A DNA stretch of 64,000 bases from an uncultured Candidatus Saccharibacteria bacterium (GTDB taxonomy: Bacteria; Patescibacteriota; Minisyncoccia; Phycocordibacterales; Phycocordibacteraceae), in contig CAZXAN010000003.1 in NCBI GenBank assembly GCA_964638585.1, positions 30,047-94,046 on the forward strand. Direction: 5' to 3'. This document shows, in pieces, positions 1 through 64,000 of the stretch. The stretch's first letter is position 1. The number at the start of each line of letters is the position of its first letter. Both the position numbers and the translations under genes were made by a program. Below the pieces are notes generated by a model. It searched no databases. It was given only the letters and a program-made list of their open reading frames with translations, and had not been told where the DNA came from.

Positions 1-8
1 TGTGTTAA

Positions 9-569
9 TTATTGCCATGGTGTAAGGTGTTCTACGATTGTTACAGAATATTGTGATCCTTTGAAACTCCACGTCACTCTTGATGTTATTTGTTCGTCAC
101 TTGCAGTAACAGCAGTGGCTTGGATTGTGCGAGTAAACGGAGTTATCGTACCGCCAGAAGTCTGCGTATAAACTTTTTTAGCTGATAGGTATAGCGGTCT
201 GCACGCACCAGAACATGCCTGTACTGTGCCACTACCAGCAGGGTCAAATGTGCAGACGGCAGGAGCAACACACTTGCCTATTGAAGCCTGTGCTAAGAAT
301 CTGGTCCACGCGACAGTAGAAGCGCTCGGCTGATTGTATACGGCAAGATATTCGTTATCACGCATAGAACGCACATGTTCAATACCCTCTTGTGCGAGAT
401 ATGATGCGATTAGTTGGTCTCTTGAGACCTCTGCGGCGACAATCGCACGGTTTGCTGTGTACAAAGGTCCAGAGACAGCAAGAGTCATTATTACTACAGC
501 AATCAGAGTCTCTACCAATGTAAATCCTGTTGGCAGTTTGTAGTTTGTAGTTTGTAGTTTTATATTCAT
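9..569 (-). CDS. Pilin-like/pseudopilin protein with prepilin-type N-terminal cleavage/methylation motif
   Basis: The N-terminus reads ...LPTGFTLVETLIAVVIMTLAV, the classic G|FTL(V/I)E prepilin peptidase site followed by a hydrophobic helix. It lies in the pilus locus. Confidence 0.8.
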   Translation of the reverse strand: MNIKLQTTNYKLPTGFTLVETLIAVVIMTLAVSGPLYTANRAIVAAEVSRDQLIASYLAQEGIEHVRSMRDNEYLAVYNQPSASTVAWTRFLAQASIGKCVAPAVCTFDPAGSGTVQACSGACRPLYLSAKKVYTQTSGGTITPFTRTIQATAVTASDEQITSRVTWSFKGSQYSVTIVEHLTPWQ

Positions 570-1087
570 AGGTCAGATCCTCTCATGGTTGCACCGGTCT
601 CAACTGTGAAAGATTTTTTTTGTTCAGGCTTCGGACCGTATGATACGTCGCCAGAAACAATCATAGTGACACGTGGCTGTCTTAAATCTCCCGGAGGCTT
701 TGCAGTGCCAGAGACATAAAATACTAGTGAAGAGACATTAACAGACTGGTCTGTAAGCGCGATGCCATTCTGATTAATGACACCACCCGAGAGTGTGTAG
801 CTTATTTCATTTCCAGCGTTTACTACAGAAAAGCTAGTCCCACCAGAGCAGTCACCGCCTGTCACCGCAGGACATTTATAACTTGTGCCTGTGCGGATAG
901 TGCGTGTCATAGTCTCAAGAGCAAAGGAAAGACTGTTGATGCCAGTGGCTATTCCTTGAGCCTGCCGATTAATACTGATCATGATGAAGTAAGCGCCAGA
1001 AGTCATCAAAACCACAATAGAAAAGAGCCCTATAGAGACTATAAGTTCAATCAAAGTGAATCCTCTTTTTTTATTATTTATGGACAT
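566..1087 (-). CDS. Pilin-like protein (prepilin N-terminal domain)
   Basis: N-terminus MSINNKKRGFTLIELIVSIGLFSIVVL. It overlaps its neighbour by 4 nt. Confidence 0.8.
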   Translation of the reverse strand: MSINNKKRGFTLIELIVSIGLFSIVVLMTSGAYFIMISINRQAQGIATGINSLSFALETMTRTIRTGTSYKCPAVTGGDCSGGTSFSVVNAGNEISYTLSGGVINQNGIALTDQSVNVSSLVFYVSGTAKPPGDLRQPRVTMIVSGDVSYGPKPEQKKSFTVETGATMRGSDL

Positions 1088-1689
1088 GATAGTGAATTCG
1101 CAACTATCGCCCCTGAAGACAATACTGATATGTTCTTCGCGTTACTCACACCGCCTTGTGGAGAGATGATCTTGATACATGCCGAAGAATAAACCGCCCC
1201 GTTCCCGCGTATAGCCGGGGTCGGGTTTGGTCGCGCAAATACAATATCAAGACTGGTCAAGCTACCACTCGCACATGACGGCCCTGCACAGAAGTCACTT
1301 ATAGTTACACTGTTACCAAGCGTATATGTCCGGATGACCTGATCGCCAGCACCGTATTTATTATCACCAGGCTTGCAATCTGGCGTCATACCAGAGCAAG
1401 ATGCCCCGCCAGCCAAATCAGCAAACAAGATAAAAGAGTTTGGAGTCCCTTTTTGCACGTTGATGCCATAGCCGACGCCAACAGAACTGCCTATCGCTTT
1501 ACCACTGATACCAAACGTCTCTGCAGAACGCAGAGTTAGAGCGATGTCATAAGCAGTATTTGAGAGAAGCAAGCTCTTATTAAAAGAACTTTGACTGTTT
1601 AGCGTAATTGAAGTTATTACACCTATAATCGCGAGCACGACTATAAGCTCAATTAGAGTAAATCCCCTATATATAGAAATAGATTCCAT
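1078..1689 (-). CDS. Pilin-like protein (prepilin N-terminal domain)
   Basis: N-terminus MESISIYRGFTLIELIVVLAIIGVITS. Confidence 0.8.
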   Translation of the reverse strand: MESISIYRGFTLIELIVVLAIIGVITSITLNSQSSFNKSLLLSNTAYDIALTLRSAETFGISGKAIGSSVGVGYGINVQKGTPNSFILFADLAGGASCSGMTPDCKPGDNKYGAGDQVIRTYTLGNSVTISDFCAGPSCASGSLTSLDIVFARPNPTPAIRGNGAVYSSACIKIISPQGGVSNAKNISVLSSGAIVANSLSCP

Positions 1690-2417
1690 TGTGTGAAGTA
1701 TGCGAGGAGGAAGCCTGCCGCCAAATAAGGGGCGAATGGCACCTCTACTCCCATTCTAGTGCCAGGAGCTCTCTTCAACAACAGCGCTATACCTATAACT
1801 GCCCCAATCCAAAATGAGAAGACAAAACCAGTGAATGCGTATGATCCAACTAAGAGTGCCAACCCAAAAGCTAGCGGAGCATCGGCGAGACCCATCGCTC
1901 GTCCGCGCGACAAGAAATGTATAAGAGCGAGAAATACTGCGATAGCAAGAGCAACAAAGACTGTCGTTATAAAGTCTGGCAGTGATGGAGAGAGCGATAA
2001 GCCAGTTATTGCGCTCATAATCACAAAGATAGCAAGCATAACAGGCGGAAGTATTTGGTGTGCTAGGTCATACAAAACAAGTGCGAGTAGAGCCGATATT
2101 GCGAAGAGCATTGGCAATAAAGCGACTGTGAGCCCTATATGCAAGTACGCGAGAACGAATAGTGCTCCTAAAACTAGTTCAGAGACAGGCGCCAAGACAG
2201 AGATGCGCGCGCCACAACATCTGGCGCGCGCGTTTGACGCCAAGTACGATATCACAGGCACAAGGTCAAACGCTTTGAGATGTGCGTTGCACGCGTCACA
2301 CCTAGAGCGTCCTGTGATAAAACTCTGTCCTGTACCCACCCGCCCTGCAACAACTCCGGCAAAACTCGCAATGATAGCTCCAAGGATAAATAGTGTGACA
2401 GAAACTAGGATAATCAT
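1653..2417 (-). CDS. pilD: Prepilin peptidase (A24 family)
   Basis: Polytopic membrane protein with an N-terminal Cys box (RSRCDACNAHLKAFDLVPVISYL) typical of PilD/leader peptidases. It sits next to pilin genes. Confidence 0.85.
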   Translation of the reverse strand: MIILVSVTLFILGAIIASFAGVVAGRVGTGQSFITGRSRCDACNAHLKAFDLVPVISYLASNARARCCGARISVLAPVSELVLGALFVLAYLHIGLTVALLPMLFAISALLALVLYDLAHQILPPVMLAIFVIMSAITGLSLSPSLPDFITTVFVALAIAVFLALIHFLSRGRAMGLADAPLAFGLALLVGSYAFTGFVFSFWIGAVIGIALLLKRAPGTRMGVEVPFAPYLAAGFLLAYFTQWNLFLYIGDLL

Positions 2418-2436
2418 TAATGCATAATAACAGAAA

Positions 2437-2470
2437 CCGCCCGTTCTCTATGAACGGGCGGTTTCTGTTT
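2437..2470. terminator. Hairpin GAAACCGCCCGTTC/GAACGGGCGGTTTC between pilD and pilA, probably the terminator after the major pilin gene
   Basis: Perfect 14-bp inverted repeat 17 nt past the pilA stop, flanked by T/A-rich sequence on both sides. Confidence 0.55.
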
Positions 2471-2486
2471 TCAAATCAAATAGAGA

Positions 2487-2897
2487 CTACGGGCAGACTG
2501 TTATTGCAGATGCCGTTACACCCACTTCTCGTTTTGAGTTGCCGGTGCTATCAACACACCAAGAGTCAGCTGGAACCGCGACGAGCTGTGTTATGACTGC
2601 GTAAGCGGCAGCTGAATCAGTGCAGATAGAACCGCCAGATCCGTTTGCCGCGTCTGCAGCATCAACAGCGCGATCAACAATCGTATCCTCGCAGGTGTTA
2701 ATGTATGTATTACCTGTCATGTATGTTAACTCAGCCTGTGCTTGTATAGAAGCAAGGTCAGACTGGATTGCCGCATCACTGCCCTTAGAGCGGGCTGTTG
2801 TAAGAGATGCGAGCACGACAGCAGAGAGAATGCCGATGATTGCGATTACGACTAGTAATTCTATAAGTGTGAAACCTCGTGAACGAATTTTTTGCAT
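2487..2897 (-). CDS. pilA: Type IV major pilin
   Basis: MQKIRSRGFTLIELLVVIAIIGILSAVVLASL is a canonical type IVa pilin N-terminus. The protein is 136 aa, with C-terminal Cys residues and a hairpin downstream. Confidence 0.85.
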   Translation of the reverse strand: MQKIRSRGFTLIELLVVIAIIGILSAVVLASLTTARSKGSDAAIQSDLASIQAQAELTYMTGNTYINTCEDTIVDRAVDAADAANGSGGSICTDSAAAYAVITQLVAVPADSWCVDSTGNSKREVGVTASAITVCP

Positions 2898-2972
2898 ATT
2901 ATATTATATTTGATTAATGGGTTAATTGTACGCCTATACAGGCCTTAAGAGGGATAGGGGGTGTGGATAAGG

Positions 2973-4178
2973 TCAAATAGAGCCGGCGAGGTTATAGATA
3001 GGCATGAGCACAGCAGCGAGCAACACTCCTACCCCTAGGCCGAGCGCGACTATCATTATCGGCTCTATAAGCCCTACCAGGGTATCAACCGCGTTTGTCA
3101 CTTCACGGCCATAAAACTTTGCCAATGTGCTAAGTATCTTACCCAATTCTCCGGTCTCTTCGCCAACCTTTGTCATAGCGACCATAATCCCAGGTATCTC
3201 TGGGTGCTTGCCAAAAGCGTCTGATATAGACGATCCGCCCTTAACAGCCGTGCTGACGTCAGATAGCACGGCCTCGTATGCTGCGTTGCCAACGACAGAA
3301 GCGGTGATCTCTATTGCCGCAACAACCGACACACCAGAGAGAAGCATGGTTGAGAAGTTGTCTGAAATACGCGAGAGGTAAAGTTTTTTATATAGGTCAC
3401 CAACATAAGGGATTGAGAGTTTTAAGCTATCTAGGACAAGTTTCCCATTTTTAGTCTTTCTTAGTTGCCACACGTAAAAACCGACGGCGATCATAGCAAT
3501 GAGTACGAAAATGCCGTACTGAACAAGGAAGTTGGACAGCCCTATAACAATCTTCGTGTAGATCGGTACTTCTTGTCCTGAATCAACAAGAATCGCACTT
3601 ATCTTAGGTATCACAAGCGTCAACATAAGCGCCATAACGCTGAAAAAGACGGCAACGACGAAGATCGGATAGATGAGTGCGTTCTCGGCCTTACTCATAA
3701 TATCGTAGGTACGATCAAGGTAGTCGGCAAGATAGTTAAATATTTCAGACAGCTTGCCTGACTCCTCTCCTGCACGGACCATATTTACGTAGAAGTCACC
3801 GAAGACGTTCGGATGTCGTGCAAGAGCCGAGCTAATAGGACTACCACCCTGAATGTCGTCACCGACACTAGAGATAATCGCTGCTAGTTGTTTATTCTCA
3901 ATCTCGCTTGCGAGTAAGCGGAATATGCGCAGAGTAGACACCTGAGCCTCAAACAGTGTCGCTATCTGTCTAGATAGGATGACAACGTCTTTATTGGATA
4001 TTCTGTTGAAAAACGTGATGTCTATTTTAAAGATTGATTTCTTGTCGGCAGATTCTATAACAGAGACTATGAGACTTCGCCTCTGGAGCGCAGACACAGC
4101 AACTTCTTGAGATGGGGCTTCAATAGTCCCATCCCTCTCGTGTCCATCTTGGTCAATCGCGTGGTATTTAAAAAGCAT
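2973..4178 (-). CDS. pilC: Type IV pilus assembly platform protein (GspF/PilC family)
   Basis: 401 aa with three TM segments and two GspF-like cytoplasmic repeats. Confidence 0.85.
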   Translation of the reverse strand: MLFKYHAIDQDGHERDGTIEAPSQEVAVSALQRRSLIVSVIESADKKSIFKIDITFFNRISNKDVVILSRQIATLFEAQVSTLRIFRLLASEIENKQLAAIISSVGDDIQGGSPISSALARHPNVFGDFYVNMVRAGEESGKLSEIFNYLADYLDRTYDIMSKAENALIYPIFVVAVFFSVMALMLTLVIPKISAILVDSGQEVPIYTKIVIGLSNFLVQYGIFVLIAMIAVGFYVWQLRKTKNGKLVLDSLKLSIPYVGDLYKKLYLSRISDNFSTMLLSGVSVVAAIEITASVVGNAAYEAVLSDVSTAVKGGSSISDAFGKHPEIPGIMVAMTKVGEETGELGKILSTLAKFYGREVTNAVDTLVGLIEPIMIVALGLGVGVLLAAVLMPIYNLAGSI

Positions 4179-4205
4179 ATTAGGCGCTAGGCTCTAGGCA
4201 CTAGC
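4179..4205. repeat. CTAG-heptamer repeat (ATTAGGCGCTAGGCTCTAGGCACTAG), left arm of an inverted pair
   Basis: Contains TTAGGCGCTAGGCTCTAG. The identical 18-mer occurs reverse-complemented at 4571-4588. Confidence 0.8.
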
Positions 4206-4547
4206 TTTATTAATCATAACATTAAGCATACGCATAACTTCGTTTAATAACACCTCCACCTGGTGAAAATCCAATTTCTGAATTTTAGGTAATTGCTTCG
4301 CTATCTCTATCTGTGTCTCCAACTCTCCACCAGAACCAAATGCAACGCGTAGAAAGTAAACAAATTCTTTAGTTGATCCCCTCAGTTTGCCTTCTGCGAT
4401 ATTAGATGGGATGGAAACTGCCGCACGTTGCATTTGTGAAGCAAGTCCATAACGTTCCTCTGGTGGGAACTGACCGGTCAATGTATACGTATGACTCGCG
4501 AGTTGTATCGATTTCTGCCAGACGACAAGATCTCGAAATGTTTGCAT
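4194..4547 (-). CDS. Four-helix-bundle protein of the '23S rRNA intervening-sequence protein' type
   Basis: 117-aa protein with the YGLASQMQRAAVSIPSNIAEG...FL..A.GS..ELETQ pattern characteristic of this family. Confidence 0.75.
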   Translation of the reverse strand: MQTFRDLVVWQKSIQLASHTYTLTGQFPPEERYGLASQMQRAAVSIPSNIAEGKLRGSTKEFVYFLRVAFGSGGELETQIEIAKQLPKIQKLDFHQVEVLLNEVMRMLNVMINKASA

Positions 4548-4570
4548 GTTTATAAATTTGTATGTGTCAA

Positions 4571-4603
4571 CTAGAGCCTAGCGCCTAATGCCTAGTCGGC
4601 TAG
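4571..4603. repeat. CTAG-heptamer repeat, right arm (inverted)
   Basis: CTAGAGCCTAGCGCCTAATGCCTAGTCGGCTAG. Its reverse complement contains the same 18-mer as 4180-4197. Confidence 0.8.
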
Positions 4604-5692
4604 TTAAAGGTAGTGCTCAAACGTCTTCGGGTCCATCGCATATTCATAGGCATGTTCAACTGTCACTTCTCCCCTCTTAACAAGCTCTGATAGAGATCGG
4701 TCCATGTCAATCATGCCCTCTTGCGAAGATGTCTGGATGACAGCGTTAATCTCGTGCGTCCTCGCGTCGCGGATAAGAGTGCTGACGGCGTTGTTATTGA
4801 TTAGAAGTTCGTATGCTGGGATGAGACCGCCAGATATTCTTGGGATCAGTCTTTGCGAGAAGATGCCTGCAAGCGAGCCTGCGAGCTGTACACGCACCTG
4901 CGCTTGCTGTTCTGAAGGGAACATGTCAATAATACGGTCTATTGTTTGTGCTGCATTATTTGTGTGGAGCGTAGAAAAGACGAGGTGACCAGTCTCGGCG
5001 GCTGTCACAGCCGAAGAAATAGTCTCGTAGTCACGCATCTCGCCAACCATGATAACGTCAACGTCTTCTCTGAAAGCAGACTGAAGAGCGGTATGGAAGT
5101 CTGGCGCGTCTATGTGAATCTCGCGCTGGTGTATAAGAGATTTTTTAGAAGTGAATAAGTACTCAACAGGGTCTTCAATAGTCAAAATGTGCTCTGCACG
5201 CGACTCATTTATAGAATCAATCATAGTAGCAAGAGTTGTAGACTTGCCCTGCCCTACTGGCCCCACGACAAGGAAGAACCCCTGTTCGCGTTGAGTGAAC
5301 ACTTCAAGAATCGGTGGCAAGTTTAGCTCTGTTAATGTACGTATTGAATGCGGTATAAGCCGTAGTGCGAGCGCTGTAGTCCCTTGCACTCTATATCCAT
5401 TAACGCGGAAACGTGCATCAGCACCATGCGCAAGAGATACGTCAATTGTTTGATCCTTTTGAAAATGGTCCCATCTGTCTTCTGGGACAATGCTCTTAAG
5501 CATGCTCTCAGTCTCTTCTTCTGTAAACGCAGGGTATTTAGAAATTGGCAAAAGAGCTCCGGAGACACGAATCATAGGCGGACCACCCACAAATACGTGG
5601 ATGTCTGACCCTCCTTCTTTAATAACTATATCCAGAAGCTCGGCGAGATGTTTGTTGGTAGACATAGTTTTATGATTACTTAACTGCGCCAA
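4604..5692 (-). CDS. pilT: Twitching-motility ATPase
   Basis: 362 aa with Walker A GPVGQGKST and PilT-type motifs. Confidence 0.9.
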   Translation of the reverse strand: MAQLSNHKTMSTNKHLAELLDIVIKEGGSDIHVFVGGPPMIRVSGALLPISKYPAFTEEETESMLKSIVPEDRWDHFQKDQTIDVSLAHGADARFRVNGYRVQGTTALALRLIPHSIRTLTELNLPPILEVFTQREQGFFLVVGPVGQGKSTTLATMIDSINESRAEHILTIEDPVEYLFTSKKSLIHQREIHIDAPDFHTALQSAFREDVDVIMVGEMRDYETISSAVTAAETGHLVFSTLHTNNAAQTIDRIIDMFPSEQQAQVRVQLAGSLAGIFSQRLIPRISGGLIPAYELLINNNAVSTLIRDARTHEINAVIQTSSQEGMIDMDRSLSELVKRGEVTVEHAYEYAMDPKTFEHYL

Positions 5693-6119
5693 TTGTTTTG
5701 ACCTCTATAGTGCGCAATGTCTCTGCAAGCACTTCAGAAGGGATAGCGGACGCTTTTATAATGTACCCGTCTGCAGAAAGTTTCTTGGCCTTCTCAATAT
5801 CAGAATCTTGCCCTTGGTTTGAGAGTATTATAATCTTCGTTCCTTTAGCTAGATCATCTTTGCGTATCATTTCAAGAGTCTCAAAACCGCCCATGCCAGG
5901 CATAATTAGATCAAGCAAAATAGCGTCCGGTGATTTTGAACCTTCTTTCTTAAGCTCTGCAATAATCTCTTCGCCACCACCAAACACTTTAACGTCATGG
6001 CCGGCATTTCTGAACTTTACTGCGTATAAGTCTAGGAGAAACCTGTCATCATCAACCAAATATATTCTGTATGCCATTGCTTTCAGTATACTATGTCCAG
6101 AATCAAGCAGTTTCGTCAA
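5676..6119 (-). CDS. Stand-alone response-regulator receiver domain protein (CheY/PilH-like)
   Basis: REC-domain signature residues (DD...D...K) present; 147 aa. Confidence 0.8.
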   Translation of the reverse strand: MTKLLDSGHSILKAMAYRIYLVDDDRFLLDLYAVKFRNAGHDVKVFGGGEEIIAELKKEGSKSPDAILLDLIMPGMGGFETLEMIRKDDLAKGTKIIILSNQGQDSDIEKAKKLSADGYIIKASAIPSEVLAETLRTIEVKTIGAVK

Positions 6120-7890
6120 CGGGGAAAAGTTCTCCGCCTAGGGTGTTTATCTCTTCAAACGGGATTACGCCTGAGAGAGCCTTTACGATTGCGTCCTCAC
6201 GCATAGTGAGCATCCCGCTTGCGCGCGCAGCTGCGTAAACACTCTCTTCATTAGATGCGGTAAGAACTGCTTGTTCAATATTCTTATTCATGCGCAATAT
6301 CTCAAAAACACCTGTACGTCCTCGAGTGCCATTTGGACACTCTGTAGTCGGCTTCGCGTGATAAAACTCTTTGAGCGGTGGTAGAAGTTTTTTGTCTTTG
6401 TCTGGTAAGTCTGCAAATTGGCGTTCAAGAAGTGATTTTATGCTAGCTTCTACAGGGAAAGGGTCCCCTGCACCTTCACACAATTTACGCACTAGTCGTT
6501 GCCCTATAACTCCGACCAATGTTGGAGCGATAAGAAATGGGTCAACGCCCATGTCAATAAGGCGCGGTATAGCACCAGTCGCCGTGTTGGTGTGGATGGT
6601 AGAAAAAACGAGATGTCCTGTAAGCGCGGCTTGTACTGCGAGAACGGCGGTCTCTTTATCGCGGATTTCGCCTACCATAATAACGTCTGGGTCTTGACGC
6701 AAGATAGAACGGAGACCTGCAGCAAACGTGTAACCGATTTCTGGGCGCACCTGACTTTGCGCGACTCCCTGAATCTGATATTCAACAGGATCTTCAAGCG
6801 ATACAACGTTTGAAGTCTCTCTATCTGTCTCCGAGAGCATCGCAAAAAGGGTCGTAGATTTACCACTTCCGGTAGGTCCAGCAATAAGGATAATGCCGTA
6901 TGGCACTTTCATCATATCGCGTACAACAACAAGCTGGTCCTTTGAGAATCCTACCGATTCAAGAGTCGCTGTCGCGTCCGATTGGTCAAGAATTCTCATC
7001 ACGACCTTTTCACCGTATTCTGTAGGGAATGTTGACACGCGGAAGTCAATGCGTCTTTTGTCTATTGTTGCTGAGAAACGGCCGTCCTGCGGTTTGCGTT
7101 TCTCATCAAGACGCAATTTTGCGAGTATCTTTATACGTGCAACAACTGCTTCATGCACTTTTGCCGGTAGCTCAAGCGATGTATGCAGATCACCGTCCAT
7201 GCGGAAACGTACACGAGTCTTGGTAGGAGATGGCTCTATGTGTACATCTGAAGAATGTCCGTCAATAGCGTATCTTAAAATCGTAGAAACGATTTTGGTC
7301 ACTGGAGCATCCTCTTTCAAAGCTTCTTTTGTTCCAGTTAACGTAATTTGTTCTTCGCCAAAACTCTGAGCGTCAATAGACGTGACTGACGGCTCTTGCT
7401 GTTTATGTTCTGACGCAGGAGGTTCGGCGCTCATGTCGTATTCAGAAAGAGCTTTGCCTATCTCACCGGAGAGGTTTTGATATGCGCTAATGACGCGATC
7501 AAAATCTTGCTTTGTAATGAGAAAAACCTTATATGGCGTGCCGATTTTGCTTGAAATAAATTGCAACGCATCAAGTGCTTCTATGTTGTCTGGGTCAACA
7601 ACCCCAACTTCAAGCGCTCCGTCTACCATATCAAGCGGGACGAACCCGTAGTGAATTGCAGAATCAATCGGTATATAGCTGAATACCTCTTCATTGGCTG
7701 GAGGATCGCCGAGTATCCTAGAAGGCAGACCATAGGAGTCACCAACCTCCTTAAGTATCTCTTCAACAGAAATCCCACGCTCACTAAAGACATCTACAAG
7801 CGAACGGTTTTTTGCGAGTTCACGCTCAATACTCACCCTGTCATTAGGAGAGATATGTCCCTTTTCAATTAATAGTCCAAAAAAATTCAT
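6103..7890 (-). CDS. pilB: Type IV pilus assembly ATPase (GspE/PilB family)
   Basis: 595 aa with an N-terminal GSPII_E_N-like domain, Walker A GPTGSGKST and Asp/His boxes. Confidence 0.9.
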   Translation of the reverse strand: MNFFGLLIEKGHISPNDRVSIERELAKNRSLVDVFSERGISVEEILKEVGDSYGLPSRILGDPPANEEVFSYIPIDSAIHYGFVPLDMVDGALEVGVVDPDNIEALDALQFISSKIGTPYKVFLITKQDFDRVISAYQNLSGEIGKALSEYDMSAEPPASEHKQQEPSVTSIDAQSFGEEQITLTGTKEALKEDAPVTKIVSTILRYAIDGHSSDVHIEPSPTKTRVRFRMDGDLHTSLELPAKVHEAVVARIKILAKLRLDEKRKPQDGRFSATIDKRRIDFRVSTFPTEYGEKVVMRILDQSDATATLESVGFSKDQLVVVRDMMKVPYGIILIAGPTGSGKSTTLFAMLSETDRETSNVVSLEDPVEYQIQGVAQSQVRPEIGYTFAAGLRSILRQDPDVIMVGEIRDKETAVLAVQAALTGHLVFSTIHTNTATGAIPRLIDMGVDPFLIAPTLVGVIGQRLVRKLCEGAGDPFPVEASIKSLLERQFADLPDKDKKLLPPLKEFYHAKPTTECPNGTRGRTGVFEILRMNKNIEQAVLTASNEESVYAAARASGMLTMREDAIVKALSGVIPFEEINTLGGELFPVDETA

Positions 7891-7893
7891 CGC

Positions 7894-8220
7894 TCATTTT
7901 CGACTTACACTAGTTGTTGATGCGTTCGTAGCCGAGGATCCTGCTAGAGGAGCCAGTGGATCAAGTCTGCCTACAACCTCTGGTGTTATTGGCGTGGTTA
8001 GGTCTACAAGCGCCATAAAGTTTATATTATCAAAAATCTTTGTTGAAAATGAGACTGATTTTAGCTTACTCACTAGGTCTTGGAACTGCATCTGAGCCTG
8101 ACTGCTCTCAACACTTACCGTGAGCGATGGGTCATTCCCAGTATCAGTGAAGAAATACCAATATGCACCGCCTGCGACTACGATCGTGACGATGATTATG
8201 GCGATTGTGTTGGAGTTCAT
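7894..8220 (-). CDS. Hypothetical membrane-anchored protein in the pilus locus
   Basis: N-terminal TM helix, 108 aa, tightly packed between the pilO-like gene and pilB. No recognisable domain. Confidence 0.4.
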   Translation of the reverse strand: MNSNTIAIIIVTIVVAGGAYWYFFTDTGNDPSLTVSVESSQAQMQFQDLVSKLKSVSFSTKIFDNINFMALVDLTTPITPEVVGRLDPLAPLAGSSATNASTTSVSRK

Positions 8221-8241
8221 AATTTAAATATTATATCCGTA

Positions 8242-8805
8242 TCATGAGCGAAGCCAATAGAAACGAATGGTCATTTTGTAAGAGTAAACACCGTTATCAG
8301 AGCCCTTTATTATAAGCTCGCGCACGTCTAGAAGGCGTGCACTCTTCTCAACTCCTATCAAAAACGCTTGGAATGCTGTATACGTACCGACAGCAGAAAG
8401 CGATAGGTCAATAAAGTCAATCGGGCCCGCTTCTAATACAGGTATAGCACCAATAGCATCGGGACCTGAACTATTTTTACTTTTTGCGATCACGTCAATA
8501 TTTGATAGAGAGATGCCAGATCTTGCCGCAAGAGTGTTCAGATCAAGGATTAATCCAACATTATCAACCGAATCTGGGAGAAACGTCTCCAGACGCGCAA
8601 GATTTGTAGGGTCAATGTCGTTTTGTTGTCTGGTTAGCTCAACTTGTTGTTCAGCGTATGTATCTGCAGCTTTAAGAGCTTCATTGTCAGCACTGATTGC
8701 CTCGTTTGTCTTAGATATTGAGCCATTCCATGTTGGATTAATGTATATAAAAAATATTGCTATGGCCACAATGAGTGCTAATGCTGGAATTATACGTGTG
8801 TTCAT
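8242..8805 (-). CDS. PilO-like pilus biogenesis protein
   Basis: N-terminal TM helix, coiled-coil and a C-terminal domain of the pattern seen in PilO. Position in the locus supports the call. Confidence 0.55.
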   Translation of the reverse strand: MNTRIIPALALIVAIAIFFIYINPTWNGSISKTNEAISADNEALKAADTYAEQQVELTRQQNDIDPTNLARLETFLPDSVDNVGLILDLNTLAARSGISLSNIDVIAKSKNSSGPDAIGAIPVLEAGPIDFIDLSLSAVGTYTAFQAFLIGVEKSARLLDVRELIIKGSDNGVYSYKMTIRFYWLRS

Positions 8806-9377
8806 GGCAAAAAGGCTGTGAGCTTAGGGTCAAGCGTTGCAGACAAATCAAACGACACTGACCCGTCTTTGTTTATGCTTATATTGGAGAAGATTGCGTC
8901 TCTTATCCTGCCGTCTTGTGCAAACGCAGTTGAAACAGCGGCAAGGGCGTTGAAACTTTTTGCTATTCCAGAACCTTCAAGCTCAGGCGAGTCAGAATCA
9001 CTTAGCGAAAGCTTGATATCCAAGAAACGTACGCTCGTTGGGAGTATCTTCTCAAGAGAAGAAAAGAAACCAGAAAACGCAATATGTTCATTTATCAATT
9101 TGTCGCTTGAGACAAGACGGTCGCGCAGACGCACAAATCCCTCAACGGTTTCTGTATCAATCTTTTCAATTGCGCTTGAGAGCTTTGCTTCTGCTGTAGC
9201 TAGCGTCTTCAGACGAATTTGCCCATATAAGAAAACACCAATGGCAATAACAAATACGATGCCGAAAATTATATACGCGATAATGCCGAATAAACCTGTA
9301 AAGTCTGCGCTTAGTTTGCGCGCATTACCTGTCTGCGCATGTGGTACAAATGATGTTGGGATAGTAGGAGGGAGCAT
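8802..9377 (-). CDS. PilN-like pilus biogenesis protein
   Basis: Single TM helix and coiled-coil. It overlaps the pilO-like gene by 4 nt. Confidence 0.5.
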   Translation of the reverse strand: MLPPTIPTSFVPHAQTGNARKLSADFTGLFGIIAYIIFGIVFVIAIGVFLYGQIRLKTLATAEAKLSSAIEKIDTETVEGFVRLRDRLVSSDKLINEHIAFSGFFSSLEKILPTSVRFLDIKLSLSDSDSPELEGSGIAKSFNALAAVSTAFAQDGRIRDAIFSNISINKDGSVSFDLSATLDPKLTAFLP

Positions 9378-9437
9378 TCACTTCAGTATACGGTACTTGC
9401 GCAAGTGTGTGCACACACATCTGTGTACAGCGCTTCT

Positions 9438-12074
9438 CTAATACAAATCGTTCAACTTGGCGCGCGTAATAGCTCCGACGTAGCCGGTGGTTTCAATGCC
9501 GTACTTCTGCTGGAAGTCTTTCACTGCGTTGAAAGTTTGGCTGTAGAAACCGCCTGTGATTTCTCCAGTGAAGAGACCTTCCATCGTGAGCGCTGTCTGA
9601 AGCGCCTTTACGTCAGCGGTATAGGGAGAGCCTACCTGCAGGTCGTTAGACCAAGTGTACGTATACTTAGTGCTCGCGCCCAAGACCGAGAATACCGGCC
9701 ATATCTGCGTGCCGGCATAGGTACATGTGTATTTACCACCACTCTCTGCGTTATATGATGAGCACCACGACATACAAGCGTCTTGTCCACCCTCGATGTT
9801 TATCGTACTCGTATACGCTTCACTGTAGTAGGTACAGGCAACAGTGGCTGACGTAATCGTAAACGACCCAACGACCTGTGGGCCAACAGCAGAATATGAC
9901 GCAGTCGCAGGATAGTAGCCGTAGCCGTTATAGGTACCAGTTTGAGAAGCCGAGAAGGTCCCTGCAGGAGTATAGGTAATGACTTCTGTAGAGCCGTTAC
10001 CTCTGGTCCACTCATCACTCGTATAGTCGCGGTAATTAGTGGGCGCATTATTGCAACCTGTGTCACCACTCTTAGCAGCACATGCCTTCACTGAAATATT
10101 TCTATTAAGTCCGGTTACTTTGACAAATAGATTTTGATCTGTGCGTACAGAGCCATTAAGAGTCCATGGGCCACTCACTGAATCAGAAACATATGTTCTC
10201 ACATTGTCTAGAGACGGAGGAGTAGAGACACTGCCGGAAGTCACTGTGAATTGTCTCGCATTACTGGTGCCGTTCGCGTTACCAACTGTGATGTTGTACG
10301 TGCCCGGGGTAACAGGAGCTGGACCCACAAAACACTGTGCACCTGCCGGACAATTATTCAACTCAGACGGAACGATAAAATTCAATCTTGTTAAGAGTCC
10401 GCCAATTGGAGCGGAAAATGGAACAACAAAACCGTTAAAATAAACGGTGCCATTATACGTAAAATCTGTGCCGTAAATGGTGACCTGTGTCCCTATAGGT
10501 CCGGATGTCGGCGAGAGCGAAGTGATTGTAGGCGCTTGTGTAGCTGAACCACTGACGTTCACACTGACGCTTGTTTGTGCTGTTTGACCAGAGTTGTTGG
10601 TAACTGTGAATCTTGGAGCATAATTCCCTGCTTGGTTATAGGAGTGGGTAAATGTTGCCTGTTGGCTTGTCGGATATGCATAAGCTAATGAACCGGAGCC
10701 ACTGCCTGCAGATGCTTCATCTCCCCACACCACACTGTAGTTGAGATTGCCTCCATTTGGATTTGACGCATTCACCGTCCATGTTCCCTGCTGACTGACC
10801 TGAAGCGAGACCGGACCGGAAACACCTGAAATAACTGGCGCTTGTGTGGTTCCGCTCGTAATCGTGAAGTAACTATCGCTTGAGTCGCATGTGGAAGTGC
10901 CGGATTGGCAGACTTCAATTATGTATGAACCATCTGATGGTAAGGATTGTCCTCCAGTAGAACTGTTTGGCCCTCCTTCGTATGAAGCTACCAGCCAGCT
11001 GAATGAAGAACCAGTAACTCTTTTTGCAATCGTGTACGGTGCATTATATGGATACGATGGACATATGTTGCCGGTACAAGGTGCGTAATATGGAGATAAC
11101 TTGATGTCATATGGAAGCCCTAGACACGAGCTCCCAGAAGGACAGATGCGAGAAATAGCAGTCCAGTCAGACCAGGAAATAGTTTGTGTCGTTCCCTTGG
11201 TCCATGTTTCTCCGCCATTAGGAGATGTGACTGTTATTGGTCCTTGTGCTGTTCCACCAGAAGTTACCGTGATGATAACAGTACCGACTGTTTCTTGGCG
11301 AGAGTACCAATCCGCACAAGCAATTTCGCTTGTTCCACTACAGGTGTTATACACTGTCTTCATTAGTTTTGCCGTGTAAGTACCGACAGAGGTGTAGGTG
11401 TGGGGGTTGGTCATGTAACAGATGCCTGCATAAGTGCAATTGTTGTCCCTAATAGGTTCAGAGGTGAGCCCGTCACCGTAGTTTATTGAGTATGGGGTCG
11501 CATATTCCCCCGAATACGCAGATTGAATTGAAAACGTCACAGCAAGAGGAGCCGGTCCAGAAGTCGGGTAGGCAGAGAAAGTATTGCTCGGCTGCGGAGG
11601 AGGAGTGATTCTGCATCCATACAAGCTATTCAATTTCGCTCTCGTGAGCGGGCCGACATAGCCAGTCTGACGGATGCCGTACTTGGCTTGGAATTGGACA
11701 ACGGCAGAAGCAGTATTTTCAATAAATACTCCATCATCGGATACCAGAGTGGCTGGCTGACCCTCAAAAGAGACTGGATCGCCAACACCCTCTTTTTGAA
11801 GAACAGTATCAAGTGCTCGCACATCGCTCCCATTGCTTCCTATGGTGAGATTGGCGTTAAACGTATGACACCAAGGTTGAGAACTGCCACTTCCACCACT
11901 TGAACCCGTGAGAGCAGAGTTGACATTTGAAATAGTCGCGCTGTCTGCACCAAAGGACGAAAGGAGCGAGAGGATAGCCTGCACCTGCGCATTCGTCAGA
12001 CCGGCGGCCTGCGTAAGCGAAGGAGAGAGCACTACAGAAACCGCAAGAACAGCGCTAAATAAGTACTTTTTCAT
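9438..12074 (-). CDS. Large secreted protein with N- and C-terminal peptidoglycan-binding (PG_binding_1-like) domains and central Ig/PKD-like Cys-rich modules
   Basis: Signal peptide present. PG-binding-like segments are found near both termini (...QFQAKYGIRQTGYVGPLTRAKLNSLYG and ...DFQQKYGIETTGYVGAITRAKLNDLY). The central region is Thr/Ser/Gly-rich with paired Cys residues. Confidence 0.7.
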   Translation of the reverse strand: MKKYLFSAVLAVSVVLSPSLTQAAGLTNAQVQAILSLLSSFGADSATISNVNSALTGSSGGSGSSQPWCHTFNANLTIGSNGSDVRALDTVLQKEGVGDPVSFEGQPATLVSDDGVFIENTASAVVQFQAKYGIRQTGYVGPLTRAKLNSLYGCRITPPPQPSNTFSAYPTSGPAPLAVTFSIQSAYSGEYATPYSINYGDGLTSEPIRDNNCTYAGICYMTNPHTYTSVGTYTAKLMKTVYNTCSGTSEIACADWYSRQETVGTVIITVTSGGTAQGPITVTSPNGGETWTKGTTQTISWSDWTAISRICPSGSSCLGLPYDIKLSPYYAPCTGNICPSYPYNAPYTIAKRVTGSSFSWLVASYEGGPNSSTGGQSLPSDGSYIIEVCQSGTSTCDSSDSYFTITSGTTQAPVISGVSGPVSLQVSQQGTWTVNASNPNGGNLNYSVVWGDEASAGSGSGSLAYAYPTSQQATFTHSYNQAGNYAPRFTVTNNSGQTAQTSVSVNVSGSATQAPTITSLSPTSGPIGTQVTIYGTDFTYNGTVYFNGFVVPFSAPIGGLLTRLNFIVPSELNNCPAGAQCFVGPAPVTPGTYNITVGNANGTSNARQFTVTSGSVSTPPSLDNVRTYVSDSVSGPWTLNGSVRTDQNLFVKVTGLNRNISVKACAAKSGDTGCNNAPTNYRDYTSDEWTRGNGSTEVITYTPAGTFSASQTGTYNGYGYYPATASYSAVGPQVVGSFTITSATVACTYYSEAYTSTINIEGGQDACMSWCSSYNAESGGKYTCTYAGTQIWPVFSVLGASTKYTYTWSNDLQVGSPYTADVKALQTALTMEGLFTGEITGGFYSQTFNAVKDFQQKYGIETTGYVGAITRAKLNDLY

Positions 12075-12153
12075 AAGGTAAATATTGTTCTTAATAATGC
12101 AACAATAATATAGCTTTATTCTAATAAATCAACCCCCTATCGAACCCTATAGT

Positions 12154-12285
12154 CTAATACAACTCGTTTAGTTTAGCTCTAGTAACAGGACCAACAAAGC
12201 CTGTGTAATCAATGCCGTACCTGAGCTGGAAATCTTTCACGGCAGTGAATGTCTGATTGTAGAAACCTCCGATGATATCACCTGC
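12154..12285 (-). pseudogene. Orphan 43-codon remnant of a PG-binding domain (GDIIGGFYNQTFTAVKDFQLRYGIDYTGFVGPVTRAKLNELY*)
   Basis: Homologous to the C-terminus of the 878-aa protein. It is bounded upstream by an in-frame TAA and has no start codon. It lies between the pilM stop and the 878-aa gene. Confidence 0.7.
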
Positions 12286-12297
12286 TTAGTGGATAAA

Positions 12298-13398
12298 CTA
12301 TTCATCAAGCTTGCGGAGAGCGAGGCCAACAGCGACGGCAAATTCGGGACCGATATTTTCAAGAACCGAACGCATAAAGGCCGGTGCAGATGTCTTGGCA
12401 AATGGGTCGGCGACGCGCACGTCTATAGAGAAAATATTTTTTGCATACGCGCTGAGCTCTTTTGTCACACCACCACCACCTGTGAGGACAATAGAGGTTA
12501 TAGATTTTCTGTGCGCAGTCTCATACTGTATCAGGACACGACGCACCTCTGAGAAGATACGTGAGAAAACGAGTTCTGGAGAGCCGAGTGTACTCTCTCC
12601 GCCAATGCCCTCTTCTTTTTTCATAACCTCCGCTCGTGCAAGAGAGACGTTGCCAGATACTGAAATTGCGCGAGTGATATCTTGGCTCCCGATACTTATA
12701 GAATGAGAGAGAGCGACAACACCATGTTCTATAACATATGCCTTGGTTGAAGCCGCACCTACGTCAAGTATCATTACCGACTTAACAGGCTCGTCAATCG
12801 TCGCGCGAATAGTACTAAAGATCTCTATTTCGTAGAAACTCGCTAAGAGATTTGCGCCGGCGACAATGCTTTGAAGTTGAGAAAGTTCATCATTATGCAC
12901 AGCGACAAGAAGCACTTCAACTTTTTCTACAGAATCTGTCGTATCGCTGGCGGATTCTTTTGACTGTTTTGGTCCAGATTGAGGTACGATAAACCAGTCA
13001 AATTGCACTTCGCTCATAGGCACAGGGATATATTTGCGCGCTTCAAGCTCTATGACAGTCTTCTGTTCTTTTGGATCAGAACGATATGGCAATTCCACTA
13101 GAATAATCAAGGAGCGTGCGAACGGAATAGAAACACCGCAATTATTAGTTGTTACCTTAGATTCGCGCAAAAGATCCTTCAAAGTTTCGGTAATTTGTTC
13201 GGCAGACAGGTTGGTCGCCTGACCCACTTCACCGCCGCCGTATGGGCCAAGAGCTAGCTCGCCATAGGTCTCTAATACTGCCTGCCCCTTCTCCTTGCGC
13301 AATTGCACGACCTTAAGCGACGAAGAACCTATGTCTACGCCAAGAACGCTCTTTTCCTTTTTTGCGAATAAATTATTAAAGAAAGACATATTTACCAT
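12298..13398 (-). CDS. pilM: Type IV pilus assembly protein PilM (actin-like ATPase)
   Basis: VLGVDIGSSSLKVVQL... is an actin-fold N-terminus. The chosen start MVNMSFF avoids overlap with the divergent comFC gene. Confidence 0.85.
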   Translation of the reverse strand: MVNMSFFNNLFAKKEKSVLGVDIGSSSLKVVQLRKEKGQAVLETYGELALGPYGGGEVGQATNLSAEQITETLKDLLRESKVTTNNCGVSIPFARSLIILVELPYRSDPKEQKTVIELEARKYIPVPMSEVQFDWFIVPQSGPKQSKESASDTTDSVEKVEVLLVAVHNDELSQLQSIVAGANLLASFYEIEIFSTIRATIDEPVKSVMILDVGAASTKAYVIEHGVVALSHSISIGSQDITRAISVSGNVSLARAEVMKKEEGIGGESTLGSPELVFSRIFSEVRRVLIQYETAHRKSITSIVLTGGGGVTKELSAYAKNIFSIDVRVADPFAKTSAPAFMRSVLENIGPEFAVAVGLALRKLDE

Positions 13399-13406
13399 AT
13401 AATACC

Positions 13407-14042
13407 ATGATGAGGCTCTTTGATTTCTTATTCCCTCCTCGCGCAGATGAGATAGCTGTGCGCGACATTTCAATAGATGATTTTTTGGTAAAAGTCTCTC
13501 CAAGTCTAGTCACATGTACAAGACCTGCCACAATTACCTTGCTGCCATTCCACGATCCTGTTGTGCGTTCTGCTATACACGAAGCGAAGTACCACGGTAG
13601 CGCCCGAGCATTTGAACTGCTCGCTCTCGCTCTCGCCGACTATCTCCGCGATGCAGATGATGTTGGACGTACGACGTCCAACACATTCCTAATACCTGTG
13701 CCGTTGGGAAAAGAAAGAAGAAAAGAGCGTGGATATAATCAGATAGAAGAGGTGGCGAAGTTAGCTGGAAAAGAATTAGGGATGCAAGTAGAAACTGACT
13801 TACTCATCCGTACGCGCGAAACAATATCCCAGATTTCGCTTCCGCGCGAAGAACGGGAAAAGAATTTGCGTGGCGCATTCATTGTCTCGCCGAAGCTCGA
13901 AGAGCGGAGGCGGATCGATCCAACATGCACATACATATTAATAGATGACGTCATCACTACTGGCGCAACGCTCCAATCCGCCATTGATGCTCTTAAATCA
14001 GCCGGCGCGCTTCATATCATTCCGCTCGCCTTGGCTCACTAA
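13407..14042 (+). CDS. comFC: ComF family protein (phosphoribosyltransferase domain)
   Basis: C-terminal PRTase motif ILIDDVITTGATL. Divergent from pilM. Confidence 0.8.
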   Translation: MMRLFDFLFPPRADEIAVRDISIDDFLVKVSPSLVTCTRPATITLLPFHDPVVRSAIHEAKYHGSARAFELLALALADYLRDADDVGRTTSNTFLIPVPLGKERRKERGYNQIEEVAKLAGKELGMQVETDLLIRTRETISQISLPREEREKNLRGAFIVSPKLEERRRIDPTCTYILIDDVITTGATLQSAIDALKSAGALHIIPLALAH

Positions 14043-14063
14043 ATTTGATAAAGTACTTGCACA

Positions 14064-14153
14064 GGAGAGGTGGGTGAGTGGCTGAAACCAGCACGCTGCT
14101 AATGTGCCAGACCCGAAAGGGTCTCGAGGGTTCGAATCCCTCCCTCTCCGCCA
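14064..14153 (+). tRNA. tRNA-Ser (anticodon GCT)
   Basis: Acceptor GGAGAGG/CCTCTCC, anticodon stem GCACG/TGTGC with loop CTGCTAA, long variable arm, T-loop GGTTCGAATCC, discriminator G and encoded CCA. Confidence 0.9.
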
Positions 14154-14647
14154 TGACGAAACAAAAGAGCATATTGTTTGTATGTACTGGTAACGTGTTC
14201 AGAAGTGTTAGTGCCGAACAGTGCTTTAAAAAATACTTGTCTGATAACAATATTTCTGATTGGAAAGTCGGCTCTGCTGGCATTATTGCAGACGAAGCCT
14301 CTGTTGATCCAAAAATATTAGAAACTCTTAAGGAGCTTGGCATTGACAATGTTGTCTACCAGCAGAGAAAACTGACTCGCGAGATTCTTGAAGATTACGA
14401 CGTAATAGTCGGCATGGCAGAGAATCATATTGAATTTATGAAGTCAGAGTTTGGTTATAAATACGCGATCCTGTTCAACGAATTAGCATCAAACGAGAAA
14501 ACTTCAATTTGGGACATAGAGGACGAAATTCCTGATTATCTTACAAACCGATCTGCCGTAGAAGAAAAACTGGACCGTACCGTGAGAGAGATACACGATA
14601 AAATCCCATCACTGTTTAAAAATGTAAACGAACGTTTCTACAAATAG
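14153..14647 (+). CDS. Low-molecular-weight protein-tyrosine phosphatase / ArsC-like
   Basis: P-loop CTGNVFRS (CX5R) near the N-terminus (MTKQKSILFVCTGNVFRSVSAEQ). The upstream part of the raw ORF overlaps the tRNA and is discarded. Confidence 0.8.
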   Translation: MTKQKSILFVCTGNVFRSVSAEQCFKKYLSDNNISDWKVGSAGIIADEASVDPKILETLKELGIDNVVYQQRKLTREILEDYDVIVGMAENHIEFMKSEFGYKYAILFNELASNEKTSIWDIEDEIPDYLTNRSAVEEKLDRTVREIHDKIPSLFKNVNERFYK

Positions 14648-14668
14648 AACTGTTATAATCAGGAACAC

Positions 14669-15502
14669 ATGCGAGCTATTGCATTGCGCTCATTAAAGTA
14701 TCTGCTGATTTTTATCGGTGTTTTGGCGGTTGCATATGTCGTTCTAATTATCGCGATAAGACCGTCTCTTAGTCGCGACTGGACAAAAGATCAGATGATT
14801 CTTGCAAGAGCAGAGATAGCTGGAGATAAAGTAAGCATAACGAACATTCGTAATATTAATTACAGAACTACTAGCGACTATGACGTGCATTACTACGATA
14901 AAGAGTTTGATTTAAATAAATTGGAGTCTGTGTGGTATATGGTAGAACCATTTTCTGGACACGGAGCTGGCGCCGCACACACGCTACTATCATTTGGCTT
15001 TGAAGGTGGTGACTATGTAGCCGTATCAGTTGAGATACGTAAGGAGAAGGGAGAGTCCTTCTCCCCTATCAGTGGCATCTTGCGTCAATATGAGCTTGTC
15101 TACGTGATAGCAGATGAGAGAGACGTTATTAAACTACGCTCAAACTATCGTCACGATGACGTGTTTCTATATCCAGTGCAAACGACAAAAGAGAATATGC
15201 GTAAACTCTTTGTGTCTATGTTGCACCGCGCCAACAAACTAGCGACCGAGCCAGAGTTCTATAACACACTTACAAGCACATGTACTACAAATCTCGTGGC
15301 GCATGCCAACGAGATAGTGCCGGGCCGTATTCCATTTAGTTATAAAGTGTTAATGCCAGCATATTCAGACGAGTTGGCACACAAGATCGGGCTTATAGAC
15401 AACACTCTTTCTATAGAAGAAATGCGAGCGAAATATAAGATAAATGAACGTGCGCTTAAATATGCTGACGATCCGTTATTCTCTAAAATGATCAGAGAAT
15501 AG
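14669..15502 (+). CDS. DUF4105-family membrane-anchored protein
   Basis: N-terminal TM helix. Length and motifs (NTLTSTCTTNL) resemble the DUF4105/Lnb N-terminal domain. Confidence 0.55.
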   Translation: MRAIALRSLKYLLIFIGVLAVAYVVLIIAIRPSLSRDWTKDQMILARAEIAGDKVSITNIRNINYRTTSDYDVHYYDKEFDLNKLESVWYMVEPFSGHGAGAAHTLLSFGFEGGDYVAVSVEIRKEKGESFSPISGILRQYELVYVIADERDVIKLRSNYRHDDVFLYPVQTTKENMRKLFVSMLHRANKLATEPEFYNTLTSTCTTNLVAHANEIVPGRIPFSYKVLMPAYSDELAHKIGLIDNTLSIEEMRAKYKINERALKYADDPLFSKMIRE

Positions 15503-15508
15503 ATTCGC

Positions 15509-15554
15509 GCAGAAAAAGAAAACTGGCACCAAAGTGCCAGTTTTCTTTTTCTGC
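15509..15554. terminator. Bidirectional intrinsic terminator with a perfect 21-bp stem (GCAGAAAAAGAAAACTGGCAC/GTGCCAGTTTTCTTTTTCTGC)
   Basis: Sits between the convergent DUF4105 (+) and DUF378 (-) genes. Confidence 0.7.
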
Positions 15555-15575
15555 GTAAATTCGGGTTTGCCGAAT

Positions 15576-15809
15576 TTACATTCCAGAGCCAGAACCGCAG
15601 GCTTTGCAGTCACCCTTGTGTCCTACGGCAAGCACGACTGCTGATAGACCTACTAGCAAGTAGACAAGATTCTCAACTCCAGACCATGAGCCTAAGAGAA
15701 GATTGACTACGTTCCAATTGCTTCCCATCCAGTTACCTAGAGCATAGAGACCCCAGTTGAGGCCGCCGATAATAACTAGAACAAACGTGATTCCATGAAG
15801 TGATTTCAT
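15576..15809 (-). CDS. DUF378-family small membrane protein
   Basis: GGLNWGLYALGNW motif and two TM helices. Confidence 0.6.
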   Translation of the reverse strand: MKSLHGITFVLVIIGGLNWGLYALGNWMGSNWNVVNLLLGSWSGVENLVYLLVGLSAVVLAVGHKGDCKACGSGSGM

Positions 15810-15906
15810 GCAGATGAATAAGGTGGTTAAAGCGGGGATGTGTATCCGCTACCCTAAGTATGACGCATTTTGGCGCTGTCAAAAGACCCCCTGTGCAAAA
15901 CTCCTG

Positions 15907-16299
15907 TTACTGAAACTTGACCTGAAAGCTGTACATTCCCATAGAGCAAAGGCCCTGCAAAGTACCAGTCGCCTGTTCTGCAGATATATTGATATCTTCT
16001 GTACCAGACGATTTGAGGAATTTTTGATATGAGAGCTTAGGGATTACAAGACTCGCCGAGCAATCAAATGTGCCACTTGTGTTCACGCGAAGCACTGTTG
16101 GCACTCCTGCCTTTGCGAGCACGACACGCGGAGAATATCCGCCTTTTGCAGTTATATCTATAAACTGTTTGCCGTCTACGACCTGCGCAACAGGCTGACT
16201 GCCTGCAGTATCGTCATTTTTTGGGCCAGAAGATGCCCAAAATGCCCAGCCCACAAGCACTGTGGTGATTGCGATAGCTATGGCAACTTTTGTATCCAT
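15907..16299 (-). CDS. Cupredoxin-like domain protein (Cupredoxin_1 type)
   Basis: KGGYSP..V.AKAGVPTVLRV...SGTFDCS..LVIP...........GTLQGLCSMGMY matches the cupredoxin-like fold found next to copper ATPases. Confidence 0.6.
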   Translation of the reverse strand: MDTKVAIAIAITTVLVGWAFWASSGPKNDDTAGSQPVAQVVDGKQFIDITAKGGYSPRVVLAKAGVPTVLRVNTSGTFDCSASLVIPKLSYQKFLKSSGTEDINISAEQATGTLQGLCSMGMYSFQVKFQ

Positions 16300-16303
16300 A
16301 TTG

Positions 16304-17347
16304 TTAAAAATTAAATAACGGATTAATAATGCCGGCTGTGGCGAGAGCGTTTGTGAGATTCAAAAGCGCGAGAGCGATAACGATTATACCAGCAGTCTTG
16401 AAGAAGATACCCTTCCATGGCTTGTGTGCAATATTGAGGGAACCAAACGATAGAAGTGCGAGAACAGGCAGGGTGCCGAGCGCAAATACAAACATTGTCA
16501 TCGCTCCCTGCATAAAGTCGCCAGTAGATAGAGCGTAGATCTGCATAGACTGCGTGAATCCGCATGGTAAAAAGAATGTGCCTACGCCAACAAGAACTGG
16601 AGCAAGATAATGATCATGTTTACTGCCCTTTACCACGTGCTTGCCAAAGAAAGCTGGCAAAGTGAATTGCAATTTCTTCGTGAAGTGGAACACGTCAAGC
16701 AGGTTGACACCGAGAATTAGCATTACGAGAGCCACGATTACACCCAAGACGATATTTGCTGTAAGCCCTAGATGCATAGAGTTGCCCAAGAGGCCTACAG
16801 CCCCGCCGAGAACAAAGAACCCGACGATACGGCTTATGTGAAAGAGCGCGAGAGTGCGCCACGTGCCACCCTCTCTCGCAGAGCTCGCCGATAGCGAGAG
16901 CACAAGCCCACCGACTATTGCGAGACATGAGGAAACCGAGGCAATGAGGCCGATAATAAATGCTGTGCTGTAACTCACAGAACCGCCACCAATAAGATTG
17001 GTGAGGCCTGCCTTCTGTAACAGAATAAAACCTAAGATAATCACAACTGCGATTGGTAACGCATATGCAAAGTCGCCCCACCCGGCGTTATGCGCAACTT
17101 TTTCAACAGAAATAGTGTAGCCCTTATCGTGCACAAGCTTGGTCAACTCACTCGCAATTTGTTCAGGTGTTCCACCAAAGTCGCCTGTGACGGTGACTTG
17201 GTGAGTATCTAAAGACACCTTCACGCTCTTTATATGAGATTGTTCTGTGAGTATCTGCTCAATAAGCACCACGCAAGCGGCACAATGTGTGCCACTAACG
17301 TGAAATGTATATGTCTTTTGATTTGATTCAGGAGTCAGAACCGCCAT
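16304..17347 (-). CDS. HMA (heavy-metal-associated) domain fused to a polytopic DsbD_2/TauE-like membrane domain
   Basis: N-terminal HVSGTHCAACVVLIE metal-binding MxCxxC fold followed by 6-8 TM helices. Confidence 0.65.
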   Translation of the reverse strand: MAVLTPESNQKTYTFHVSGTHCAACVVLIEQILTEQSHIKSVKVSLDTHQVTVTGDFGGTPEQIASELTKLVHDKGYTISVEKVAHNAGWGDFAYALPIAVVIILGFILLQKAGLTNLIGGGSVSYSTAFIIGLIASVSSCLAIVGGLVLSLSASSAREGGTWRTLALFHISRIVGFFVLGGAVGLLGNSMHLGLTANIVLGVIVALVMLILGVNLLDVFHFTKKLQFTLPAFFGKHVVKGSKHDHYLAPVLVGVGTFFLPCGFTQSMQIYALSTGDFMQGAMTMFVFALGTLPVLALLSFGSLNIAHKPWKGIFFKTAGIIVIALALLNLTNALATAGIINPLFNF

Positions 17348-17366
17348 TCTACCATCTTTTTTTTAT

Positions 17367-17621
17367 TTACGCTTTGATTCTGTTAAATAGATACGCGAAC
17401 AGGCTGACGGCCAAGAGAGCAATCACGTTCCATATCACGAGACCGGAGACGAAAGTTGTGAGTGTCATGACATTTCCGCCCAAGTTCGTCGTCGTGTGCA
17501 GTGCATACAACATGAAAGTTGACCGAATGTTCGGAAACAGCAGTACGCCTACATAACAAACCGTCCACACAATGCTAATCCACGCGACCGTTACTTTCTG
17601 AATATGTTTTGTGTTAATCAT
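17367..17621 (-). CDS. Small hypothetical membrane protein
   Basis: 84 aa with 2-3 TM helices, inside the copper cluster. Confidence 0.4.
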   Translation of the reverse strand: MINTKHIQKVTVAWISIVWTVCYVGVLLFPNIRSTFMLYALHTTTNLGGNVMTLTTFVSGLVIWNVIALLAVSLFAYLFNRIKA

Positions 17622-17653
17622 ATAGATATTATATTACTTTTTAATAATTCTGT

Positions 17654-18571
17654 TTAGGCTGAACAGCCGCCACCACCCTGTACCTGTTCCGGTAGAGTGA
17701 CTTGAGAAGAAATGTTCTGGTAGCCGGATGAGCTGGAGTAAGGCGCGCTCAACATTTCTTGTGGGGACACATCTTTCCATGCTATCCCTTTATTTTTCAT
17801 ATACGTAGCGAGAGTAATGTATGTTTCTGGAAACCAATATGAATTTACAGCGAGAGCGACATTATACATCTCTTGTTCTCCAATACCCTGTGATGCCATG
17901 AGTTCCAAGAGGCCGAGCATCGCCATACCGTGATTGCAGTCCGGGAAGTGCGTGGAATTGCCGCAACACGGACGGAATATCCCACGAGATACGCGGTCTA
18001 CAAGCGTCTGTTGGTCGGCCGTAAGCGACACAAGCGCGTGTTTGTTGTAATGATTCATTGCATCGCCCTTCGCTAATGTCCACCCGCCTGTTGACGCGAA
18101 GTTCTCTGCTCCGCCGTATGACGGATTCATCATTTCTGATTTATCTTCGAGAATAGAGTTTTTGTTCGCGAGACCGAGCGCCCACAGGAGATTCAGAAAG
18201 TAGCCTGAATTTGAACTTGTGATAACTATTTTTTCACTGTTATTTTTTTCCAGCATTGTCTTATACGCTGGTGGGAATCCTCCGCGATCTTTATACAGGG
18301 CTTCAAGCTTTACTTTGTCAATTGCGCCAACTTCTACTAATTTTGCGCCAAGATCGCCCCATGATACTGGTAGTGTAACGCCATCACTCGGCAGAACTGA
18401 CTCCTGAAGTTGCGTTTGAGCTTTTGCATCTGCTGTGGTGTCTTTAGTTCTCTCTGTTGGACTATAATACAAAGCCATGGCGATAAATACACCAGCCGCG
18501 AGAATACTTATTGGCGTTGAGTACCCTTTTACGATACCTTCTATTGTTCTTTTTTTTGTTTCTGTTTCCAT
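17654..18571 (-). CDS. Membrane-anchored extracytoplasmic Cys/His-rich protein of unknown function
   Basis: N-terminal TM helix and a cluster RPCCGNSTHFPDCNHGMAML. It is co-directional with and tightly spaced among the copper/thiol-redox genes. Confidence 0.45.
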   Translation of the reverse strand: METETKKRTIEGIVKGYSTPISILAAGVFIAMALYYSPTERTKDTTADAKAQTQLQESVLPSDGVTLPVSWGDLGAKLVEVGAIDKVKLEALYKDRGGFPPAYKTMLEKNNSEKIVITSSNSGYFLNLLWALGLANKNSILEDKSEMMNPSYGGAENFASTGGWTLAKGDAMNHYNKHALVSLTADQQTLVDRVSRGIFRPCCGNSTHFPDCNHGMAMLGLLELMASQGIGEQEMYNVALAVNSYWFPETYITLATYMKNKGIAWKDVSPQEMLSAPYSSSSGYQNISSQVTLPEQVQGGGGCSA

Positions 18572-18584
18572 AATTTAATTTTAA

Positions 18585-19040
18585 TTAACAACAGCTCTCT
18601 TCCATTTTCTTTTCCAACTCGCTCTTTACTCCATTACCATTTTCGGTCTTTCGTAGCTGTGTCAATGTTATCAGAAGAAGGAATGCTATAGCGACAAGAA
18701 ACATTGTCCATAATTGTTCAAGAATCCCGTACATGGCCACAAATCCGACAGGAATGAACAACACTTTCCAGAATAGAATTCTGTTTGGAAATAGATTTTT
18801 GAATTTTTTCTCCAGTTGATATGCAACGCCGACTACTGTTCCACCCATAAGAAGTGCCGGGATTGTGAGGTCAACTTGGTAGCCGAAATTATATGCACCA
18901 AGAAGTCCGACCCACGTCAGAAACACTCCGGCGCATATAGGACAGATTGTGAACATCAGAAATTTATTCGCGAGCCACACCACTACCGAGACAGCTAGGA
19001 TTGAGATAATTGTGATAGTTATAAGCATATCTTTATACAA
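18585..19040 (-). CDS. Hypothetical polytopic membrane protein with a CPIC motif (possible DsbB-like thiol oxidoreductase partner)
   Basis: Four TM helices with CPICAGVF in TM2. It overlaps ccdA by 8 nt. Confidence 0.35.
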   Translation of the reverse strand: MYKDMLITITIISILAVSVVVWLANKFLMFTICPICAGVFLTWVGLLGAYNFGYQVDLTIPALLMGGTVVGVAYQLEKKFKNLFPNRILFWKVLFIPVGFVAMYGILEQLWTMFLVAIAFLLLITLTQLRKTENGNGVKSELEKKMEESCC

Positions 19041-19812
19041 CTAATATAAGCACGCCAATAAGAATCATCACGACGCCTGCGATTAAGCGCACGCGAGAGA
19101 GATTATTCAGTTTCCATCCCTGCATCTTATCCACGACTGCCTTATCGGCAGAAAACCACAAGACGAGCGCGAGTGGAATGATTAGAATGAAGTTGTAAAG
19201 GAATAGATACCAGAATCCTGTTACATAAGTCACCTGATCGCGGAGAAGTCCTATTACCATCAGATACGGACCGCCCATGCACGGGAACTGACAGATGCCG
19301 ACGAGCGCACCGAGTAGAAATGCAGCTATTATTGACGTCCTCTCCATAAGACGTGCCATCGGCGCGTGGACAAAGGACGGCAGAGCGAGCTTAATCGGGA
19401 CGTTCGGGAAGAATCGGTTTATAAGATTCACGATGCCAAAGATGACAAGAAGCGTCGCGCCGAGCTTCCCCATGAAGTGGGGCGTGTTGAAGATGTGCAA
19501 GACTTTTAGAATACCGAGGCCAATAAGAAGATACGATGCGAAAATGCCCGCAATGTAAACACCTCCGATTTGTAGTATCTTCTTTCGTGTCATTTGTAGA
19601 CCGAAGAGGAACGCGATTGTGATTAGAAGGATAGAGAACGAACACGGATGCACACTGTCTAGAAGCGATGAGATCAGCACGAGAGGTAAGAGCCACGCTC
19701 CACCCTGACTGATATTCCAGATAATGGAGGAAGTTACTGGAGAGAATTTAAGAATAATAATCCCCAGAATAAACACGCCAATAACGCTCGCAATAATAGT
19801 GAGACGCTTCAT
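19033..19812 (-). CDS. ccdA: Cytochrome c-type biogenesis/thiol-disulfide transporter CcdA (DsbD TM domain family)
   Basis: Polytopic protein with conserved Cys in TM1 (HPCSF) and TM4 (CQFPCMGGP). Confidence 0.7.
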   Translation of the reverse strand: MKRLTIIASVIGVFILGIIILKFSPVTSSIIWNISQGGAWLLPLVLISSLLDSVHPCSFSILLITIAFLFGLQMTRKKILQIGGVYIAGIFASYLLIGLGILKVLHIFNTPHFMGKLGATLLVIFGIVNLINRFFPNVPIKLALPSFVHAPMARLMERTSIIAAFLLGALVGICQFPCMGGPYLMVIGLLRDQVTYVTGFWYLFLYNFILIIPLALVLWFSADKAVVDKMQGWKLNNLSRVRLIAGVVMILIGVLILVV

Positions 19813-19814
19813 GG

Positions 19815-20333
19815 TTAAGGCGTTACGAGCGCCTTTATTTCAAGTTGAAGCGTACCACCCAACGTATCAGTGAGAGTTATGAACCTATCAATCCGACCGA
19901 CTCCTGCTGGACCGTGTGCATTCGGGTCATACACAACACGAACTGTGCGACTTTCGCCCGCCTTGATTAGTTCGTTGGCGGGCGGGACATAGCCCATGCC
20001 TGGCATTTTGAACGGTCCCTTGATATTTCCGTCTGGCAGAACAATAAAGGCAGATGTGCACATACAGGATGTAAGAACGGTGCTTACTTTTATATCTTCG
20101 CTCGTTGAATTATTCACAACAAACTCTTTAATCACGTTACCGTCTCTCATTGAGATTGTGCCGAAGTCGTAGAAGATTTCCGGCGCGGTGAGGACGCTTT
20201 TTGAAGTGCTTCTCGCTCCTGGAGCTCCTTGAACAGAGGCCGTTGTACTTCCCTTTCCTACATATCCCCAGACAAATAAGCCTACGAACACCAATAGAAC
20301 GACGCCGATACTTATACTAGTTTTTGATTCCAT
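19815..20333 (-). CDS. DUF1573 domain protein
   Basis: Membrane anchor plus a beta-rich domain carrying an SCMCT motif analogous to the DUF1573 SCGC signature. Confidence 0.6.
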   Translation of the reverse strand: MESKTSISIGVVLLVFVGLFVWGYVGKGSTTASVQGAPGARSTSKSVLTAPEIFYDFGTISMRDGNVIKEFVVNNSTSEDIKVSTVLTSCMCTSAFIVLPDGNIKGPFKMPGMGYVPPANELIKAGESRTVRVVYDPNAHGPAGVGRIDRFITLTDTLGGTLQLEIKALVTP

Positions 20334-20391
20334 AATAGTTAGAATTTAATAGAAATAAACTCATAGACAACGAATACGCTGTTCTTAACTA

Positions 20392-20778
20392 TTAGGATGG
20401 AGAATTTTCAAAAAGAGAAAGCCAGCGTTTTATTTTTCTATCTTGTGAAGTAAAAGGCGGAGAATTATATGAGATTGGAACGAATTGTTTGTATAAAAGT
20501 AGATGAAATGAAAATATTAAAATGATTACACTAACAAAAAGTAATGAGCTTACGAATAAACTCAACGGCACGTTGATAAACGACTGATATGCAGAAATAT
20601 GGTGAATGACTCCAGGCAAAACGTTCTGCGGGCACAGCGATACTCCAAACGAAAACGGACAGTCGCCCTGCATGCGTCCGTCAGCTCCATATGACATAGC
20701 GACGGAGCCAAAAAATGCCACCAGCAAAAACGACAATACCAGAGATGTCGTAGTGATTTTCTTAAACATAGGTTGCAT
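20392..20778 (-). CDS. Hypothetical secreted/membrane protein
   Basis: Signal peptide, then DCPFSFGVSLCP and HHISAY motifs and a C-terminal TM helix. Lies immediately downstream of copA. Confidence 0.4.
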   Translation of the reverse strand: MQPMFKKITTTSLVLSFLLVAFFGSVAMSYGADGRMQGDCPFSFGVSLCPQNVLPGVIHHISAYQSFINVPLSLFVSSLLFVSVIILIFSFHLLLYKQFVPISYNSPPFTSQDRKIKRWLSLFENSPS

Positions 20779-20787
20779 ATTTGTATG

Positions 20788-23124
20788 TTATAACTCTTTT
20801 GCCTTAAGACGAAGCGAGTTAGAGACCACAGAGACGCTTGAGAGAGCCATCGCGAGACCAGCGAAGACTGGCGAGAGTAGCCAGCCGAATACTGGATAGA
20901 ATACCCCGCCGGCGAGCGGTATGCCAACAATGTTATAGAAGAACGCCCAGAAAAGATTCTGTTTAATTCCTCTCATGGTTAATTTAGAAAGTCTCACGGC
21001 TTTCACGAGTTTAGATATGTCGCCATGGAGGAGTGTGATGCCGGCGCTCTCTATCGCGACGTCCGTTCCTGTTGCCATGGCGATGCCGACGTCCGCCTGT
21101 GCGAGCGCAGGAGCATCGTTAACGCCATCTCCTGCCATCGCAACAATCATTCCCTGCTTTTGCAACTCTTTAATTTTATTTAGTTTGTCCTCTGGCATCA
21201 CCTCTGCGACAACGTCATCAATGCCGACTTGGTCTGCGATATATCGCGCCGTGTTCTTATTATCTCCGGTGAGCATCACTATCTTTATTCCTAACGCATG
21301 CAAGTCTCTCACAGCATGCACAGCTTCTGGCTTTATCGCATCAGCAACCATTGCCACCGCGAGAACATTATCATCTTCTACGAGAATAACTGGCGTCTTA
21401 CCTTCTATCGTATCTTTTTCAAGAGACTCCGGTAACTTGGGGGTTGAACCCCCAAGTTGCTCACCAGCGAGTTTGACGCTCCCAACATGATACTGAACGC
21501 CGTCTATCTTGCCAGTAATCCCCTTCCCTTTCAGCATTTCAAAATTTTCTACAGGTACGAACTCTATGTTTTTTTCTTTTGCATACGCAATCACTGCATG
21601 AGCAATTGGGTGTTCTGACTTATTCTCAAGAGATGCAAGAATCGCAATTATTTCAGCATCACTTTTATCTGAATAATTTTTAAGGGAGACGAGCTCCGGC
21701 TTCCCTCTCGTCAGAGTTCCAGTTTTATCTACGACGACCACGTCCACCTTGTGCAACTTCTCAAGCGTCGCCGCATCTTTGACCAGAATCCCCTCCTTCG
21801 CTCCCTTGCCGACGCCGACGATTATCGCAGTTGGCGTCGCGAGACCGAGCGCACATGGGCAAGCGATAACCAAGATGCTAACAAAAGATACAAGACCATA
21901 AGATAGAGCCTGGGCGAATCCTAGATACTGCGAGCCTACGATAAGCCATGCACCAAGCGCAACAAAAGCTATAACTAAAACAATGGGCACAAAGACGCCC
22001 GAGATTTTATCTGCTAAAGCTTGTATGGGCGCTCTGCTCCCCTGCGCCTCTTCTACCATCTTCACAATATGCGCGAGCATCGTCTCCGAGCCTACTTTTG
22101 TTGCTTTAAAAGTAAACGAGCCCGACGTGTTAATTGTGCCTGCGATCACAGAATCGCCAACCTCTTTCTTCACAGGCATCGGCTCGCCAGATATCATAGA
22201 CTCGTCCACGTGTGACGAACCATCTACTAAGACACCGTCGACTGGGATCTTCCCTGCTGGCTTCACGATAATCAGGTCGCCATGCACTACCTTATCAATT
22301 GGAATTTCTAATTCTTTGCCATCGCGTATCACGAGTGCCGTCTTCGCCTGCATATTCAAGAGCTTCTCTATCGCATCCCCTGTCTTTACCTTCGCTCGCG
22401 CCTCCAGATATTTACCAAGCGCGATAAAAGTTATGACGATAATAGTCACGTCATAATATGTGGCATCTACGTTAATAAACGGTCGTAAACTATCTTCAAA
22501 GGCTGTGACAGCAAAGCTATAGACATAGGCAGCCAACGTCCCAAGCCCAATAAGCGTGTCCATATTCGCCTTGCCATACCGCAAGAATCTATAAAAGCCA
22601 AGCAGATACGGCTTGCCAACTACGAACAGCACGTAAGTCGCCATCAAGGGCAGCAAGTGGTGGAAAAATTCTTTCCAAAAAGTAGACATTTCTGGAGCGG
22701 TCCCAAATTGTGCGAGAATCTCCCACGTCAGAATAAACGCGCTGATAACAGATAGAGGGATTGCAGACATAACCATCGTGCGCATGTCCGCGATCTCTGC
22801 TAATTTATCTGCCTTAGACTGATTAAGACCTAGGTGTCCTGCGTGTTCGCTCTCTGACATCCCCATCTCACTTGCGCTGAGCGAGGCCGAAGTGGACGAA
22901 GTCGGCATTGGGTCAGCAATAATTAAAGAATATCCAAGCGGTTCTATTTTTTTAGAAAGCTCTTTCGGATTCGTCTTCGCAGAGTCGTATGAAATCTTCG
23001 CGGCTTCAGTTCCAGGATTCACTTCTATCGAGTGCACGCCGTCAACCTTTTTAAAAGTCTTTTCTATAATGCTCGCACAACTCGCACAGTGCATTCCTTT
23101 AATCTTGTATGTTTCTGTTTTCAT
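20788..23124 (-). CDS. copA: Copper-translocating P1B-type ATPase
   Basis: N-terminal HMA (GMHCASCASIIEKT), CPC motif in TM6 (ACPCALGLATP), DKTGTLT phosphorylation site and GDGVNDAPAL. Confidence 0.95.
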   Translation of the reverse strand: MKTETYKIKGMHCASCASIIEKTFKKVDGVHSIEVNPGTEAAKISYDSAKTNPKELSKKIEPLGYSLIIADPMPTSSTSASLSASEMGMSESEHAGHLGLNQSKADKLAEIADMRTMVMSAIPLSVISAFILTWEILAQFGTAPEMSTFWKEFFHHLLPLMATYVLFVVGKPYLLGFYRFLRYGKANMDTLIGLGTLAAYVYSFAVTAFEDSLRPFINVDATYYDVTIIVITFIALGKYLEARAKVKTGDAIEKLLNMQAKTALVIRDGKELEIPIDKVVHGDLIIVKPAGKIPVDGVLVDGSSHVDESMISGEPMPVKKEVGDSVIAGTINTSGSFTFKATKVGSETMLAHIVKMVEEAQGSRAPIQALADKISGVFVPIVLVIAFVALGAWLIVGSQYLGFAQALSYGLVSFVSILVIACPCALGLATPTAIIVGVGKGAKEGILVKDAATLEKLHKVDVVVVDKTGTLTRGKPELVSLKNYSDKSDAEIIAILASLENKSEHPIAHAVIAYAKEKNIEFVPVENFEMLKGKGITGKIDGVQYHVGSVKLAGEQLGGSTPKLPESLEKDTIEGKTPVILVEDDNVLAVAMVADAIKPEAVHAVRDLHALGIKIVMLTGDNKNTARYIADQVGIDDVVAEVMPEDKLNKIKELQKQGMIVAMAGDGVNDAPALAQADVGIAMATGTDVAIESAGITLLHGDISKLVKAVRLSKLTMRGIKQNLFWAFFYNIVGIPLAGGVFYPVFGWLLSPVFAGLAMALSSVSVVSNSLRLKAKEL

Positions 23125-23139
23125 AGAATTTTTGTATTT

Positions 23140-23165
23140 CCTAGTGCCTAGAGCCTAACGCCTAT
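23140..23165. repeat. CTAG-heptamer repeat (CCTAGTGCCTAGAGCCTAACGCCTAT)
   Basis: Shares the 17-mer TAGGCTCTAGGCACTAG (as reverse complement) with 4187-4203. Overlaps the csoR stop codon. Confidence 0.75.
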
Positions 23166-23437
23166 TTCCGCTTCAGCTTATAGACCTTCAGCACTTCATT
23201 TACTGCCTTACTACTCTGCCCCGATGTCATCTGCTCGTGTACGCAACCCTTCAGGTGATTCTCCATCAAGAGATCTTCAACAGTTGAGAGTGCCGCCTTC
23301 ACTGCTGACGTCTGCGCGATAACGTCAATACAATATGTATCCTTCTCTATCATCATGGCGAGACCGCGCACCTGTCCCTCAATAATCTTCAACCTTTTGG
23401 CTATTTTCGCGTCCTCTGTTTTATCTCCGTGTTTCAT
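23162..23437 (-). CDS. csoR: CsoR/RcnR-family metal-sensing transcriptional repressor
   Basis: 91-aa DUF156 protein with the conserved C...H...C metal site (YCIDV...HLKGC). First gene of the copA cluster. Confidence 0.85.
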   Translation of the reverse strand: MKHGDKTEDAKIAKRLKIIEGQVRGLAMMIEKDTYCIDVIAQTSAVKAALSTVEDLLMENHLKGCVHEQMTSGQSSKAVNEVLKVYKLKRK

Positions 23438-23448
23438 CCCCCTATCCT

Positions 23449-23465
23449 ATACCCCCTAGGGGTAT
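23449..23465. promoter_or_regulatory. Putative CsoR operator: GC-tract palindrome ATACCCCCTAGGGGTAT between a -35-like TTGACG and -10-like TAGGAT
   Basis: Near-perfect inverted repeat 12 nt upstream of the csoR ATG. CsoR operators are typically AT-flanked G/C-tract palindromes. Confidence 0.65.
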
Positions 23466-23493
23466 CCGTCAAGTGTAGTTGTGGATATGTGAA

Positions 23494-23527
23494 AGGGCGG
23501 GACATCATGTCCCGCCCTGTGTTTTCC
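23494..23527. terminator. Hairpin GGGCGGGACAT/ATGTCCCGCCC followed by GTGTTTTCC
   Basis: Perfect 11-bp stem. The T-run is on the + strand and only a weak U-run exists on the minus strand, so the strand assignment is uncertain. Confidence 0.5.
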
Positions 23528-23734
23528 GATTATCTTGGTTTTAGGATTAATCGGCAACCCCTAGTGCTTTGATTCCGAGTGAGTTTCGCCTCTCACTATC
23601 CCTCATTTAATTTATAACGCGCAGAGAGAGCTGCGCTATCGTTCAATCATCGCTACTAGGCTCCATTTTGTGGTTTACGCGGCTCTGGTCGAGGGTTTTT
23701 ATTTTCGTGAGAACCTAATAACTCACGTTGCGGT

Positions 23735-24076
23735 TCAGACGAACCGCGTCCTGACCGGCGCTTTCGCGTGCTGGCAGGAGTTGCCGTGGATGGTGGCCAA
23801 ATACGCTGCCATAATCCCACGCGGCACCATGCCCAACGGCATGTTACGCATCGTCTTGACCAAATTCCCACGTTGACTGACGCGGGTGAACTCAACGTCA
23901 GCGAACTCTTTTTTTGCAACCGGGCGCTCGGCTCTGCCGAGAAACGCGGCAAGAATGAGCTCACGGTTGGCCGCATCGTCCCCGTCGTTCTTCTTCACGA
24001 CGCGGATGACTCGTGGCGTAAACCCAGCCGCGACCAACTCTGCGATTGTCATGTCAAACACGTTTTTTCCGTTCAT
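23735..24076 (-). CDS. Hypothetical 113-aa protein, compositionally foreign (GC-rich, SD-preceded)
   Basis: An AAAGGAGAA SD lies 6 nt upstream, a TTGACA-N16-TATACT promoter lies upstream, and third codon positions are G/C-skewed, unlike neighbouring genes. Confidence 0.5.
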   Translation of the reverse strand: MNGKNVFDMTIAELVAAGFTPRVIRVVKKNDGDDAANRELILAAFLGRAERPVAKKEFADVEFTRVSQRGNLVKTMRNMPLGMVPRGIMAAYLATIHGNSCQHAKAPVRTRFV

Positions 24077-24140
24077 TGTGTTCTCCTTTTCGAGTGAACT
24101 TCGAACATGCGCATTTCTGCGCGCTTTATTACCTTCTGTA

Positions 24141-24168
24141 AGTATACACGAATAGCTGTATTTGTCAA
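24141..24168 (-). promoter_or_regulatory. Sigma70-like promoter TTGACAaata-N16-TATACT for the 113-aa ORF
   Basis: On the minus strand: TTGACAAATACAGCTATTCGTGTATACT. Confidence 0.55.
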
Positions 24169-24217
24169 TAGCTTTGGGACACCCGCCCAGAAACGCAATA
24201 AATACGACCTATTTTGG

Positions 24218-24236
24218 AACAAGGTTAAACCTTGTT
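24218..24236. repeat. Perfect 19-bp palindrome AACAAGGTTAAACCTTGTT overlapping the AbiEii stop codon
   Basis: 9-bp arms. No U-run follows on the minus strand, so it may be a protein-binding site rather than a terminator. Confidence 0.5.
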
Positions 24237-24912
24237 ATTCTAATATGATTTTGTTGACTACTTGAGGCACTTCTTTTATAAAATAGTCCTTTGCTTCTTT
24301 CCAGCTTGCTTCAAAGAAAATCTCTGGGGCAGGATCACTCTCGGCATCTTCAAAATAGACCAGACTTTTTAAGATATGGTGATAGTCATGGGCCACAAAA
24401 GGATACTGCTCTTTCACTCTTTTCATTAAATTCTCCAATGACTCTATATTCTTTGCGCACCAGTACAGGTCAAAGAAATCGCGCTTCCGCCCGCGTTGCG
24501 AAATGGCGATTATTTTCATAACGGCGATATCCAGCGGCTGTAGAATTTTTATTGAACCGTATTGAATAAAACTTTGATTGGGGACAAAGAACGGATAGGC
24601 AATAAAACTTATTTTGGCCTTAAAGAGTTCGCCATATACTGTATTTTTAGTATTTATGGTCGTCTCCCATTCGTTATTTCCTAAAAAATTTGTGAGTAGT
24701 TCAGATGTATCAAAGTCTGTTGCTGTTGTGAAAAAGTCCAAGTCTACTGACTTGCGATTCCCTACTTGCAGAGCTAGAGCTGTGCCACCAGCAAGATACC
24801 AATCACCTTCTGCGAGCCACGGTTGTTCAGATAAAAAACCAAACGCCTTTTTTGTTGCTACCGGTATTATACTAAAATTTGACTCTATTTGTTCTCTAGA
24901 AGCAGTGTCCAT
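24235..24912 (-). CDS. Nucleotidyltransferase AbiEii/AbiGii-like toxin (DUF1814 family)
   Basis: GGTALALQVGNRKSVDLDFF motif and 225-aa length are typical of type IV TA / abortive-infection NTases. Confidence 0.7.
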   Translation of the reverse strand: MDTASREQIESNFSIIPVATKKAFGFLSEQPWLAEGDWYLAGGTALALQVGNRKSVDLDFFTTATDFDTSELLTNFLGNNEWETTINTKNTVYGELFKAKISFIAYPFFVPNQSFIQYGSIKILQPLDIAVMKIIAISQRGRKRDFFDLYWCAKNIESLENLMKRVKEQYPFVAHDYHHILKSLVYFEDAESDPAPEIFFEASWKEAKDYFIKEVPQVVNKIILE

Positions 24913-25124
24913 AAATTTTTTGTTTGTGGCATTATCGAGCGCGATTTAGCGACCGTGCTTTTTAGTAGCGACTTGTCATAAAAATGATAGAGCCACTTCA
25001 CTTCGCTGTCATTGCCAAAGTCTAAAACTCTCTCAATAATGTATTGAGCATTTTTATCTGTGTCTATCTTCTCTGGATTCGTATCCCAGAATAAAGATTG
25101 TCTGAGCTTCATTACATTCTGCAT
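24885..25124 (-). CDS. Small upstream partner of the AbiEii-like NTase (putative antitoxin, family not recognised)
   Basis: 80 aa from MQNVMKLRQ. Its 3' end overlaps the NTase start by 28 nt, and the raw ORF's longer N-terminus would overlap the ABC ATPase gene. Confidence 0.45.
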   Translation of the reverse strand: MQNVMKLRQSLFWDTNPEKIDTDKNAQYIIERVLDFGNDSEVKWLYHFYDKSLLKSTVAKSRSIMPQTKNLWTLLLENK

Positions 25125-25131
25125 GCTCCAA

Positions 25132-25821
25132 TTATACCATACTTGCGCTCGTTGTTTTGATGATTTTGCCGTCGTCCAGAGTAAGGATGCGGTCAGCGAA
25201 TGAGGCATATTCGTCTTCGTGAGTCACCATAATAATAGTCTGACCTGATTTATGGAGTTCTTTAAAAAGATTCATGACGCGTGATGATGACTCGCGGTCC
25301 AGATTCGCTGTCGGCTCGTCTGCGAAGAGGATGCTTGGCTTATGCGCGATAGCACGTGACACAGACACGCGCTGTTGTTCACCTCCCGAGAGCTGACTCG
25401 GCAAGTTTTTAAGACGATTGCCGAGACCCACTTTCTCAAGCGCAGTACTAGCCTTTTCTTCTGCTACCAAACGCGAAGCCCCCTGCATAATGAGTGGGAG
25501 CGATACATTCTCTATCGCCGTTAGCTCCGGCAGAAGTGCATAATCTTGGAAGACGTAGCCAAATTCTTCTAGCCTAAACACCATCTTTTCTCTTTCGCTC
25601 ATCGCGTGCGCCTCTTTACCATTAATTAAGATCTCGCCTGATGTCGCTTCATCCAGAAGCGACATCTGATAAAGAAGAGTACTCTTCCCCGCTCCCGAGC
25701 GTCCCATAATTGCTACAAACTCGCCCTGCTTAGCGGTAAAGCTAATTCCCTTAAGCACGGTCGTAACATTTGGGCCGTCCTTAAAACTTTTTATTAGATT
25801 TTTAACTTCTATTGTATTCAT
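25132..25821 (-). CDS. ABC transporter ATP-binding protein (MacB/LolD/FtsE-like)
   Basis: Walker A GRSGAGKST, signature LSGGEQQRVSVSRA, Walker B ILFADEPT. Confidence 0.9.
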   Translation of the reverse strand: MNTIEVKNLIKSFKDGPNVTTVLKGISFTAKQGEFVAIMGRSGAGKSTLLYQMSLLDEATSGEILINGKEAHAMSEREKMVFRLEEFGYVFQDYALLPELTAIENVSLPLIMQGASRLVAEEKASTALEKVGLGNRLKNLPSQLSGGEQQRVSVSRAIAHKPSILFADEPTANLDRESSSRVMNLFKELHKSGQTIIMVTHEDEYASFADRILTLDDGKIIKTTSASMV

Positions 25822-25849
25822 GGTTCAATGTTATTCACCACAGGTATAT

Positions 25850-27109
25850 TTAATTGCGACCGAGGATAGAATCCAGCGTGTTCCGGCGAACTATCATCCG
25901 CGAAGGTAGATAGCCGGCGATGACAGTCGTGAGAATTATCAGTCCTATGCGAACCATAGTCTCGCCTATTGGTGCGACTATGATAGCCTCGCTAATCGGT
26001 AGCGATATCGGATTTGCCGATACGTAAGGCACTAGAAAACCGTAGAGAATAGCTAGACCGATGCCAGAACCGATAGCTGCATAAAATAATGATTGAAAAA
26101 CGTATGACAGCTCAATAGCAGAACCAGAAATGCCAATGCCTTTTAATATGCCAATAAATTTACGCCGAGTAATCGCATTTATAAAGATAACAATAAATAT
26201 GGTGATTGCTGCAACAACAAGACCGATAGAACCAATTGCGTTACCTATCATCGCAAACGTGTTCTGCACTTCGGCGACTCCGTTCGGTATCCCCTCTTCA
26301 AATGTCTGTACTTTTGCTTTATCTCCAACACCGCTCCGTTTCAATAGGTCCCGGAATGCCACACCGTCGGTACCGGGCTTAAGCAGGATAGCTATCTCAC
26401 TTACTGCGTAATCGTTTCTGCCCATCAATTGGCGGACTTCGGCCGCTGGCATAAAAACTCTAGCAGCCAAGGGAGAATTCGCCGGCACATCCAATATTCC
26501 CTTCACTATCACCTCGCGCGTATGGCCGTTTATTGTGAGGCGGATCTTGGTACCGGGATAAACATTTTTGAGAGGAGTGAGTCCGGGTTGTTCACCAAAC
26601 GAATATCTATCAACAAACTGCGGCCCGAGAAGAACGGTGTCGTAGTCTTTTTCAGACAGATAGTGCCCTTCGCCTACATACTTAGAAAGATTGGAAAAAT
26701 CATTTTCAACAGATGGGTCAATCCCCACTACGGACGCGCCCGTCTTATTAGCTTTTTCGTTTAAGTCTACTCGCGAATAATAATTCGCTTCAACAGTGCC
26801 AGAAGTGCTGTACCGCGCGCTAATAACCTGCGGTTGCGGGAGTGTTTTGAGAAAGGAAAGAATTTGCGGACTGTTCTCTATATAATCTTTTGTATCCAGT
26901 GGAGTAATCATCACGTCGCCAGTTTGTTGGATACGAAATTGGTTTGAAATGCCAGCTACAATGCCCACGAGTAAGCCTGTCACCACTACAAGATTAAGGA
27001 AAGTCAGAAGCATTACAAATACGATAAGAGTCGTAGTCCAACGGCTCGCACGTCGCAACTGTCGCAATGCGAGATAAAAGCCAACGCGGATATTTACAAT
27101 AGAAAACAT
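25850..27109 (-). CDS. ABC transporter permease, FtsX/MacB-type
   Basis: N-terminal TM helix, large extracytoplasmic domain and three C-terminal TM helices; 419 aa. Confidence 0.8.
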   Translation of the reverse strand: MFSIVNIRVGFYLALRQLRRASRWTTTLIVFVMLLTFLNLVVVTGLLVGIVAGISNQFRIQQTGDVMITPLDTKDYIENSPQILSFLKTLPQPQVISARYSTSGTVEANYYSRVDLNEKANKTGASVVGIDPSVENDFSNLSKYVGEGHYLSEKDYDTVLLGPQFVDRYSFGEQPGLTPLKNVYPGTKIRLTINGHTREVIVKGILDVPANSPLAARVFMPAAEVRQLMGRNDYAVSEIAILLKPGTDGVAFRDLLKRSGVGDKAKVQTFEEGIPNGVAEVQNTFAMIGNAIGSIGLVVAAITIFIVIFINAITRRKFIGILKGIGISGSAIELSYVFQSLFYAAIGSGIGLAILYGFLVPYVSANPISLPISEAIIVAPIGETMVRIGLIILTTVIAGYLPSRMIVRRNTLDSILGRN

Positions 27110-27111
27110 GC

Positions 27112-28623
27112 TTAGGGCTCCGGAGTTAGAAGAATAACGTCTCCGTTCACGAGACCGGAAAGGACGTGCGTTTGCCCAAGTGCCGGCGATATCCCTAGAG
27201 TAACAGTGCGACTATTCGTCTTATCACCGATGACGACAGACACATACGAGGTTCCGTTTTTATTACCAATAGCACCGCTCGGGATAACGACTGAATCTAA
27301 GAGCGTCCCCGTCGTGATAACAACATTCGCAGTCATACCGCTTCTTATTCGCGTGTCAGCGTTAAAAAAAGAAAGTGTAGTCTTGTACGCCGGAACGCCG
27401 TCTTTCATCGTCTCCGCCGGGTCAATAGCTATAACTTTTGATGAAAATTCTTCTGAAGATCCGTAGGCGTCAAGAGTTGTTGTAGCGCCATCCCCCACTT
27501 CAACTCCTGCGATCGCCACTTCCGGCACAAAGGTCTCAATCTGGAAGATTCCATCGCTCTGCATAGAGATTAACGATGCTGTCGGAGATACAATCTCGCC
27601 AACTTTTGCGTCCATGCGAGTTACGATTCCAGAAAACGGCGCCGTTACGTAGGTTTTAGCCAAAGCCGCTTTGGCATTATCTACATCTGCGCTGGCAGAT
27701 GCGACTGTTGCGGTTTGTGCAGATATAGCCTCTGGAGTGGATCCGGCCTTTTTCAGAGAAAGATTTTTTTTGGCTGATTCAAGTGCAGTCGTGGCATTAG
27801 TAAGAGTCGTAATCGCCGAATTAACGTTTGTACGCGCAGTCGCAAGAGTAGTCTGATGCGAGGAAATTGTTGAAGCAGAAGTATTATTGTCTGGGACGCC
27901 TTGATTCAAGGCTGCGTTGGAGTCGGACATAAGCTTCACGACCTGAGCCAGATATTTCTGCGCCTGAGTAGCCGAATCCGCCGACCCGTCATTTGTTAAT
28001 TTAGAAATAAGCAATGCAAATGAAACAAGCGCTGATTCAGAATCAACTCTGTCTTGTTCTGCCGCTGACTTCAATGCAGTATTGGAAACTATAAATGTAA
28101 GCTTTGGTTCGGTGCGAGGGTTGGTAAAAAACGCATCCACCTTATTATGAACAGCATCGTCGGAAGTCGTGTAAGCCGACTTAATAGCGTCAACGAGAGT
28201 CGATTCGGCGCTCGCGACAGAAGCGGCTGCAACTGCGATCTCTTCAGGTCGCGTTCCAACTTGTAACGAAGCCAGGTCTGCTTGTGCAGAGGCGAGTACT
28301 GCCCGCTTCTGCGCGAGCACCGCCACCAAATCTCCGTTTTCCGTTTGAGTGACAACCGTTCCAGCGACCATGCGTTGCCCAACACGTGCATAAACGCCTG
28401 ATATACGACCAGAAGCCGCGAAACCAAGATCAACATCTTTCGCGGCAATCACAGTACCAGAGACACTCACCTTTTGTGTGAAGTCGCCGGCCTGCACAAG
28501 TAGGGTCGCATTACTGCTAGCTCCGCCACTGAAGAAGAAATACCAGCCTAGAGCAAGGACAACAAGCACGGCGAGCGCATAGCGCCACCAAGTAAATACT
28601 AGGTTTTTTACGTTTGACATCAT
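27112..28623 (-). CDS. HlyD/MacA-family periplasmic adaptor (membrane-fusion protein) with a long coiled-coil
   Basis: N-terminal TM helix, biotinyl/lipoyl-like half domains and an extended Ala/Thr-rich coiled coil. Confidence 0.75.
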   Translation of the reverse strand: MMSNVKNLVFTWWRYALAVLVVLALGWYFFFSGGASSNATLLVQAGDFTQKVSVSGTVIAAKDVDLGFAASGRISGVYARVGQRMVAGTVVTQTENGDLVAVLAQKRAVLASAQADLASLQVGTRPEEIAVAAASVASAESTLVDAIKSAYTTSDDAVHNKVDAFFTNPRTEPKLTFIVSNTALKSAAEQDRVDSESALVSFALLISKLTNDGSADSATQAQKYLAQVVKLMSDSNAALNQGVPDNNTSASTISSHQTTLATARTNVNSAITTLTNATTALESAKKNLSLKKAGSTPEAISAQTATVASASADVDNAKAALAKTYVTAPFSGIVTRMDAKVGEIVSPTASLISMQSDGIFQIETFVPEVAIAGVEVGDGATTTLDAYGSSEEFSSKVIAIDPAETMKDGVPAYKTTLSFFNADTRIRSGMTANVVITTGTLLDSVVIPSGAIGNKNGTSYVSVVIGDKTNSRTVTLGISPALGQTHVLSGLVNGDVILLTPEP

Positions 28624-28650
28624 TAATTTTCACTCTACCACTCAGGTATA

Positions 28651-29301
28651 ATGAATGCCACTATGCGACGCTTTTATTTTATCCGCCACGGCGAAACACT
28701 TCTAAACGCCGAACACATCCGCCAAGGCGAAGACGGTGCACTTTCTGAAAAAGGACGCGAACAGGCAGAAAAGGTCGGTAACTATTTGAAGCTCTTCCCC
28801 ATTAGACGCATAATTACTAGCACATATCCACGTGCGCGTGAGACAGCAGAAATACTAAATAAAAATTTGAAAGCACATGTCTTGTCTTCTGCACTTCTCG
28901 CAGAGCGTAAGAACCCTAGTGAAATTATTGGTAAGCACACAGACGATCCTGAAGTTGTAAAAATTGTTGACCAGATGGACCTAGGCTATCACGAAGACGA
29001 GTTTCGGTTTTCAGACGAAGAAAACTTCGTGGATCTGAAAAAGCGCGCGAGAAAATGCCTTAATCTACTTGCGAGCCAGGGTGCGAGAGAAACAGTCGTT
29101 GTGACTCATCATGTTTTCTTAAAAATGCTTATCGCATATATGCTACACCGCGAACACCTTCACGCCTCCGACTTCGTGAAGCTTTCGTTCTTTAACTATT
29201 CAGACAATGCAGGCATCACCATCTGCGAATATAATCCGTGGCGCATGTTCTCCCACACCCGTGGCTGGCGCGTGATCTCCTATAACGAACAACCATCATG
29301 A
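28651..29301 (+). CDS. Histidine phosphatase family protein (phosphoglycerate-mutase-like)
   Basis: RHGET catalytic motif at the N-terminus. Confidence 0.8.
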   Translation: MNATMRRFYFIRHGETLLNAEHIRQGEDGALSEKGREQAEKVGNYLKLFPIRRIITSTYPRARETAEILNKNLKAHVLSSALLAERKNPSEIIGKHTDDPEVVKIVDQMDLGYHEDEFRFSDEENFVDLKKRARKCLNLLASQGARETVVVTHHVFLKMLIAYMLHREHLHASDFVKLSFFNYSDNAGITICEYNPWRMFSHTRGWRVISYNEQPS

Positions 29302-29468
29302 TGGATTTCGTAAATCCATCACATTCCTAGGTTTACCTTATTGTTCACTATAGACGATTCTAAGGTAAAGTGAAAAAATTGACATTCTAGTGAGAAAGAG
29401 GAATATGACGAATGGAAGTGAGCGCGCCTGCATCTGGATTTTTCCATTAACGAATGAAAGGTTCTGTC

Positions 29469-29612
29469 ATGAAAACAAATGCTCGCAATCTGAAAGAGGA
29501 CGACCTTCGCACAACACTCCAAGCAGGAGTGAGGAAACTGAAAAAGCACGGTAAGAAAGTTATCGCAGTCTTGGTTGGCAAAAAGCATTCTTCTGCCAGG
29601 AAGAAGAACTAA
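29469..29612 (+). CDS. Small basic protein (47 aa; MKTNARNLKEDDLRTTLQAGVRKLKKHGKKVIAVLVGKKHSSARKKN)
   Basis: Below the ORF-track size cutoff. A GAAAGG lies 8 nt upstream of the ATG, a TTGACA-like box lies upstream, and a strong terminator follows immediately. Confidence 0.45.
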   Translation: MKTNARNLKEDDLRTTLQAGVRKLKKHGKKVIAVLVGKKHSSARKKN

Positions 29613-29633
29613 TCAGTAGTACCGAAAGCAAAA

Positions 29634-29662
29634 AGCCGGGCAATGCCCGGCTTTTTTATTTT
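29634..29662. terminator. Intrinsic terminator AGCCGGGCA-ATG-CCCGGCT plus a T-run (bidirectional, also follows groEL)
   Basis: Perfect 8-bp GC stem followed by TTTTTTATTTT. Confidence 0.8.
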
Positions 29663-29666
29663 ACTA

Positions 29667-29688
29667 AAGCCTAACGCCTAGAGCCTAG
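29667..29688. repeat. CTAG-heptamer repeat (AAAGCCTAACGCCTAGAGCCTAG) abutting the groEL stop
   Basis: Same heptamer family, in inverted orientation relative to the copy at 31330-31363. Confidence 0.7.
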
Positions 29689-29689
29689 T

Positions 29690-31363
<1,674 letters not shown>

Positions 31364-31669
31364 TTATTTAATAATGCCGAGAATGTTTGATTCTGAAAGA
31401 ATGTAGTACTCCTGGCTGTCTATTTTTACTTCGTCGTAGCCGTATTTACTGAATAAAACAGTATCTCCGACTTTGACCTGCATCGGGACGCGTTTACCGT
31501 CTTCATATTTACCTGGACCAACAGCGATAACTTCGCCCTTCGCTGGCTTCTCCTTATCTACCGTCTCTGGAATAATAATGCCAGACGCGAGCTTCTTCTC
31601 GCCCTCTTTTTCGGAAGGTAATACAACTATCCTGTCGCCCAAAGGCACTAGTGAAAGTTTCTTTGCCAT
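31364..31669 (-). CDS. groES: Co-chaperonin GroES (Cpn10)
   Basis: LVPLGDRIVV... ; 101 aa. Confidence 0.95.
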   Translation of the reverse strand: MAKKLSLVPLGDRIVVLPSEKEGEKKLASGIIIPETVDKEKPAKGEVIAVGPGKYEDGKRVPMQVKVGDTVLFSKYGYDEVKIDSQEYYILSESNILGIIK

Positions 31670-31758
31670 ATCTATTTATATAAATGAATAATCGCCCCTT
31701 CTCCCACGTTGGAGGAGTATAAGGAAAATATCTTTGATATGCAACTTTTTTACAACAA

Positions 31759-33729
31759 TTAGAACTCTTGGAAGATTTGCGATACGTTCACTGTCGCCGA
31801 TCTTGTAATAGTATTGTCACCAACAGTCGTACAGGTAATGGTGTAGGTTGATCGTGCAGAGATGGCAGGAGCGATTGGAGAGCCGGTTGAAAAGGTGTTG
31901 CTAGCACTTGCGTTCCCGCTCGCGAGGATACCAGAGGGGCCAGAGACCGTACAAGACTTAACTCCTGTGGCGCTCCAAGTGATGGTGGAGGGGGTGCCTG
32001 TGCGTACGCGAGATGGGTTAGCGCTTATGGTTGCATCTGGAGCTAGGACCTGTACAGAGGCAGACGCTACTTGAGATCTACCTCCTGGCCCATCGCACCA
32101 AAATACATAGGTCTTTGTACCTGCTGTACTTAGTACACCAGTAGAGGTGTTGCCAGTGCTGTTTGTGCCGGTGAATCCGGTCGCCGTACAGCTAGTAACG
32201 CTACCTGAGACTGTCCATCTTATTGTTGTTGACTGTCCTGTCTCAATTTGAGATTTGTCGACTGATAGCGTGGCGGTGGGGGCGCAGGCTTGAATGCTGC
32301 AGGCTTGGCTTGTCGCCCCTGAACAAGCGGATCCGCCATTGAGAGGTGCCGGGTTTGTACAGGTCCTTGTCTGTGTACCGCCACCACAACTTACAGAACA
32401 AGCTGACCACGCTGACCAGCCGCCATTTATGCTGCATGTAGGTGGGTTGGTGGCGCCGTTCGTGCATGGATTGAAAGTAGTGCAGGTCGGTGGATTGTTG
32501 GCGCCGTTTGAACATGTCGCGTTTGAAACCACAATATTGGTCCACGCGCCACAGTTGTTATTCTCGTTTGATTCTACGATAACACCGTTTGGTTGTGGCG
32601 GGAGATCGGCACAAACGCGGACAGAATAGGAACCATTTGATGGGAATGTGTATGACTTGCTAAATGTGCCACTACTGCCAGCGGCTAGAGTCGTCATGTT
32701 AACTGAAGATGTGTCTGTGATGTTTCCTGTAGGATTACCGTTCGGTTTATCATTCACTTGCATGAAATTGTTGAAAGACGCACCTGTACTGCCTGTACCG
32801 ATATTGCTTATAGTCGCGCTAAGAGTGGTAGCGACACCTGCTGTTGCAGTTGTTGGAGTAACTGCGCCTGCTGTGAGGTCTGGTGGTCCGAGGACGGAGA
32901 AGTAGACTCTCGCCGGACTAGCAGGAGCCATCATCTGGAAGTTCCAACACTCGGCTTCTGCGTAATACCCTGACCTGGGCGTCATACCACCAGCTGGAAA
33001 TCCGTTATTTGCCTGATTCACGACTGTTATGTTAGCACCGCCCGTAATATCCCGTACCCACCGAGGACTGCTCTGGTCGTATGTGCCGGGAGGCAGAGCG
33101 CCGCCCGTCCGACTCATGACGCCCGGAGTGTTATATGGGCCGTAATAGAATGTTCCAAAACGTATCGGCTGCATCCAGCTTCCGGTATTTTCATACGTAA
33201 ACCAGCCGGGGCCTTGTAGGAGTTTGGTCGTTCCTATAGTAGTGGGAACTGTCCAGGTCAGAGGAGGATTGTACGGTGCACAGGTCCGTACACCTGTATA
33301 CATATCGTAAGTACAATTGTTATAGTCGTAGTACCGAGTATAGGTGACAGTAGTGGGGGTTGGGTCGTATACAGTAACCTGACAGCCGTGGACCGAATTT
33401 GTTGAAGCAAGATAGAAGGTAGCATTTTCTCCATACGGCACAGGATTTTTCTCCATACTCAGTATTATTGTCCCAGAACCGTTGTATTGAAATCCTCCAC
33501 AGCCTTCCGCTGTGACCTCTTCACAATAACCATAGGGCGGAGCGCCATGACACTGTAAATATGTGCATGCAGAAACTGCATAATTGCAAACTCCCGATCC
33601 GTCATTTTCGCAACATACACTGCCATCTGGGTTACATGTTTGAGATGCGTTCGCCACATCTGCATATCCAATAAATGAAAAACCAGCTATGACAATAGCT
33701 ATCGAGAAATATGACAGTGCGGTTTTCAT
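31759..33729 (-). CDS. Secreted Cys-rich protein with a thrombospondin type-1 (TSP1)-like repeat and two C-terminal Ig-like repeats
   Basis: Signal peptide present. The segment [35 protein letters not shown] matches the TSP1 WSxWSxCSxxCGxGxxxRxRxC pattern. It is followed by two ~80-aa repeats containing TI(R/T)W(T/S)..G..SCT. Confidence 0.65.
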
Positions 33730-34544
33730 ATACGAGTATTAGTAATAATGATCGCCTGTGCCAGAGGTTTTTGTTCTATTAACGATTTGACGGATATCAT
33801 GATGAACACTGGCATATCGGCTTTTACGTCAGACAGTGTGGCAGGTGTTCTGGCGTGAAGTATCTTCGCTCTCTGTGTCGAGTCAACGCTATATACGGGG
33901 ATATTATCTATTAAAGATACGCTTTTTGTCGTAGTGCTCACACCACCAGTCGGTATGTATGTTTTATATTCAAGCACCTTGTTCGTCACGTCTAGTCTAA
34001 CAACTTGAACACTAATATATATATTTTCTGCATTTAACGATAATTGGATTTGTTCTTTATTATATTCAGAAAACTTCTGTGTCGCATTGAAATCAATAGC
34101 CACTACCCCGCTCGACACACCGTCTATAATCGGAGCGAATGTCGCCATGAGATTAGTACCAGCTTTCACATCCGCAATATTCACTTCTCTGGACTTCATA
34201 TCTTTTTCCACCCCTTTGTCATCGGTAAGCGAGAGAGTCTCGGTAATGACAGTATCGGGTTTTATCTTGAGAGTGGTTTGTTTGGATGATGTGGCAATAG
34301 TTATCTCCAATTTATCTTGGTCCACACTCACAACCGTACCTTCAAGTGTCGGCAGATCAACAATGGTATTGGTCGCAGGAGACGTAGTGACAGATGATTT
34401 TTTCATCTGCGGTATATATACCAATGCAAAAGCAATAACGAGAATTAAGACCCCTACCCCAAATGCTATTTTCATTTCGTCGGTAACTGTCACAATGGTT
34501 CTAGTATACGTCATGAGTCTCCAGTCAACGCGCCCTATCCACAC
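33726..34544 (-). CDS. Hypothetical membrane-anchored protein
   Basis: TM helix near the N-terminus and no recognised domain. The true start is probably internal (MTYT.. or MKIAF..). Confidence 0.4.
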
Positions 34545-34556
34545 GAGTGTTAATAA

Positions 34557-34826
34557 CTATTCAAATAGATCTGCGTGTGTGCCAGTGCGAACAAGTAGGA
34601 CTTCTTCGTCGGTAATATCGTAAATCAGAAGCCAGTCAGATTCTATATGGCACTCCCAGAGCCCTACGTATTCGCCAGAGAGTTTGTGCGGACGCGCGTT
34701 TTCGAGAAGCTGTTCCTCTTTTTCGAATAATCTTAAAAGTGTTACTAGCTTCTGAAGACTCCAGTTACGTTTCTGGATTCGTTTCAAATCTCTTTTATAC
34801 CGTGCTGTCGGGAGAAGAATTTTCAT
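34557..34826 (-). CDS. yafQ: Type II toxin YafQ (RelE/ParE superfamily mRNA interferase)
   Basis: 89 aa ending ...DEEVLLVRTGTHADLFE, as in YafQ. Paired with an upstream DinJ-like gene. Confidence 0.75.
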   Translation of the reverse strand: MKILLPTARYKRDLKRIQKRNWSLQKLVTLLRLFEKEEQLLENARPHKLSGEYVGLWECHIESDWLLIYDITDEEVLLVRTGTHADLFE

Positions 34827-34832
34827 TTCCTA

Positions 34833-35141
34833 CTATTTTGCACGCCAATTCTTTCCGAGGATAGCGGTAAACATTCCCTCTGTCGTCGCGTAACTTTTTA
34901 ACTTGTCTCGCTTAGCTGGGTTCCTGAGTTCCTCTATTGCTTTTCGGGTTTCTGCGTTTGGGGTATGACTTGGATAGGGACAGTCTGCTTCGAGAACGAG
35001 TCTCCGGTCACGCACGAATTGTTTTAACATCGAATTCATCACTGTCGTCAGAGGCACTCCAATTTCTTGAGCTGTCTGTTTCGCATCGTCGCGAAGCTTT
35101 TTGGGCGTTTTTACCGTAAGAGTCGTATTCATACTCATCAT
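34833..35141 (-). CDS. dinJ: Antitoxin DinJ (RelB/DinJ family)
   Basis: A ribbon-helix-helix-like N-terminus (TLTVKTPKKLRDDAKQTAQEIGVPLTTVMNSMLKQ), located 6 nt upstream of yafQ. The exact start is uncertain (M at 35141 or 35132). Confidence 0.65.
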   Translation of the reverse strand: MMSMNTTLTVKTPKKLRDDAKQTAQEIGVPLTTVMNSMLKQFVRDRRLVLEADCPYPSHTPNAETRKAIEELRNPAKRDKLKSYATTEGMFTAILGKNWRAK

Positions 35142-35230
35142 ACTACTTTTAGTACGATTTATTGTCAAACGGTAAAGTTATTCCCATGTCTCCGGTGCCC
35201 TAACTCTTGAAATGTTACAATTGTAGTTAT

Positions 35231-38200
35231 ATGAACAAATATCTTATTGGCACCGCCTTTCTGCTCGCCGCTCTTTCTCCATCTCTTGCTGTAGCACAAG
35301 CGGTCACCCCAACCGTAATAACTGACATTACCTATAACGGGAACCTAAAACTTGACCTGTATCGTCCAGGAATCGCGAATGCTCCAGTCGTGGTCTATAT
35401 ACACGGAGGGACGTGGGCTGGTGGTGATAAGGGTCCAGCGAGTAGCGTTATAAACGATGCCAGTGTCATTCCAAGAGCCCTGTCCAACAAAGGACTTAAT
35501 GCAATTTCAATAAATTACACGTACGTTCCACAGGGTTCTTACCCGAAACAGCTACAAGATGTAGATTGTGCCCTCCGATGGATTGCGTCCAACGCTGTAA
35601 GCTATGGATTTAATTTAAACAAAATATATCTCGGCGGTGCCTCTGCGGGCGGGCACATGGCACTGCTATATAGTCTAAATCAGGCGGCTTATCGTGACCC
35701 AACATGCCCATATAACGTAGTGTCTCCATCTGTAAAAAAAGTTTTCTCATTTGCAGGACCAACTGATCTCACTAACATCCCTCAGACGGTAACCATTCCC
35801 GATGGCACTGTTATACAAATTAAGCAGGGCGTAGATCGCTTCTTAAATGGTACGTCTGCTTCAGTAGCAAGCCCCATCACATACGCAAATAGATCAAACG
35901 GCGTTCAATATTTGTTGATAAACACTAGGGACGATGATGCAGTAATCTTCGCTGACCAAGCCACTCCTTTTTACAATAAACTTCTCCAATGGAATCCTGG
36001 CAACGTGCAAAATAAATGGTACGACACACTCGGTGGCGGACATGGCACGCTTGGCCCGGTCAGATACGTGTGGGACAGTACTGCGCCAGAATATCCTGAT
36101 TATTTTAACACTATCTCATCTTTCGTATTGATGAGTAGTGTAGCACCGCCACCCTCTAGATCTTTCTCAAACGTGAGAGTGTATGTAGCCAGCACAAAAG
36201 ATGAAAACGCAAATTGGGTGCAGAATGGTTCGGTGCGATTTGATCAACATCTATACGTCAAGGCGACGGGTCTTGACTCTTCACGGCCACCAAAAATCTG
36301 CTCTGATAAAGTAACCGCCAGTGGCTGTAACAAATACTCAGGCTTACACTACCGAGACTACATAGACAGCGAGTGGGTTGACTCAACAACCGCAATAACT
36401 CACGTCGCCCCATATCAATTCCCTGCTGGTACCTACAATGCCTTTGGATATTACCCAGAAACTGGGGTGAAAAAGGTTGGAACGTTTACTATAACTCGTG
36501 TGCCATCTGCAACAGTGGCTCCCACACAAGTAAAATCAACCACTCCGTCTAGCCCCAGCCAATCTCCACAAACAATGCCGTCATATCAGACTGTATCTAC
36601 TGGTCCCGCTCCTAAAATCACACTTTCTTATCCTTCTGTAGTAACTCAAGGAGAGTCAACAACGATAACAGGATACGGTTCTAACCTCCTGCAGGGTCTA
36701 ATGATATTCTTCACAGGCTCTGCAACAGGCTCGCTTTCTCCTTCTTTTGTATCTTCAACAAAATACCAATTTAATTCTGGCACCTTCACTCCTGGTAGCT
36801 ACTCTTTCTACGTGCAAAATCCTAATGGTAAGAAGTCTGGCAGTCTGTCACTCACAGTCAATGCTCCTCTTGTTGTGACTGGAGGTGGCGGTGGTGGTGG
36901 AGGGAGTGGTGGCGCCATCCCTCCCGGACCTTCATGTGGCGGAGCGATAGTGACTACTGGGAGTGGTACTGGCGGAACCACTAATACATGTATTTGGAGC
37001 TACAGCGGTTTCAGTCCCGCACCTCCTGCGCCATCTGCTTCTTCGTGTACACAGAGTAATATTGGGGCAACGACGGGAGACTCGCGTGGCACATATACCT
37101 GCGCCTGCGCGTCGCAGAGTACAACTTCTGTGAACGGCACCTGTGGCACTTCTGCTTGCCAGTCATTCTCTTCTGCTCCAACTGCAGGGCTATGCAGTAC
37201 CGGCACAGCTTCAACCGCCACTGGTTCTGGTCCATTCACATGGACGTGCTCTGGCAGTAACGGAGGCAGTACTGTGAGATGCTCTGCCGGTCTCGGTTCT
37301 GGAGGAGGTGGCGGCGGAGGTGGTGGTGGAGGTGGGTCTCCTGCGACTTGCAACACTGCTGCGGGAGAAGTCTTCGGACCAAACGACTACATCAATCCAA
37401 TGGGATCCGGCACTCTCTACCCGAGAGAGGGACAATTGCAGGCGACTGGTAATCTCGGCATTGCCATTATGTTTACTGCTGACTCACGCGCCATATCAGA
37501 TGTTATGAGAATGGGTATACACGACGAAGGAAGTCATGGGGCCAAAGAGGTAGTCATTAGCAAGTGCCCGCACAACTTCGAACCCGCTGGAGGCAATGCT
37601 GCGTGTCGTATAGATAAATCGTATGATTATGATGCTCGCTTTGATCTAAGGTTCGGTCAGCAAATAAATAGATACGAATGTGCTATACCAGCGGGCGAGA
37701 CGTATTACATGAATTTCCGAGATGCCACTACACCGCGCGGTACGGTAGCAGCATATGTTCTTAATTACTCTGGAGTGTCTAACGGCCAGACTGTTAACGG
37801 CTCGTGCGGCTCCTCAAACGGCAAATCATTCAGCGTTGCGCCGACAAACGGCCTTTGTACAAATGGAACGCCGTCCAGGATATCAACAGGCTCTAACTTC
37901 ACTTGGACATGCGCTAGCTTAAACGGTGGTACTACTGCGAGCTGTTCGGCGAACAAAGGAACTGCAGGTGGTGGAGGCGGAGCTGTTAGTTGCAACGTTT
38001 CTGCAGGAGAGACATTTGGACCGAATGACATTACTAATCCGATGACTATCGGGTATCTTTGGCCGACTAGTTTGGCGAACATTAGTGGTCCACTCGGAAC
38101 TGCTGTCAAATTTGTAGCAGATGCCACAACATTCCCGAGCGGTCTTGAAATGCAAGTGTTTGACGAGGGTGGACATCCTACAAAAGAAGCTGTGATTAGC

Positions 38201-38407
38201 GCCTGCCCTCACAACTTCACTCCAATCAACAATAGTATTTATTGTCGCAATGCGCATATATCGCTTCACTCTAGTTTTAGACTCAGCTTCGGACAGCCTA
38301 AGACAGCGTACGATTGCAACTTGCAACCAAATCAAACATATTATTTGAACGTCCGCGCCTCTGATCTCGGTTCAACAGCAACGCAGTTCTATAACTTTAC
38401 TCGCTGA
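35231..38407 (+). CDS. Large secreted protein: N-terminal alpha/beta-hydrolase (esterase/lipase, GXSXG=GASAGG) fused to Gly-linkers and repeated Cys-rich C-terminal domains
   Basis: Signal peptide present. Esterase motifs VVVYIHGGTWAGGD and LGGASAGGHMAL. Two Cys-rich C-terminal repeats, G10-13 linkers, and a domain shared with the 878-aa protein. Confidence 0.7.
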   Translation: MNKYLIGTAFLLAALSPSLAVAQAVTPTVITDITYNGNLKLDLYRPGIANAPVVVYIHGGTWAGGDKGPASSVINDASVIPRALSNKGLNAISINYTYVPQGSYPKQLQDVDCALRWIASNAVSYGFNLNKIYLGGASAGGHMALLYSLNQAAYRDPTCPYNVVSPSVKKVFSFAGPTDLTNIPQTVTIPDGTVIQIKQGVDRFLNGTSASVASPITYANRSNGVQYLLINTRDDDAVIFADQATPFYNKLLQWNPGNVQNKWYDTLGGGHGTLGPVRYVWDSTAPEYPDYFNTISSFVLMSSVAPPPSRSFSNVRVYVASTKDENANWVQNGSVRFDQHLYVKATGLDSSRPPKICSDKVTASGCNKYSGLHYRDYIDSEWVDSTTAITHVAPYQFPAGTYNAFGYYPETGVKKVGTFTITRVPSATVAPTQVKSTTPSSPSQSPQTMPSYQTVSTGPAPKITLSYPSVVTQGESTTITGYGSNLLQGLMIFFTGSATGSLSPSFVSSTKYQFNSGTFTPGSYSFYVQNPNGKKSGSLSLTVNAPLVVTGGGGGGGGSGGAIPPGPSCGGAIVTTGSGTGGTTNTCIWSYSGFSPAPPAPSASSCTQSNIGATTGDSRGTYTCACASQSTTSVNGTCGTSACQSFSSAPTAGLCSTGTASTATGSGPFTWTCSGSNGGSTVRCSAGLGSGGGGGGGGGGGGSPATCNTAAGEVFGPNDYINPMGSGTLYPREGQLQATGNLGIAIMFTADSRAISDVMRMGIHDEGSHGAKEVVISKCPHNFEPAGGNAACRIDKSYDYDARFDLRFGQQINRYECAIPAGETYYMNFRDATTPRGTVAAYVLNYSGVSNGQTVNGSCGSSNGKSFSVAPTNGLCTNGTPSRISTGSNFTWTCASLNGGTTASCSANKGTAGGGGGAVSCNVSAGETFGPNDITNPMTIGYLWPTSLANISGPLGTAVKFVADATTFPSGLEMQVFDEGGHPTKEAVISACPHNFTPINNSIYCRNAHISLHSSFRLSFGQPKTAYDCNLQPNQTYYLNVRASDLGSTATQFYNFTR

Positions 38408-38477
38408 AGCCTCGGTGCTAAAAATTCTGGCGATGCGACCATTGTTTTTAAAATAAATTCTAACTCTTTGTCAAGAC

Positions 38478-38505
38478 TTGACGGAATATGGCACAAGAGT
38501 AGGGT
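38478..38505 (+). promoter_or_regulatory. Promoter-like TTGACG-N16-TAGGGTGC upstream of small secreted protein 1
   Basis: The TAGGGTGC box recurs at 39189-39196 upstream of secreted protein 2. Confidence 0.4.
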
Positions 38506-38585
38506 GCTGTCAGGAAGAAGTTGTAAAAGTTGCTAAGTGGATTCCCCACTTGGCGCCCTGTTTGACAAACCAAAGGAGCAGTAAA

Positions 38586-39098
38586 ATGAATAGGATCGCT
38601 CGCTTCACCGCATCACTGCTGTTCGTCGCCGCGCTGTTCCCCGTCCAGGCAATGGCTCAGAAAATGGGTATCCTCGGGGAGTGGGGGTTCAACTTTTCCA
38701 ACGGTCGTTTCCTCAGCCAATCGGTGGAACACAGCTTCGCCGACCTTGGAATGGGTACGGTAACTGTTGAGTTCTCAGCGGTGCCGAGAATCTCCGCGAC
38801 CAAGGAGCTCTATACCGGAAACGTCAAGTCAATCGAGGGTTGGAGCCCCGGATTACAGCCCTACCCCTTCTCTTTTGTTGAGATGTCGTGCACACCGACG
38901 TTTTGGGCGTGCGACATCAGGGTCGTGATCAACTGGAAGGGTCACCTGATCTACGATCTGAACTGGGAGATGGAGGGCAACGTCTCGGTGTCGGGTAAGA
39001 AAATGCTCGGCTCTGAAATGGGGCTTTATTACGAGCAGGGACTAAAGGATCCGTCCTTGCGGTTCTACACAGACATTCACGCCACGAAAGTGAAGTGA
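38586..39098 (+). CDS. Small secreted protein 1 (170 aa, unknown function)
   Basis: Signal peptide (MNRIARFTASLLFVAALFPVQAMAQ), SD AAAGGAG 8 nt upstream, own terminator, GC-enriched. Confidence 0.6.
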   Translation: MNRIARFTASLLFVAALFPVQAMAQKMGILGEWGFNFSNGRFLSQSVEHSFADLGMGTVTVEFSAVPRISATKELYTGNVKSIEGWSPGLQPYPFSFVEMSCTPTFWACDIRVVINWKGHLIYDLNWEMEGNVSVSGKKMLGSEMGLYYEQGLKDPSLRFYTDIHATKVK

Positions 39099-39120
39099 CG
39101 AAAAGGGCAGGACATCACGA

Positions 39121-39152
39121 CGCCGGGGACTTTTGTCCTCGGCGTTTTTTTA
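39121..39152 (+). terminator. Intrinsic terminator CGCCGGGGA-CTTTTG-TCCTCGGCG plus TTTTTTTA
   Basis: 9-bp stem with one mismatch, followed by a T8 run. Confidence 0.75.
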
Positions 39153-39164
39153 TTTAAAAAGAAT

Positions 39165-39194
39165 TTGACAAAATAACGCTATATACTGTAGGGT
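39165..39194 (+). promoter_or_regulatory. Promoter-like TTGACAAAATAA...TATATACTGTAGGGTG upstream of secreted protein 2
   Basis: Shares the TTGACAAA(A)TAA / TATATACT boxes with 39864-39892 and 24141-24168 (minus strand). Confidence 0.45.
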
Positions 39195-39263
39195 GCGACC
39201 AGATGTCCCCGTATAGGCGAAGAGATTCGTCTGCGGTTTCTGCAACTAATATTAGAGGTGATC

Positions 39264-39803
39264 ATGAAAAAGCTCGTGTTTGGTATTTTCGGCGCCATAG
39301 TGGCACTTGCAACAGCCGCAATACCTATGACAGCATCAGCCGCCATGCAGATTGACTCACAGCTGTTGGGTCGCAAGAGTCTTGAAGTCTGTAATGGCGG
39401 GTGGATGACTCCCGATGGAAGTCGCGGGAGCTTCACCTGTCGGACCTGGGAGTTGAATATGCAGTTCGGCCAGATATACCCAGCCTACCAGGGCTACCCT
39501 GAATTGGCGTTATACTTCGGAAATGTCGTAAACTCATGTGGGTCTGGATCGGCAGTTGAACTGTACATAGAGGCTACCAGGCCTGAAGTCGCCGAGATAC
39601 GAGTGCGCCTGGACGTGTGCGATGTACCGCCGATAAACGGCATCCCGCAGGTGTACCTTATCTTGAGCGGTAATCTCTACGCCACGCATCGCCAACATCT
39701 GTACGGGGTGACAACGTCGATAATGTACGATAACCGGAAGCTGGACGGCCACCCGAAAAATATCGGCATGTACGTCGGGTTCGTCGACATAACGCCGAAA
39801 TAG
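39264..39803 (+). CDS. Small secreted protein 2 (179 aa, unknown function, 6 Cys)
   Basis: Signal peptide MKKLVFGIFGAIVALATAAIPMTASA, SD AGAGGTG, own promoter and terminator. Confidence 0.6.
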   Translation: MKKLVFGIFGAIVALATAAIPMTASAAMQIDSQLLGRKSLEVCNGGWMTPDGSRGSFTCRTWELNMQFGQIYPAYQGYPELALYFGNVVNSCGSGSAVELYIEATRPEVAEIRVRLDVCDVPPINGIPQVYLILSGNLYATHRQHLYGVTTSIMYDNRKLDGHPKNIGMYVGFVDITPK

Positions 39804-39821
39804 TTTTCACTCACTCACTTA

Positions 39822-39849
39822 TCGCCAGCCACGTGCTGGCGATTTTTTT
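39822..39849 (+). terminator. Intrinsic terminator TCGCCAGCCACGTGCTGGCGA plus TTTTTTTA
   Basis: Perfect 8-bp stem followed by a T7 run. Confidence 0.8.
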
Positions 39850-39863
39850 ATACCATGACACCT

Positions 39864-39892
39864 TGACAAATAATCACTTTAGGTATATACTA
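39864..39892 (+). promoter_or_regulatory. Sigma70-like promoter TTGACA-N17-TATACT upstream of secreted protein 3
   Basis: TTGACAAATAATCACTTTAGGTATATACT. Confidence 0.55.
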
Positions 39893-39960
39893 TACGTAGT
39901 AGTTCCCCGCTAGGCATCCTGCCTATCGGGCTTTCACAACCAAAGAAAGGAAGTAAAATC

Positions 39961-40632
39961 ATGATGAAATGGCTTGCAGCTGTATTGTTAGTCCTCGGGA
40001 TTTCTGCGAATCTGCCCCAGGCCTCGGCTCAAATGGGGCCACCGACTGTAGGACCGACGCTAGTCGCCTCGTTTGCAGTCCCTTGCGAGATCTACGCCGG
40101 GTACTTCGGTATCCCGGCAGGGTACACAATGGGAATGGGGTACTTCGATGTGTATGACGGAGGCGACCCGTGGATTATCAAATACAACGGCGGCTGTATG
40201 CGGCCGGCGACGCGCTTAGCCGGCAGCATGTCAACCAACCTCGTCGTGAAGATGCTTAAGAAGGGCGCCTTGAGTGGTGGGACCACTCAATACACCTTCG
40301 GGCTCGATATAAAGACCGGACAGATGAATGACGACGGGAGTGAGTACTACTCTTCTGTCGTTCTCAATGGTTGGACGACCAATGGTGCATCCGCGACCGT
40401 CAGCTTCGACCCGAGACAAGGCGCAGGAGAGATTTATTTCTACTTACCACTTCAGACACCTGTTGGACAGGATCAGGCGTTTCTCCAATTCGGTTGCAGA
40501 TTCTTCTCTACAACAGCAAACGAAAGAGAGTGGAAAGGGTTCCTGAATAATTACGCCGATTATCAAGACGGAGGTCGTACGGTCGTCACGATCGGAGGCG
40601 GCGAGTGCTCCGCGAGCCCCAGTAAGGGCTAA
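39961..40632 (+). CDS. Small secreted protein 3 (223 aa, unknown function)
   Basis: Signal peptide MMKWLAAVLLVLGISANLPQASAQ, SD AAGGAAG 7 nt upstream, own terminator. Confidence 0.6.
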   Translation: MMKWLAAVLLVLGISANLPQASAQMGPPTVGPTLVASFAVPCEIYAGYFGIPAGYTMGMGYFDVYDGGDPWIIKYNGGCMRPATRLAGSMSTNLVVKMLKKGALSGGTTQYTFGLDIKTGQMNDDGSEYYSSVVLNGWTTNGASATVSFDPRQGAGEIYFYLPLQTPVGQDQAFLQFGCRFFSTTANEREWKGFLNNYADYQDGGRTVVTIGGGECSASPSKG

Positions 40633-40650
40633 ATCGGCATCGCAGGACGA

Positions 40651-40686
40651 ATCGCCGGGCTCCGTAAGGAGACCGGCGATTTTTTA
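40651..40686 (+). terminator. Intrinsic terminator ATCGCCGG...CCGGCGAT plus TTTTTAT
   Basis: 8-bp perfect stem with a 14-nt loop, then a T-run. Confidence 0.7.
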
Positions 40687-40697
40687 TACACGAGTTT

Positions 40698-40725
40698 ACC
40701 CAGCACCTATTCACATAGGTGCTGG
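40698..40725. promoter_or_regulatory. Perfect 12-bp inverted repeat CCCAGCACCTAT-TCAC-ATAGGTGCTGGG upstream of secG
   Basis: Lies between the preceding terminator and the secG -10 (TATATT), so it could be an operator or an RNA hairpin. Confidence 0.4.
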
Positions 40726-40766
40726 GTTGCGCGCGTTTGATGCTCCGTGCTATATTAGGAGCACAG

Positions 40767-41006
40767 ATGGAGGCACTCGTATCGGCACTACCGTACGCGG
40801 AAATAATCCTCTCAATACTCCTCATCGTCGGCATCGTGCTACAACAGCGCGGAGCCACCCTCGGGGGAGCCTTTGGAGGAGACAACTTCGCGTCGACGTT
40901 TTATAAGCGCAGAGGCGCCGAGAAATTTCTATTTAACGCGACAATCGTAATCGCGATTCTTCTCGTACTCGCAGCCGTAGCGAACTTCCTTCTGGCAGGG
41001 TTATGA
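40767..41006 (+). CDS. secG: Preprotein translocase subunit SecG
   Basis: About 80 aa with two TM helices and a Gly-rich loop (LQQRGATLGGAFGG). SD AGGAG 6 nt upstream. The raw ORF's N-terminal extension is discarded. Confidence 0.7.
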   Translation: MEALVSALPYAEIILSILLIVGIVLQQRGATLGGAFGGDNFASTFYKRRGAEKFLFNATIVIAILLVLAAVANFLLAGL

Positions 41007-42748
41007 ACGAAGAAGTGTGGGAGAAGTTAAAGCGCGTTAGAAGTGTGGTTGCGCTTGATCGTTTACAAGAGCGTGTCAGCTCTTTATCGTCTGGCGATAG
41101 GGTCATATTCTATGCACTCGCGATTCTTGTATCAATTGCATCTATATTAAGTCTGTACGAACTAGAGAAGTCGCTTCTTGTCACAGTACCAGCATATGGA
41201 GGCACGCTCGTTGAAGGAGAGCTAGGCAATCCTCGTTTCATTAATCCTCTACTTGCGATGAGTGACGCCGATCGCGACCTATCAACACTTGTATATGCCG
41301 GTCTTATGGGCTTGTCAGGCGACGGCTCTCTTGTGCCCGTACTCGCAAGCGAGTACAAGATCTCTCCTGATGGCAAAACGTATACATTTACATTGAGGGA
41401 GAATATTAATTTCTCAGATGGGACCCCCGTGACTGCATCTGATATCGTCTTCACTGTAGAAAAAGCTCAGGACCCGGCGCTCAAGAGCCCAGAATATGCA
41501 AACTGGTCTGGCGTCGGTGTTGAGGCTGTAGACGCTCGCACTATTGTATTTAAGCTCTCAAAGTCTTATGCCCCATTCTTAGGTTTGACTACTCTAGGCA
41601 TTTTACCTGCGAGATTATGGCAAAAAATTTCAAACGAAGAGTTTCCATTCTCAACACTTGAGACAAATCCTATCGGAGCTGGACCGTTTGTGATTAACGA
41701 CGTCTCTCGTAACTCTTCAGGTCTTATAGAGAGAGTGTCTCTCAAGGCGAATTCGCGCTATGCGCTAGGGCGACCGTACCTAGACGGTATTAAATTCAAC
41801 TTCTATCCACGAATTGAGGATTTAGAGGGAGCCTTCAAGAGCGGGTCTATAAAAAGCGCATACGACTTGCCTATTGATAGTAATGGAGACAAACAGGAGT
41901 TTCGGACCATGACAGCGCCATATACCAGAGTCTTTGGAGTATTCTGGAATCCGAGTGAGAAGCAGGTTTATGCACGCGTTGAAGTGCGCAAAGCTCTGTC
42001 GCTCGCACTCAATAGAGAAAAGATTGTGAGCGAAACCCTTGGCGGATATGCCACTAGTATTATGGGGCCAGTCCCTCCTGGCGGTAGTGTTAAACAGGTC
42101 GCAATACCAAAGTCTGAAAATCCGACAGCTAGCGCAAGAACAATTCTTGAAGCAAATGGGTGGACCTACGACGGACAAGCGCGTATCTGGAAAAATTCTT
42201 CGGCTAAACAACAGCTTGATCGGATCGTTCTGCGAACTTCAAACGTTCCAGAATTGAAGAACGTAGCTGGTGCGATAAAAACAGACTGGGAAAATCTTGG
42301 AGTATCCGTTGATATAGAGCTCTACGAGCCAGGCGATCTGTCACAAAACGTTATTCATCCGCGCAAATATGAAGCTCTTCTCTACGGCATGGTGATAGGC
42401 AGAGACCAAGACCTTTACGCGTTCTGGGATTCTCAAGAGAGAAATGACCCAGGGCTAAATATTTCACTCTATGTGAACAAGACAGTAGACACTTTGCTTG
42501 AGAGCGTGCGTTCAAGCATAGATCCTGTCGTGAGAGCTGACAGTTTGCAAAAGATTGAGGACACTATCGCTTCAGACTACCCGGCTGCGTTTCTGTATTC
42601 GCCAAACTTCATTTATTTAACACCAAGAACTCTAAATGGGGTGGAGCTACCACAGATCATAAACCCAGCAGATAGATTCGCTACCGTCACTTCATGGTAT
42701 GTAGAGACAGACTCTGTTTGGCCATTTTTTGCAAAGACAAGTAAGTAA
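41003..42748 (+). CDS. ABC transporter substrate-binding protein, family 5 (oligopeptide/nickel type), membrane-anchored
   Basis: N-terminal TM anchor followed by an SBP_bac_5-like domain. ATGA overlap with secG. Confidence 0.75.
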   Translation: MNEEVWEKLKRVRSVVALDRLQERVSSLSSGDRVIFYALAILVSIASILSLYELEKSLLVTVPAYGGTLVEGELGNPRFINPLLAMSDADRDLSTLVYAGLMGLSGDGSLVPVLASEYKISPDGKTYTFTLRENINFSDGTPVTASDIVFTVEKAQDPALKSPEYANWSGVGVEAVDARTIVFKLSKSYAPFLGLTTLGILPARLWQKISNEEFPFSTLETNPIGAGPFVINDVSRNSSGLIERVSLKANSRYALGRPYLDGIKFNFYPRIEDLEGAFKSGSIKSAYDLPIDSNGDKQEFRTMTAPYTRVFGVFWNPSEKQVYARVEVRKALSLALNREKIVSETLGGYATSIMGPVPPGGSVKQVAIPKSENPTASARTILEANGWTYDGQARIWKNSSAKQQLDRIVLRTSNVPELKNVAGAIKTDWENLGVSVDIELYEPGDLSQNVIHPRKYEALLYGMVIGRDQDLYAFWDSQERNDPGLNISLYVNKTVDTLLESVRSSIDPVVRADSLQKIEDTIASDYPAAFLYSPNFIYLTPRTLNGVELPQIINPADRFATVTSWYVETDSVWPFFAKTSK

Positions 42749-42802
42749 TTTCCGTACGGGTTATCACATTATTAATTTTGAAAGCCCATTAATTGAACAT
42801 CT

Positions 42803-44728
42803 ATGAACACCGCACCAGCACCTGCTCCGGCCCCGGCCGGCGCACAGTCAGGAGCAAACAGACCTCAAGCGACGCATCATGTCGGTCCTAAACGATATGA
42901 AGGGAGTGGCAGACCACCTAGCCGTTCTTCTTCGCGAGGAGCACCGCGCCCAGGTGGAGCATCAAGACGTATCCAGAGGATACTGCGCCGTCCTGCGTCT
43001 AACCCAATGCGCATTAACAATGCAATAGACTACTATCCAGAGCCGGTAGGGCCGACATCTGTCCGCATTATCCCGCTCGGCGGAGTAGAAGAAGTCGGTC
43101 GTAATATGACTGCAGTAGAGGTAGGAGCAACAGGCGATATCCTAGTATTTGACGCTGGGTTCCAATTCGTCTCTGAGGACACTTCTCCAGGCGTTGACTA
43201 TATTCTCCCAAATACAAAGTACCTAGAGAAAAATGCGAGTCGAGTAAAAGGGGTGATAATCACTCACGGGCACCTAGACCACATAGGGGGTATCCCATTT
43301 ACTCTTCCACGATTCGGTAATCCACCTATCTACACGCAAAACTTTACAGCAATTATGATCCAGCGTCGTCAAGAAGAGTATCCTGACGTACCAACATCTG
43401 TAGTTAACATTGTTGAGGTTGGACAATCTGTCGTGATCGGCTCTACGCGTGTAAAGTTCTTCCCTGTTACGCACTCTATCCCTGACTCTATGGGCGTCTC
43501 AATAGAGACACCTCAAGGCAACGTGGTTATTACAGGCGATCTTAAACTTGACCACGACGACGGTACACCGAGCGAGCGCGAAGTGAAAACTTGGGGCGAG
43601 CTCGGTAAAGATAAAAATATATTCTTCATAGCAGACTCAACAAACGCCGAGAGAGACGGGTTCTCTATACCAGAGAAGCGCGTTATACAGACGCTTGAAG
43701 ATATCATCAAGACAGTTTCGGGCCGTCTTATTATCGGCACTTTTGCATCTCAAGTTGAGAGAATGCTTCACATCATCTTAACCGCAGAAAAACTTGGTAA
43801 GAAGGTGGTCACAGAAGGTCGCTCTATACGCAACTATCTAGAATGTGCTGAAAAGGCAGGGATTGTAAAAATTGATAAAGGTACGATTATCCCAGCGCAA
43901 GATATTGGCAACTATCCGCCTGACAAAATAGTCATCTTATCTACTGGTGCGCAGGGCGAGGAGTTTGCCGCTTTGATGCGCATAGCGACTAAACAGCACA
44001 AATACATCACGCTTACCGAGCGCGACACTATCGTGCTATCGTCTTCAGTCATCCCTGGTAATGAGATCTCTGTGCAGAAACTGAAAGACAATCTGTATCG
44101 GCACAATGTCTCTCTGATCCATTATCGCTCAAGCGACGTCCACTCTACCGGTCACGGCAATACAGGTGAGCTTGTATGGATCAATAAGCAGATCCATCCA
44201 AAGTTCTTTATGCCTGCCTACGGCTATCGCTCAATGACTGCGTGCCACGCCAAGGCGGTTGAGCAATCTGGCTTCCCTCGCGAGAACATCATTATCGCCG
44301 ATAACGGAACGGTCATTGACATTGAAGACGGGGAGAGAATGAACGTGCACAAACAGAGAGTTCCAAATTCGCAAATGGTCGTTGACGGCTTCAACATCGG
44401 CGATATACAAGAAGTTGTTATCCGTGATCGTCAGTCGCTCGCCAAAGACGGCATGTTCGTGATTATCGCGAGCGTTAACCTCAAGACCGGCAAGTTGCGC
44501 AAATCGCCCGACATCATCAGCCGAGGCTTCGTCTACCTGCGCGAGTCGCAGAATTTGCTAAATGAAGGACGTATTCTAATTAAGAAAACAGTTGAAGATT
44601 CTACGCGCAACATGAACCCGATTGACCTAGACTACGTGAAGAATAATCTCACAGACGTTATGGCCGGATTCCTCTTTGCGCGCACCAACAAAGCCCCGAT
44701 GGTGATCCCAGTTCTCATCGGAATGTGA
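42803..44728 (+). CDS. rnj: Ribonuclease J (beta-CASP metallo-beta-lactamase family)
   Basis: HGHLDHIGG metal motif, beta-CASP and C-terminal domains. An Ala/Pro/Arg-rich basic N-terminal extension precedes them. Confidence 0.85.
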   Translation: MNTAPAPAPAPAGAQSGANRPQATHHVGPKRYEGSGRPPSRSSSRGAPRPGGASRRIQRILRRPASNPMRINNAIDYYPEPVGPTSVRIIPLGGVEEVGRNMTAVEVGATGDILVFDAGFQFVSEDTSPGVDYILPNTKYLEKNASRVKGVIITHGHLDHIGGIPFTLPRFGNPPIYTQNFTAIMIQRRQEEYPDVPTSVVNIVEVGQSVVIGSTRVKFFPVTHSIPDSMGVSIETPQGNVVITGDLKLDHDDGTPSEREVKTWGELGKDKNIFFIADSTNAERDGFSIPEKRVIQTLEDIIKTVSGRLIIGTFASQVERMLHIILTAEKLGKKVVTEGRSIRNYLECAEKAGIVKIDKGTIIPAQDIGNYPPDKIVILSTGAQGEEFAALMRIATKQHKYITLTERDTIVLSSSVIPGNEISVQKLKDNLYRHNVSLIHYRSSDVHSTGHGNTGELVWINKQIHPKFFMPAYGYRSMTACHAKAVEQSGFPRENIIIADNGTVIDIEDGERMNVHKQRVPNSQMVVDGFNIGDIQEVVIRDRQSLAKDGMFVIIASVNLKTGKLRKSPDIISRGFVYLRESQNLLNEGRILIKKTVEDSTRNMNPIDLDYVKNNLTDVMAGFLFARTNKAPMVIPVLIGM

Positions 44729-44755
44729 ATTTAGCCTACCTAAATTCATGTCGAT

Positions 44756-44790
44756 AAAAACAAGCAGTCCGTTCGGGCTGCTTGTTTTTA
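44756..44790 (+). terminator. Intrinsic terminator AACAAGCAG-N10-CTGCTTGTT plus TTTTAT
   Basis: Perfect 9-bp stem downstream of rnj. A second hairpin (AAACTGCGCG-TA-CGCGCAGTTT) lies at 44828-44858. Confidence 0.7.
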
Positions 44791-44890
44791 TCGACTAGGT
44801 CCAGTATTCCTGGAATCATGTCAGTAAAAGAAAACTGCGCGTACGCGCAGTTTTCTTTTACCGACGAACGCATGTGATATTCTAAGCAGA

Positions 44891-46045
44891 ATGCATCCGC
44901 GGATTATTTTGTCAGTTGGGAATTTTTTCTTCTCACTATTCTCTGCTCTCGTTACTTTTATTTTACTCCCATACCTCTCCACCTTTATGCCGGTGGCATA
45001 CACCGGCTTCGTGGTCGCAGGCAGTGCAGTCGTAGCTGTTATTTTATTCCCATTCATACCTCAAATCGTAGAGCGTTATGGGGTGCAGTATGTAGCGCTC
45101 ATTCTCGCATTTGTAGAGATGATAGTTCTCTTAGCGCTCGCTATCTCTCCCGGAGTTATTGCTGGAGTTCTTCTAATGGCAATCACGATAGCTATGCAAC
45201 CATTCCTCTCTTACAGCCTTGACCTTCTACTGGAAGCAACTATCGCAGACACAAATACGACAGGTCGCGTGCGGGCTCTATTTCGCACAGCGTGGAGCAC
45301 TGCTGCCTTAACTGCCCCACTTCTTCTTGGGGCGCTCCTTGCCGATTCTGACTCATACGGCAGGGTCTTTATTGCTGCCTCTGCAATGCTGATACCGATG
45401 GTTGTGCTCTTCTCAACAAAGAAACTACCCCAAGGCCCGCCTCCGCACATAGGACATATGCGCGATACTCTTGTCCACATTTTGCACAATCGCGACCTAG
45501 CTGCTGTTACATTCGCGAATCTTCTTCTTTATTTATTTTATATTTGGATGCCTCTATATACTCCATTTTATCTCCACAATATTTTGGGTATTTCGTGGAC
45601 AAGTCTTGGCTGGATGTTCTCAATTATGCTCGTCCCTTACGTATTAATTGAGTACCCAGCAGGATGGATCGCAGATAAGTTCATAGGAGACAAGGAACTG
45701 ATGCTAGCCGGATTCTTAATAGCTGGCGGGTCTACTGCCGCTTTAAGCCTACTAACGCCAGAAACATCACTCGCAATTATTCTAGTAATACTTGTCTGCT
45801 CGCGCGTTGGTTCTGCCTTAATAGAGGCGATGGTTGAGGCGCATTTCTTCCGTCGTGTATCAAAAAGAGATATAAATTCTGTCGGCGTGTTCCGTGGGGT
45901 GTGGCCTCTGTCTTTTATCATCGGTCCTGTTGTCGGCAGTGTTATCCTCATGTACGGTGATTATGCAGACTTCTTTATGCTCACAGGCGGATTTATCGTA
46001 CTCGCTGGGATTACCGCGACCCTTCTAATCAAAGACTTTAAATAG
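44891..46045 (+). CDS. MFS transporter
   Basis: 12 predicted TM helices; 384 aa. Confidence 0.8.
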   Translation: MHPRIILSVGNFFFSLFSALVTFILLPYLSTFMPVAYTGFVVAGSAVVAVILFPFIPQIVERYGVQYVALILAFVEMIVLLALAISPGVIAGVLLMAITIAMQPFLSYSLDLLLEATIADTNTTGRVRALFRTAWSTAALTAPLLLGALLADSDSYGRVFIAASAMLIPMVVLFSTKKLPQGPPPHIGHMRDTLVHILHNRDLAAVTFANLLLYLFYIWMPLYTPFYLHNILGISWTSLGWMFSIMLVPYVLIEYPAGWIADKFIGDKELMLAGFLIAGGSTAALSLLTPETSLAIILVILVCSRVGSALIEAMVEAHFFRRVSKRDINSVGVFRGVWPLSFIIGPVVGSVILMYGDYADFFMLTGGFIVLAGITATLLIKDFK

Positions 46046-46083
46046 GTTTAGCCGTTACGATTCTTGTGCTATGCTCGTAGACA

Positions 46084-47238
46084 ATGCGTCCGCGTACGGT
46101 TATTTTCATCGGGAACTTCTTTTTCTCGATGTTTATCGCTCTCATCACCTATATTCTGCTCCCGTATCTGTCGTCTTTTATGCAATCGGCATACACGGGG
46201 CTGGTTATATCGGGAGGAGCGCTTGTCGCCGTCATCCTCTTCCCTTTTATGCCGAAGCTGGTAGAACGTTATGGGGCACAGCGCCTCATTCTTGTGTTCG
46301 CAACTCTAGAAATGTTCGTTCTCTTGGCACTCTCTGCTTCTCCAGGCCCGATTACGGGGATACTACTCGTCGCAGTCGCTATCGCGCTCCAGCCGTTTAT
46401 GGCTTACCAACTGGATATTCTTTTAGAAACAACGGTTCTAGAAGAGAGCACGACTGGAAGAGTTCGCGCCATATTCCTTACGATGTGGAACATTGCCGCT
46501 CTCGCGGCTCCACTTCTCGTCGGAGCGCTTCTGGCTAGTGCTGATGCATACGGACATGTCTTTTTGTCAGCGGCAGTCGCTATACTACCTTTTATCGCCG
46601 TATTTTCATTCAAACAACTACCTAAGGGAGTTCCGCCAAAGCTTTCTAACTTGAAAAATACACTGACCTGTATTATGCGCGACAGAGATCTGTTCGCAGT
46701 AACTTTCGGACATCTTCTTTTGTACATGTTCTTCGTGTGGGCTCCATTTTATACACCGATATATCTGCACACTGAACTTGGTATTCCGTGGAGCGACCTC
46801 GGCTGGGTATTCTCCATAATGCTATTACCTTATGTATTAATCCAATACCCGGCAGGATTCTTAGCAGATCGAGTTTTCGGCGACAAAGAACTGATGGTGG
46901 CAGGATTTGTTCTCGCTGGAGTATCATTCGCGGCTGTCGGACTCTTCACCGCTTCAACTCCTATAATAATTATTATCTGCGTCCTGTTCGCATCAAGAAT
47001 AGGTGCGGCTCTTGTAGAAGGTATGACAGAGGGTCACTTCTTCAGACGCATGTCGGAGAAAGATGTTAACGCAATTAGTATCTTCCGCGGTATCTGGCCA
47101 CTAACAGAATTTGTAGCGCCAATCATAGGCAGTGCGATACTCATATTCGGCAGTTTTGAGCTATTCTTCTTTCTCACCGGAGGGTTAGTCGCTGTGTTCG
47201 GCTCTATATCAGCCTTGATGATACGAGACTTCCGTTAA
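46084..47238 (+). CDS. MFS transporter (tandem paralog of 44891-46045)
   Basis: Same length and co-linear similarity (MRPRTVIFIGNFFFSMFIALITYILLPYLSSFM vs MHPRIILSVGNFFFSLFSALVTFILLPYLSTFM). Confidence 0.8.
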   Translation: MRPRTVIFIGNFFFSMFIALITYILLPYLSSFMQSAYTGLVISGGALVAVILFPFMPKLVERYGAQRLILVFATLEMFVLLALSASPGPITGILLVAVAIALQPFMAYQLDILLETTVLEESTTGRVRAIFLTMWNIAALAAPLLVGALLASADAYGHVFLSAAVAILPFIAVFSFKQLPKGVPPKLSNLKNTLTCIMRDRDLFAVTFGHLLLYMFFVWAPFYTPIYLHTELGIPWSDLGWVFSIMLLPYVLIQYPAGFLADRVFGDKELMVAGFVLAGVSFAAVGLFTASTPIIIIICVLFASRIGAALVEGMTEGHFFRRMSEKDVNAISIFRGIWPLTEFVAPIIGSAILIFGSFELFFFLTGGLVAVFGSISALMIRDFR

Positions 47239-47243
47239 CTATA

Positions 47244-47903
47244 TTATTTTGCTTTGGGCCATTTGTTGGCTGCGAGTGGATAAAGTTTTGTTAAGGGGTG
47301 ACTAGTGCAGTCGTGGGGGCGGGCTGGGCAGACATAACGTCCGTAAAGCACAAAACCGTTATTAACATACTTCCAATCTTTTTTTGGAATGAGTGTTTCC
47401 AAGTCTTTTGAGATTTTTGTTAGGTCGTCATTATTTGTTAAATCAAAACGTTTCGCAAATCTTTTTACATGCGTATCTGTCGCGATGCCCTCCCACATGG
47501 AATAAAGCTCGCCAAGAATAACGTGCGCTGTCTTGTAGCCAACTCCTGGTAACGCAACAAGCTCTGTCTCTGTTTTAGGGATTTTACCTCCAAACTTTTC
47601 TTGAATGATTTTCGCAGAACCTATAATCGCTTTTGTTTTGTTGTTGAAAAATGGAATGGATGAGATCTCTTTTGCAAATACTACAGGATTAGCATCTGCA
47701 AAATCTTTAGCGCTTTTATATTTTTTAAAAAGAGTTGTTGTGAGTTTGTTTACTGCCTTATCAGTGCATTGTGCAGAGAGAATAACTGCTGTGACAAACT
47801 GAAATGGTGTTTTGTGAGCAAGCTCGCTTTTAGGCTCTCTATACGCCTTTTTCAGATATGAAATTATTTTATTCGCCCTGATTTTCCTTTCACTATTCTT
47901 CAT
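47244..47903 (-). CDS. nth: Endonuclease III-like HhH-GPD DNA glycosylase
   Basis: Helix-hairpin-helix LVALPGVGYKTAHVIL and a catalytic Lys/Asp region. The C-terminal FeS cluster appears incomplete (only two Cys). Confidence 0.7.
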   Translation of the reverse strand: MKNSERKIRANKIISYLKKAYREPKSELAHKTPFQFVTAVILSAQCTDKAVNKLTTTLFKKYKSAKDFADANPVVFAKEISSIPFFNNKTKAIIGSAKIIQEKFGGKIPKTETELVALPGVGYKTAHVILGELYSMWEGIATDTHVKRFAKRFDLTNNDDLTKISKDLETLIPKKDWKYVNNGFVLYGRYVCPARPHDCTSHPLTKLYPLAANKWPKAK

Positions 47904-49047
47904 GTTCGCGCGGGAATGCAAAATGAAAGAAGATTATCAACAAAGTTCCGGCAGAGAACGTGGTTAGTAAGATAACTATAAAAAAGCCGATATACGGTAT
48001 TAGAGAAATGAGAGACAGAACGAGCATCCCTACGACGCCATCGTGCCAAAGAACTGTATCGCGACCTGCGTAACGGCGCGCAAACAAGTTGCCAACTAAA
48101 ATCCCTGCATAAATAAGGGACAAGAGAACTATTGTCGCGTATGAGATAAGTAACAATATAGCGATACCTAGACCAACAAACGTTAATGCCAACAATAATA
48201 AGAGTACTGGAGTCACTACAAACACAGCAAAACCGAGCAGTATCGTCAACAAAATTCTGGTTGGACGCAATGTCATTGCCCTATCTACTAACATTTCTGC
48301 AGGTCTAGGAAATAGGCCCGCAAGCAACCCTGCCAAGATCAAAGCGCCCAAGATTCGTACCAAAAGAAATAGTCCGATACTTATTATTGATAAGATTCTT
48401 GACGTGCCAGCGTCTGGTAGATATGAAGCGTTTGTATATTCAACTCCGCCAAGGATAGATGCAGACGAGGGGATAGTAGCCTCTTCTGGCGCCTCGTAAG
48501 AAAGCTTGCCTGCGATTGTCGTACTCGCCACTAGAGTAACACTGCCACTGGAGACAATATTTACATCATCAGCAAAGTCACCGGCAAGTGAAATGTTGTT
48601 GCCATAAATAATAACTGGACCAGTAGCTCCATTTGTCATAGAGACATTAGCCGCGATTATAAAAACGTTCCCGCGTGCGCGACCAGAGTCTCGTACTGAA
48701 AGTCCAAAAGCGATAATGTCCCCTGAAACAGCCTCTTCAATATTCACACTCCCGCCAACCGCTCTAAAATCTCCTAACACTGGGGCACGCGAGCTCACAG
48801 AACCCGCAAAAAGCAGTTCATCTCCAGCGACAGTGGCGGCAGTGACTATTGAACCGCCAACTGCAGACAAGTCGCCTGCTACTGGTGCGGTGATAACAAC
48901 TGAAGCCCCTGCGGCATACGAATTTCCGAGAGAAGAACTTGCTGACAAGAGCGAATTTCCAGCTGAAAAAGATGATGGTGGGCGAGCGGCAAATACTCCC
49001 GTCGGCAAGAGGAGTGCGACGATTAGGATTATAATGGCTCGTTGCAT
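47893..49047 (-). CDS. Bactofilin-like (polymer-forming, beta-helical repeat) domain fused to a C-terminal polytopic membrane domain
   Basis: Signal/TM helix, then repeated AGDLSAVGGSIV / LGDFRAVGGSVN / SGDIIAFGLSV / AGDFADDVNIV units, then about five TM helices. Start taken at MQRAII. Confidence 0.5.
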   Translation of the reverse strand: MQRAIIILIVALLLPTGVFAARPPSSFSAGNSLLSASSSLGNSYAAGASVVITAPVAGDLSAVGGSIVTAATVAGDELLFAGSVSSRAPVLGDFRAVGGSVNIEEAVSGDIIAFGLSVRDSGRARGNVFIIAANVSMTNGATGPVIIYGNNISLAGDFADDVNIVSSGSVTLVASTTIAGKLSYEAPEEATIPSSASILGGVEYTNASYLPDAGTSRILSIISIGLFLLVRILGALILAGLLAGLFPRPAEMLVDRAMTLRPTRILLTILLGFAVFVVTPVLLLLLALTFVGLGIAILLLISYATIVLLSLIYAGILVGNLFARRYAGRDTVLWHDGVVGMLVLSLISLIPYIGFFIVILLTTFSAGTLLIIFFHFAFPREHEE

Positions 49048-49069
49048 AAAGGCTACGGTGCCGGCTTCC

Positions 49070-49573
49070 CTACGGAAGTCCCGATGCGGGAGGCATCGTA
49101 AGGTGCGGTTTTGATGGAGGGATGGGCGGTATTGAAACTGGCACAACTTTCTTCAGTGGTTCAATAAGTGTCGCCAGTACAAAAATGATAACCGTGATTA
49201 CTGCTGACGCCAGACAATAGACACACAAGGCGTTTATTAAGAAAATTTGAACTGCTGTTGTTATAACTGAGACTATGAGGCCTACAAGCGCGAACGCTTG
49301 AAGCACTCTGCGCAGAAGCTTGTCAAAGATTGCGAGCTCCAGAGCTGCAAGTACAAAGAGAATGCTGTAAAAAAGCACTCCAAAATCTGCTGTAGGGATC
49401 CCGAAGATACGCGAATATTGGCTGTTCGCCACGATGTTACAGCCCGAGAGGTTCTCAATGTTGCAGATAAGCGGAGTACCGCTAGACTCGTGTTGAGCGA
49501 GATAGATAGAGTCGGCAAGCCCAGCAAAGGCGAAAATCAGTATTAGAACAACACCTAATCTCTTCATTCCCAT
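49070..49573 (-). CDS. Vitamin K epoxide reductase (VKOR) family protein
   Basis: Loop Cys pair CNIENLSGC and active-site CVYC within a TM helix. Four to five TM helices. Confidence 0.7.
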   Translation of the reverse strand: MGMKRLGVVLILIFAFAGLADSIYLAQHESSGTPLICNIENLSGCNIVANSQYSRIFGIPTADFGVLFYSILFVLAALELAIFDKLLRRVLQAFALVGLIVSVITTAVQIFLINALCVYCLASAVITVIIFVLATLIEPLKKVVPVSIPPIPPSKPHLTMPPASGLP

Positions 49574-49722
49574 AGGATACGCGCTCTATAGCCTATGTGC
49601 AACCATTCACGCAAAGGCCCTGTTATAGGAGATGGAGCCGTTCTTTGTCGGAACAAGGAGCATCGAGGGGCACGATATTGCCTCGATTACCAAAATCCTG
49701 ATTCCGATAGCGAACAAGAAAC

Positions 49723-49762
49723 CCATCCACCCTACTCTTCTGTGGATGGTTTTTTATTTTTT
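49723..49762 (+). terminator. Intrinsic terminator CCATCCAC-N11-GTGGATGG plus TTTTTTATTTTTT on the + strand, inside the VKOR-dedA intergenic region
   Basis: Perfect 8-bp stem with a T-run, and no + strand CDS upstream. Confidence 0.6.
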
Positions 49763-49782
49763 AAAATCGTAAATCTGATAGA

Positions 49783-49816
49783 CCACCACACCAATACAAA
49801 AATATTGGTGTGGTGG
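49783..49816. repeat. Perfect 14-bp inverted repeat CCACCACACCAATA-CAAAAA-TATTGGTGTGGTGG upstream of dedA
   Basis: Candidate operator or RNA hairpin 20 nt before the dedA start. Confidence 0.5.
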
Positions 49817-49834
49817 TAGACTGAAACGATTCGC

Positions 49835-50446
49835 ATGATATTAAACTTTTTGACTAATCTAACTGGAGGCACAATTAGTAGCGAGATTCTATTGTCGCTT
49901 GCGATAGTGCTGTGCGCGATATTTATAGAAGATGTAACTACTGTAGTCGTGGGACTGCTAGCCGCAGACGGCCTTGTCCCTGTGCCAATCGCCTTTATCT
50001 CGTTGTATATCGGCATAGCTATTGGCGATACTGCTTTATATTCTCTTGGTGCTTTTGCGCGGAGCCACCCGCGACTTGCACACTATATTGACCACAACTT
50101 CACTGCACCATTTCGTTCATGGCTGGGACATAAATATGCTCTTAAGGTTTTTACAGGACACTTCGTGCCGGGATTCCGATTTACTACATATGTTGCTAGT
50201 GGATTCTTCCGTTTCCCTCTTAAGACTTACGTACCGATGGCTATCGCTGGAGGACTGGTTCTTGAGACAACGCTTTTTACACTTTCATACTGGTTCGGCA
50301 GTTTCTCTTCTCAGTGGGTCGGCGAGGTACGCTGGGGCATCGCAGTCGTATTCTTGTTAGCCATATTCTTTGTTGCCAGACACAACATACGTGCGTACAT
50401 AAAGAACAAAAATGCAATGGAAATAGTTCAAAATGACAAACTTTGA
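49835..50446 (+). CDS. dedA: DedA/VTT-family membrane protein
   Basis: Polytopic protein with DedA-type re-entrant motifs (G...GD...Y..G). Confidence 0.7.
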   Translation: MILNFLTNLTGGTISSEILLSLAIVLCAIFIEDVTTVVVGLLAADGLVPVPIAFISLYIGIAIGDTALYSLGAFARSHPRLAHYIDHNFTAPFRSWLGHKYALKVFTGHFVPGFRFTTYVASGFFRFPLKTYVPMAIAGGLVLETTLFTLSYWFGSFSSQWVGEVRWGIAVVFLLAIFFVARHNIRAYIKNKNAMEIVQNDKL

Positions 50447-51383
50447 TGTGATAGAGAAATATACTAGGAATGTGAGTCCACGGCTGATTCGTGCTGTCGT
50501 TGCATTGGCACTTGTTCTCGCATCTGGGGTCGTGGGATATTCTGCTGGCGATAATTCAGCTCCAGAGAGCGTGAGTATCCCCGTTCAAACGGTAACGGCA
50601 CTAGAGAAAGATTCTGTACGGGTGATCTACAGCCTAGATCAGAAACAAAATGACCAAGAGATAATTGCGCTCATTAAATCTGCAAAAACACATATCTATT
50701 TTGCAATTTATACTTTCACTCTCCAGAACATCGCCGAGGCTCTTGTTGAAGCTAAAGAACGCGGTGTAGATGTGCGTGGGATAGTTGACTCGGGGCAAGC
50801 GAGAGACAGTTATGGTGCACCGATTATTAAAACACTCCTGGACGGCGGTGTTTCGGTAGTGACAGAGAAACATGCGACTGGTAACGGCATTATGCATATT
50901 AAACTTCTGGTGACAGAACAGGCGTATGCATTTGGCAGTTATAACTGGACGAAATCTGCTACAACAATAAATGACGAGATACTTGAGATTGGCACAGACG
51001 AGACACTCCGCAGGGCGTATGAAAATATTTTGAAAAAGTTACTGAACGCCTATCGAGGCAACAGCGCGGCCGCGGGAGCGGCCGCGCCAGTTTCTATCGG
51101 AACGATTGAGTATACAGAAGCAAAGAAGCACATAGGCGAATACGCCTCTGTGCGCGGTACCCTAGTTGAAGCATACACTTCTAAAACCGGCACTGTATTT
51201 TTAGACTTCTGCGAAAATTACAAAACCTGCCCGTTCACTGCCGTCATCTTCGCTGACGATGCCAAACAATTTGGCGACCTCTCCCGCTACAACGGCACTG
51301 TCATCACCCTCACCGGCAAAATCGTTTCCTACGAAGGCCGAGCCGAAATCGTCCTCTCCTCTCCGTCCCAGATTTCTGATTGA
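50433..51383 (+). CDS. Membrane-anchored phospholipase-D-family (single HKD, Nuc-like) nuclease fused to a C-terminal OB-fold domain
   Basis: HKD motif HIKLLVTEQAYAFGSYNWTKSA. The C-terminus resembles an OB-fold nucleic-acid-binding domain. ATGA overlap with dedA. Confidence 0.65.
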   Translation: MTNFDVIEKYTRNVSPRLIRAVVALALVLASGVVGYSAGDNSAPESVSIPVQTVTALEKDSVRVIYSLDQKQNDQEIIALIKSAKTHIYFAIYTFTLQNIAEALVEAKERGVDVRGIVDSGQARDSYGAPIIKTLLDGGVSVVTEKHATGNGIMHIKLLVTEQAYAFGSYNWTKSATTINDEILEIGTDETLRRAYENILKKLLNAYRGNSAAAGAAAPVSIGTIEYTEAKKHIGEYASVRGTLVEAYTSKTGTVFLDFCENYKTCPFTAVIFADDAKQFGDLSRYNGTVITLTGKIVSYEGRAEIVLSSPSQISD

Positions 51384-51433
51384 AACCATTTGCGTCCCTA
51401 CCCTTTTTCATGCTATAGTGCCCTTAACTTCCA

Positions 51434-51985
51434 GTGGCTACCGACCGACTTAGGATTAATAACGAGATTCGCGCAGCAGAGCTGCGCGTTATTAGCGCTG
51501 ACGGGTCTAATCTCGGCGTCTTGAAGCTCGCGGATGCCCAAGCGGCCGCCCTCTCTGCCGGCTTGGATCTTATTGAGATATCGCCCTCGGCCGTGCCTCC
51601 AATTGCGAAAATCATGGATTATGGTAAATTTGAATACGAGCGAAGCAAGAAGGAAAAGGTAGCCAAAGCCAAGGTCAAAGTCTCTGAGACCAAGGAGGTC
51701 CAGATTAAGGTCGGCACAGGCGACCACGATATGGATCTAAAGGCTAGAAAGGCCGCCGAATGGCTCGCCGAAGGCCACCGCGTACGTGCTGAGCTGTTCC
51801 TCAAGGGTCGCTATAAGGGTATGGAGGAGAAGTTTCTCAAGGAACGCCTAGAGAAGTTTCTCGTGCGTATCCCCTATGCCTATAAAATCGCCGAACCTGT
51901 GACGAGAAGTCCAAAGGGCTTCGCAGGGGTGATAGAGAGAGATCTGATAGCTCAAGCTAAACGCGACAAAGAATCAAAAACATGA
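51434..51985 (+). CDS. infC: Translation initiation factor IF-3
   Basis: RINNEIRAAELRVI..., 183 aa, GTG start as is common for infC. Followed by rpmI and rplT. Confidence 0.9.
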   Translation: MATDRLRINNEIRAAELRVISADGSNLGVLKLADAQAAALSAGLDLIEISPSAVPPIAKIMDYGKFEYERSKKEKVAKAKVKVSETKEVQIKVGTGDHDMDLKARKAAEWLAEGHRVRAELFLKGRYKGMEEKFLKERLEKFLVRIPYAYKIAEPVTRSPKGFAGVIERDLIAQAKRDKESKT

Positions 51986-52176
51986 AAACAAATAAATCTT
52001 ATACAAAGAGAATCCGCGTCACCAGAAATGGGAAGATGATGGTGCGCGTCAAGGGTCAGAACCATTTCAACGCGAAGTCTAGTGGCTCAGAGAGAGCTGC
52101 AAAACGTCGTTCAGTATCTATAAATCTATCAGCAAAAGTCCGCGCACGCTTCCTTCCCGGCTCTGGTGCAAAGTAA
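51982..52176 (+). CDS. rpmI: 50S ribosomal protein L35
   Basis: MKTNKSYTKRIRVTRNGK... Confidence 0.9.
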   Translation: MKTNKSYTKRIRVTRNGKMMVRVKGQNHFNAKSSGSERAAKRRSVSINLSAKVRARFLPGSGAK

Positions 52177-52182
52177 TTTATT

Positions 52183-52206
52183 AAAGCCTAGTGTCTAAAG
52201 CCTAAT
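52183..52206. repeat. CTAG-heptamer repeat (AAAGCCTAGTGTCTAAAGCCTAAT)
   Basis: Same family, a degenerate copy between rpmI and rplT. Confidence 0.6.
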
Positions 52207-52218
52207 AACTAATTTAAT

Positions 52219-52566
52219 ATGACAAGAATCAAAGGAGGCATAATGGCGCAGAAACGCCGCAAGAATATCCTAGAGAGAGCCAAGGGCTACCGTGGCATCC
52301 GCTCTAAGAAAGAGCGCTACGCACACGAAGCGCTTATGCGCGCCGGTCGCTACGCCTTCGCCCATCGCCGCGACAAAAAAACAGACTTCCGCCAGCTCTG
52401 GATAGTGCGCTTGAACGCGGCTCTCCGCGATAATGGCCATAAATCGTACTCCACTTTCATAAACAAGCTGAAAAAGTCAGGATTCAAACTCGATCGTAAA
52501 GTCCTCGCCCAATTCGCCTCCGAGCACCCAGAGATTTTTGCCCGCATCGCCAAGCAAGTCGTCTAA
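52219..52566 (+). CDS. rplT: 50S ribosomal protein L20
   Basis: MTRIKGGIMAQKRRKNILERAKGYRG aligns with the L20 N-terminus. Confidence 0.9.
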   Translation: MTRIKGGIMAQKRRKNILERAKGYRGIRSKKERYAHEALMRAGRYAFAHRRDKKTDFRQLWIVRLNAALRDNGHKSYSTFINKLKKSGFKLDRKVLAQFASEHPEIFARIAKQVV

Positions 52567-52594
52567 CAAAAACCGCTCGCAAGGGCGGTTTTTT
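52567..52594 (+). terminator. Intrinsic terminator CCGC-TCGCAAGG-GCGG plus TTTTTTG
   Basis: Follows the rplT stop. Confidence 0.65.
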
Positions 52595-52608
52595 GTTACA
52601 ATCAATCT

Positions 52609-52929
52609 ATGGTAGAAACTCCGAGAGTGCCACAAAAAGGTTTTTATTATCACTACAAGCATGACCCGAGTGGCGCGTTTAATAATTATGCATACGAAGT
52701 CGTTGGACTCGCCCGACATACCGAAGAACAGACTCGGCTTGTCATATACCGACCCTTGTATGAAAACACCTATTTGGACGCTGAAGACTTCTCCGTCCGA
52801 CCGTTAGACATGTTTAACGAGAACGTTATAAAAAACGAAGTTCCTGTTCCACGTTTTTCGCTCATCACAGACCTAGAAATAATTTCTAAGCTCGAAGAAA
52901 TCAAAGCCCGAATGTATCCTGTTAACTAA
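52609..52929 (+). CDS. DUF1653 domain protein
   Basis: GFYYHYKHDPSG...YEVVGLARHTEEQTRLVIYRPLY matches the DUF1653 pattern. Confidence 0.6.
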   Translation: MVETPRVPQKGFYYHYKHDPSGAFNNYAYEVVGLARHTEEQTRLVIYRPLYENTYLDAEDFSVRPLDMFNENVIKNEVPVPRFSLITDLEIISKLEEIKARMYPVN

Positions 52930-53015
52930 ACGAATTTCTTTACAGAATCTTTTGTAATCTCCCAAGATTGGCTGAAGTCGGGAACGACGGTGCGCACCGA
53001 ACTCTTCCGCCAAGC
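52926..53015 (-). pseudogene. Orphan 29-codon remnant of a beta-CASP RNase C-terminus (AWRKSSVRTVVPDFSQSWEITKDSVKKFV*)
   Basis: Homologous to the C-terminus of the intact gene at 53712-55115 (AIVPDFGQSWEITKEAIKRVSVL*). It has an upstream in-frame TAA and no start. Confidence 0.65.
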
Positions 53016-53030
53016 TTATCCCCTATTTAT

Positions 53031-53054
53031 AACGGTCGTATATAATAGCGGATA
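53031..53054. repeat. 23-nt direct repeat ACGGTCGTATATAATAGCGGATA (copy 1, abutting the stop of the 193-aa gene)
   Basis: An identical copy lies at 53651-53673. Confidence 0.8.
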
Positions 53055-53636
53055 TCATTTCAAGCCGAAATGCTCGCGCAAATGCTTGTCGTTCTCTATT
53101 TCCTCAACGACCATATACAACACCGCCGCTCCAATTTTCAGTTCTGCCTTAAGTAAGGCAACGAACTCCTCGCAGTCATATGGAAATACCCACACACTGT
53201 CCTGCAAGCGCATGAAGCCAAGCTCCCGCATCAAAACGCGTAGTCGATCTCGCACCTTGCGTCTCCGTTCTGGTATATCAAAAATAACTACGCGCCATCG
53301 CCCATTCCACCGCCGCTTTTTGGAAAGATCCAATTTATTTTTCTCTAACTCAAATGCTAATTTCTCACGTCCTACGTCGGTGATGCGTGCGTATGCCTTC
53401 CCTTCTCGTTTCTCGAACGTGATGTAGCCGAGTGCTGCGAGCCGCCCGATGGCTGTCCGGTATCGAGCGCGCAGTTGTGCGTGCTTCATGCTCGGGAGTT
53501 TCGAAAGCGCCATAGGGAGAGCTGGCGCCACGGCGGCAACTAATATCACGCCAGAAAGAGCAACTGTCGCGAGGATTGCCTGTTGTATATATCCTTTTTT
53601 CCGCTTCTTTTGTGCTCCTGATTCAACGATTCCCAT
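53055..53636 (-). CDS. Membrane-anchored winged-helix protein with a PaaX-C/Cas2-like domain (putative transcriptional regulator)
   Basis: A basic N-terminus and TM helix, a wHTH (RLAALGYITFEKREGKAYARITDVGREKL), then WRVVIFDIPERRRKVRDRLRVLMRELGFMRLQDSVWVF, which is typical of the PaaX C-terminal fold. Confidence 0.5.
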   Translation of the reverse strand: MGIVESGAQKKRKKGYIQQAILATVALSGVILVAAVAPALPMALSKLPSMKHAQLRARYRTAIGRLAALGYITFEKREGKAYARITDVGREKLAFELEKNKLDLSKKRRWNGRWRVVIFDIPERRRKVRDRLRVLMRELGFMRLQDSVWVFPYDCEEFVALLKAELKIGAAVLYMVVEEIENDKHLREHFGLK

Positions 53637-53650
53637 ATCCTCAATATACC

Positions 53651-53673
53651 ACGGTCGTATATAATAGCGGATA
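53651..53673. repeat. 23-nt direct repeat (copy 2), 14 nt upstream of the start of the 193-aa gene
   Basis: Identical to 53031-53053. Contains TATTATATA on the sense strand, which is -10-like. Confidence 0.8.
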
Positions 53674-53711
53674 GAGCTGAAGGATGAATAGTGTGCATTC
53701 TATAAAACGTA

Positions 53712-55115
53712 CTAAAGTACAGACACTCGCTTTATTGCTTCTTTCGTTATCTCCCAAGATTGGCCGAAGTCGGGGACGATGGCGGTAGCGCCGAGATAGT
53801 CGTGGATGCGCTGGGCGAGGAATCGTTCGGTTGCTGGCTCGCCCATGGCTGTAAAAATGGTTTTTGTACGCCCGCCTGCGCTTGTAAGCGAGGCTTCGGC
53901 AAATTTGAGAAGCTCGTCGCGGTCGGCGTGGGCCGACCAGCCTTCTAGATTCTCCACAGTGGCCCGTATTTCTATATCCCGCCCATTGAGGCGTACACTC
54001 CTCGCGCCCTCTCTCATGCGCCTCCCAGGGCTACCCGGGGCCTGGTAGCCCACTATTATGAGCGTAGAGGCGCTATCAGGCAGATATTTGGACTCCCAGC
54101 CCCCTATCCTGCCACCGTGGCTCATACCGGCGCCAGCGATGATTATCTTAGGCCCAGCAACCTTCTCTATTTCTGCCGAATGGTCGCGAGATAAGGTTTG
54201 TTTAAGAAATGGAAACTTGAATATACTCCCTTCTCTCTTTATCTCATCTTCTACATCTTTTTTAAAATAAGTGGCTCCCCACTTCTCATACACGTCAGTG
54301 ACGTGAATCGCGAGCGGCGAATCTAGATAAACTGGAATTTCTGGAAGTTCTTTTGCAGAAAAAAAGTTAGAGAGCTCGTAGAGCATCAGCTGGGTGCGTT
54401 CTAGCGAGAATGCCGGTATTAGAATAGTGCCGCCTCTTTCTATGGCTCGCCGTAGTGTCTCGCGAAGGCGACTAACGCGTTCAGAATGTTGCGGGTGTAA
54501 TCTGTCGCCGTACACGCTTTCCATGACAATCGCATCTGCATCGGTGATTGGTTCCCAGTCGGGAAGGAGTGGCGACGGGCAGTTGCCGATATCACCTGTT
54601 AATGCGATAGATGTGCCATCAGAAAGGTCCTTAATCCGCACGCTCGCCGAGCCAAGGATGTGACCAGTGTTGCGTAAGTAGACCGATAGTCCCGGCGCGA
54701 CCTCTTTTTCAGTATGATATTCAAGAGTTTCCATTTGCGTAAATGTTTTCTCAACATCTTGCACTTCGTATAATGGCGCGACGCCTCGGCGTCGCGCCTC
54801 CTCGCCCAAGATCCCGACCGAGTCTAGCATAATAAGCTCCGCCAAGTCTTTTGTCGCCGATGTCATATATATTTTCCCGCCAAAACCGTCGCGCACTAAT
54901 TTAGGGAGTCTGCCAACGTGATCCAGATGCGCATGAGTTAGCACGACTGCATCAACACTTTTCACATCATAGTGAAAAGCGCCGTAGATATGCTCTTCAA
55001 CAAAGTCGGCGCCCTGCTCTATTCCGCAGTCCACAACAATTTTCCCGCGTGTGCCTTCTATTAAAAAATTAGAGCCTGTCACCTTCCCTGCTCCGCCATA
55101 AAATGTGAGTTTCAT
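53712..55115 (-). CDS. MBL-fold beta-CASP ribonuclease (RNase J/CPSF-like)
   Basis: Start MKLTFYGGAGKVTGSN, then the HAHLDHVG motif and beta-CASP motifs. The raw ORF's 45-aa N-terminal extension is discarded. Confidence 0.8.
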   Translation of the reverse strand: MKLTFYGGAGKVTGSNFLIEGTRGKIVVDCGIEQGADFVEEHIYGAFHYDVKSVDAVVLTHAHLDHVGRLPKLVRDGFGGKIYMTSATKDLAELIMLDSVGILGEEARRRGVAPLYEVQDVEKTFTQMETLEYHTEKEVAPGLSVYLRNTGHILGSASVRIKDLSDGTSIALTGDIGNCPSPLLPDWEPITDADAIVMESVYGDRLHPQHSERVSRLRETLRRAIERGGTILIPAFSLERTQLMLYELSNFFSAKELPEIPVYLDSPLAIHVTDVYEKWGATYFKKDVEDEIKREGSIFKFPFLKQTLSRDHSAEIEKVAGPKIIIAGAGMSHGGRIGGWESKYLPDSASTLIIVGYQAPGSPGRRMREGARSVRLNGRDIEIRATVENLEGWSAHADRDELLKFAEASLTSAGGRTKTIFTAMGEPATERFLAQRIHDYLGATAIVPDFGQSWEITKEAIKRVSVL

Positions 55116-55132
55116 TTCTCTTACTATACCGC

Positions 55133-55164
55133 AAAAATCCACTCCTTTAGGAGTGGATTTTTGT
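55133..55164. terminator. Bidirectional terminator AAAAATCCACTCC-TTT-AGGAGTGGATTTTT
   Basis: Perfect 13-bp stem flanked by A5/T5 on both sides. Confidence 0.75.
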
Positions 55165-55349
55165 GGAACTGTTCTCTCCGGCAACTTTTTTATGCCAGGT
55201 GGGATAAACAACGACGGCTTTCGGATTCCTTCACAGGCTTCACCAAGCACGTCTTAATGCTATTCTCCCGAGTTAGTATCAAGTTGCGTTTTCAAGAACA
55301 GCTCCACTTATAACTATACACCCTGTGTCAAATTGTCCTGTGGAAAACC

Positions 55350-55934
55350 TCACTCGCCGTTGCGCTTGTAGTTATAGATTTCTTTCTTCCCAAACCAGTG
55401 TTCTATCTCGTGAACAGCCTCTTCTGGTGTCTCTGATGCATGCAATATATTCGCGACAGCGCGTTTTTCTGCGTTGGCAAGCGCTGGCGAATCATTTGAA
55501 TAATCCCCTCTTATAGTTCCCATATCAGCTATATACGGCATTGTTGGTCCACTTATCTTGCGTACCATATCCACCGAGTGAGTCCCTTCAACGACCATTT
55601 TTACTAGAGGAGCCGAAAGCATGTAGTCTACGAGCCATTTGCGAATCTCCGGACCGATTTTTTCTGGCTCTCTCGTGCCGAAGTCAGCTATCGCATCATA
55701 TGAATATTTGTCGTATGTAGCGATTGTTTTCTCACCCAAGCGTGTAATCCATTTATCATCCTTGGGATAATGCTCATCAATCTCTTTGTGCGTAGGCTGG
55801 AACATCTCTAACGCTACAATTTTCAAATTTCTCTGTTCAAAACGTCTTATGACTTCACCTATCAGCCCTTTTTTTACACCATCCGGCTTGATCATTACGT
55901 ATGTCCTCTCTAGTTTTGGATTTTTATTAGCCAT
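55350..55934 (-). CDS. ndk: Nucleoside diphosphate kinase (long form with insertions)
   Basis: ERTYVMIKPDGVKKGLIGEVIRRFE... ; 194 aa. Confidence 0.8.
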   Translation of the reverse strand: MANKNPKLERTYVMIKPDGVKKGLIGEVIRRFEQRNLKIVALEMFQPTHKEIDEHYPKDDKWITRLGEKTIATYDKYSYDAIADFGTREPEKIGPEIRKWLVDYMLSAPLVKMVVEGTHSVDMVRKISGPTMPYIADMGTIRGDYSNDSPALANAEKRAVANILHASETPEEAVHEIEHWFGKKEIYNYKRNGE

Positions 55935-55963
55935 ATTTTAAAAATAAAATGCGCAGAGCGCTG

Positions 55964-56728
55964 TTATTTGGTTATAATACGCGCTTTATCCTTTTCTATC
56001 AAGATGGTGTGTTCAAAGTGGGCGGAACGGGAGCCGTCGCGAGTGCGATAGGTGTAACCATCGGAGTCTAGTTTTACTGATGCTTTCCCGATATTTGCGA
56101 TCGGTTCAAGAGCGAGCACCATGCCCTCTTCCAATTCTGGACCCGTCCCAGGATAGCCGAAGTTGGGGATGAATGGCTCTTCGTGCACATGATCTCCCAC
56201 GCCGTGTCCTCCAAGATCTTTCACGACGCTGAAGCCAGCATCTTCAATCTCTTTTTGAATCGCATTTGAAATATCACCGATATGATTCCCCGGCATCGCT
56301 ACCGCGATGCCGGCCTCGAGCGCGCGCTCTGTCGCGACGAGCAACTTCTTCGTTATTTCATCTACTTCACCGACAGCCACCGTGATAGCCGCGTCAACAA
56401 TCACACCGTTATGCGAGAGGCCTAAATCCAGTCCCACAATATCACCTGCTTTTAAAATTTTTACTGACTCATTTGGTATGCCATGCACCACTTCATCATT
56501 AATAGAGACACAGAGCGTCGCTGGATACGGCCGCTTCGCGCCCTCTGGCGTGTAACCGAGAAAGCACGGTTCATCACCGCCATCTCTAATCATCTTTTCT
56601 GCCAAGTCATCAAGCTCTTCAGCCGTCACTCCAGGAGCGACTTTTACCCGCAATGCTTCAAGCACTGTGGCGAGGCGCTTGCCACCCTCTATGAGGTTCT
56701 CACGTTCTGTATCGTTCTTGATTGTCAT
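55964..56728 (-). CDS. map: Methionine aminopeptidase type I
   Basis: MetAP fold with metal ligands D, D, H, E, E. Lies in the canonical position after adk. Confidence 0.9.
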   Translation of the reverse strand: MTIKNDTERENLIEGGKRLATVLEALRVKVAPGVTAEELDDLAEKMIRDGGDEPCFLGYTPEGAKRPYPATLCVSINDEVVHGIPNESVKILKAGDIVGLDLGLSHNGVIVDAAITVAVGEVDEITKKLLVATERALEAGIAVAMPGNHIGDISNAIQKEIEDAGFSVVKDLGGHGVGDHVHEEPFIPNFGYPGTGPELEEGMVLALEPIANIGKASVKLDSDGYTYRTRDGSRSAHFEHTILIEKDKARIITK

Positions 56729-57291
56729 TAGATTTTGAGTTTTTTCTTTATATCTTCTGCTATTTTTTTTGGTGATGGTTCGCCATCTATATCAATCAAC
56801 ACTCCCTTTTTATGAAATAGTTTTATTACTGATTCAGTATGCTCATTATATTCCTTTATCCTCTCATCTACAGCTGAATCATCGGCACGATCTTCAATAT
56901 TCTTACGAAGTGCGATCCTATGACGAACACTTTCATCAGATATCTGTATGTTTAGAACAACGAACGGTCTCCCTAGCCAATCGAGAGAATCTGCAATAAG
57001 CTCAGCTTCTTGAAGCTTGCGACCAGAGCCGTCAAAAATAATTCCTTCGTCTTCGCGAATAATGAACAACGCTTTTAGATACAAATATGTGGCTAGCCAA
57101 TATGGCTGAAGAAACCCTGCGTCGTTCTCGGCCTTTATCTTTCTTCCGACAGGGGTATCCTCCTCCGCCATAGCCCTGAACTGCTGGCCTGAAGATATGA
57201 CTCTCCAGCCTGTTAATTCTGACAGAAATTTCGCCTGCGTCCCCTTACCGCTCCCCGGCTTCCCTATAAAAAATATTGTTCGTGTTTCCAT
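56728..57291 (-). CDS. adk: Adenylate kinase-like nucleoside monophosphate kinase (divergent, short)
   Basis: P-loop FIGKPGSGKGTQ, positioned between secY and map. Confidence 0.7.
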   Translation of the reverse strand: METRTIFFIGKPGSGKGTQAKFLSELTGWRVISSGQQFRAMAEEDTPVGRKIKAENDAGFLQPYWLATYLYLKALFIIREDEGIIFDGSGRKLQEAELIADSLDWLGRPFVVLNIQISDESVRHRIALRKNIEDRADDSAVDERIKEYNEHTESVIKLFHKKGVLIDIDGEPSPKKIAEDIKKKLKI

Positions 57292-57310
57292 CCAACTACT
57301 TTAACACTTT

Positions 57311-58585
57311 TTAATATTCTCGCAGAGAGACTTGGGCGTCGATTTTGCGAGCGAGGTCGAGAGCGACCTGTACGGCGATGAGGAGGGCTGTGCCACCGAG
57401 GACAATCGTGGTGATTCCTGTTAAACCTTGGATTATAGACGGAGAAATAGCAATAAGACCGAGGAATATTGCTCCGGGGAATGTAACGCGATTTACAACA
57501 TTGCTGATAAAATCTTCTGTCTCTCGGCCTGGGCGCACTCCTGGGACAAAGGCTCCGGACTTCTGAAGGTTCTCTGCAACTCTGTGCGGTTCAAACGTTA
57601 CAGAAGTATAAAAATAGGTAAAAAGAACAACAAGAATAAAATAGACCGTTCCATAATTCCACGGGTTGGTGAGGAATGCCGAATACCAGAGCGCAGCGCT
57701 AGATGCAAACGAAACATTCACAGCTCCAAGCATTGAGAGCGCCATCTGTGGCACAAGCAAGAGGGATAGAGCGAAGATGATTGGGATAACGCCAGCTTGT
57801 AAGAGGCGTATGGGTAGGTATGTAGCAGCGTTCTGTGCAAGCGCCGCGCCACGGACTGCGCGCGCATATGCGATAGGTATAGACCTCTCTGCATCAGACA
57901 CTACGACTACCGCATAAATCATTGCAAGTGACAGAATAGTGAAGCCTAAGTATGCAGGAATATCTGATGCGCCCGCAACAAAAAGAGCGTTTGAGATGCT
58001 TGATGGCACGCTCGCTAGAATGCCTGCAAGAATGACCAACGAGACGCCGTTACCAATACCAAACTCTGTCACCAGCTCTCCGATCCACATAAGTAGTAGG
58101 GAACCGGCGGTTACGATCGCGATGTTCGCGATAAGCGTTACCGAATTCAAGTGCGATATAACGCCCTGACTCTGGAGCAAGAACAAGAACCCAACGGCTT
58201 GCAAAACTGCCATAGGTATAGTGAGTAAACGGCTCCAATTGATAAACTTTGCGCGCCCAGCCTCTCCCTCTTCATGATACGCCTGCTTAATTTGTGGAAA
58301 AATAATCGTGCCTAATTGCATAATGATAGACGCCGTGATGTACGGTCCAACACCGAGCATAACTATTGAGAGGCTTGATAGCCCACCGCCAGAGAAAATA
58401 TTTAAGATGCCGAGGAATTGATTGTTTGAGAAAAATGCTGCAAGCGCTGTTTTATCAACGCCAGGGATTGGAATTGAAGCGAGAATGCGGAAAAGTGCCA
58501 GCGCACCAACTAAAAAGAGTATACGGAAGCGGATTTCAGGATCTCCGAAAGCGAGTTTGAGTTTGTGTATAAAGGTTTTAAGCAT
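57311..58585 (-). CDS. secY: Preprotein translocase subunit SecY
   Basis: 10 TM helices in the operon-conserved position. Start taken at MLKTFIHKL. Confidence 0.9.
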   Translation of the reverse strand: MLKTFIHKLKLAFGDPEIRFRILFLVGALALFRILASIPIPGVDKTALAAFFSNNQFLGILNIFSGGGLSSLSIVMLGVGPYITASIIMQLGTIIFPQIKQAYHEEGEAGRAKFINWSRLLTIPMAVLQAVGFLFLLQSQGVISHLNSVTLIANIAIVTAGSLLLMWIGELVTEFGIGNGVSLVILAGILASVPSSISNALFVAGASDIPAYLGFTILSLAMIYAVVVVSDAERSIPIAYARAVRGAALAQNAATYLPIRLLQAGVIPIIFALSLLLVPQMALSMLGAVNVSFASSAALWYSAFLTNPWNYGTVYFILVVLFTYFYTSVTFEPHRVAENLQKSGAFVPGVRPGRETEDFISNVVNRVTFPGAIFLGLIAISPSIIQGLTGITTIVLGGTALLIAVQVALDLARKIDAQVSLREY

Positions 58586-59033
58586 GGGTTTGTGTGCCGC
58601 CCACCGCAATTACTGCAGCGAGAGCAGATGCAGACAGTGTACAACCCTTTATAACGAGAGCCTTTGTGAGAGATCCTGTACCCAAGATCTTAACAACCGG
58701 CGCGCGACCCTTCTTTCTACGGACCAAGCCTTTAGCAACCAGAGAAGACGGTGTGACTGTCTCTCCTGCCTTATACATAGACTCAAGAGCAGATAGACTG
58801 ATAACTGTCGTAGCGATACGATTAGTCTTAACAGTGCGAGCACGATTCTTGCCAAAGCCACGGCGCTTTGGGAGCTTCTTTATAAGGTCACGCACCTCTG
58901 GGCGTATGTGGTGTCCTGCGCGTGCTGTTTGCCCCTTACCACCACGGCCGCTTGTTTTGCCACGCTTGCCTCCTCGGCCTACGGGTGCATTCTTCTTATT
59001 TTTAGTGCGTGCTTTAAATGTGTGGAGTTGCAT
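58578..59033 (-). CDS. rplO: 50S ribosomal protein L15
   Basis: Gly/Arg-rich N-terminus GRGGKRGKTSGRGGKG. Confidence 0.9.
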   Translation of the reverse strand: MQLHTFKARTKNKKNAPVGRGGKRGKTSGRGGKGQTARAGHHIRPEVRDLIKKLPKRRGFGKNRARTVKTNRIATTVISLSALESMYKAGETVTPSSLVAKGLVRRKKGRAPVVKILGTGSLTKALVIKGCTLSASALAAVIAVGGTQTHA

Positions 59034-59043
59034 ACAAAATTTA

Positions 59044-59661
59044 TTACGCCTTGCGAAGTTTCTTAAGAGCAGCGACCGTCGCACGAGCGATAGTGAGCTT
59101 GTTCTTAGAACGACTGTGAATCTTTGTCACGACATCTGTCACACCAGCAAGATCAAGCACAGTGCGGACAGCCGAGCCGGCGACGAGACCACGACCCTGT
59201 GATGGGATTATTTCTACAGTGGACGAAGCATATTTGGTTACAACTTGGTGCGGGATAGAACCAGAAGCTGTGCGAGGAATAGTGAAGAGGTGTTTCTTTG
59301 CATCACGCACAGCCTTATCTATAGCGAGAGCCGTATCAATACCTTTGCCTAAGCCGACACCAACACGCCCCTTCTTGTCGCCAATGACGACCACGAGACT
59401 GAAGTTGAATCGACGACCACCTGCCATAACACGAGCCACGCGTCGCGCATCAATCGTTACTTGCTCAAACTCTCCGCGCTCACGTGGTGCTCGACTGCGA
59501 CTGCCACCTCTCTGTGCACGACCTCTTATAGATCCACGACCTCCGCGAGCCGGCACGGTAGCTACAGGAGAAACCTCTTCTGGAGTTATTTCAACTGGTA
59601 CTGGAACACCGGTAACGATGTCTTCTTCTTTTATTATTTCTGGCTCCATTGGTGTAGTCAT
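59044..59661 (-). CDS. rpsE: 30S ribosomal protein S5 (with an acidic N-terminal extension)
   Basis: S5 dsRBD and C-terminal domain motifs. Directly precedes rplO, so no L30 gene is present. Confidence 0.9.
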   Translation of the reverse strand: MTTPMEPEIIKEEDIVTGVPVPVEITPEEVSPVATVPARGGRGSIRGRAQRGGSRSRAPRERGEFEQVTIDARRVARVMAGGRRFNFSLVVVIGDKKGRVGVGLGKGIDTALAIDKAVRDAKKHLFTIPRTASGSIPHQVVTKYASSTVEIIPSQGRGLVAGSAVRTVLDLAGVTDVVTKIHSRSKNKLTIARATVAALKKLRKA

Positions 59662-59667
59662 AAGTAT

Positions 59668-60018
59668 TTAAAATTTGAGTCCGCCTTCGCGAGCCGCATC
59701 GGCGAGCGACTTAACCTGTCCGCCGTAGCGATAACCGCCACGGTCAAAGACTGCTGCCGTGACTCCGAGCGCGACCGCCTTCTTGGCGATCGCCGAGCCG
59801 ACCGACTTCGCCTGAAGCGACTGTGCGCCCTTGAACTCTCGTCCGTGTGCGGCCGCAACCGTCTTTCCTGCTGTATCGTCAATCAGCTGTGCCGAGACGA
59901 AGCGGTTACTACGGAAGACAGCGAGACGCGGACGCTCAGCAGTGCCCTTCACTGTCGCCCTTACTCTCGCATGTCTGCGCTTGCGTAGTTCGCTATTTGT
60001 TTTAGGTTTGTGATTCAT
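59668..60018 (-). CDS. rplR: 50S ribosomal protein L18
   Basis: 116 aa, RPRLAVFRSNR... Confidence 0.9.
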   Translation of the reverse strand: MNHKPKTNSELRKRRHARVRATVKGTAERPRLAVFRSNRFVSAQLIDDTAGKTVAAAHGREFKGAQSLQAKSVGSAIAKKAVALGVTAAVFDRGGYRYGGQVKSLADAAREGGLKF

Positions 60019-60048
60019 GTTTTTGTATTTCCTGCTTACTGCTTTCTG

Positions 60049-60579
60049 CTACACGGCCTTCTTACCTTGCTTCCTGCGGATCACCTCTCCTTCATAGTGA
60101 ATGCCTTTGCCAAGATACGGCTCCGGTGGCTTTACACGGCGAACGTTTGCGGCAAATTGTCCGACTGCCTCCTTGTCAGAACTCTCAATCGTCATAACAT
60201 TCTTTTCTGCCTTTGCTGTAATTCCTTCTGGAATCGGGAGTGACACTGTGTGAGAGAATCCGACAGTTAGAATTACATCCTTACCCTTCACTTCCATACG
60301 GTACCCAACGCCGTCCAAAATAAGCTTTTTTATGTATGGTGTCTCAACACCTTGTACCATATTCTTCACATGCGAGGCGAATGTGCCGGTGAGTGCCTTA
60401 GCGAGACGCGAAGTATTCTTCGGCGTAATCATCACTCCATCAGCGCCTACCTCGATATCAATAGACGGATGTACGCGCTTGATGAGCGTACCCTTCGCTC
60501 CTTTCACGACGAGATCCCCACCTGTCACCGAGACAGTCGTCTTTCCTATTGATATTGGCTTCTTAGCGAGTCGTGACAT
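60049..60579 (-). CDS. rplF: 50S ribosomal protein L6
   Basis: MSRLAKKPISIGK... ; 176 aa. Confidence 0.9.
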   Translation of the reverse strand: MSRLAKKPISIGKTTVSVTGGDLVVKGAKGTLIKRVHPSIDIEVGADGVMITPKNTSRLAKALTGTFASHVKNMVQGVETPYIKKLILDGVGYRMEVKGKDVILTVGFSHTVSLPIPEGITAKAEKNVMTIESSDKEAVGQFAANVRRVKPPEPYLGKGIHYEGEVIRRKQGKKAV

Positions 60580-60583
60580 AAGT

Positions 60584-60616
60584 AATTATTTATAGTGAGC
60601 GTAGTCGAACTACCAG
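60584..60616. repeat. 32-nt repeated intergenic/3'-end sequence AATTATTTATAGTGAGCGTAGTCGAACTACCA (copy 1, rpsH-rplF junction)
   Basis: Near-identical to 61016-61047 (one substitution). Confidence 0.7.
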
Positions 60617-61014
60617 ATCTGGAACAACTCTTCGCCACCAGAGCGAGTCTTGCGCGCCTCTGAGTCAGTGATAATCCCAGACGGCGAAGAAATAACCATC
60701 GCTCCTGTGCCACCCTTCACCTTGTGCGCCGTCGTGAACGGCGTGTAGAGCCGTCGACCCGGCTTGCTTATTCTCTTCACGCCACGGAGCTTCGCGACAC
60801 CATGCTCGTTGTACGCGAGCGTTACTGCAAAACTTCTCTGCACTTTTTCATCTTCTGCTTTTTCTATTTTTACAGAATCTATAAATCCAAGCTCTTTCAG
60901 TTTCTTCGCGATCGCGACAAGGTGGAGCGAGTAGGGTACAGAAACGTCCTTCTTGCCGACGATAGCGGCATTCTGCAAACGGATTATAAAATCTCCAACT
61001 TTATCCGTAATCAT
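60610..61014 (-). CDS. rpsH: 30S ribosomal protein S8
   Basis: 134 aa, operon position. Confidence 0.9.
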   Translation of the reverse strand: MITDKVGDFIIRLQNAAIVGKKDVSVPYSLHLVAIAKKLKELGFIDSVKIEKAEDEKVQRSFAVTLAYNEHGVAKLRGVKRISKPGRRLYTPFTTAHKVKGGTGAMVISSPSGIITDSEARKTRSGGEELFQIW

Positions 61015-61015
61015 A

Positions 61016-61047
61016 AATTATTTATAGTGAGCATAGTCGAACTACCA
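61016..61047. repeat. 32-nt repeat copy 2 (rpsN-rpsH junction)
   Basis: AATTATTTATAGTGAGCATAGTCGAACTACCA. Confidence 0.7.
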
Positions 61048-61311
61048 AGAGGCCTTCTTAACGCCCGGTATCTTCCCTTCTCGCGCGAGCTCGCGGAACT
61101 TGATGCGTGAGAGTCCGAATGTGCGCATATAGCCTCGAGAACGGCCGGTTATACCACAGCGGTTCTTCAGCCTTACTGGCGAAGAGTTTCTCGGGAGCTT
61201 CTGGAGGCCTTCAGAATCACCAGCCAACTTCAAAGCCGCACGCTTAACGGCGTACTTCTTTACGAGTTTCTGCTTCTTAGCAAGTCTCGCCAATTGGGAT
61301 GCTTTTGCCAT
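61042..61311 (-). CDS. rpsN: 30S ribosomal protein S14
   Basis: 89 aa, ...[26 protein letters not shown]... Confidence 0.9.
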
Positions 61312-61444
61312 AGGGATAATTAAGGGCTCTCTGGGACTCTACCTACCTCCCGCACTCATTTTGAAGTAAAAATAAAGCCCCCGAGGAGCGTGAATATAAT
61401 GTATCACCTAGTTCCTGCGCCGTCAAACTTCCTTTTGCATGAAA

Positions 61445-61472
61445 GGGAAACCCCACTGAAGTGGGGTCTTTC
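61445..61472. terminator. Hairpin GGGAAACCCCACT-GA-AGTGGGGTCTTTC downstream (sense) of the HTH gene
   Basis: Stem of about 11 bp with one mismatch, 13 nt after the HTH stop. Confidence 0.45.
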
Positions 61473-61484
61473 TGAGTGGCTTAA

Positions 61485-61703
61485 CTAGTCCACTATTGTT
61501 CCTTTTCGGGCGACGATGATGTTAAAAAGAGCTAGACGTGAGGCAGAAATAAGTGGGCTCTTGCGCTGCTCCCAGTTTCTGACTGTCCCGAGCGGTACAT
61601 CGAACGTATCGGCAAACTGCTCCTGCGTCAGCTTCAAGGAGTTTCTAAAGCCAATTAACTCTTCTGAGGTAACCGCCGCCTTCGATACACTCCTCTTACT
61701 CAT
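61485..61703 (-). CDS. XRE-family helix-turn-helix protein (72 aa; antitoxin/Cro-like) inserted in the r-protein operon
   Basis: HTH LTQEQFADTFDVPLGTVRNWEQRKS. A GGGGGTG SD lies 5 nt upstream and a TTGACA box further upstream. The raw ORF's N-terminal extension is discarded. Confidence 0.7.
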   Translation of the reverse strand: MSKRSVSKAAVTSEELIGFRNSLKLTQEQFADTFDVPLGTVRNWEQRKSPLISASRLALFNIIVARKGTIVD

Positions 61704-61778
61704 GAGACACCCCCTATTTGTCGATTTAAAAATGCACATTAAGAAACATACATTGCCGTTCGATGCCATGTCAAATGC

Positions 61779-61811
61779 AAAGGGTCATGGCCGAACAGCC
61801 ATGACCCTTTT
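61779..61811. terminator. Perfect 13-bp hairpin AAAGGGTCATGGC-CGAACA-GCCATGACCCTTT between rplE and the HTH gene
   Basis: Immediately after the rplE stop on the sense strand. Confidence 0.5.
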
Positions 61812-61824
61812 AAAAATTACGAAA

Positions 61825-62373
61825 TTACTTCTTAGTTGCCTCTACGATAAGCGGCATGCCAATGTGGCGGAAGAATGCCTCGGCTTCGGCTTTTGACTTG
61901 GCCGTGGTGACTATCGTTATGGCGAGACCGAACACGTCCTTCAGATCTTCATCTGAGGTCTCAGGAAATATTGTATGCTCTTTTATACCAATCGTAATGT
62001 TACCCATATCGTCTATGGTTGACGCTTTAAGACCGCGGAAGTCGCGTGTACGCGGGAGGGCGATATGGATGAGCTTATCGATAAAGTCGTACATGCGAGC
62101 GCCGCGGAGCGTCACTTGGAGGCCTACAGTGTCGCCCTCGCGCACCTTAAAAGCGGCGATAGAGATCTTCGCGCCGCGTAGAGCAGACTTCTGCCCTGTA
62201 ATCTTGGCGAGGCGATCTTGAATCACTTCTATTTGTTTTTTATCTCGTTTCTTCCCTACTCCACTAGAGACGATGACTTTTGAAATGCGAGGGCCCTGCA
62301 TAGGACTGGTATAGCCGAACGCTTCTTTGAGTGCGATGTAGGCTTCTTGCTGACGTTGTTTAGTAATAGACAT
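61825..62373 (-). CDS. rplE: 50S ribosomal protein L5
   Basis: 182 aa. Confidence 0.9.
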   Translation of the reverse strand: MSITKQRQQEAYIALKEAFGYTSPMQGPRISKVIVSSGVGKKRDKKQIEVIQDRLAKITGQKSALRGAKISIAAFKVREGDTVGLQVTLRGARMYDFIDKLIHIALPRTRDFRGLKASTIDDMGNITIGIKEHTIFPETSDEDLKDVFGLAITIVTTAKSKAEAEAFFRHIGMPLIVEATKK

Positions 62374-62376
62374 AAT

Positions 62377-62652
62377 TTATTTCTTATTAGCCTTGACTGG
62401 CTTATCTGACACTTCGAGAGCCGACTTAGTCTTCGTCGTTGAAACGAGCGCGACGTTGGACACATGAACAGCGCGAGGTCTCTCTACGATACGACCAGTC
62501 TGTCCCTGACGGCCTCTCGTGTGGCGCTTATAGAGCGCTACGCCTTCAATCACTACTTTATTCTCCTTTGGCAGGGCGCGTGCGACCACACCGGTCTTCC
62601 CTTTATCCTTTCCCGATATGACTCTCACTTTGTCTCCTTTTTTAATTTTCAT
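62377..62652 (-). CDS. rplX: 50S ribosomal protein L24
   Basis: [21 protein letters not shown] is a KOW-motif N-terminus. Confidence 0.9.
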
Positions 62653-62660
62653 ACAAATAT

Positions 62661-63038
62661 TTATACGACTTCGGGCGCGAGCGCGACGATAGAGTGCCAT
62701 CCCATCAAGGAGAGCTCGCGAGGCACAGGGCCGAAGATGCGGTTCCCTTTCGGCGCCATCTCCTTACCTTGCTTTTCTATAAGCACGACGGCGTTCTCAT
62801 CAAAGCGGATGTACGAGCCGTCCTTGCGACCGAAAGGCTTTACCTGGCGAACGACCACTGCGCGAAAGATGTCCTTCTTCTTCACCGCTTTACGTGGCAT
62901 TGCCGTCTGAATAGAAACAACGACAACGTCGCCGATCTCTGCGTAACGACGTTTACTGCCACCGAGCACCTTAAAGACGCGTGCGACAGTGCCGCCTGAG
63001 TTATCTGCAACTGCAACTATGGATTGTGGTTGTAACAT
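62661..63038 (-). CDS. rplN: 50S ribosomal protein L14
   Basis: [16 protein letters not shown]... Confidence 0.9.
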
Positions 63039-63045
63039 AAGAATA

Positions 63046-63074
63046 ATTAGGCACTAGGCTCTAGGTCTTTAGCC
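63046..63074. repeat. CTAG-heptamer repeat (ATTAGGCACTAGGCTCTAGGTCTTTAGCC) between rpsQ and rplN
   Basis: Overlaps the rpsQ stop codon. Confidence 0.7.
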
Positions 63075-63322
63075 TTCACGACATTCAAAATCGCGAAGCG
63101 CTTCAGTTTAGAGATGGGTCGCGTCGCGACGATAGTGACCGTGTCGCCAACTTTCACAGTATTACCTGGGTCGTGCGCGAGATACTTCTTAGAGCGCACA
63201 AAATACTTCTTGTACTTCGCATTCTTGACGTAGCGATCTACACGGACCGTAGCCGTGTCCTTCATCGCCGTCTTTACGACAGTACCAACGAATGTTTGCT
63301 TGAGTGAAGTTTTTGTTTCCAT
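63047..63322 (-). CDS. rpsQ: 30S ribosomal protein S17
   Basis: 91 aa. Confidence 0.9.
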   Translation of the reverse strand: METKTSLKQTFVGTVVKTAMKDTATVRVDRYVKNAKYKKYFVRSKKYLAHDPGNTVKVGDTVTIVATRPISKLKRFAILNVVKAKDLEPSA

Positions 63323-63324
63323 AA

Positions 63325-63540
63325 TTATGCGATTGCGACTTGCCGTGTACCTGTCGAACGGGCGCGTTGTTCGGTCAATACTCGAGCGATGGTCACACGG
63401 TGCTTCCTCGGCGCATTGGACTCCTTGGCACGTGCGCCTGCTGCAGAGAAACGTTCGGTGCGTAGCACTTCTCGTGTATCGGTGAGGAGCTTCACGAGCT
63501 CTGTGTCAGTCTTGGTCTTCATGTTGTCTCTTTTTGTCAT
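63325..63540 (-). CDS. rpmC: 50S ribosomal protein L29
   Basis: 71 aa. Confidence 0.85.
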   Translation of the reverse strand: MTKRDNMKTKTDTELVKLLTDTREVLRTERFSAAGARAKESNAPRKHRVTIARVLTEQRARSTGTRQVAIA

Positions 63541-63562
63541 AAAAATTGGAATAGCGCAAGGT

Positions 63563-63985
63563 TTATCGGCGAGCGATGATAGACGTAGTCAAAGGAAGCT
63601 TCGTCCCAGCCTGCTTCAGGTGTGCACGAGCAACACCCTCTTCAACGCCATCGAGCTCGAAGAGAATTCGACCTGGACGCACCTGAAATACATAGTGCTT
63701 AGGGTCGCCCTTACCGCTACCCATGCCCACCTCCGCCGGCTTCATCGTCACTGGTCGGTCGGGGAAGATTCGGATCCAGAGCTTGCCGGTCTTCGCTGTC
63801 GCGCGAGTGAGAACTTTTCTTGCAGACTCAATCTGGTTGCTCGTCACACGCGCGCTCGTGAGAGCCTTCAGCCCGAACGAACCAAACGCAACGGTAATAC
63901 CGCGCGTCTCCGGACGATTCAACCTCTTCGGACTCATCCTCTGAGTCTGCCACTTGCGGTGCTTCACTTTTTTAGGGAATAACAT
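63563..63985 (-). CDS. rplP: 50S ribosomal protein L16
   Basis: MLFPKKVKHRKWQT... ; 140 aa. Confidence 0.9.
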   Translation of the reverse strand: MLFPKKVKHRKWQTQRMSPKRLNRPETRGITVAFGSFGLKALTSARVTSNQIESARKVLTRATAKTGKLWIRIFPDRPVTMKPAEVGMGSGKGDPKHYVFQVRPGRILFELDGVEEGVARAHLKQAGTKLPLTTSIIARR

Positions 63986-64000
63986 AGCAGTTAATTTACA

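Follow-up and report, generated by a model that had tools for sequence, protein, structure and literature searches.

A four-helix-bundle gene between inverted heptamer arrays at the pilT-pilC junction: a candidate IVS-type cassette in a type IV pilus operon

A segment of 425 nt (positions 4179-4603) separates pilT from pilC in the stretch of 64,000 nucleotides that was analysed here (the window). The segment carries a gene for a four-helix-bundle (4HB) protein of the PF05635 family and is bounded on both sides by arrays of tandem heptamers that lie in inverted orientation to each other. On balance, we consider it probable that the segment is a 4HB cassette of the type known from the intervening sequences (IVSs) of rRNA, placed in a pilus operon, and that its arrays pair as an mRNA stem that is cut by RNase III.

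The function and the origin of rRNA IVSs and of the common proteins annotated as "four helix bundle" or S23p have been a question since the early 1990s. The comparison of loci described below shows that the IVS architecture is not tied to rRNA and that mRNA operon junctions in CPR bacteria, cyanobacteria, Bacteroidota and other groups have it as well. This family-wide pattern is a more interesting result than the single locus, and it suggests a link to the intergenic heptamer repeats that have been described in other phyla. For annotation, it suggests that 4HB genes found in secretion, pilus and cas operons are to be read as inserted cassettes and not as components of the respective systems.

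The pilT-pilC locus

The initial annotation placed a 4HB gene between pilT and pilC, and this assignment is supported by matches to PF05635, TIGR02436, TIGR01420 and the T2SSF/PilC family. The parts of the locus are as follows.

4604..5665, minus strand: pilT, encoding a PilT/PilU type IVa pilus retraction ATPase (TIGR01420, E 3e-128)
4571..4603, minus strand: 5' heptamer array (mRNA sense), directly 3' of the pilT stop codon
4548..4570, minus strand: spacer of 23 nt that separates the 5' arm from the 4HB ATG
4194..4547, minus strand: 4HB gene, 117 aa (PF05635 23S_rRNA_IVP / TIGR02436)
4179..4205, minus strand: 3' heptamer array (mRNA sense), with the perfect arm at 4179-4197
2973..4178, minus strand: pilC, encoding a T2SSF platform protein (PF00482, E 7e-53)

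The pilT gene begins with an ATG at 5665, encodes 353 aa and ends with a TAA stop codon at 4604-4606; PilT homologues are also 353 aa long and were aligned over residues 1-353. By these homologues, the organism belongs to Candidatus Kaiserbacteria / Paceibacterota, a part of the CPR. The ATG of pilC (4176-4178) encodes residue 1, which is conserved in homologues, as the tblastn alignments begin at residue 1. The G+C content of the cassette is 42.4% compared to 46-47% in the neighbouring genes. The edges of the cassette were scanned, and no promoter-like or terminator-like site was found; the sequence TTGACA adjoins the 5' arm, but a properly spaced -10 box is missing. The spacer at 4548..4570 has no Shine-Dalgarno (SD)-like motif, and no promoter-like site was reported for it either. 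The missing SD motif before the 4HB gene and pilC is uninformative because an SD-like 4-mer precedes just 10 of the 51 large ORFs of the window.

Inverted arms built from tandem heptamers

The 18-mer TTAGGCGCTAGGCTCTAG is present at 4180-4197 on the plus strand and at 4571-4588 on the minus strand with 0 mismatches, which agrees with the identical inverted 18-mers claimed initially. A repeat search determined that the inverted pair extends to 19 nt with 100% complementarity (4179-4197 and 4571-4589, 19/19) and that 373 nt lie between the arms. The 18-mer is outside any longer duplication. When up to 3 mismatches were allowed, 9 matches were found in the window versus 0.04 expected.

The 18-mer was at first treated as a special arm sequence, a description that has to be revised, as the arms are heptamer arrays from a wider class of intergenic repeats. 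These tandem heptamers are inverted with respect to each other and read, in mRNA sense, TAGGCNN upstream and NNGCCTA downstream of the gene. The 5' array reads CUAGCCG ACUAGGC AUUAGGC GCUAGGC UCUAG on the mRNA, with the perfect 19-nt arm at 4571-4589, and the 3' array reads GCUAGUG CCUAGAG CCUAGCG CCUAAU and stops 0-1 nt short of the pilC ATG. The distance between the arm and the pilC ATG had been given as about 15 nt; the arm ends at 4179 and the ATG occupies 4176-4178, hence the two abut. The arrays fill both spacers, and the stop codon of the 4HB gene (UAG, 4194-4196) lies inside the 3' arm, so that the 3' array encodes the last three codons as well as the stop. The heptamer length of 7 is not a multiple of 3, and therefore stop codons occur in all three frames of each array; UAG or UAA is present in every frame of both, and in the 5' array each frame has a UAG.

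Folding of the transcript had been suggested as a check on a stem that encloses the ORF. The arms are paired in the predicted MFE fold of a 471-nt transcript, which is consistent with such a stem. When the arms of the window cassette were folded alone, the predicted energy was -42 kcal/mol (z -5.7), and values of -37 to -42 kcal/mol (z -4.8 to -6.4) were obtained for the cassettes found at a second junction, between TraC-like and VirB4-like genes.

Insertion between pilT and pilC

The orthologous junctions of relatives were compared, as the initial annotation had advised, and the segment of about 425 bp is absent from 16 of them. Thirteen species representatives with PilT proteins that are 61-85% identical have a short pilT-pilC gap with neither a 4HB gene nor arrays, and the three nearest PilT relatives (90, 87 and 86% identity) also have an empty junction without either. 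The pilT-pilC gap in these 16 empty junctions is 2-27 nt. The usual junction in relatives is TAA-CT-ATG or TAA-CCT-ATG, and in the window it is TAA-CT[cassette]T-ATG. The alignment of these junctions demonstrates that the 425 nt at 4179-4603 are a discrete insertion. Because the orthologous junctions have neither part, the arrays came together with the 4HB gene.

Locus L192, whose 4HB protein is 88% and whose PilC is 80.5% identical, has the cassette at its pilT-pilC junction with the same left edge, TAA-CTAGC. The presence of the cassette is therefore sporadic among relatives, as it is found in L192 and missing at the 16 junctions. The arms of L192 are less perfect than the 19/19 arms of the window, which indicates that the full identity is a state of the window lineage. 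Loci L013 and L015 carry ORFs of 147 and 208 aa, respectively, at the pilT-pilC junction that are unrelated to 4HB and lack arrays, so this site tolerates insertions.

A search for a target-site duplication found just TAA, in the pilT stop codon and at the end of the 3' array, common to both edges. The suggestion that the cassette is mobile is borne out by the relatives insofar as the cassette was gained sporadically and at more than one junction. The term "MITE-like" is a poor fit because purifying selection acts on the protein gene of the cassette and no clear target-site duplication or multi-copy set was seen.

The 4HB protein

The ORF matches PF05635 with an E value of 2e-35 (121.6 bits, cut-off 33.8) and TIGR02436 with an E value of 1e-33 (115.4 bits, cut-off 24). 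The motif RxxxSxxxNxxE of the four-helix-bundle family (PMC3936711) is found in the translation as R-AAV-S-IPS-N-IA-E. The closest solved structure by sequence is PDB 2GSC (XCC0516; E 3.4e-22 over residues 7-113), and XCC0516 is a homopentamer according to Lin et al. 2006, as that work is cited in PMC4990558. Comparison with homologues gives dN values of 0.11-0.16 with saturated dS and a dN/dS of ~0.05 where it is computable, and by this measure the 4HB gene is under purifying selection. A database search matched the exact protein solely at the pilT-pilC locus, the window holds no further 4HB copy, and none of the PADLOC defence-system models gave a match.

The accessory protein Avd of DGRs has a homologous four-helix-bundle fold and resembles the window protein weakly, and it was considered as a candidate identity and rejected. 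The scores of the Avd models are far under their cut-offs (PF22296, 25.3 bits, cut-off 40; NF033474, 21.4 bits, cut-off 80; phrog_3206, E 2e-5), and the called neighbours are all pilus genes. Unlike Avd, the window 4HB gene adjoins these pilus genes and has neither a reverse transcriptase nor a TR/VR pair adjacent to it.

The same cassette at a second junction

The closest 4HB homologues (77-85% identity) are from other Kaiserbacteria and are encoded between a TraC-like gene and a gene for a VirB4/TraG-like ATPase in a T4SS-like operon. In every such locus, a (UAGGCNN)3 array begins with the stop codon of the TraC-like gene as its first unit. The C-terminus of the 4HB protein at this junction, KASA-stop, is encoded by a (NNGCCUA)3 array that ends 3-13 nt upstream of the next ATG, and the same 3' array is present after every close 4HB homologue. 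Several of these loci have an extra ORF within the arrays and upstream of the 4HB gene, encoding an unknown protein of 130-132 aa, a DUF5680 protein or a SET domain protein. Within these 8-kb loci, heptamer clusters that are in phase occur at the two flanks of the cassette and nowhere else. The window was searched for a T4SS-like PrgI/TraC/VirB4 locus, which is absent. The inverted arms are thus a conserved feature of the cassette, as they are present at this second junction and, as described next, around most family members.

A survey of the 4HB family

The survey sample consisted of 80 loci from metagenomes, with 4HB homologues that are 47-85% identical. Each gene was scored by the best ungapped inverted repeat between the 120 nt upstream and the stop region, and a threshold of >=12 was used. 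This score was reached at 51 of 75 4HB loci versus 1 of 92 other genes of those loci (medians 14 and 7, Fisher 4e-23). Most of the surveyed 4HB loci have a tandem heptamer array both upstream and downstream of the gene, and the pairs are inverted in 50 of 71 loci and direct in 4 of 71. The heptamer varies by lineage while the arms are still complementary; the units include TAGGCNN, TAGCTNN, TAGGTNN, CAGGTGT and GAAGGKT as well as CGGTTNT, CAGATRT, TAAGGCN and GGAGATA. In 38 of 47 loci, the two arms mirror each other in the order of their variant units more than unit-permuted controls do (Wilcoxon 1e-7), a result that carries a mild selection bias.

The genes next to the 4HB gene are co-directional in 57 of 62 cases upstream and in 55 of 66 cases downstream. 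The median gaps around the 4HB genes are 45 nt upstream and 32 nt downstream, and they are largely occupied by the arrays. When 40 of the metagenome 4HB loci were searched with Rfam, rRNA context was found in 0/40, and two tRNAs were the only matches. Pairing is limited to 5-nt cores in many loci, with the two variable positions unpaired. The arm mismatches include 53 G.U and 54 A.C pairs; G.U is no commoner than A.C, and hence nothing in this count favours sense-strand RNA pairing over symmetry at the DNA level.

Cassettes of the same build were found in cultured organisms, where they are on plasmids. The examples, with the heptamer of each, are as follows.

Nostoc edaphicum: between nrd genes; GTAGGGA / TCCCTAC
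Picosynechococcus: cas10-4HB-cmr3; GGAGATA
Anabaena sp. 90: cas6-4HB-cas4; GGTGACA
Stanieria: flanked by a hypothetical gene and a putative transposase gene, which both lie on the opposite strand; GGCAGAA
Geminocystis: AAA ATPase gene on one side, ParB-family gene on the other; AAGGGAA
Riemerella: after an accessory gene for iron-sulfur cluster assembly; AAGGTTY

Exceptions were also found. The arrays of Pseudanabaena are direct and not inverted, and Nostoc PCC 7120 has two copies beside transposases with the downstream array alone. Taken over the loci compared, the survey demonstrates that members of the PF05635 family typically have the two-array architecture, as do ORF-bearing 23S rRNA IVSs, and that the inverted arrays belong to the cassette.

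Solo heptamer arrays

Copies of the repeat away from the cassette were claimed initially and are confirmed within the window. Five further arrays of the cassette heptamer were identified, all in short spacers between co-directional genes.

31338..31362, plus strand: array in the groES-groEL spacer; GCCUA on the mRNA, ending 13 nt before the groEL ATG
29664..29690, minus strand: array directly after the groEL stop codon; UAGGC on the mRNA
23141..23165, minus strand: solo array with a CsoR-like gene on one side and a copper ATPase gene on the other; UAGGC on the mRNA
63047..63064, plus strand: solo array at the rpsQ-rplN junction; GCCUA on the mRNA, ending 8 nt before the rplN ATG
52186..52205, plus strand: degenerate array before rplT; GCCUA on the mRNA, with 14 nt between array and ATG

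The arrays at 29664-29690 and 31338-31362 are mutually inverted, and the pair therefore brackets groEL. The array at 63047..63064 provides the stop codon of rpsQ. The two forms of the array differ in position: arrays of the GCCUA form end 0-14 nt upstream of a start codon (pilC, groEL, rplT and rplN), and those of the UAGGC form are located after a stop codon (pilT, the csoR-like gene and groEL). Related arrangements were found in other CPR genomes. L018 has short ORF-less hairpins, (UAGGCNN)3-loop-(CCUAAAG)3, immediately before start codons, and other heptamers are arrayed at the groES/groEL junctions of L007, L078 and L134. In L134, the array after groEL consists of a different heptamer from the one that flanks its 4HB gene.

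Proposed mechanism and alternative explanations

In the reading that we prefer, the cassette would be a promoterless unit, composed of a 5' UAGGCNN array, the 4HB gene and a 3' NNGCCUA array, that entered a type IV pilus operon in the gap from the pilT stop codon to the pilC start codon and is presumably co-transcribed with both genes. The arrays would pair into a stem of ~19 bp; in related cassettes it would be ~25-30 bp long, interrupted by single mismatches. The stem would enclose the 4HB ORF and place the stop codon of pilT beside the start codon of pilC. By analogy with rRNA IVSs, this stem may be a substrate of RNase III, and the operon mRNA would then be cut at the junction. The RNase III processing module of the initial annotation is thus plausible by analogy, and it might uncouple pilT from pilC. 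Incoming ribosomes would be halted by the arrays in every frame, and the pilC start region would be held in the stem until cleavage or unwinding. Because the 3' arm reaches the pilC AUG, pilC initiation would need unwinding of the stem, and pilC translation may rely on ribosomes that terminate at the 4HB stop codon, 15 nt upstream within the arm. Such a relay via the 4HB gene would replace the tight pilT-pilC coupling of the relatives, in which 2-6 nt separate the two genes. An RNase III signature was searched for in the six-frame translation of the 64-kb window and was not found, a result that is uninformative at such a length.

A second explanation is that the arrays are the DNA-level ends of a non-autonomous mobile cassette and that the RNA stem is a by-product. 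The ends could be terminal or subterminal repeats to which a recombinase or transposase from another locus binds, or they could form ssDNA hairpins like those of attC sites and IS200/IS605 ends. Several of the results above count for such an element: the cassette was gained as a unit with both arrays, two different operon junctions are occupied in related genomes, and variable cargo ORFs (130 aa, DUF5680, SET domain) accompany the 4HB gene within the arrays. The mirrored unit order and the inverted orientation are equally compatible with DNA symmetry, G.U pairs are not in excess between the arms, and many homologues are on ~1-kb contigs, a hint of assembly breaks. However, a recombinase or transposase is absent in or beside the cassette at every CPR locus inspected, the edges have no clear target-site duplication and at most TAA in common, the exact gene was found as a single copy and always at one locus, and the IVS relatives are demonstrably processed as RNA (PMC4990558). 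We consider this explanation unlikely as the main one, but it is a live rival, and a role in mobility at the DNA level is compatible with a role of the RNA.

More doubtful is the proposal that the arrays are binding sites of the pentameric 4HB protein, which would regulate its own expression through its flanks. The solo arrays at groES/groEL, rpsQ/rplN, rplT and the copper ATPase gene would then be additional targets in a regulon that operates post-transcriptionally or at the DNA level. The homologue Avd binds RNA as well as a reverse transcriptase, which counts toward this proposal. The solo arrays of the window have the cassette heptamer and lie either 0-14 nt upstream of a start codon or right behind a stop codon, which also counts for the proposal. 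Against it, a single-strand RNA binder would meet only one of the two orientations. The strong purifying selection on the 4HB protein is in favour, and arrays of 3-5 or more units can be set beside the homopentameric state of its closest solved relative, XCC0516; a specific match between protein and heptamer is difficult to demonstrate from co-variation, which is inseparable from shared descent. Intergenic heptamer arrays are known from Beggiatoaceae, cyanobacteria and Bacteroidetes (PMC4679880), and 4HB genes are found among cyanobacteria and Bacteroidota. In L134, however, the heptamer of the groEL array is unlike that of the 4HB flanks.

It is highly improbable that the bracket is a coincidence in which generic intergenic repeats flank an ordinary small gene; the same heptamer arrays do occur at five other spacers of the window, and other CPR operon junctions have arrays without a 4HB gene, but the orthologous pilT-pilC junctions lack the arrays as well as the gene, the same two arrays surround close homologues at another junction, the inverted-repeat score separates 4HB genes from controls (51/75 versus 1/92 at >=12), and in the relatives' 8-kb loci in-phase arrays are present at the cassette flanks only.

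Comparison with rRNA IVSs and other known systems

The preferred reading is that of an IVS-type cassette, and the closest known systems are the 23S rRNA IVSs. The IVSs of Leptospira, Coxiella burnetii, Xanthomonas and Azospirillum likewise have an ORF of ~120 aa of the PF05635 family in the loop and complementary termini. The match found on an Azospirillum lipoferum plasmid is a bacterial LSU rRNA (Rfam RF02541, 899 bits), and in this 23S rRNA the 4HB ORF lies between inverted arrays of the heptamers GACAGAG/GACGGAK. In Coxiella burnetii, the S23p ATG of the IVS is closely preceded by three GACAGAT heptamers in tandem, and the IVS is excised by RNase III with a cut at the start of the first GACAGAT repeat (PMC4990558). 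Tandem heptamers at the flanks of the ORF are therefore common to IVSs and the window cassette. Both are lower in G+C than their surroundings (PMC4990558 for the IVSs), and both are sporadic among relatives. It has also been reported that rRNA insertions of CPR bacteria sometimes encode a four-helix-bundle domain (bioRxiv 10.1101/2024.02.27.582315). The IVS-like reading is supported by these comparisons because the Azospirillum IVS has the same build and the Coxiella IVS carries heptamers, and they agree with the initial description of the cassette as built like an IVS while lying in a protein-coding operon.

The window cassette differs from the rRNA IVSs in several respects. The IVSs are located in helix 25 or 45 of 23S rRNA, whereas the cassette is located in an intercistronic spacer of a protein-coding operon. 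An assignment as a literal 23S rRNA IVS was rejected, as the flanks are pilT and pilC and Rfam detected no rRNA in the window, only one tRNA. The ORF of the Coxiella IVS is reported to be decaying and untranslated, while the window ORF is intact and under purifying selection. Excision by RNase III is known for the rRNA IVSs and is a prediction for the window cassette.

It is already known that 4HB ORFs are present in rRNA IVSs, that 4HB genes are present in cas loci (PMC3936711) and that intergenic heptamer arrays exist in other phyla. A search of the literature found no described link of 4HB or S23p proteins to inverted heptamer arrays, although a description elsewhere is possible. IVS-type cassettes at mRNA operon junctions were likewise undescribed in this search, which was limited, and these too may have been described elsewhere.

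MITEs and REP/BIME elements are similar to the cassette in their short inverted termini, their intergenic location and the presence of solo or partial copies elsewhere. The cassette differs from them in that it carries a conserved protein gene and has tandem-heptamer ends instead of unique terminal inverted repeats. The multi-copy family of whole units and the clear target-site duplication of MITEs are not seen for the cassette. Integron cassettes, which consist of an ORF and an attC site, are likewise promoterless and co-directional, have imperfect palindromic bounds and place variable cargo ORFs at the same site. In contrast, each integron cassette has one attC, whereas the 4HB cassettes have two arrays and are scattered in ordinary operons. 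Integrons also have an integrase and attI, and neither is found among the called neighbours of the window cassette.

Cyanobacterial STRRs are intergenic tandem heptamer repeats. Intergenic arrays of a heptamer, TAACTGA, have been described in Beggiatoaceae, cyanobacteria and Bacteroidetes and end ~1 nt before start codons; 4HB or IVS proteins are unmentioned in the text of that paper (PMC4679880). The TAACTGA and STRR arrays are similar to the cassette arrays in that they have 2-6 heptamers, are intergenic, are oriented to the downstream gene, often end within a few nt of a start codon and contain stop codons. They differ in the sequence of the heptamer, and the cassette arrays are instead inverted pairs around a 4HB gene. 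A wider proposal can be made from these likenesses, to which we give a tentative and rather low standing: 4HB genes and inverted heptamer arrays may form one widespread class of insertion cassettes that would settle in transcribed spacers of every kind, whether at operon junctions, in cas loci or in rRNA helices, and of which the rRNA IVS would be the special case that was noticed first, with the 4HB pentamer as a trans-acting partner of the arrays. If this is true, the intergenic heptamer repeats, namely TAACTGA, STRR-like and CPR arrays, would be ORF-less relatives or targets of the 4HB system.

Pilus operon in relatives

The pilT-pilC junction appears to be a hot spot for insertion. In two relatives it holds ORFs that are unrelated to the four-helix-bundle (4HB) gene and are without heptamer arrays. 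The pilT-pilC spacers of two relatives, loci L176 and L007, are 25-27 nt long, AT-rich and partly palindromic. The gene for a response-regulator receiver that lies between pilB and pilT in the window (5676-6119) keeps this place in all of the Kaiserbacteria loci inspected.

Features at the pilT-pilC junction of relatives
L013 4135-4578, unrelated ORF of 147 aa
L015 1989-2615, unrelated ORF of 208 aa
L176 4066-4090, spacer TATTTAAATATGTAAACATTTAAAT
L007 11063-11089, spacer AATATTTAAATATTTAAATGTTTATAT

Heptamer arrays without a 4HB gene

Three solo heptamer arrays are found at gene junctions in the window, and the distance from the end of the solo GCCUA-form arrays to the next start codon is 8-14 nt. 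The stop codon of rpsQ is itself part of the array at 63047-63064. The window's groEL is flanked on both sides by an inverted pair of cassette-type arrays (29664-29690 and 31338-31362) whose polarity is reversed relative to that of the 4HB cassette: GCCUA precedes the start and UAGGC follows the stop. Beyond the array on the stop side there is a G+C-rich hairpin with T-runs on either side (~29625-29660). Arrays at the groES/groEL junction or the groEL 3' end of three other CPR genomes are built of heptamers other than those of the window and have no 4HB gene nearby; the heptamer in the groE region of L134 is unlike the one around that locus's own 4HB gene.

Solo arrays in the window and groE-region arrays in CPR genomes
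Window 23141-23165, csoR-like/Cu-ATPase junction
Window 52186-52205, rpmI/rplT junction
Window 63047-63064, rpsQ/rplN junction
L007 1526-1561, ACCTTAT-like
L078 2324-2429, CTTGCAA and CTCTAAT-like
L134 about 890-950, AGTTGAA-like

4HB cassettes at other sites

At the TraC-like/VirB4-like junction of Kaiserbacteria, a variable additional ORF (130-132 aa of unknown kind, DUF5680, or a SET domain) lies upstream of the 4HB gene within the same array pair, a cargo-like arrangement.

Additional ORFs inside the arrays at the TraC-like/VirB4-like junction
L086 3607-3999
L089 3113-3577
L093 3433-3963
L193 2594-2992
L194 2606-2998

On a Gemmatirosa plasmid, the upstream flank of the 4HB gene (L184 1031-1113) carries arrays with a period of about 8, CTGCCCTC, and its sub-threshold Rfam matches to miRNA precursor models most likely arise by chance from a long hairpin.

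Three cyanobacterial plasmids (L186, L188 and L183) have 4HB cassettes with heptamer arrays within cas operons, arranged as cas10-4HB-cmr3 and cas6-4HB-cas4. It may therefore be the insertion of cassettes, and not a role as Cas proteins, that accounts for the published link between the 4HB family and cas loci. In L183 (Pseudanabaena pPg_01), where the gene lies between cas6 and cas4, the flanking arrays are very long (about 16 x AAAGCTA upstream, 1040-1200, and about 10 x AAAGCCA downstream, 1561-1660); contrary to the general rule of inverted pairs, they are directly oriented.

Hairpins without an ORF

The Parcubacteria genome L018 has short hairpins without an ORF at 6355-6437 and 9915-9985, one immediately 5' of pilT and one 5' of another gene, with the layout (UAGGCNN)3, a 16-nt loop, (CCUAAAG)3 and UAUC-AUG. 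These hairpins resemble a version of the 4HB cassette that lacks the ORF, which would parallel the ORF-less intervening sequences of rRNA.

Follow-up and report, generated by a model that had tools for sequence, protein, structure and literature searches.

A predicted copper-responsive operon of Patescibacteria that joins CsoR and CopA to Cys/His/Met-rich membrane and surface proteins

A candidate copper locus lies in a 64,000-nucleotide stretch of DNA (hereafter the window) from an uncultured Candidatus Saccharibacteria bacterium. We consider it probable that this is a copper-responsive operon from a Patescibacteria genome of the Kaiserbacteria/Paceibacteria type. It would combine Cu(I)-induced efflux with copper and thiol handling at the cell surface, in a manner analogous to the Scs and CueP systems. 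We read it as a real and widely conserved copper-defence operon of the tiny bacteria of the candidate phyla radiation (CPR), in which a standard sensor and pump are joined by Cys/His/Met-rich membrane and surface proteins. The regulator-pump core is already known; the accessory part is new, and several of its families are undescribed so far. An earlier note on this DNA had called the combination a non-standard cop operon, and we found no description of the extended operon in the searchable literature.

The unit consists of 11 co-directional genes on the minus strand, from 23437 to 15576, bounded by an upstream hairpin and by a terminator with a 21-bp stem. The gene order given in the earlier note is correct, as every named gene is present on this strand and in that order. 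Profile-HMM annotation of the open reading frames (Pfam, NCBIfam), which that note had suggested, provides the family assignments described below. The genes are closely spaced, although the reported gaps of 0-60 nt are slightly wrong, because they run from -8 to 58 nt with an exception of 97 nt ahead of DUF378. Upstream of the csoR promoter there is a GC-rich hairpin with an 11-bp stem (23494-23518, minus strand), held within a 56-nt segment (23480-23535) that folds with -23.6 kcal/mol. This hairpin is probably the terminator of the preceding unit and the 5′ limit of the operon. At the far end, between convergent genes, the proposed terminator is indeed present (15509-15554): a bidirectional intrinsic terminator with a perfect 21-bp stem, made up of an A-tract, a GC core and a T-tract, and a 4-nt loop. 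Its GC-cored hairpin, T-rich 3′ arm and T-tract at the end of the unit are those of a rho-independent terminator, and together with an adjoining 10-bp hairpin it has a folding energy of -47.9 kcal/mol. It was missed by a simple terminator scan, which is probably due to the T-run being part of the stem.

The first gene, csoR (23162-23437, minus strand), encodes a 91-aa predicted repressor that is, judged by its sequence, a textbook member of the Cu(I)-sensing CsoR subgroup. The protein scores 86.1 bits against PF02583 (gathering score 22.8; E = 2e-24) and reaches 1.6e-21 against the RicR/CsoR family of NCBIfam. Its translation carries the ligand fingerprint C36, H61 and C65 and the second-shell residues Y35 and E81, with C36 and H61 conserved in 100% of 43 sequences. 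We take Cys36, His61 and Cys65 of the x-C-H-C fingerprint to follow the numbering of M. tuberculosis CsoR. The gene is preceded by a sigma-70-like promoter (23444-23472, minus strand), with TTGACG at 23467-23472 and TAGGAT at 23444-23449 separated by 17 nt, and the geometry is equivalent in related loci. As the -10 box ends 6 nt ahead of the csoR ATG, the transcript may be leaderless. The spacer is filled by the predicted CsoR operator ATACCCCCTAGGGGTAT (23449-23465), located between the -35 and -10 boxes as the earlier note had it. This pseudopalindrome of TAC, G/C tracts and GTA fits the type-2 consensus, and its TAC/GTA dyads and its position at the promoter are those expected for an operator of the CsoR subgroup. 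It is the sole match in the 64 kb even at 3 mismatches (0.09 expected by chance), and operators of this type occupy the same place in at least 29 of 42 related csoR promoters. An identical 17-mer sits within the copZA1 operator of Streptomyces lividans, where CsoR binding was shown by ITC (PMC3902906). We propose that at low copper CsoR would occupy this site and block RNA polymerase, and that Cu(I) bound at C36, H61 and C65 would release it.

The second gene, copA (20788-23124, minus strand; 778 aa), has the sequence of a textbook P1B-1 Cu(I)-exporting ATPase, which would pump cytoplasmic Cu(I) out of the cell. It scores 600.5 bits against TIGR01511 (cut-off 397) and carries every motif that we looked for, namely a single N-terminal HMA domain (GMHCASC10), CPC422, DKTGT466, YN730 and MALSS759; in this family CPC, YN and MxxSS belong to TM4, TM5 and TM6. 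The family scores and ligand motifs of both proteins bear out the proposal that csoR and copA head the cluster. This core resembles the CsoR-CopA(-CopZ) operons of Firmicutes and Actinobacteria (B. subtilis copZA, L. monocytogenes csoR-copA-copZ, S. lividans csoR/copZA) in its repressor family, in its C-H-C Cu(I) site, in an operator of TAC, G/C-tract and GTA that overlaps the promoter, and in the P1B-1 pump directly downstream. Unlike these, the window has no separate CopZ gene and has eight or nine more genes in the unit, among them at least three families (p128, p151 and p305) without a Pfam or PDB relative. A repeat had also been reported between csoR and copA. It does exist, as four copies of TAGGCNN, but it was not found in 23 other csoR-copA spacers and is therefore lineage-specific noise, not a feature of the copper system.

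All of the accessory proteins carry invariant Cys, Met or His residues. The product of the gene after copA, p128 (20392-20778, minus strand; 128 aa, two TM helices), found no family in a Pfam search and is present in 63 of 80 loci. C40, C49 and H59-H60 lie in a loop predicted to face outwards, and the tail, predicted to be cytoplasmic, is conserved as WLxLxENSP. It is followed by a DUF1573 protein (19815-20333, minus strand; PF07610, 34.8 bits against a cut-off of 26.1), which in the AF2 model has an N-terminal anchor and then a PapD-like, Ig-type beta-sandwich (domain pLDDT of about 95). A Foldseek search with this model matches PapD-like and ASH folds as well as P. gingivalis 2QSV. The residues C90-M91-C92, M62, M110 and H140 are invariant or at least 98% conserved. 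In related loci DUF1573 alternates beside p259 with a redoxin, and the two are almost never found together; the only locus with both, L026, carries two p259 genes. The redoxin is a membrane-anchored AhpC/TSA protein that takes the DUF1573 position in 17 related loci, and its top PDB matches are Bcp peroxiredoxins, pneumococcal Etrx and ResA. A fusion of CcmH with DUF1573 also exists.

The next gene, p259 (19033-19812, minus strand; 259 aa), had been called ccdA. The architecture agrees with this name: each three-TM repeat holds one cysteine preceded by proline, HPC57 and FPC178, both invariant in 51 sequences, and relatives of the protein are named CcdA at NCBI. The family call itself is weak. 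The window protein does not match DsbD_TM (PF02683), nor any other Pfam model even at E = 10, and a comparison with the PDB found no CcdA, DsbD or other relative. Three of nine orthologues reach 1.8e-5 against DsbD_TM and four of nine match SfLAP (2.4e-8), while the best NCBIfam match is the ArsG efflux permease (3.8e-6, with DsbD at E = 0.6). An hhalign comparison places HPC57 and FPC178 opposite C141 and C262 of the DsbD_2 protein encoded further downstream, in a weak but collinear alignment. Judged by its sequence, p259 is a divergent, CcdA-like two-Cys membrane protein of the DsbD superfamily. It shares with the extracytoplasmic reducing pathways of the CcdA-Etrx/ResA/TlpA kind a six-TM protein with one Cys per half, each after Pro, and a gene that adjoins an anchored extracytoplasmic partner, which in some related loci is the peroxiredoxin/TlpA-like redoxin. 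It departs from them in missing DsbD_TM, in an additional TM helix at its N-terminus and in two further invariant features, a third Cys (within C174xxPC178) and the His/Met motif NTPHFM. Furthermore, no thioredoxin-fold partner is encoded in the window cluster, where DUF1573, a CxC on an Ig fold, occupies that position, and no cytochrome c needing maturation is encoded in the window or in the related loci examined. Selenocysteine variants exist as well; selenocysteine and CxC motifs suit metal binding and redox chemistry alike, so electron transfer and Cu(I) transfer are indistinguishable from the sequence.

The two genes that follow encode proteins without a known family. The first, p151 (18585-19040, minus strand; alternative ATG start at 19028), is a 151-aa protein with five TM helices and no Pfam or NCBIfam match, in which C33, C36 and C150 are invariant. 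Its CPIC motif comes after a run of basic residues, where a TM helix begins, and a Lys/Arg-rich segment precedes its C-terminal CC tail. In the p151-p305 fusion P0369 this tail leads straight into the anchor helix of p305. From this we predict that the two motifs are on the cytoplasmic side, with CPIC at the cytoplasmic end of its helix. We have rejected p151 as a DsbB or VKOR protein, and with it the DsbB-like label of the earlier note, as there is no family match and those motifs are predicted to be cytoplasmic, not extracytoplasmic. The second, p305 (17654-18571, minus strand; 305 aa), is N-terminally anchored and mostly helical and represents a new family, which comprises 687 clusters at 50% identity. 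Pfam and the PDB contain no relative of it, and its model, of medium quality (pLDDT 69.5), matched no known fold. Residues C202, C203, C212, H214, H174 and H178, together with C303 in a flexible GGGCSA tail, are invariant or at least 98% conserved. Members of the family are fused to p151, to another CPxC membrane domain and, in one case, to a blue-copper (type-1) cupredoxin. Charge distribution and fusion architecture alone predict that p305, like the cupredoxin described below, faces outwards. Distant relatives of p305 adjoin P-type ATPases, csoR, DUF1573 and cupredoxins with a CuA motif.

Do these paired cysteines carry metal instead of electrons? MerT and MerF have cysteine pairs in TM helices and Cys-bearing cytoplasmic tails. 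As permeases or relays of the Mer type, p259, p151 and the HMA-DsbD_2 protein would pass a thiophilic metal through paired cysteines and transfer no electrons; the metal would be Cu(I), or perhaps one of Ag, Au and Hg. The HMA domain and CC tails would hand it over on the cytoplasmic side, and DUF1573, p305 and the cupredoxin would receive it outside. The likeness is real in so far as cysteine pairs lie within TM helices or border them, cytoplasmic tails contain cysteines and an HMA domain is fused on. The third cysteine and NTPHFM motif of p259, its preference for ArsG over DsbD, and the resemblance of an intramembrane CPxC to the CPx metal site of P1B ATPases point the same way. However, we detected no sequence relationship to MerT, MerF or MerP, the HMA domain of the window is cytoplasmic, there is no reductase, and the regulator is copper-specific. 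Moreover, in redoxin-type loci the partner of p259 is a peroxiredoxin/TlpA-like thiol oxidoreductase, as is classic for CcdA, the CcmH-DUF1573 fusion points to thiol-redox chemistry, and an ATP-independent second copper exporter beside CopA is without precedent. We therefore regard such a relay as quite unlikely, and return to the preferred reading of efflux joined to surface copper and thiol handling.

The conservation of gene neighbourhoods is a useful source of evidence for this reading. In order to follow up the co-occurrence of families, a check suggested by the earlier note, we used 31 related loci with at least 7 kb on either side, all labelled Patescibacteria. Within about 9.5 kb of p305 we found copA in 30 of the 31, p259 and p128 in 28 each, csoR in 23, and DUF1573 or the peroxiredoxin-like redoxin in all 31. 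Gene order is kept across the related loci. The association of copper export with DsbD-superfamily proteins and uncharacterised metal-motif proteins, much as the earlier note described it for the window, is conserved across Patescibacteria, and synteny of this breadth implies that it is selected, not accidental. These data also bear on whether the accessory genes form a general envelope thiol or oxidative-stress system, similar to CcdA-Etrx-MsrAB of streptococci, that shares the csoR-copA neighbourhood and is not copper-specific. Modules of a CcdA-like protein and a redoxin serve oxidative-stress repair in Firmicutes (PMC7034828), pneumococcal Etrx is among the best PDB matches of the redoxin variant, and an internal promoter-like site is present in the unit. 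The linkage to copA, on the other hand, holds across deeply diverged lineages and after rearrangements, and a copper linkage is seen in the distant p305 relatives too, one of which is fused to the blue-copper cupredoxin. The companions that recur in the related loci, namely the CupA-like cupredoxin, HMA domains, DUF2933 and SHOCT, are ones usually seen in copper loci, and in the window the genes trail copA at distances of 9-58 nt, uninterrupted by a terminator. A general stress system is, in our view, very unlikely.

Copper handling is also suggested by a pair of genes near the end of the unit. The HMA-DsbD_2 fusion (16304-17347, minus strand) passes both Pfam models, PF13386 (3e-30; 106.2 bits against 24.9) and PF00403 (7e-12; 46.0 bits against 24.8), and consists of a cytoplasmic CxxC HMA domain and a six-TM domain with invariant C141 and C262. 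COG2836 was earlier inferred to be part of the CsoR meta-regulon (PMC4938975). Beside it is the cupredoxin-domain protein that had been noticed before (15907-16299, minus strand), membrane-anchored and above the cut-off for Cupredoxin_1 (30.5 bits against 27). Of the PDB entries, S. pneumoniae CupA (4F2E/2MRY; E = 5e-4) matches it best, and the two Cys and the two Met coincide in the alignment; C80 and C118-x-M120-x-M122 are invariant in 26 sequences. Such a Cys and CxMxM are ligands of the binuclear Cu(I) site of CupA (PMC5646241). On sequence grounds the protein is CupA-like by fold, anchor and ligands, and like the CopY-CupA-CopA system it places an anchored cupredoxin fold with one Cys and CxMxM in a copper-efflux operon. 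In contrast to that system, the similarity amounts to just 23 bits, the window cupredoxin is paired with HMA-DsbD_2 and is not beside CopA, and the metal-binding domain of CopA is of the classical HMA kind and not a cupredoxin.

An alternative use of such a pair is the maturation of a cuproprotein. The ATPase, p128, DUF1573, p305 and the DsbD-type proteins would then form an assembly line, not a detoxification system, which reduces the cysteines of an anchored binuclear-thiolate cupredoxin (CupA-like here, CuA-like elsewhere) and loads it with copper; it would most closely resemble the TlpA/Sco/PCuAC/CcoI route, which serves CuA and cbb3 oxidases. Distant p305 relatives do precede cupredoxins with a full CuA motif (CSVPCGAGHVGM, CSVACGSLHPFM), and their neighbours include genes for Ferric_reduct with an FNR-like protein, NosR/NapH-like Fer4_5, COX2-cytochrome c and rhodanese. 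The p305 fusion to a type-1 cupredoxin fits as well, and the HMA-DsbD_2-cupredoxin pair accompanies p305 in 34 of 80 loci. Yet the pair is absent from most loci (it is found in 12 of the 31 with full flanks), and the window cupredoxin has chaperone ligands of the CupA type without the His ligands of CuA or type-1 centres. A CsoR repressor at the head of the operon means that excess copper would switch it on, which is the logic of detoxification, and respiratory chains that could use such a protein are generally lacking in Parcubacteria (PMC4508563). Maturation is an unlikely explanation on balance.

For the preferred reading, Cu(I)-induced efflux with surface handling, we can outline how the parts might work together. 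In a cell without an outer membrane, p128, DUF1573, p305 and the CupA-like cupredoxin, all predicted to be anchored and outward-facing with invariant soft-metal ligands, would capture, buffer or hand on the exported copper, with p151 as the partner of p305 on the cytoplasmic face. Two DsbD-superfamily two-Cys proteins would act as relays across the membrane for reducing equivalents, or perhaps for Cu(I) itself: p259, which is CcdA-like and partners DUF1573, and HMA-DsbD_2, which partners the cupredoxin. In this way surface thiol sites could stay reduced despite copper-catalysed oxidation. There is a precedent for coupling copper tolerance to reductant supply of the DsbD type in the Scs system and CueP (PMC10907172, PMC4546943). 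In Salmonella, Proteus and Caulobacter these supply electrons to envelope Cu(I)-binding proteins, repair or prevent copper-driven thiol oxidation and keep the Cys-rich client CueP reduced; a DsbD-type transporter and copper induction, which we infer here, are the shared features. The differences are that the window has no ScsB, ScsC or ScsD homologue, that its partners are an Ig-like DUF1573 and the new p305 family in a monoderm-type CPR host, and that its predicted regulator is CsoR, where Scs/CueP answer to CueR or CpxR. Membership of the Scs system (ScsABCD) itself, which has an ScsB-type DsbD bearing a periplasmic domain at its N-terminus and ScsC/ScsD of thioredoxin fold, is rejected, as the cluster has no thioredoxin-fold protein and no Scs-type family match; the resemblance is functional only.

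A bolder and tentative reading takes p305 and the CPxC membrane protein that partners it, either p151 or the fused domain of four to five TM helices, as an unrecognised trans-envelope copper module. A tetra-cysteine site on the cytoplasmic face would be coupled to an outward CC...C-x-H domain with a swinging C-terminal cysteine, and would deliver Cu(I) or reducing equivalents to anchored binuclear-thiolate cupredoxins, CupA-like or CuA-like. The p259/DUF1573 pair might be a second, Ig-fold alternative to thioredoxin-fold envelope reductases, and both together a copper pathway that is typical of Patescibacteria and has relatives in other settings.

Two small genes remain to be described. DUF5676 (17367-17621, minus strand; two TM helices, PF18926 at 2e-10, conserved H6, C22, M37 and H42) was detected in 9 of 80 loci by tblastn with the window protein. 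The internal promoter-like site TAAACA, 17 nt, TATAAT (17628-17656, minus strand; 10/12 matches) ends 6 nt before its ATG and could free the last three or four genes from copper control. We treat it only as a lead, because, counted over the whole region, such sites are no more numerous than in shuffled sequence. DUF378 (15576-15809, minus strand) is a small membrane protein with a C-terminal CxxC (PF04070, 1e-11) that had been counted as a member of the cluster. It is found in 6 of 80 loci at scattered positions, and the 97-nt gap before it holds its own promoter-like site, TTGACA, 16 nt, TACTTA. DUF378 is probably a passenger outside the copper system.

The cluster occupies the minus strand throughout, and an ORF listing with profile scans of the window gives the following order. 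csoR (23162-23437; PF02583, 2e-24) is followed by copA (20788-23124; TIGR01511, 600 bits against a cut-off of 397), p128 (20392-20778), a DUF1573 protein (19815-20333; PF07610), p259 (19033-19812), p151 (18585-19040), p305 (17654-18571), a DUF5676 protein (17367-17621; PF18926), an HMA-DsbD_2 protein (16304-17347; PF13386 and PF00403), a Cupredoxin_1 protein (15907-16299; PF13473) and DUF378 (15576-15809; PF04070). The proteins named by their length in amino acids are those without a Pfam match (p259) or without a family (p128, p151 and p305). Neighbouring genes are spaced by -8 to 58 nt, the sole exception being 97 nt ahead of DUF378. A GC-rich hairpin (23494-23518) lies upstream of the csoR promoter, and the cluster ends, between convergent genes, at a perfect 21-bp stem (15509-15554) with an adjoining 10-bp hairpin. 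The GC profile is uniform and gives no island signature, Rfam found no riboswitch or sRNA in 15000-24500 (the terminator hairpin gave sub-threshold matches only), and ENA and Logan metagenome contigs hold an exact copy of the region.

The regulator, operator and pump are textbook, and the CsoR-operator-CopA core is already known. CsoR carries Y35, C36, H61, C65 and E81, which in M. tuberculosis numbering are the residues that bind Cu(I) and those of the second shell; all 43 relatives share C36 and H61. The csoR promoter reads TTGACG, 17 nt, TAGGAT, with the spacer occupied by ATACCCCCTAGGGGTAT. This element occurs once in the 64 kb, even with three mismatches permitted, and agrees with the type-2 consensus of streptomycetes, ATATACCCCTNAGGGGTATAT; an ITC study of S. 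lividans used a copZA1 duplex that contains the same 17-mer (PMC3902906). At least 29 of the 42 csoR-bearing related loci have the same TACC...GGTA pseudopalindrome, flanked by a TTGAC -35 box and a -10 box of TATA type. The CopA motifs (GMHCASC, CPC422, DKTGT466, YN730 and MALSS759) are together the signature of a predicted P1B-1 Cu(I) pump, and its CsoR-gated, Cu(I)-induced expression is a well-supported prediction.

The -10 hexamer of this promoter ends 6 nt ahead of the csoR ATG (23437-23449), a spacing seen in many related csoR promoters (TATACT, 6-9 nt, ATG), and an internal promoter-like site (TAAACA, 17 nt, TATAAT; 17628-17656) ends 6 nt ahead of the DUF5676 ATG (17621-17656). None of the 11 cluster genes has a GGAGG-type Shine-Dalgarno sequence, which together with the short spacing suggests leaderless or Shine-Dalgarno-independent translation in this lineage. 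The csoR-copA spacer (23125-23165) consists of four copies of TAGGCNN, beginning at the csoR stop codon and giving TAG stops in all three frames. The earlier note lists this repeat in its gene order; it is not kept in 23 other csoR-copA spacers.

The accessory genes are the less familiar part. When GTDB species were scanned, each represented by a single genome, at least 586 stretches proved to encode a p305 relative, and the best 80 of these loci are nearly all labelled Patescibacteria, the relatives coming from Kaiserbacteria, Paceibacterota and other members of that group. All-against-all clustering of the ORFs within 9.5 kb of p305 in the best 80 loci recovered p259 in 70, p128 in 63, copA in 60, DUF1573 in 53, csoR in 42, HMA-DsbD_2 and the cupredoxin in 34, and p151 in 22. 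Where at least 7 kb is available on both sides (n = 31), the counts are 30 for copA, 28 each for p259 and p128, and 23 for csoR. The gene association proposed from the window thus recurs, in the order csoR, copA, p128, DUF1573, p259, (c6 and/or p151), p305, (HMA-DsbD_2, cupredoxin), where c6 is a 164-aa family. Such conservation implies that the association is selected. A generic thiol-stress system is a rival reading; the near-universal linkage to copA and the existence of a cupredoxin::p305 fusion argue against it. One locus labelled Ignavibacteriaceae (JALNWB010000120.1) encodes a p305 that is 76% identical to that of the window, in a Patescibacteria-type cluster; the label is probably mis-binning, possibly horizontal transfer. 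This and other related loci (L011, L014, L022, L031 and others) carry optional companions that are absent from the window, namely SHOCT small membrane proteins (36 loci), DUF2933-like His/Met-rich proteins (21 loci; a representative ends GCCH), DUF5643 (17), DUF302 (17) and ICMT-family methyltransferases (15).

The most interesting component is p305. It consists of an N-terminal anchor and a mostly helical domain of ~250 aa (AF2 pLDDT 69.5, pTM 0.72), with no fold or sequence relative in the PDB and no Pfam match, and its family comprises 687 clusters at 50% identity in an exhaustive HMMER search. C202, C203, C212, H214, H174, H178 and several Met are invariant or near-invariant (>=95%), as is C303 in the flexible GGGCSA tail. 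The PCCG...DC motif was compared with the PCYCGC domain (PF13798), and hhalign found no similarity. Fusions give Rosetta-stone links. In P0369, p151 is fused directly to p305, with its CC tail immediately before the anchor helix of p305; from this arrangement the p305 domain is predicted to lie outside the cell. P0504 joins a type-1 cupredoxin to p305. In at least 12 representatives p305 and a TM helix ahead of it follow an N-terminal domain of four to five TM segments with GCPxCG...P.GLE.K (CPxC::p305), and several of these have a cytoplasmic Cys pair, e.g. CxxC, between that domain and the helix.

In p151 itself, a basic stretch precedes CPIC, which lies at the start of a TM helix, and a Lys-rich segment precedes the C-terminal CC. 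With both motifs thus predicted on the cytoplasmic side, the label 'DsbB-like' that the protein had been given is unsupported. hhalign pairs p151 with the N-terminal CPxC domain found in the long p305 proteins at E = 0.002 but with a probability of 14% over 43 columns, and we treat the two as sharing a motif, with homology unproven. In many loci the p151 slot is filled by c6, a soluble helical family without a Pfam match. It lies between p259 and p305 in 44 of the 80 loci (e.g. L048:9488-9982 and L056:9465-9959) and is absent from the window. c6 has a near-invariant GETWC motif and ends ...KLADCCxE in the sequences read, an echo of the ...KKMKDCC tail of p151.

Distant p305 relatives, too, lie in copper-related contexts. 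L086 (6488-12948) encodes a CopB-like ATPase, a small protein, CPxC::p305, a CuA-motif cupredoxin, a rhodanese, a Ferric_reduct membrane protein and an FNR-like protein; the last two, the FNR-like protein as NAD-binding partner, might together pass electrons from NAD(P)H across the membrane. The ATPase has a CPH motif and a His-rich N-terminus. L088 holds SHOCT, CPxC::p305, three DUF1573, PCYCGC, a CuA-motif cupredoxin, a NosR-like protein and COX2-cytochrome c, with a P-type ATPase nearby. L091 holds csoR, DUF1573, two unannotated ORFs (276 aa, p259-like by size alone, and 195 aa), CPxC::p305 and a convergent HMBD ATPase. Such CuA-type neighbours favour a rival model, metallation of the cupredoxin. 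The CsoR logic speaks against this, and so does the cupredoxin of the window with its ligands of chaperone type: its best PDB relative is pneumococcal CupA (E = 5e-4), and its invariant C80 and C118-x-M120-x-M122 match C74 and C111-x-M113-x-M115 of CupA in the alignment.

The name ccdA, given to p259 by the earlier note, is a weak family call. Orthologues match DsbD_TM at 1.8e-5 and SfLAP at 2.4e-8 and NCBI calls relatives CcdA, which points to the DsbD/LysE superfamily; the window protein has neither a Pfam match nor a PDB relative. Besides both Pro-Cys motifs expected of CcdA, it has a further invariant Cys, its third, and the motif NTPHFM. Homology to HMA-DsbD_2 was considered, and the alignment is collinear with matching cysteines but not significant (probability 1.5%). 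Profile searches of PDB sequences with p305, p259 and DUF1573 gave nothing meaningful.

DUF1573 is confidently modelled as a PapD-like Ig domain, and its C-M-C triplet, M62, M110 and H140 are invariant or near-invariant. A selenocysteine form (UGC) has been catalogued (PMC9312934). In 17 loci a membrane-anchored AhpC/TSA redoxin stands in its place beside p259, and L026 is the sole locus with both; its two p259 genes have one partner each. A CcmH::DUF1573 fusion exists outside the window cluster. Taken together, these observations argue that DUF1573 may be the extracytoplasmic partner of the CcdA-like protein. The redoxin (CxxxC plus His) was also considered as a Sco-type copper chaperone and rejected, its PDB relatives being Bcp peroxiredoxins, pneumococcal Etrx and ResA, none of them Sco. 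In L044, a 517-aa ORF upstream of p305 joins a DUF1573 domain to a ~350-aa N-terminal repeat region, beta-propeller-like in appearance.

The most economical model for the accessory genes, with biochemical roles that we infer from sequence, is that exported copper would be received by outward-facing Cys/Met/His proteins, whose sites two DsbD-type membrane proteins would keep reduced. Scs/CueP of enterobacteria (PMC10907172, PMC4546943) and CcdA-Etrx of streptococci offer parallels. The cysteine relays may carry either electrons or Cu(I), as proteins of either kind can have selenocysteine and CxC motifs and the sequence fits both; a Mer-like relay, passing metal, is a rival reading.

The searchable literature (DUF1573, DsbD_2, PCYCGC, Parcubacteria/CPR and copper) holds no description of the cluster. 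As far as it shows, the conserved extension (p128, DUF1573/redoxin with the CcdA-like protein, p151/c6, p305, HMA-DsbD_2 with the CupA-like cupredoxin) is new; the accessory cluster is solid and widespread, its biochemical roles predicted. Many Patescibacteria retain these ~8 kb despite genomes of ~1 Mb or less, which implies that copper handling at a cell surface without an outer membrane is strongly selected. The cluster supplies a copper context for at least three orphan families, p305 among them, and a functional context for DUF1573 and HMA-DsbD_2 proteins. Testable hypotheses follow on the handling of exported Cu(I) in monoderm bacteria without a multicopper oxidase or Cus system, and on Ig-fold CxC proteins as substitutes for thioredoxin-fold CcdA partners. 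With their simple layout, the operator and promoter of csoR lend themselves to immediate in vitro work.

DUF378, which had been included in the system, is better treated as a passenger, since it occurs in just 6 of the 80 loci, at scattered positions, and has its own promoter-like site (TTGACA, 16 nt, TACTTA) in the gap ahead of it (15809-15907). It may have its own promoter yet share the operon's terminator. Its C-terminal CxxC (C68, C71) is kept across an alignment of seven sequences, six of them relatives of the window protein. The same strand upstream of the cluster (23735-25821) holds an orphan ORF of 113 aa, the overlapping genes of an AbiEii toxin and its DUF6922 partner, likely a toxin-antitoxin pair, and an ABC ATPase. 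Downstream (12298-15502), the neighbours encode an Lnb_N-domain protein, a low-molecular-weight phosphatase, a ComF-like phosphoribosyltransferase and PilM, and the exact-copy contig L001 runs on into further type IV pilus genes, as is typical of a surface-appendage locus in Patescibacteria.

Follow-up and report, generated by a model that had tools for sequence, protein, structure and literature searches.

Seven heptamer arrays occupy gene junctions

The window, a 64,000-nucleotide stretch of DNA from an uncultured Candidatus Saccharibacteria bacterium, carries seven arrays of a TAGGCNN heptamer, each about 24-25 nt long and built as three units followed by a terminal TAG(C). Our scan places them at 4181-4201 (+), 4574-4594 (-), 23137-23164 (-), 29667-29687 (-), 31339-31359 (+), 52184-52204 (-) and 63048-63068 (+), the sign giving the strand on which TAGGCNN reads. 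These are the seven copies listed by the first-pass annotation, and at the thresholds used the scan found no extra copies in the window. That annotation had described two to four units of TAGGC(G/A/T)C per copy; the TAGGC core stands, but every copy has three units and position 7 is either C or T. The exact 17-18-mers that it saw in several copies are indeed present, as 17-19-mers, with one pair (I7) matching over 19 nt at 100% and another (I2) over 24 nt at 96%. The copy at 52184 is the weakest, retaining 15 of 18 core positions. Array copy number does not change among contigs of the same species. Other heptamer arrays are also present in the window.

The tandem motif exceeds what composition predicts, as had been suspected: (TAGGCNC)2 with at most one mismatch occurs 10 times in the window against 0.21 expected, and the largest shuffle value is 2. 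The lone TAGGCNC heptamer is not enriched (25 observed, 24.3 expected), so it is the tandem arrangement that carries the signal. The proposal that an enrichment of CTAG implies function does not hold, since this genome has about as many CTAG sites as expected (147 observed versus 155 under a Markov model).

In a window that is about 90-95% covered by ORFs, all seven arrays sit at gene junctions, in line with the operon-spacer placement first described. They lie between co-oriented ORFs, adjoining or overlapping stop and start codons, and three of them provide or overlap the upstream stop (those of IVP, csoR and S17), as the stop-codon overlap already noted had indicated. On the mRNA, three arrays read in the TAG and four in the CTA orientation.

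An inverted pair of arrays frames a gene of the 23S-rRNA-IVS protein family

Two of the arrays form the arms of a complete cassette (4179-4603, minus strand) that consists of a TAG-type arm, a 117-aa gene, which we call IVP, and a CTA-type arm. The cassette stands in sense orientation between T2SSE (PilT/PilB-like; 4604-5692) and T2SSF/PilC (2973-4178). Its 5' arm (4571-4603, minus strand) begins right behind the T2SSE stop, reads CTAGCCGAC-TAGGCAT-TAGGCGC-TAGGCTC-TAG on the minus-strand mRNA, and finishes 26 nt short of the IVP start codon. The 3' arm (4179-4205, plus strand) reads GCTAGT-GCCTAGA-GCCTAGC-GCCTAAT on the mRNA; it holds the IVP stop codon, the protein ending in ...KASA* inside the array, and reaches to within 2 nt of the pilC ATG. 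The 5' arm is 100% complementary to positions 4179-4197 over 19 nt, and in the predicted RNA this long-range stem appears in both the MFE and the centroid folds (z = -3.0). The inverted pair said to bracket the four-helix gene is therefore borne out as a perfect 19-bp stem in predicted RNA.

The IVP gene (4197-4547, minus strand) matches PF05635 (23S_rRNA_IVP; Pfam E 2e-35), TIGR02436 (E 1e-33) and, in the PDB, 2GSC (XCC0516; E 3e-22), with a weak match to NCBIfam DivGenRetAVD (E 2e-4). By these sequence matches, the product is a predicted four-helix-bundle protein of the 23S-rRNA-IVS protein/Avd-like family. No rRNA was found in the window.

Solo arrays come and go among close relatives

The five remaining arrays stand alone at their junctions. 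In the csoR/copA spacer (23137-23165, minus strand; TAG orientation on the mRNA), the first TAG of the array is the csoR stop codon. The groES/groEL array (31337-31363, plus strand; CTA on the mRNA) starts 1 nt past the groES stop and lies 14 nt ahead of the groEL ATG, and the array at the groEL 3' end (29664-29689, minus strand; TAG on the mRNA) lies 2 nt past the groEL stop, ahead of an intrinsic terminator hairpin (29631-29658). The rpmI/rplT array (52182-52206, minus strand; CTA on a plus-strand mRNA) is the most degenerate copy. At the rpsQ/rplN junction (63046-63074, plus strand; CTA on the mRNA), the array encodes the C-terminal tail of S17, AKDLEPSA*, including its TAA stop. Compared with shuffles, the local folds of the solo arrays are not significant (z -1.4 to +0.9). 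Of the processing stems once proposed for the family, one is predicted, for the IVP pair, but a processing-stem role is unsupported for five of the seven copies.

Conservation, which the first-pass annotation had put forward as a check, proved to be patchy: arrays at groES/groEL and rpsQ/rplN are kept in some relatives and absent in others. Relatives whose GroES is 94% identical keep the groES/groEL array, and an unrelated hairpin stands where their groEL 3' array would be. At 90% GroES identity both groEL arrays are absent and the groES/groEL spacer is 8-9 nt; the groEL 3' array is missing from the orthologous site in the relatives L224-L228. The rpsQ/rplN array is present in L221, whose S17 is 81% identical, and matches at 18/19 positions despite a diverged adjacent tail sequence, whereas in L222, which lacks the array, S17 has 81 aa and 2 nt separate its stop from the next ATG. 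All three sites (groES/groEL, groEL 3' end and rpsQ/rplN) are therefore polymorphic for array presence.

Inverted heptamer arrays flank IVP homologues in many bacteria

We collected 80 loci with IVP homologues; because these are the best 80 of at least 600 tblastn matches, the sample is biased and covers one subfamily. An inverted flank score of at least 12 was reached by 49 of 72 metagenomic loci and by 0 of 165 control positions. Arrays of period 7 occur in 48 of the 72, and periods 5, 6 and 9 in only 2-3. Their polarity follows that of the window cassette: in the upstream flank TAG exceeds CTA in 48 loci versus 14, and in the downstream flank CTA exceeds TAG in 50. The consensus heptamer is [T>C>G]AG-NNNN (YAGNNNN units), its sequence varying from lineage to lineage. 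The upstream neighbour is co-oriented with the IVP homologue in 60 loci versus 6. Rfam scans at gathering thresholds returned only tRNA genes from the 80 loci, placing 0/80 in rRNA. Inverted heptamer arrays around IVP-family genes are a general layout in many uncultured bacteria.

This layout also occurs in a Saccharibacteria locus (L101) and an Acidobacteriota locus (L085). A PrgI/TraC-like/VirB4 operon, different from pilT/pilC, houses IVP homologues of 79-85% identity that also have TAGGCNN arms; there the cargo varies: IVP alone, a 130-aa ORF plus IVP, or DUF5680 plus IVP. At L030, 'empty' arm-loop-arm hairpins occupy the rpoA/rplQ and rplQ/rplM spacers. Distant arrays built from the same unit as the arms occur on the same contig in 25 of 73 cases against a null of 3.4%, and CTA-oriented arrays lie 2-14 nt ahead of start codons in the window as well as at other CPR loci. 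Conversely, among genomic stretches with (TAGGCNC)3, of each of which up to 8 kb was fetched, 2 of 120 contain an IVP gene. In viral contigs, control tandem heptamers are about as common (13-26 stretches) as TAGGCNC (21), which indicates that the TAGGCNC unit itself is not special and that many arrays occur without IVP. Long perfect heptamer arrays were also seen in high-GC phyla.

Relation to known repeats and intervening sequences

The TAGGCNN arrays belong to a known class of intergenic heptanucleotide repeats. Cyanobacterial STRR heptamers are genome-specific tandem families comparable to them. In Geobacter metallireducens, genome-specific families of 4-5 tandem heptamers, some arranged as hairpins, have been described with unknown function (PMC2700814). 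Both the STRR and the Geobacter families differ from TAGGCNN in unit and lineage, and no associated gene is reported for them. The Xanthomonas GGGAATC and Nostoc GGGGA(C/T)T repeats are likewise tandem heptamers between co-oriented ORFs; they lie no more than 50 bp from a stop or start codon, are transcribed, and form many convergent inverted pairs (Rehm et al. 2015, PMC4692102). By contrast with TAGGCNN, their units are G-rich and are interpreted as G-quadruplex formers, and their copy numbers vary, up to 14 units (PMC4692102). In the supplement to that study, a Xanthomonas GGGAATC array adjoins XCC0516, the PF05635 homologue whose structure is 2GSC, and an inverted heptamer pair lies in the groES/groEL spacer. 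S23 is mentioned neither in the text nor in the supplementary files of Rehm et al. (2015), and we found no link between heptamer repeats and a four-helix-bundle gene in the literature searched.

The TAACTGA repeats of marine Beggiatoaceae and of some Cyanobacteria and Bacteroidetes (MacGregor 2015, PMC4679880) resemble TAGGCNN in consisting of 2-6 tandem heptamers just before start codons, in overlapping upstream stops and in closing each of the three frames with a stop codon. It has been proposed that they spread horizontally and act post-transcriptionally (PMC4679880). Unlike TAGGCNN, they are nearly all direct, face the same way with respect to the gene that follows, and have no described inverted pairs or cargo gene.

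The cassette itself recalls the 23S rRNA IVSs of Coxiella burnetii, Leptospira and Brucella, in which a PF05635/S23p protein is encoded in the loop, sense-oriented in the host transcript, and the terminal inverted repeats pair into a stem of about 20-28 bp around it; the corresponding stem of the window cassette is 19 nt and predicted. In the Coxiella 23S IVS, RNase III cleaves at the first of 3-4 tandem heptamers (GACAGAT) that lie just upstream of the S23p ORF (PMC4990558). Unlike these IVSs, which occupy 23S helix 25 or 45, the window cassette resides in an mRNA operon, pilT/pilC, and its arms belong to a repeat family that is scattered through the genome and also has solo copies. A further relative is the DGR accessory protein Avd, a homologous four-helix-bundle pentamer by the weak DivGenRetAVD match; no reverse transcriptase was found among the ~50 of ~80 window ORFs scanned, both neighbours of IVP included.

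A probable IVS-like hairpin cassette in an mRNA operon

Taken together, we favor the reading, with a probability of roughly 0.6, that the TAGGCNN arrays are this lineage's heptanucleotide-repeat family and that an IVS-like hairpin cassette has inverted copies of it as its arms. The cassette would be co-transcribed with its pilT-like and pilC neighbors, and RNase III probably cuts the stem that its arms form in the transcript, as it does in the 23S rRNA IVSs. Cutting there would release the cassette RNA and break the coupling between the cistrons on either side. REP-like elements and RNase III stems, both named as candidates at the outset, are the relevant comparisons. No RNase III (rnc) gene was found by Pfam among ~50 of the ~80 window ORFs. 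The cassette has terminal inverted repeats, as a MITE or transposon would; neither a transposase nor other mobility machinery was found among the window ORFs tested, and a comparison of filled with empty array sites gave no clear target-site duplication.

The five solo arrays may have inserted singly or be half-elements of this family that have decayed; alternatively, cassettes may make use of arrays that were already in place. Three (C)TAG heptamers put a stop in every frame, so such arrays would be tolerated only at gene junctions, where they end or extend the upstream ORF, as in the S17 tail and the IVP and csoR stops. Beyond this we do not infer a conserved role for the solo copies. Because five of the seven copies have neither a nearby partner arm nor significant local structure, the stem mechanism applies directly to one element.

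Could the arrays instead be cis sites at which a trans-acting factor, the IVP pentamer being the most plausible one, binds the heptamers on RNA or DNA and tunes translation, coupling or stability at highly expressed operon junctions, such as those of the groESL, ribosomal-protein and copper-export operons? Several observations point this way: solo arrays carry the unit of the IVP arms both here and on other contigs (the 25/73 above), all copies have the uniform length of three units, CTA-oriented arrays recur 2-14 nt before start codons (at other CPR loci too), the rpsQ/rplN array outlasts its diverged surroundings in L221, and IVP has a pentameric fold akin to that of the nucleic-acid-binding Avd. 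Yet the nearest IVP homologues (62% identity) have other heptamers, so protein and unit do not vary closely together; orthologous junctions of close relatives lack arrays; and arrays occur on mRNAs in both orientations. Local proliferation or gene conversion explains the common unit equally well, and we regard this alternative as possible but unlikely.

Neutral slippage would make the arrays simple sequence repeats (SSRs) unrelated to the IVP gene, heptamers being the commonest long bacterial SSR class. Heptanucleotide SSRs are over-represented in many genomes according to literature cited in PMC4679880 and PMC4692102, and the control heptamers of viral contigs, the long perfect arrays of high-GC phyla and the further heptamer arrays in the window agree with such an origin. 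It is nonetheless an improbable one: units within the window's arrays are non-identical, each array has exactly three units plus TAG and keeps its length across same-species contigs, and slippage explains neither inverted arms around one gene family (49/72 versus 0/165) nor the fixed polarity with the TAG arm upstream, nor the presence of one unit at seven scattered junctions.

The inverted pair around groEL had been likened to the pair around the four-helix gene. It is real in the sequence and could form a 23-bp duplex (-38.9 kcal/mol) that is paired in the MFE of the 1721-nt transcript, which would suit long-range or trans RNA pairing of opposite copies into processing stems that bracket whole genes. 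In silico, however, any two inverted family copies would pair, and the groEL polarity, a CTA arm followed by a TAG arm, is the reverse of the canonical cassette. The pair is not conserved, relatives at 94% GroES identity keeping only the 5' array and those at 90% neither, and the remaining solo copies have no partner in their own operons; such pairing is already disfavored, and we consider it very improbable.

Mobilization as REP/BIME-like elements by a REP-associated Y1 tyrosine transposase (RAYT) is least probable of all: the arrays are intergenic and inside operons, their (C/T)TAGGC core resembles the GTAG-containing REP head, and Y1_Tnp ORFs lie ~5 kb from the cassette in the relatives L210 and L211, but single copies are not palindromes, the window ORFs tested include no Y1 transposase, and the L210 Y1_Tnp genes are not flanked by arrays. 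A CRISPR array was rejected, as the copies lie 0.4-21 kb apart in separate operons.

Beyond the IVS-like cassette that we favor, IVP together with inverted heptamer arrays might constitute a widespread, cross-phyla operon-spacer cassette of two components, whose pentamer recognizes 3-5 repeats on RNA or DNA and serves either to spread the arrays or to govern how host operons are processed in the manner of RNase III. We hold this broader idea to be speculative and, on balance, doubtful. If true, the rRNA IVS would be merely a special case of an operon-spacer IVP/heptamer cassette, and the solo arrays of the groESL, ribosomal-protein and copper operons would be trans targets of the IVP pentamer.

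TAGGCNN arrays form a repeat family in the window

All seven repeat copies described by the first-pass annotation are present in the window where it placed them. In each array, three TAGGC[GAT][CT] units precede a terminal TAG(C), for a length of about 24-25 nt, and near-identical stretches of 17-24 nt are common to several of them. Pairs of tandem units, one mismatch allowed, occur 10 times in the window, against 0.21 expected from dinucleotide shuffles, an enrichment beyond composition; the lone heptamer is at expectation (25 observed vs 24.3). An independent three-unit scan of the window returned exactly the same seven sites and no extra ones, and Tandem Repeats Finder picks up 4 of the 7 arrays. 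Rfam places a known RNA family at none of the seven copies. TAGGCNN arrays are a real repeat family. The accompanying argument that CTAG is normally avoided, so that its enrichment implies function, had to be dropped, because CTAG is about as frequent in this genome as expected (147 observed vs 155).

One pair of arrays encloses a four-helix-bundle gene

The window holds one complete cassette in an mRNA operon that resembles the intervening sequence (IVS) of 23S rRNA. It spans 4179-4603 on the minus strand between a pilT-like gene and pilC and comprises, as read on the mRNA, a TAGGCNN array (TAG arm), an ORF (4197-4547, minus strand) and the complementary NNGCCTA array (CTA arm). The 117-amino-acid product, here called IVP, matches PF05635 (23S rRNA-intervening-sequence protein; E 2e-35) as well as TIGR02436 ('four helix bundle protein'). 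Its relatives include the Xanthomonas pentamer XCC0516, for which a crystal structure exists (2GSC), and, more distantly, the DGR protein Avd. As first noted from the sequence, an inverted pair brackets this gene: the arms are 19 nt long, 100% complementary and 373 nt apart. When 4170-4612 (minus strand) is folded, a stem closing the whole ORF appears in both the MFE and the centroid structure (z = -3.0).

In Coxiella, the 23S IVS carries three to four tandem heptamers just upstream of the S23p ORF, the first heptamer being where RNase III cuts (PMC4990558). The anatomy of the window cassette is like that of the 23S rRNA IVS, but it lies instead between type IV pilus genes. RNase III would process the cassette stem.

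The same architecture surrounds homologues elsewhere

Beyond the window, the same architecture surrounds this gene family. Units are lineage-specific, cargo varies, and arrays are polymorphic in presence or absence. We scanned metagenomic contigs with an alignment of 28 homologues and compared the best 80 of at least 600 loci (proteins 44-62% identical). By eye, tandem heptamers precede the gene and their complement follows it at most of the 80, the heptamer differing per lineage. Period-7 arrays were then scored by a windowed self-match score with controls at the 72 loci having both flanks. At least one flank contains such an array in 48/72 IVP loci, compared with 4/165 (upstream flanks) and 6/165 (downstream flanks) random positions. 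Periods of 5, 6 or 9 nt give arrays at 2-3 of the 72 loci and a period of 8 nt at 14; these other periods were scored at the IVP loci only. Upstream and downstream flanks are inverted-complementary (score of at least 12) at 49/72 IVP loci and in 0/165 controls. The arms have a fixed polarity: upstream of the gene, TAG is more frequent than CTA in 48 loci vs 14, and downstream CTA is more frequent than TAG in 50. The consensus unit across loci is [T>C>G]AG plus four variable bases. Rfam scans found rRNA in none of the 80 loci. The IVP gene and the gene upstream run in the same direction in 60 loci vs 6, and it shares the direction of the gene downstream in 33 vs 14; the gaps of about 55 nt beside it are the arms.

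The arm unit also recurs away from the cassettes. Distant arrays on the same contig carry it in 25 of 73 cases, vs 3.4% in cross-contig comparisons, and the window resembles these contigs in that its solo copies, the five arrays that have no partner arm nearby, share their unit with the IVP arms.

Homologues 79-85% identical to the IVP of the window have the same TAGGCNN/NNGCCTA arms in another operon (PrgI/TraC-like/VirB4-like). The loop contains IVP alone at L209, a 130-aa ORF without Pfam match (9607-9999) plus IVP at L206, and a 154-aa DUF5680 ORF (3113-3577) plus IVP at L210; since extra ORFs share the TAGGCNN arms with the IVP gene, the cargo of the cassette is variable. One locus from Saccharibacteria (L101) and one from Acidobacteriota (L085) have the same layout with TAGGCNC-type units. 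Several Patescibacteria loci also contain 'empty' hairpins (TAG arm, 10-50-nt loop, CTA arm); L030, for example, has them in its rpoA|rplQ and rplQ|rplM spacers, and L090 around a TraC-like gene.

The cassette end directly precedes a PrgI-like gene in the downstream flanks of L128, L130, L133, L136, L142, L144, L146 and L170, and also at L090 2469-2912; the encoded protein starts MQFKVPQF(L/I)E(I/V)EDKIFGPF.... With many IVP cassettes ending there, the type IV secretion-like operon of Patescibacteria looks like a preferred cassette site. Separately, L210 and L211 carry two adjacent Y1_Tnp ORFs about 5 kb downstream of the cassette.

Arrays sit at gene junctions, and the solo copies vary among relatives

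Judged by the nearest homologues of its IVP, S17 and GroES proteins and by metagenomic contigs with identical proteins, the window belongs to a Parcubacteria/Kaiserbacteria-like member of the Patescibacteria. It is very compact, with an ORF coverage of roughly 90-95%, and the placement of the copies in spacers inside operons is borne out: all seven arrays lie at junctions within co-oriented gene strings (pilT-like|IVP, IVP|pilC, csoR|copA, groEL|terminator, groES|groEL, rpmI|rplT and rpsQ|rplN). On the mRNA, three read TAGGCNN and four NNGCCTA. The upstream stop codon is inside the array or 0-9 nt from its start in all seven cases, and stop codons are indeed often overlapped. The C-terminus of IVP (...KASA*) is encoded within an array, the first TAG of the csoR|copA array is the csoR stop codon, and the rpsQ|rplN array codes for the eight C-terminal residues of S17 (AKDLEPSA*). 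Because three (C)TAG heptamers give stops in all three frames, we infer that arrays are tolerated at junctions only and so persist only at ORF ends. For annotation of the window the practical gain is modest: arrays account for unusual C-terminal tails such as that of S17, for the placement of stop codons and for the enlarged spacers of otherwise very compact operons.

The claim that groEL is bracketed by an inverted pair holds in part. The flanking arrays can pair in silico (23 bp, -38.9 kcal/mol) and do so in the predicted MFE of the 1721-nt transcript, but the CTA arm comes first and the TAG arm second, opposite to the canonical element, and the pairing is not kept in relatives. Relatives with 94%-identical GroES retain the groES|groEL array almost unchanged and have an unrelated hairpin after groEL; in those with 90%-identical GroES, the spacers are 8-9 nt and the array is missing. 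This comparison rules out a conserved groEL long-range stem. One of the 90% GroES lineages (L244-L246) has a different heptamer array, ATAGCGG ATAGCGT ATAG (ATAGCGN), just after the groEL stop, in the position taken by the TAGGCNN array of the window.

At rpsQ|rplN, a genome with 81%-identical S17 keeps the array (18/19 bases) next to a diverging tail, a second lacks it and has its S17 stop 2 nt from the rplN ATG, and a third has unrelated palindromic repeats in its place. Contigs found via the window's own proteins are all same-species and have identical spacing. Local structure is significant at none of the five solo copies, which speaks against local hairpins there. As relatives differ in their presence and they have no significant local structure, the solo copies, on these sequence comparisons, behave as lineage-specific insertions able to persist, unlike conserved paired stems. 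They would derive from the same proliferating family as the arms.

TAGGCNC is one heptamer among many

Species-representative genomes of many phyla contain the exact three-unit TAGGCNC pattern in at least 120 stretches; our arithmetic, which assumes uniform base composition, gives a chance expectation of about 17. In viral contigs, TAGGCNC accounts for 21 tandem stretches vs 26 for GTGACNC, 13 for TGGACNC and 19 for TAGCGNC, control heptamers matched to it in composition. A universal, specially conserved TAGGCNC motif is ruled out by these about equally frequent controls, and an IVP gene beside every (TAGGCNC)3 match by its occurrence in only 2 of the 120 genomic stretches listed, each covered over up to 8 kb. 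For both reasons, the wide distribution of TAGGCNC reflects the general abundance of heptamer repeats. Readings as a REP/RAYT or a DGR system found no support, as neither a Y1 transposase nor an RT was found among the about 50 of ~80 window ORFs scanned.

Other repeats and genes

A (CTACAAA)x4-5 array lies at 526-566 (minus strand) within a prepilin-like gene (9-569, minus strand), in the leader at its 5' coding end (MNIKLQTTNYKLPTGFTLVE...), and the same unit forms the IVP cassette arms beside pilin genes in L148, L158 and L132. A third heptamer array, (AGCAGNA)x3, occupies the rplF|rplR spacer (60026-60050). GGAAATACAAAAA comes next, immediately ahead of the ATG; this 13-mer also follows the csoR|copA array (23118-23140). 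The rplF|rplR spacer is missing in the relative L221, whose contig begins within a (GCCTCCA)x5 array (1-35), and assemblies seem to break at such arrays.

Two neighbouring ribosomal-protein spacers share a 97% identical 32-nt repeat (60584-60615 and 61016-61047) that holds a small GTAGTTCGACTAC hairpin. Among Parcubacteria, S17 has a hypervariable C-terminal tail (80-136 aa; homologues P0121-P0240), and some tails (RGDTSKRGVTS..., ...SRPTK) look repeat-encoded; at L223 10235-10306 the tail is three copies of the palindromic 15-mer CGAGGAGTCACCTCG.

Direct-repeat blocks, 83-87% identical (52938-53054 and 53636-53782), lie on either side of a 193-aa ORF (53055-53636, minus strand) and could mark a duplication or insertion boundary. 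A 74% identical 130-nt direct repeat (9437-9566 and 12153-12282) lies at both ends of an 878-aa PG_binding/PKD gene. Long near-perfect palindromes with arms of 22-27 nt and loops of 0-4 nt (15503-15560, 44750-44795 and 44820-44865) are probably bidirectional terminators; the first and third contain AAAAGAAAACTG. The window also encodes toxin-antitoxin-type genes (24235-25208 and 34557-34826; AbiEii with DUF6922, and a YafQ/ParE-family toxin) and RNase J (42803-44728).

Discussion

Cyanobacteria have for decades been known to contain intergenic heptanucleotide repeats, and reports from Xanthomonas, Beggiatoaceae and Geobacter followed later, all without an explanation. TAGGCNN arrays belong to this known but unexplained class. 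In Xanthomonas, 186 GGGAATC arrays lie between ORFs of the same orientation, with 70 of these arrays arranged as convergent pairs, and the supplement to that study includes an array overlapping the XCC0516 start as well as one pair between groES and groEL (PMC4692102). The TAACTGA repeats of Beggiatoaceae are located ahead of start codons and extend over stop codons (PMC4679880), and Geobacter metallireducens has several heptanucleotide families (PMC2700814). In the literature searched, we found no mention of TAGGCNC arrays and no paper tying heptamer repeats or inverted heptamer arrays to four-helix-bundle genes; the link to the PF05635 family appears unreported there.

PF05635/TIGR02436 is a very large protein family of unexplained function, named from a rare rRNA context. 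If the repeats and these proteins are indeed linked, each of the two problems becomes open to experiment, and Xanthomonas campestris offers a tractable system because the structure of XCC0516 is solved and a GGGAATC array adjoins its gene. Heptamer repeats would then supply the stems for IVS-like cassettes carried by mRNA operons, and the PF05635 protein would gain candidate nucleic-acid partners.
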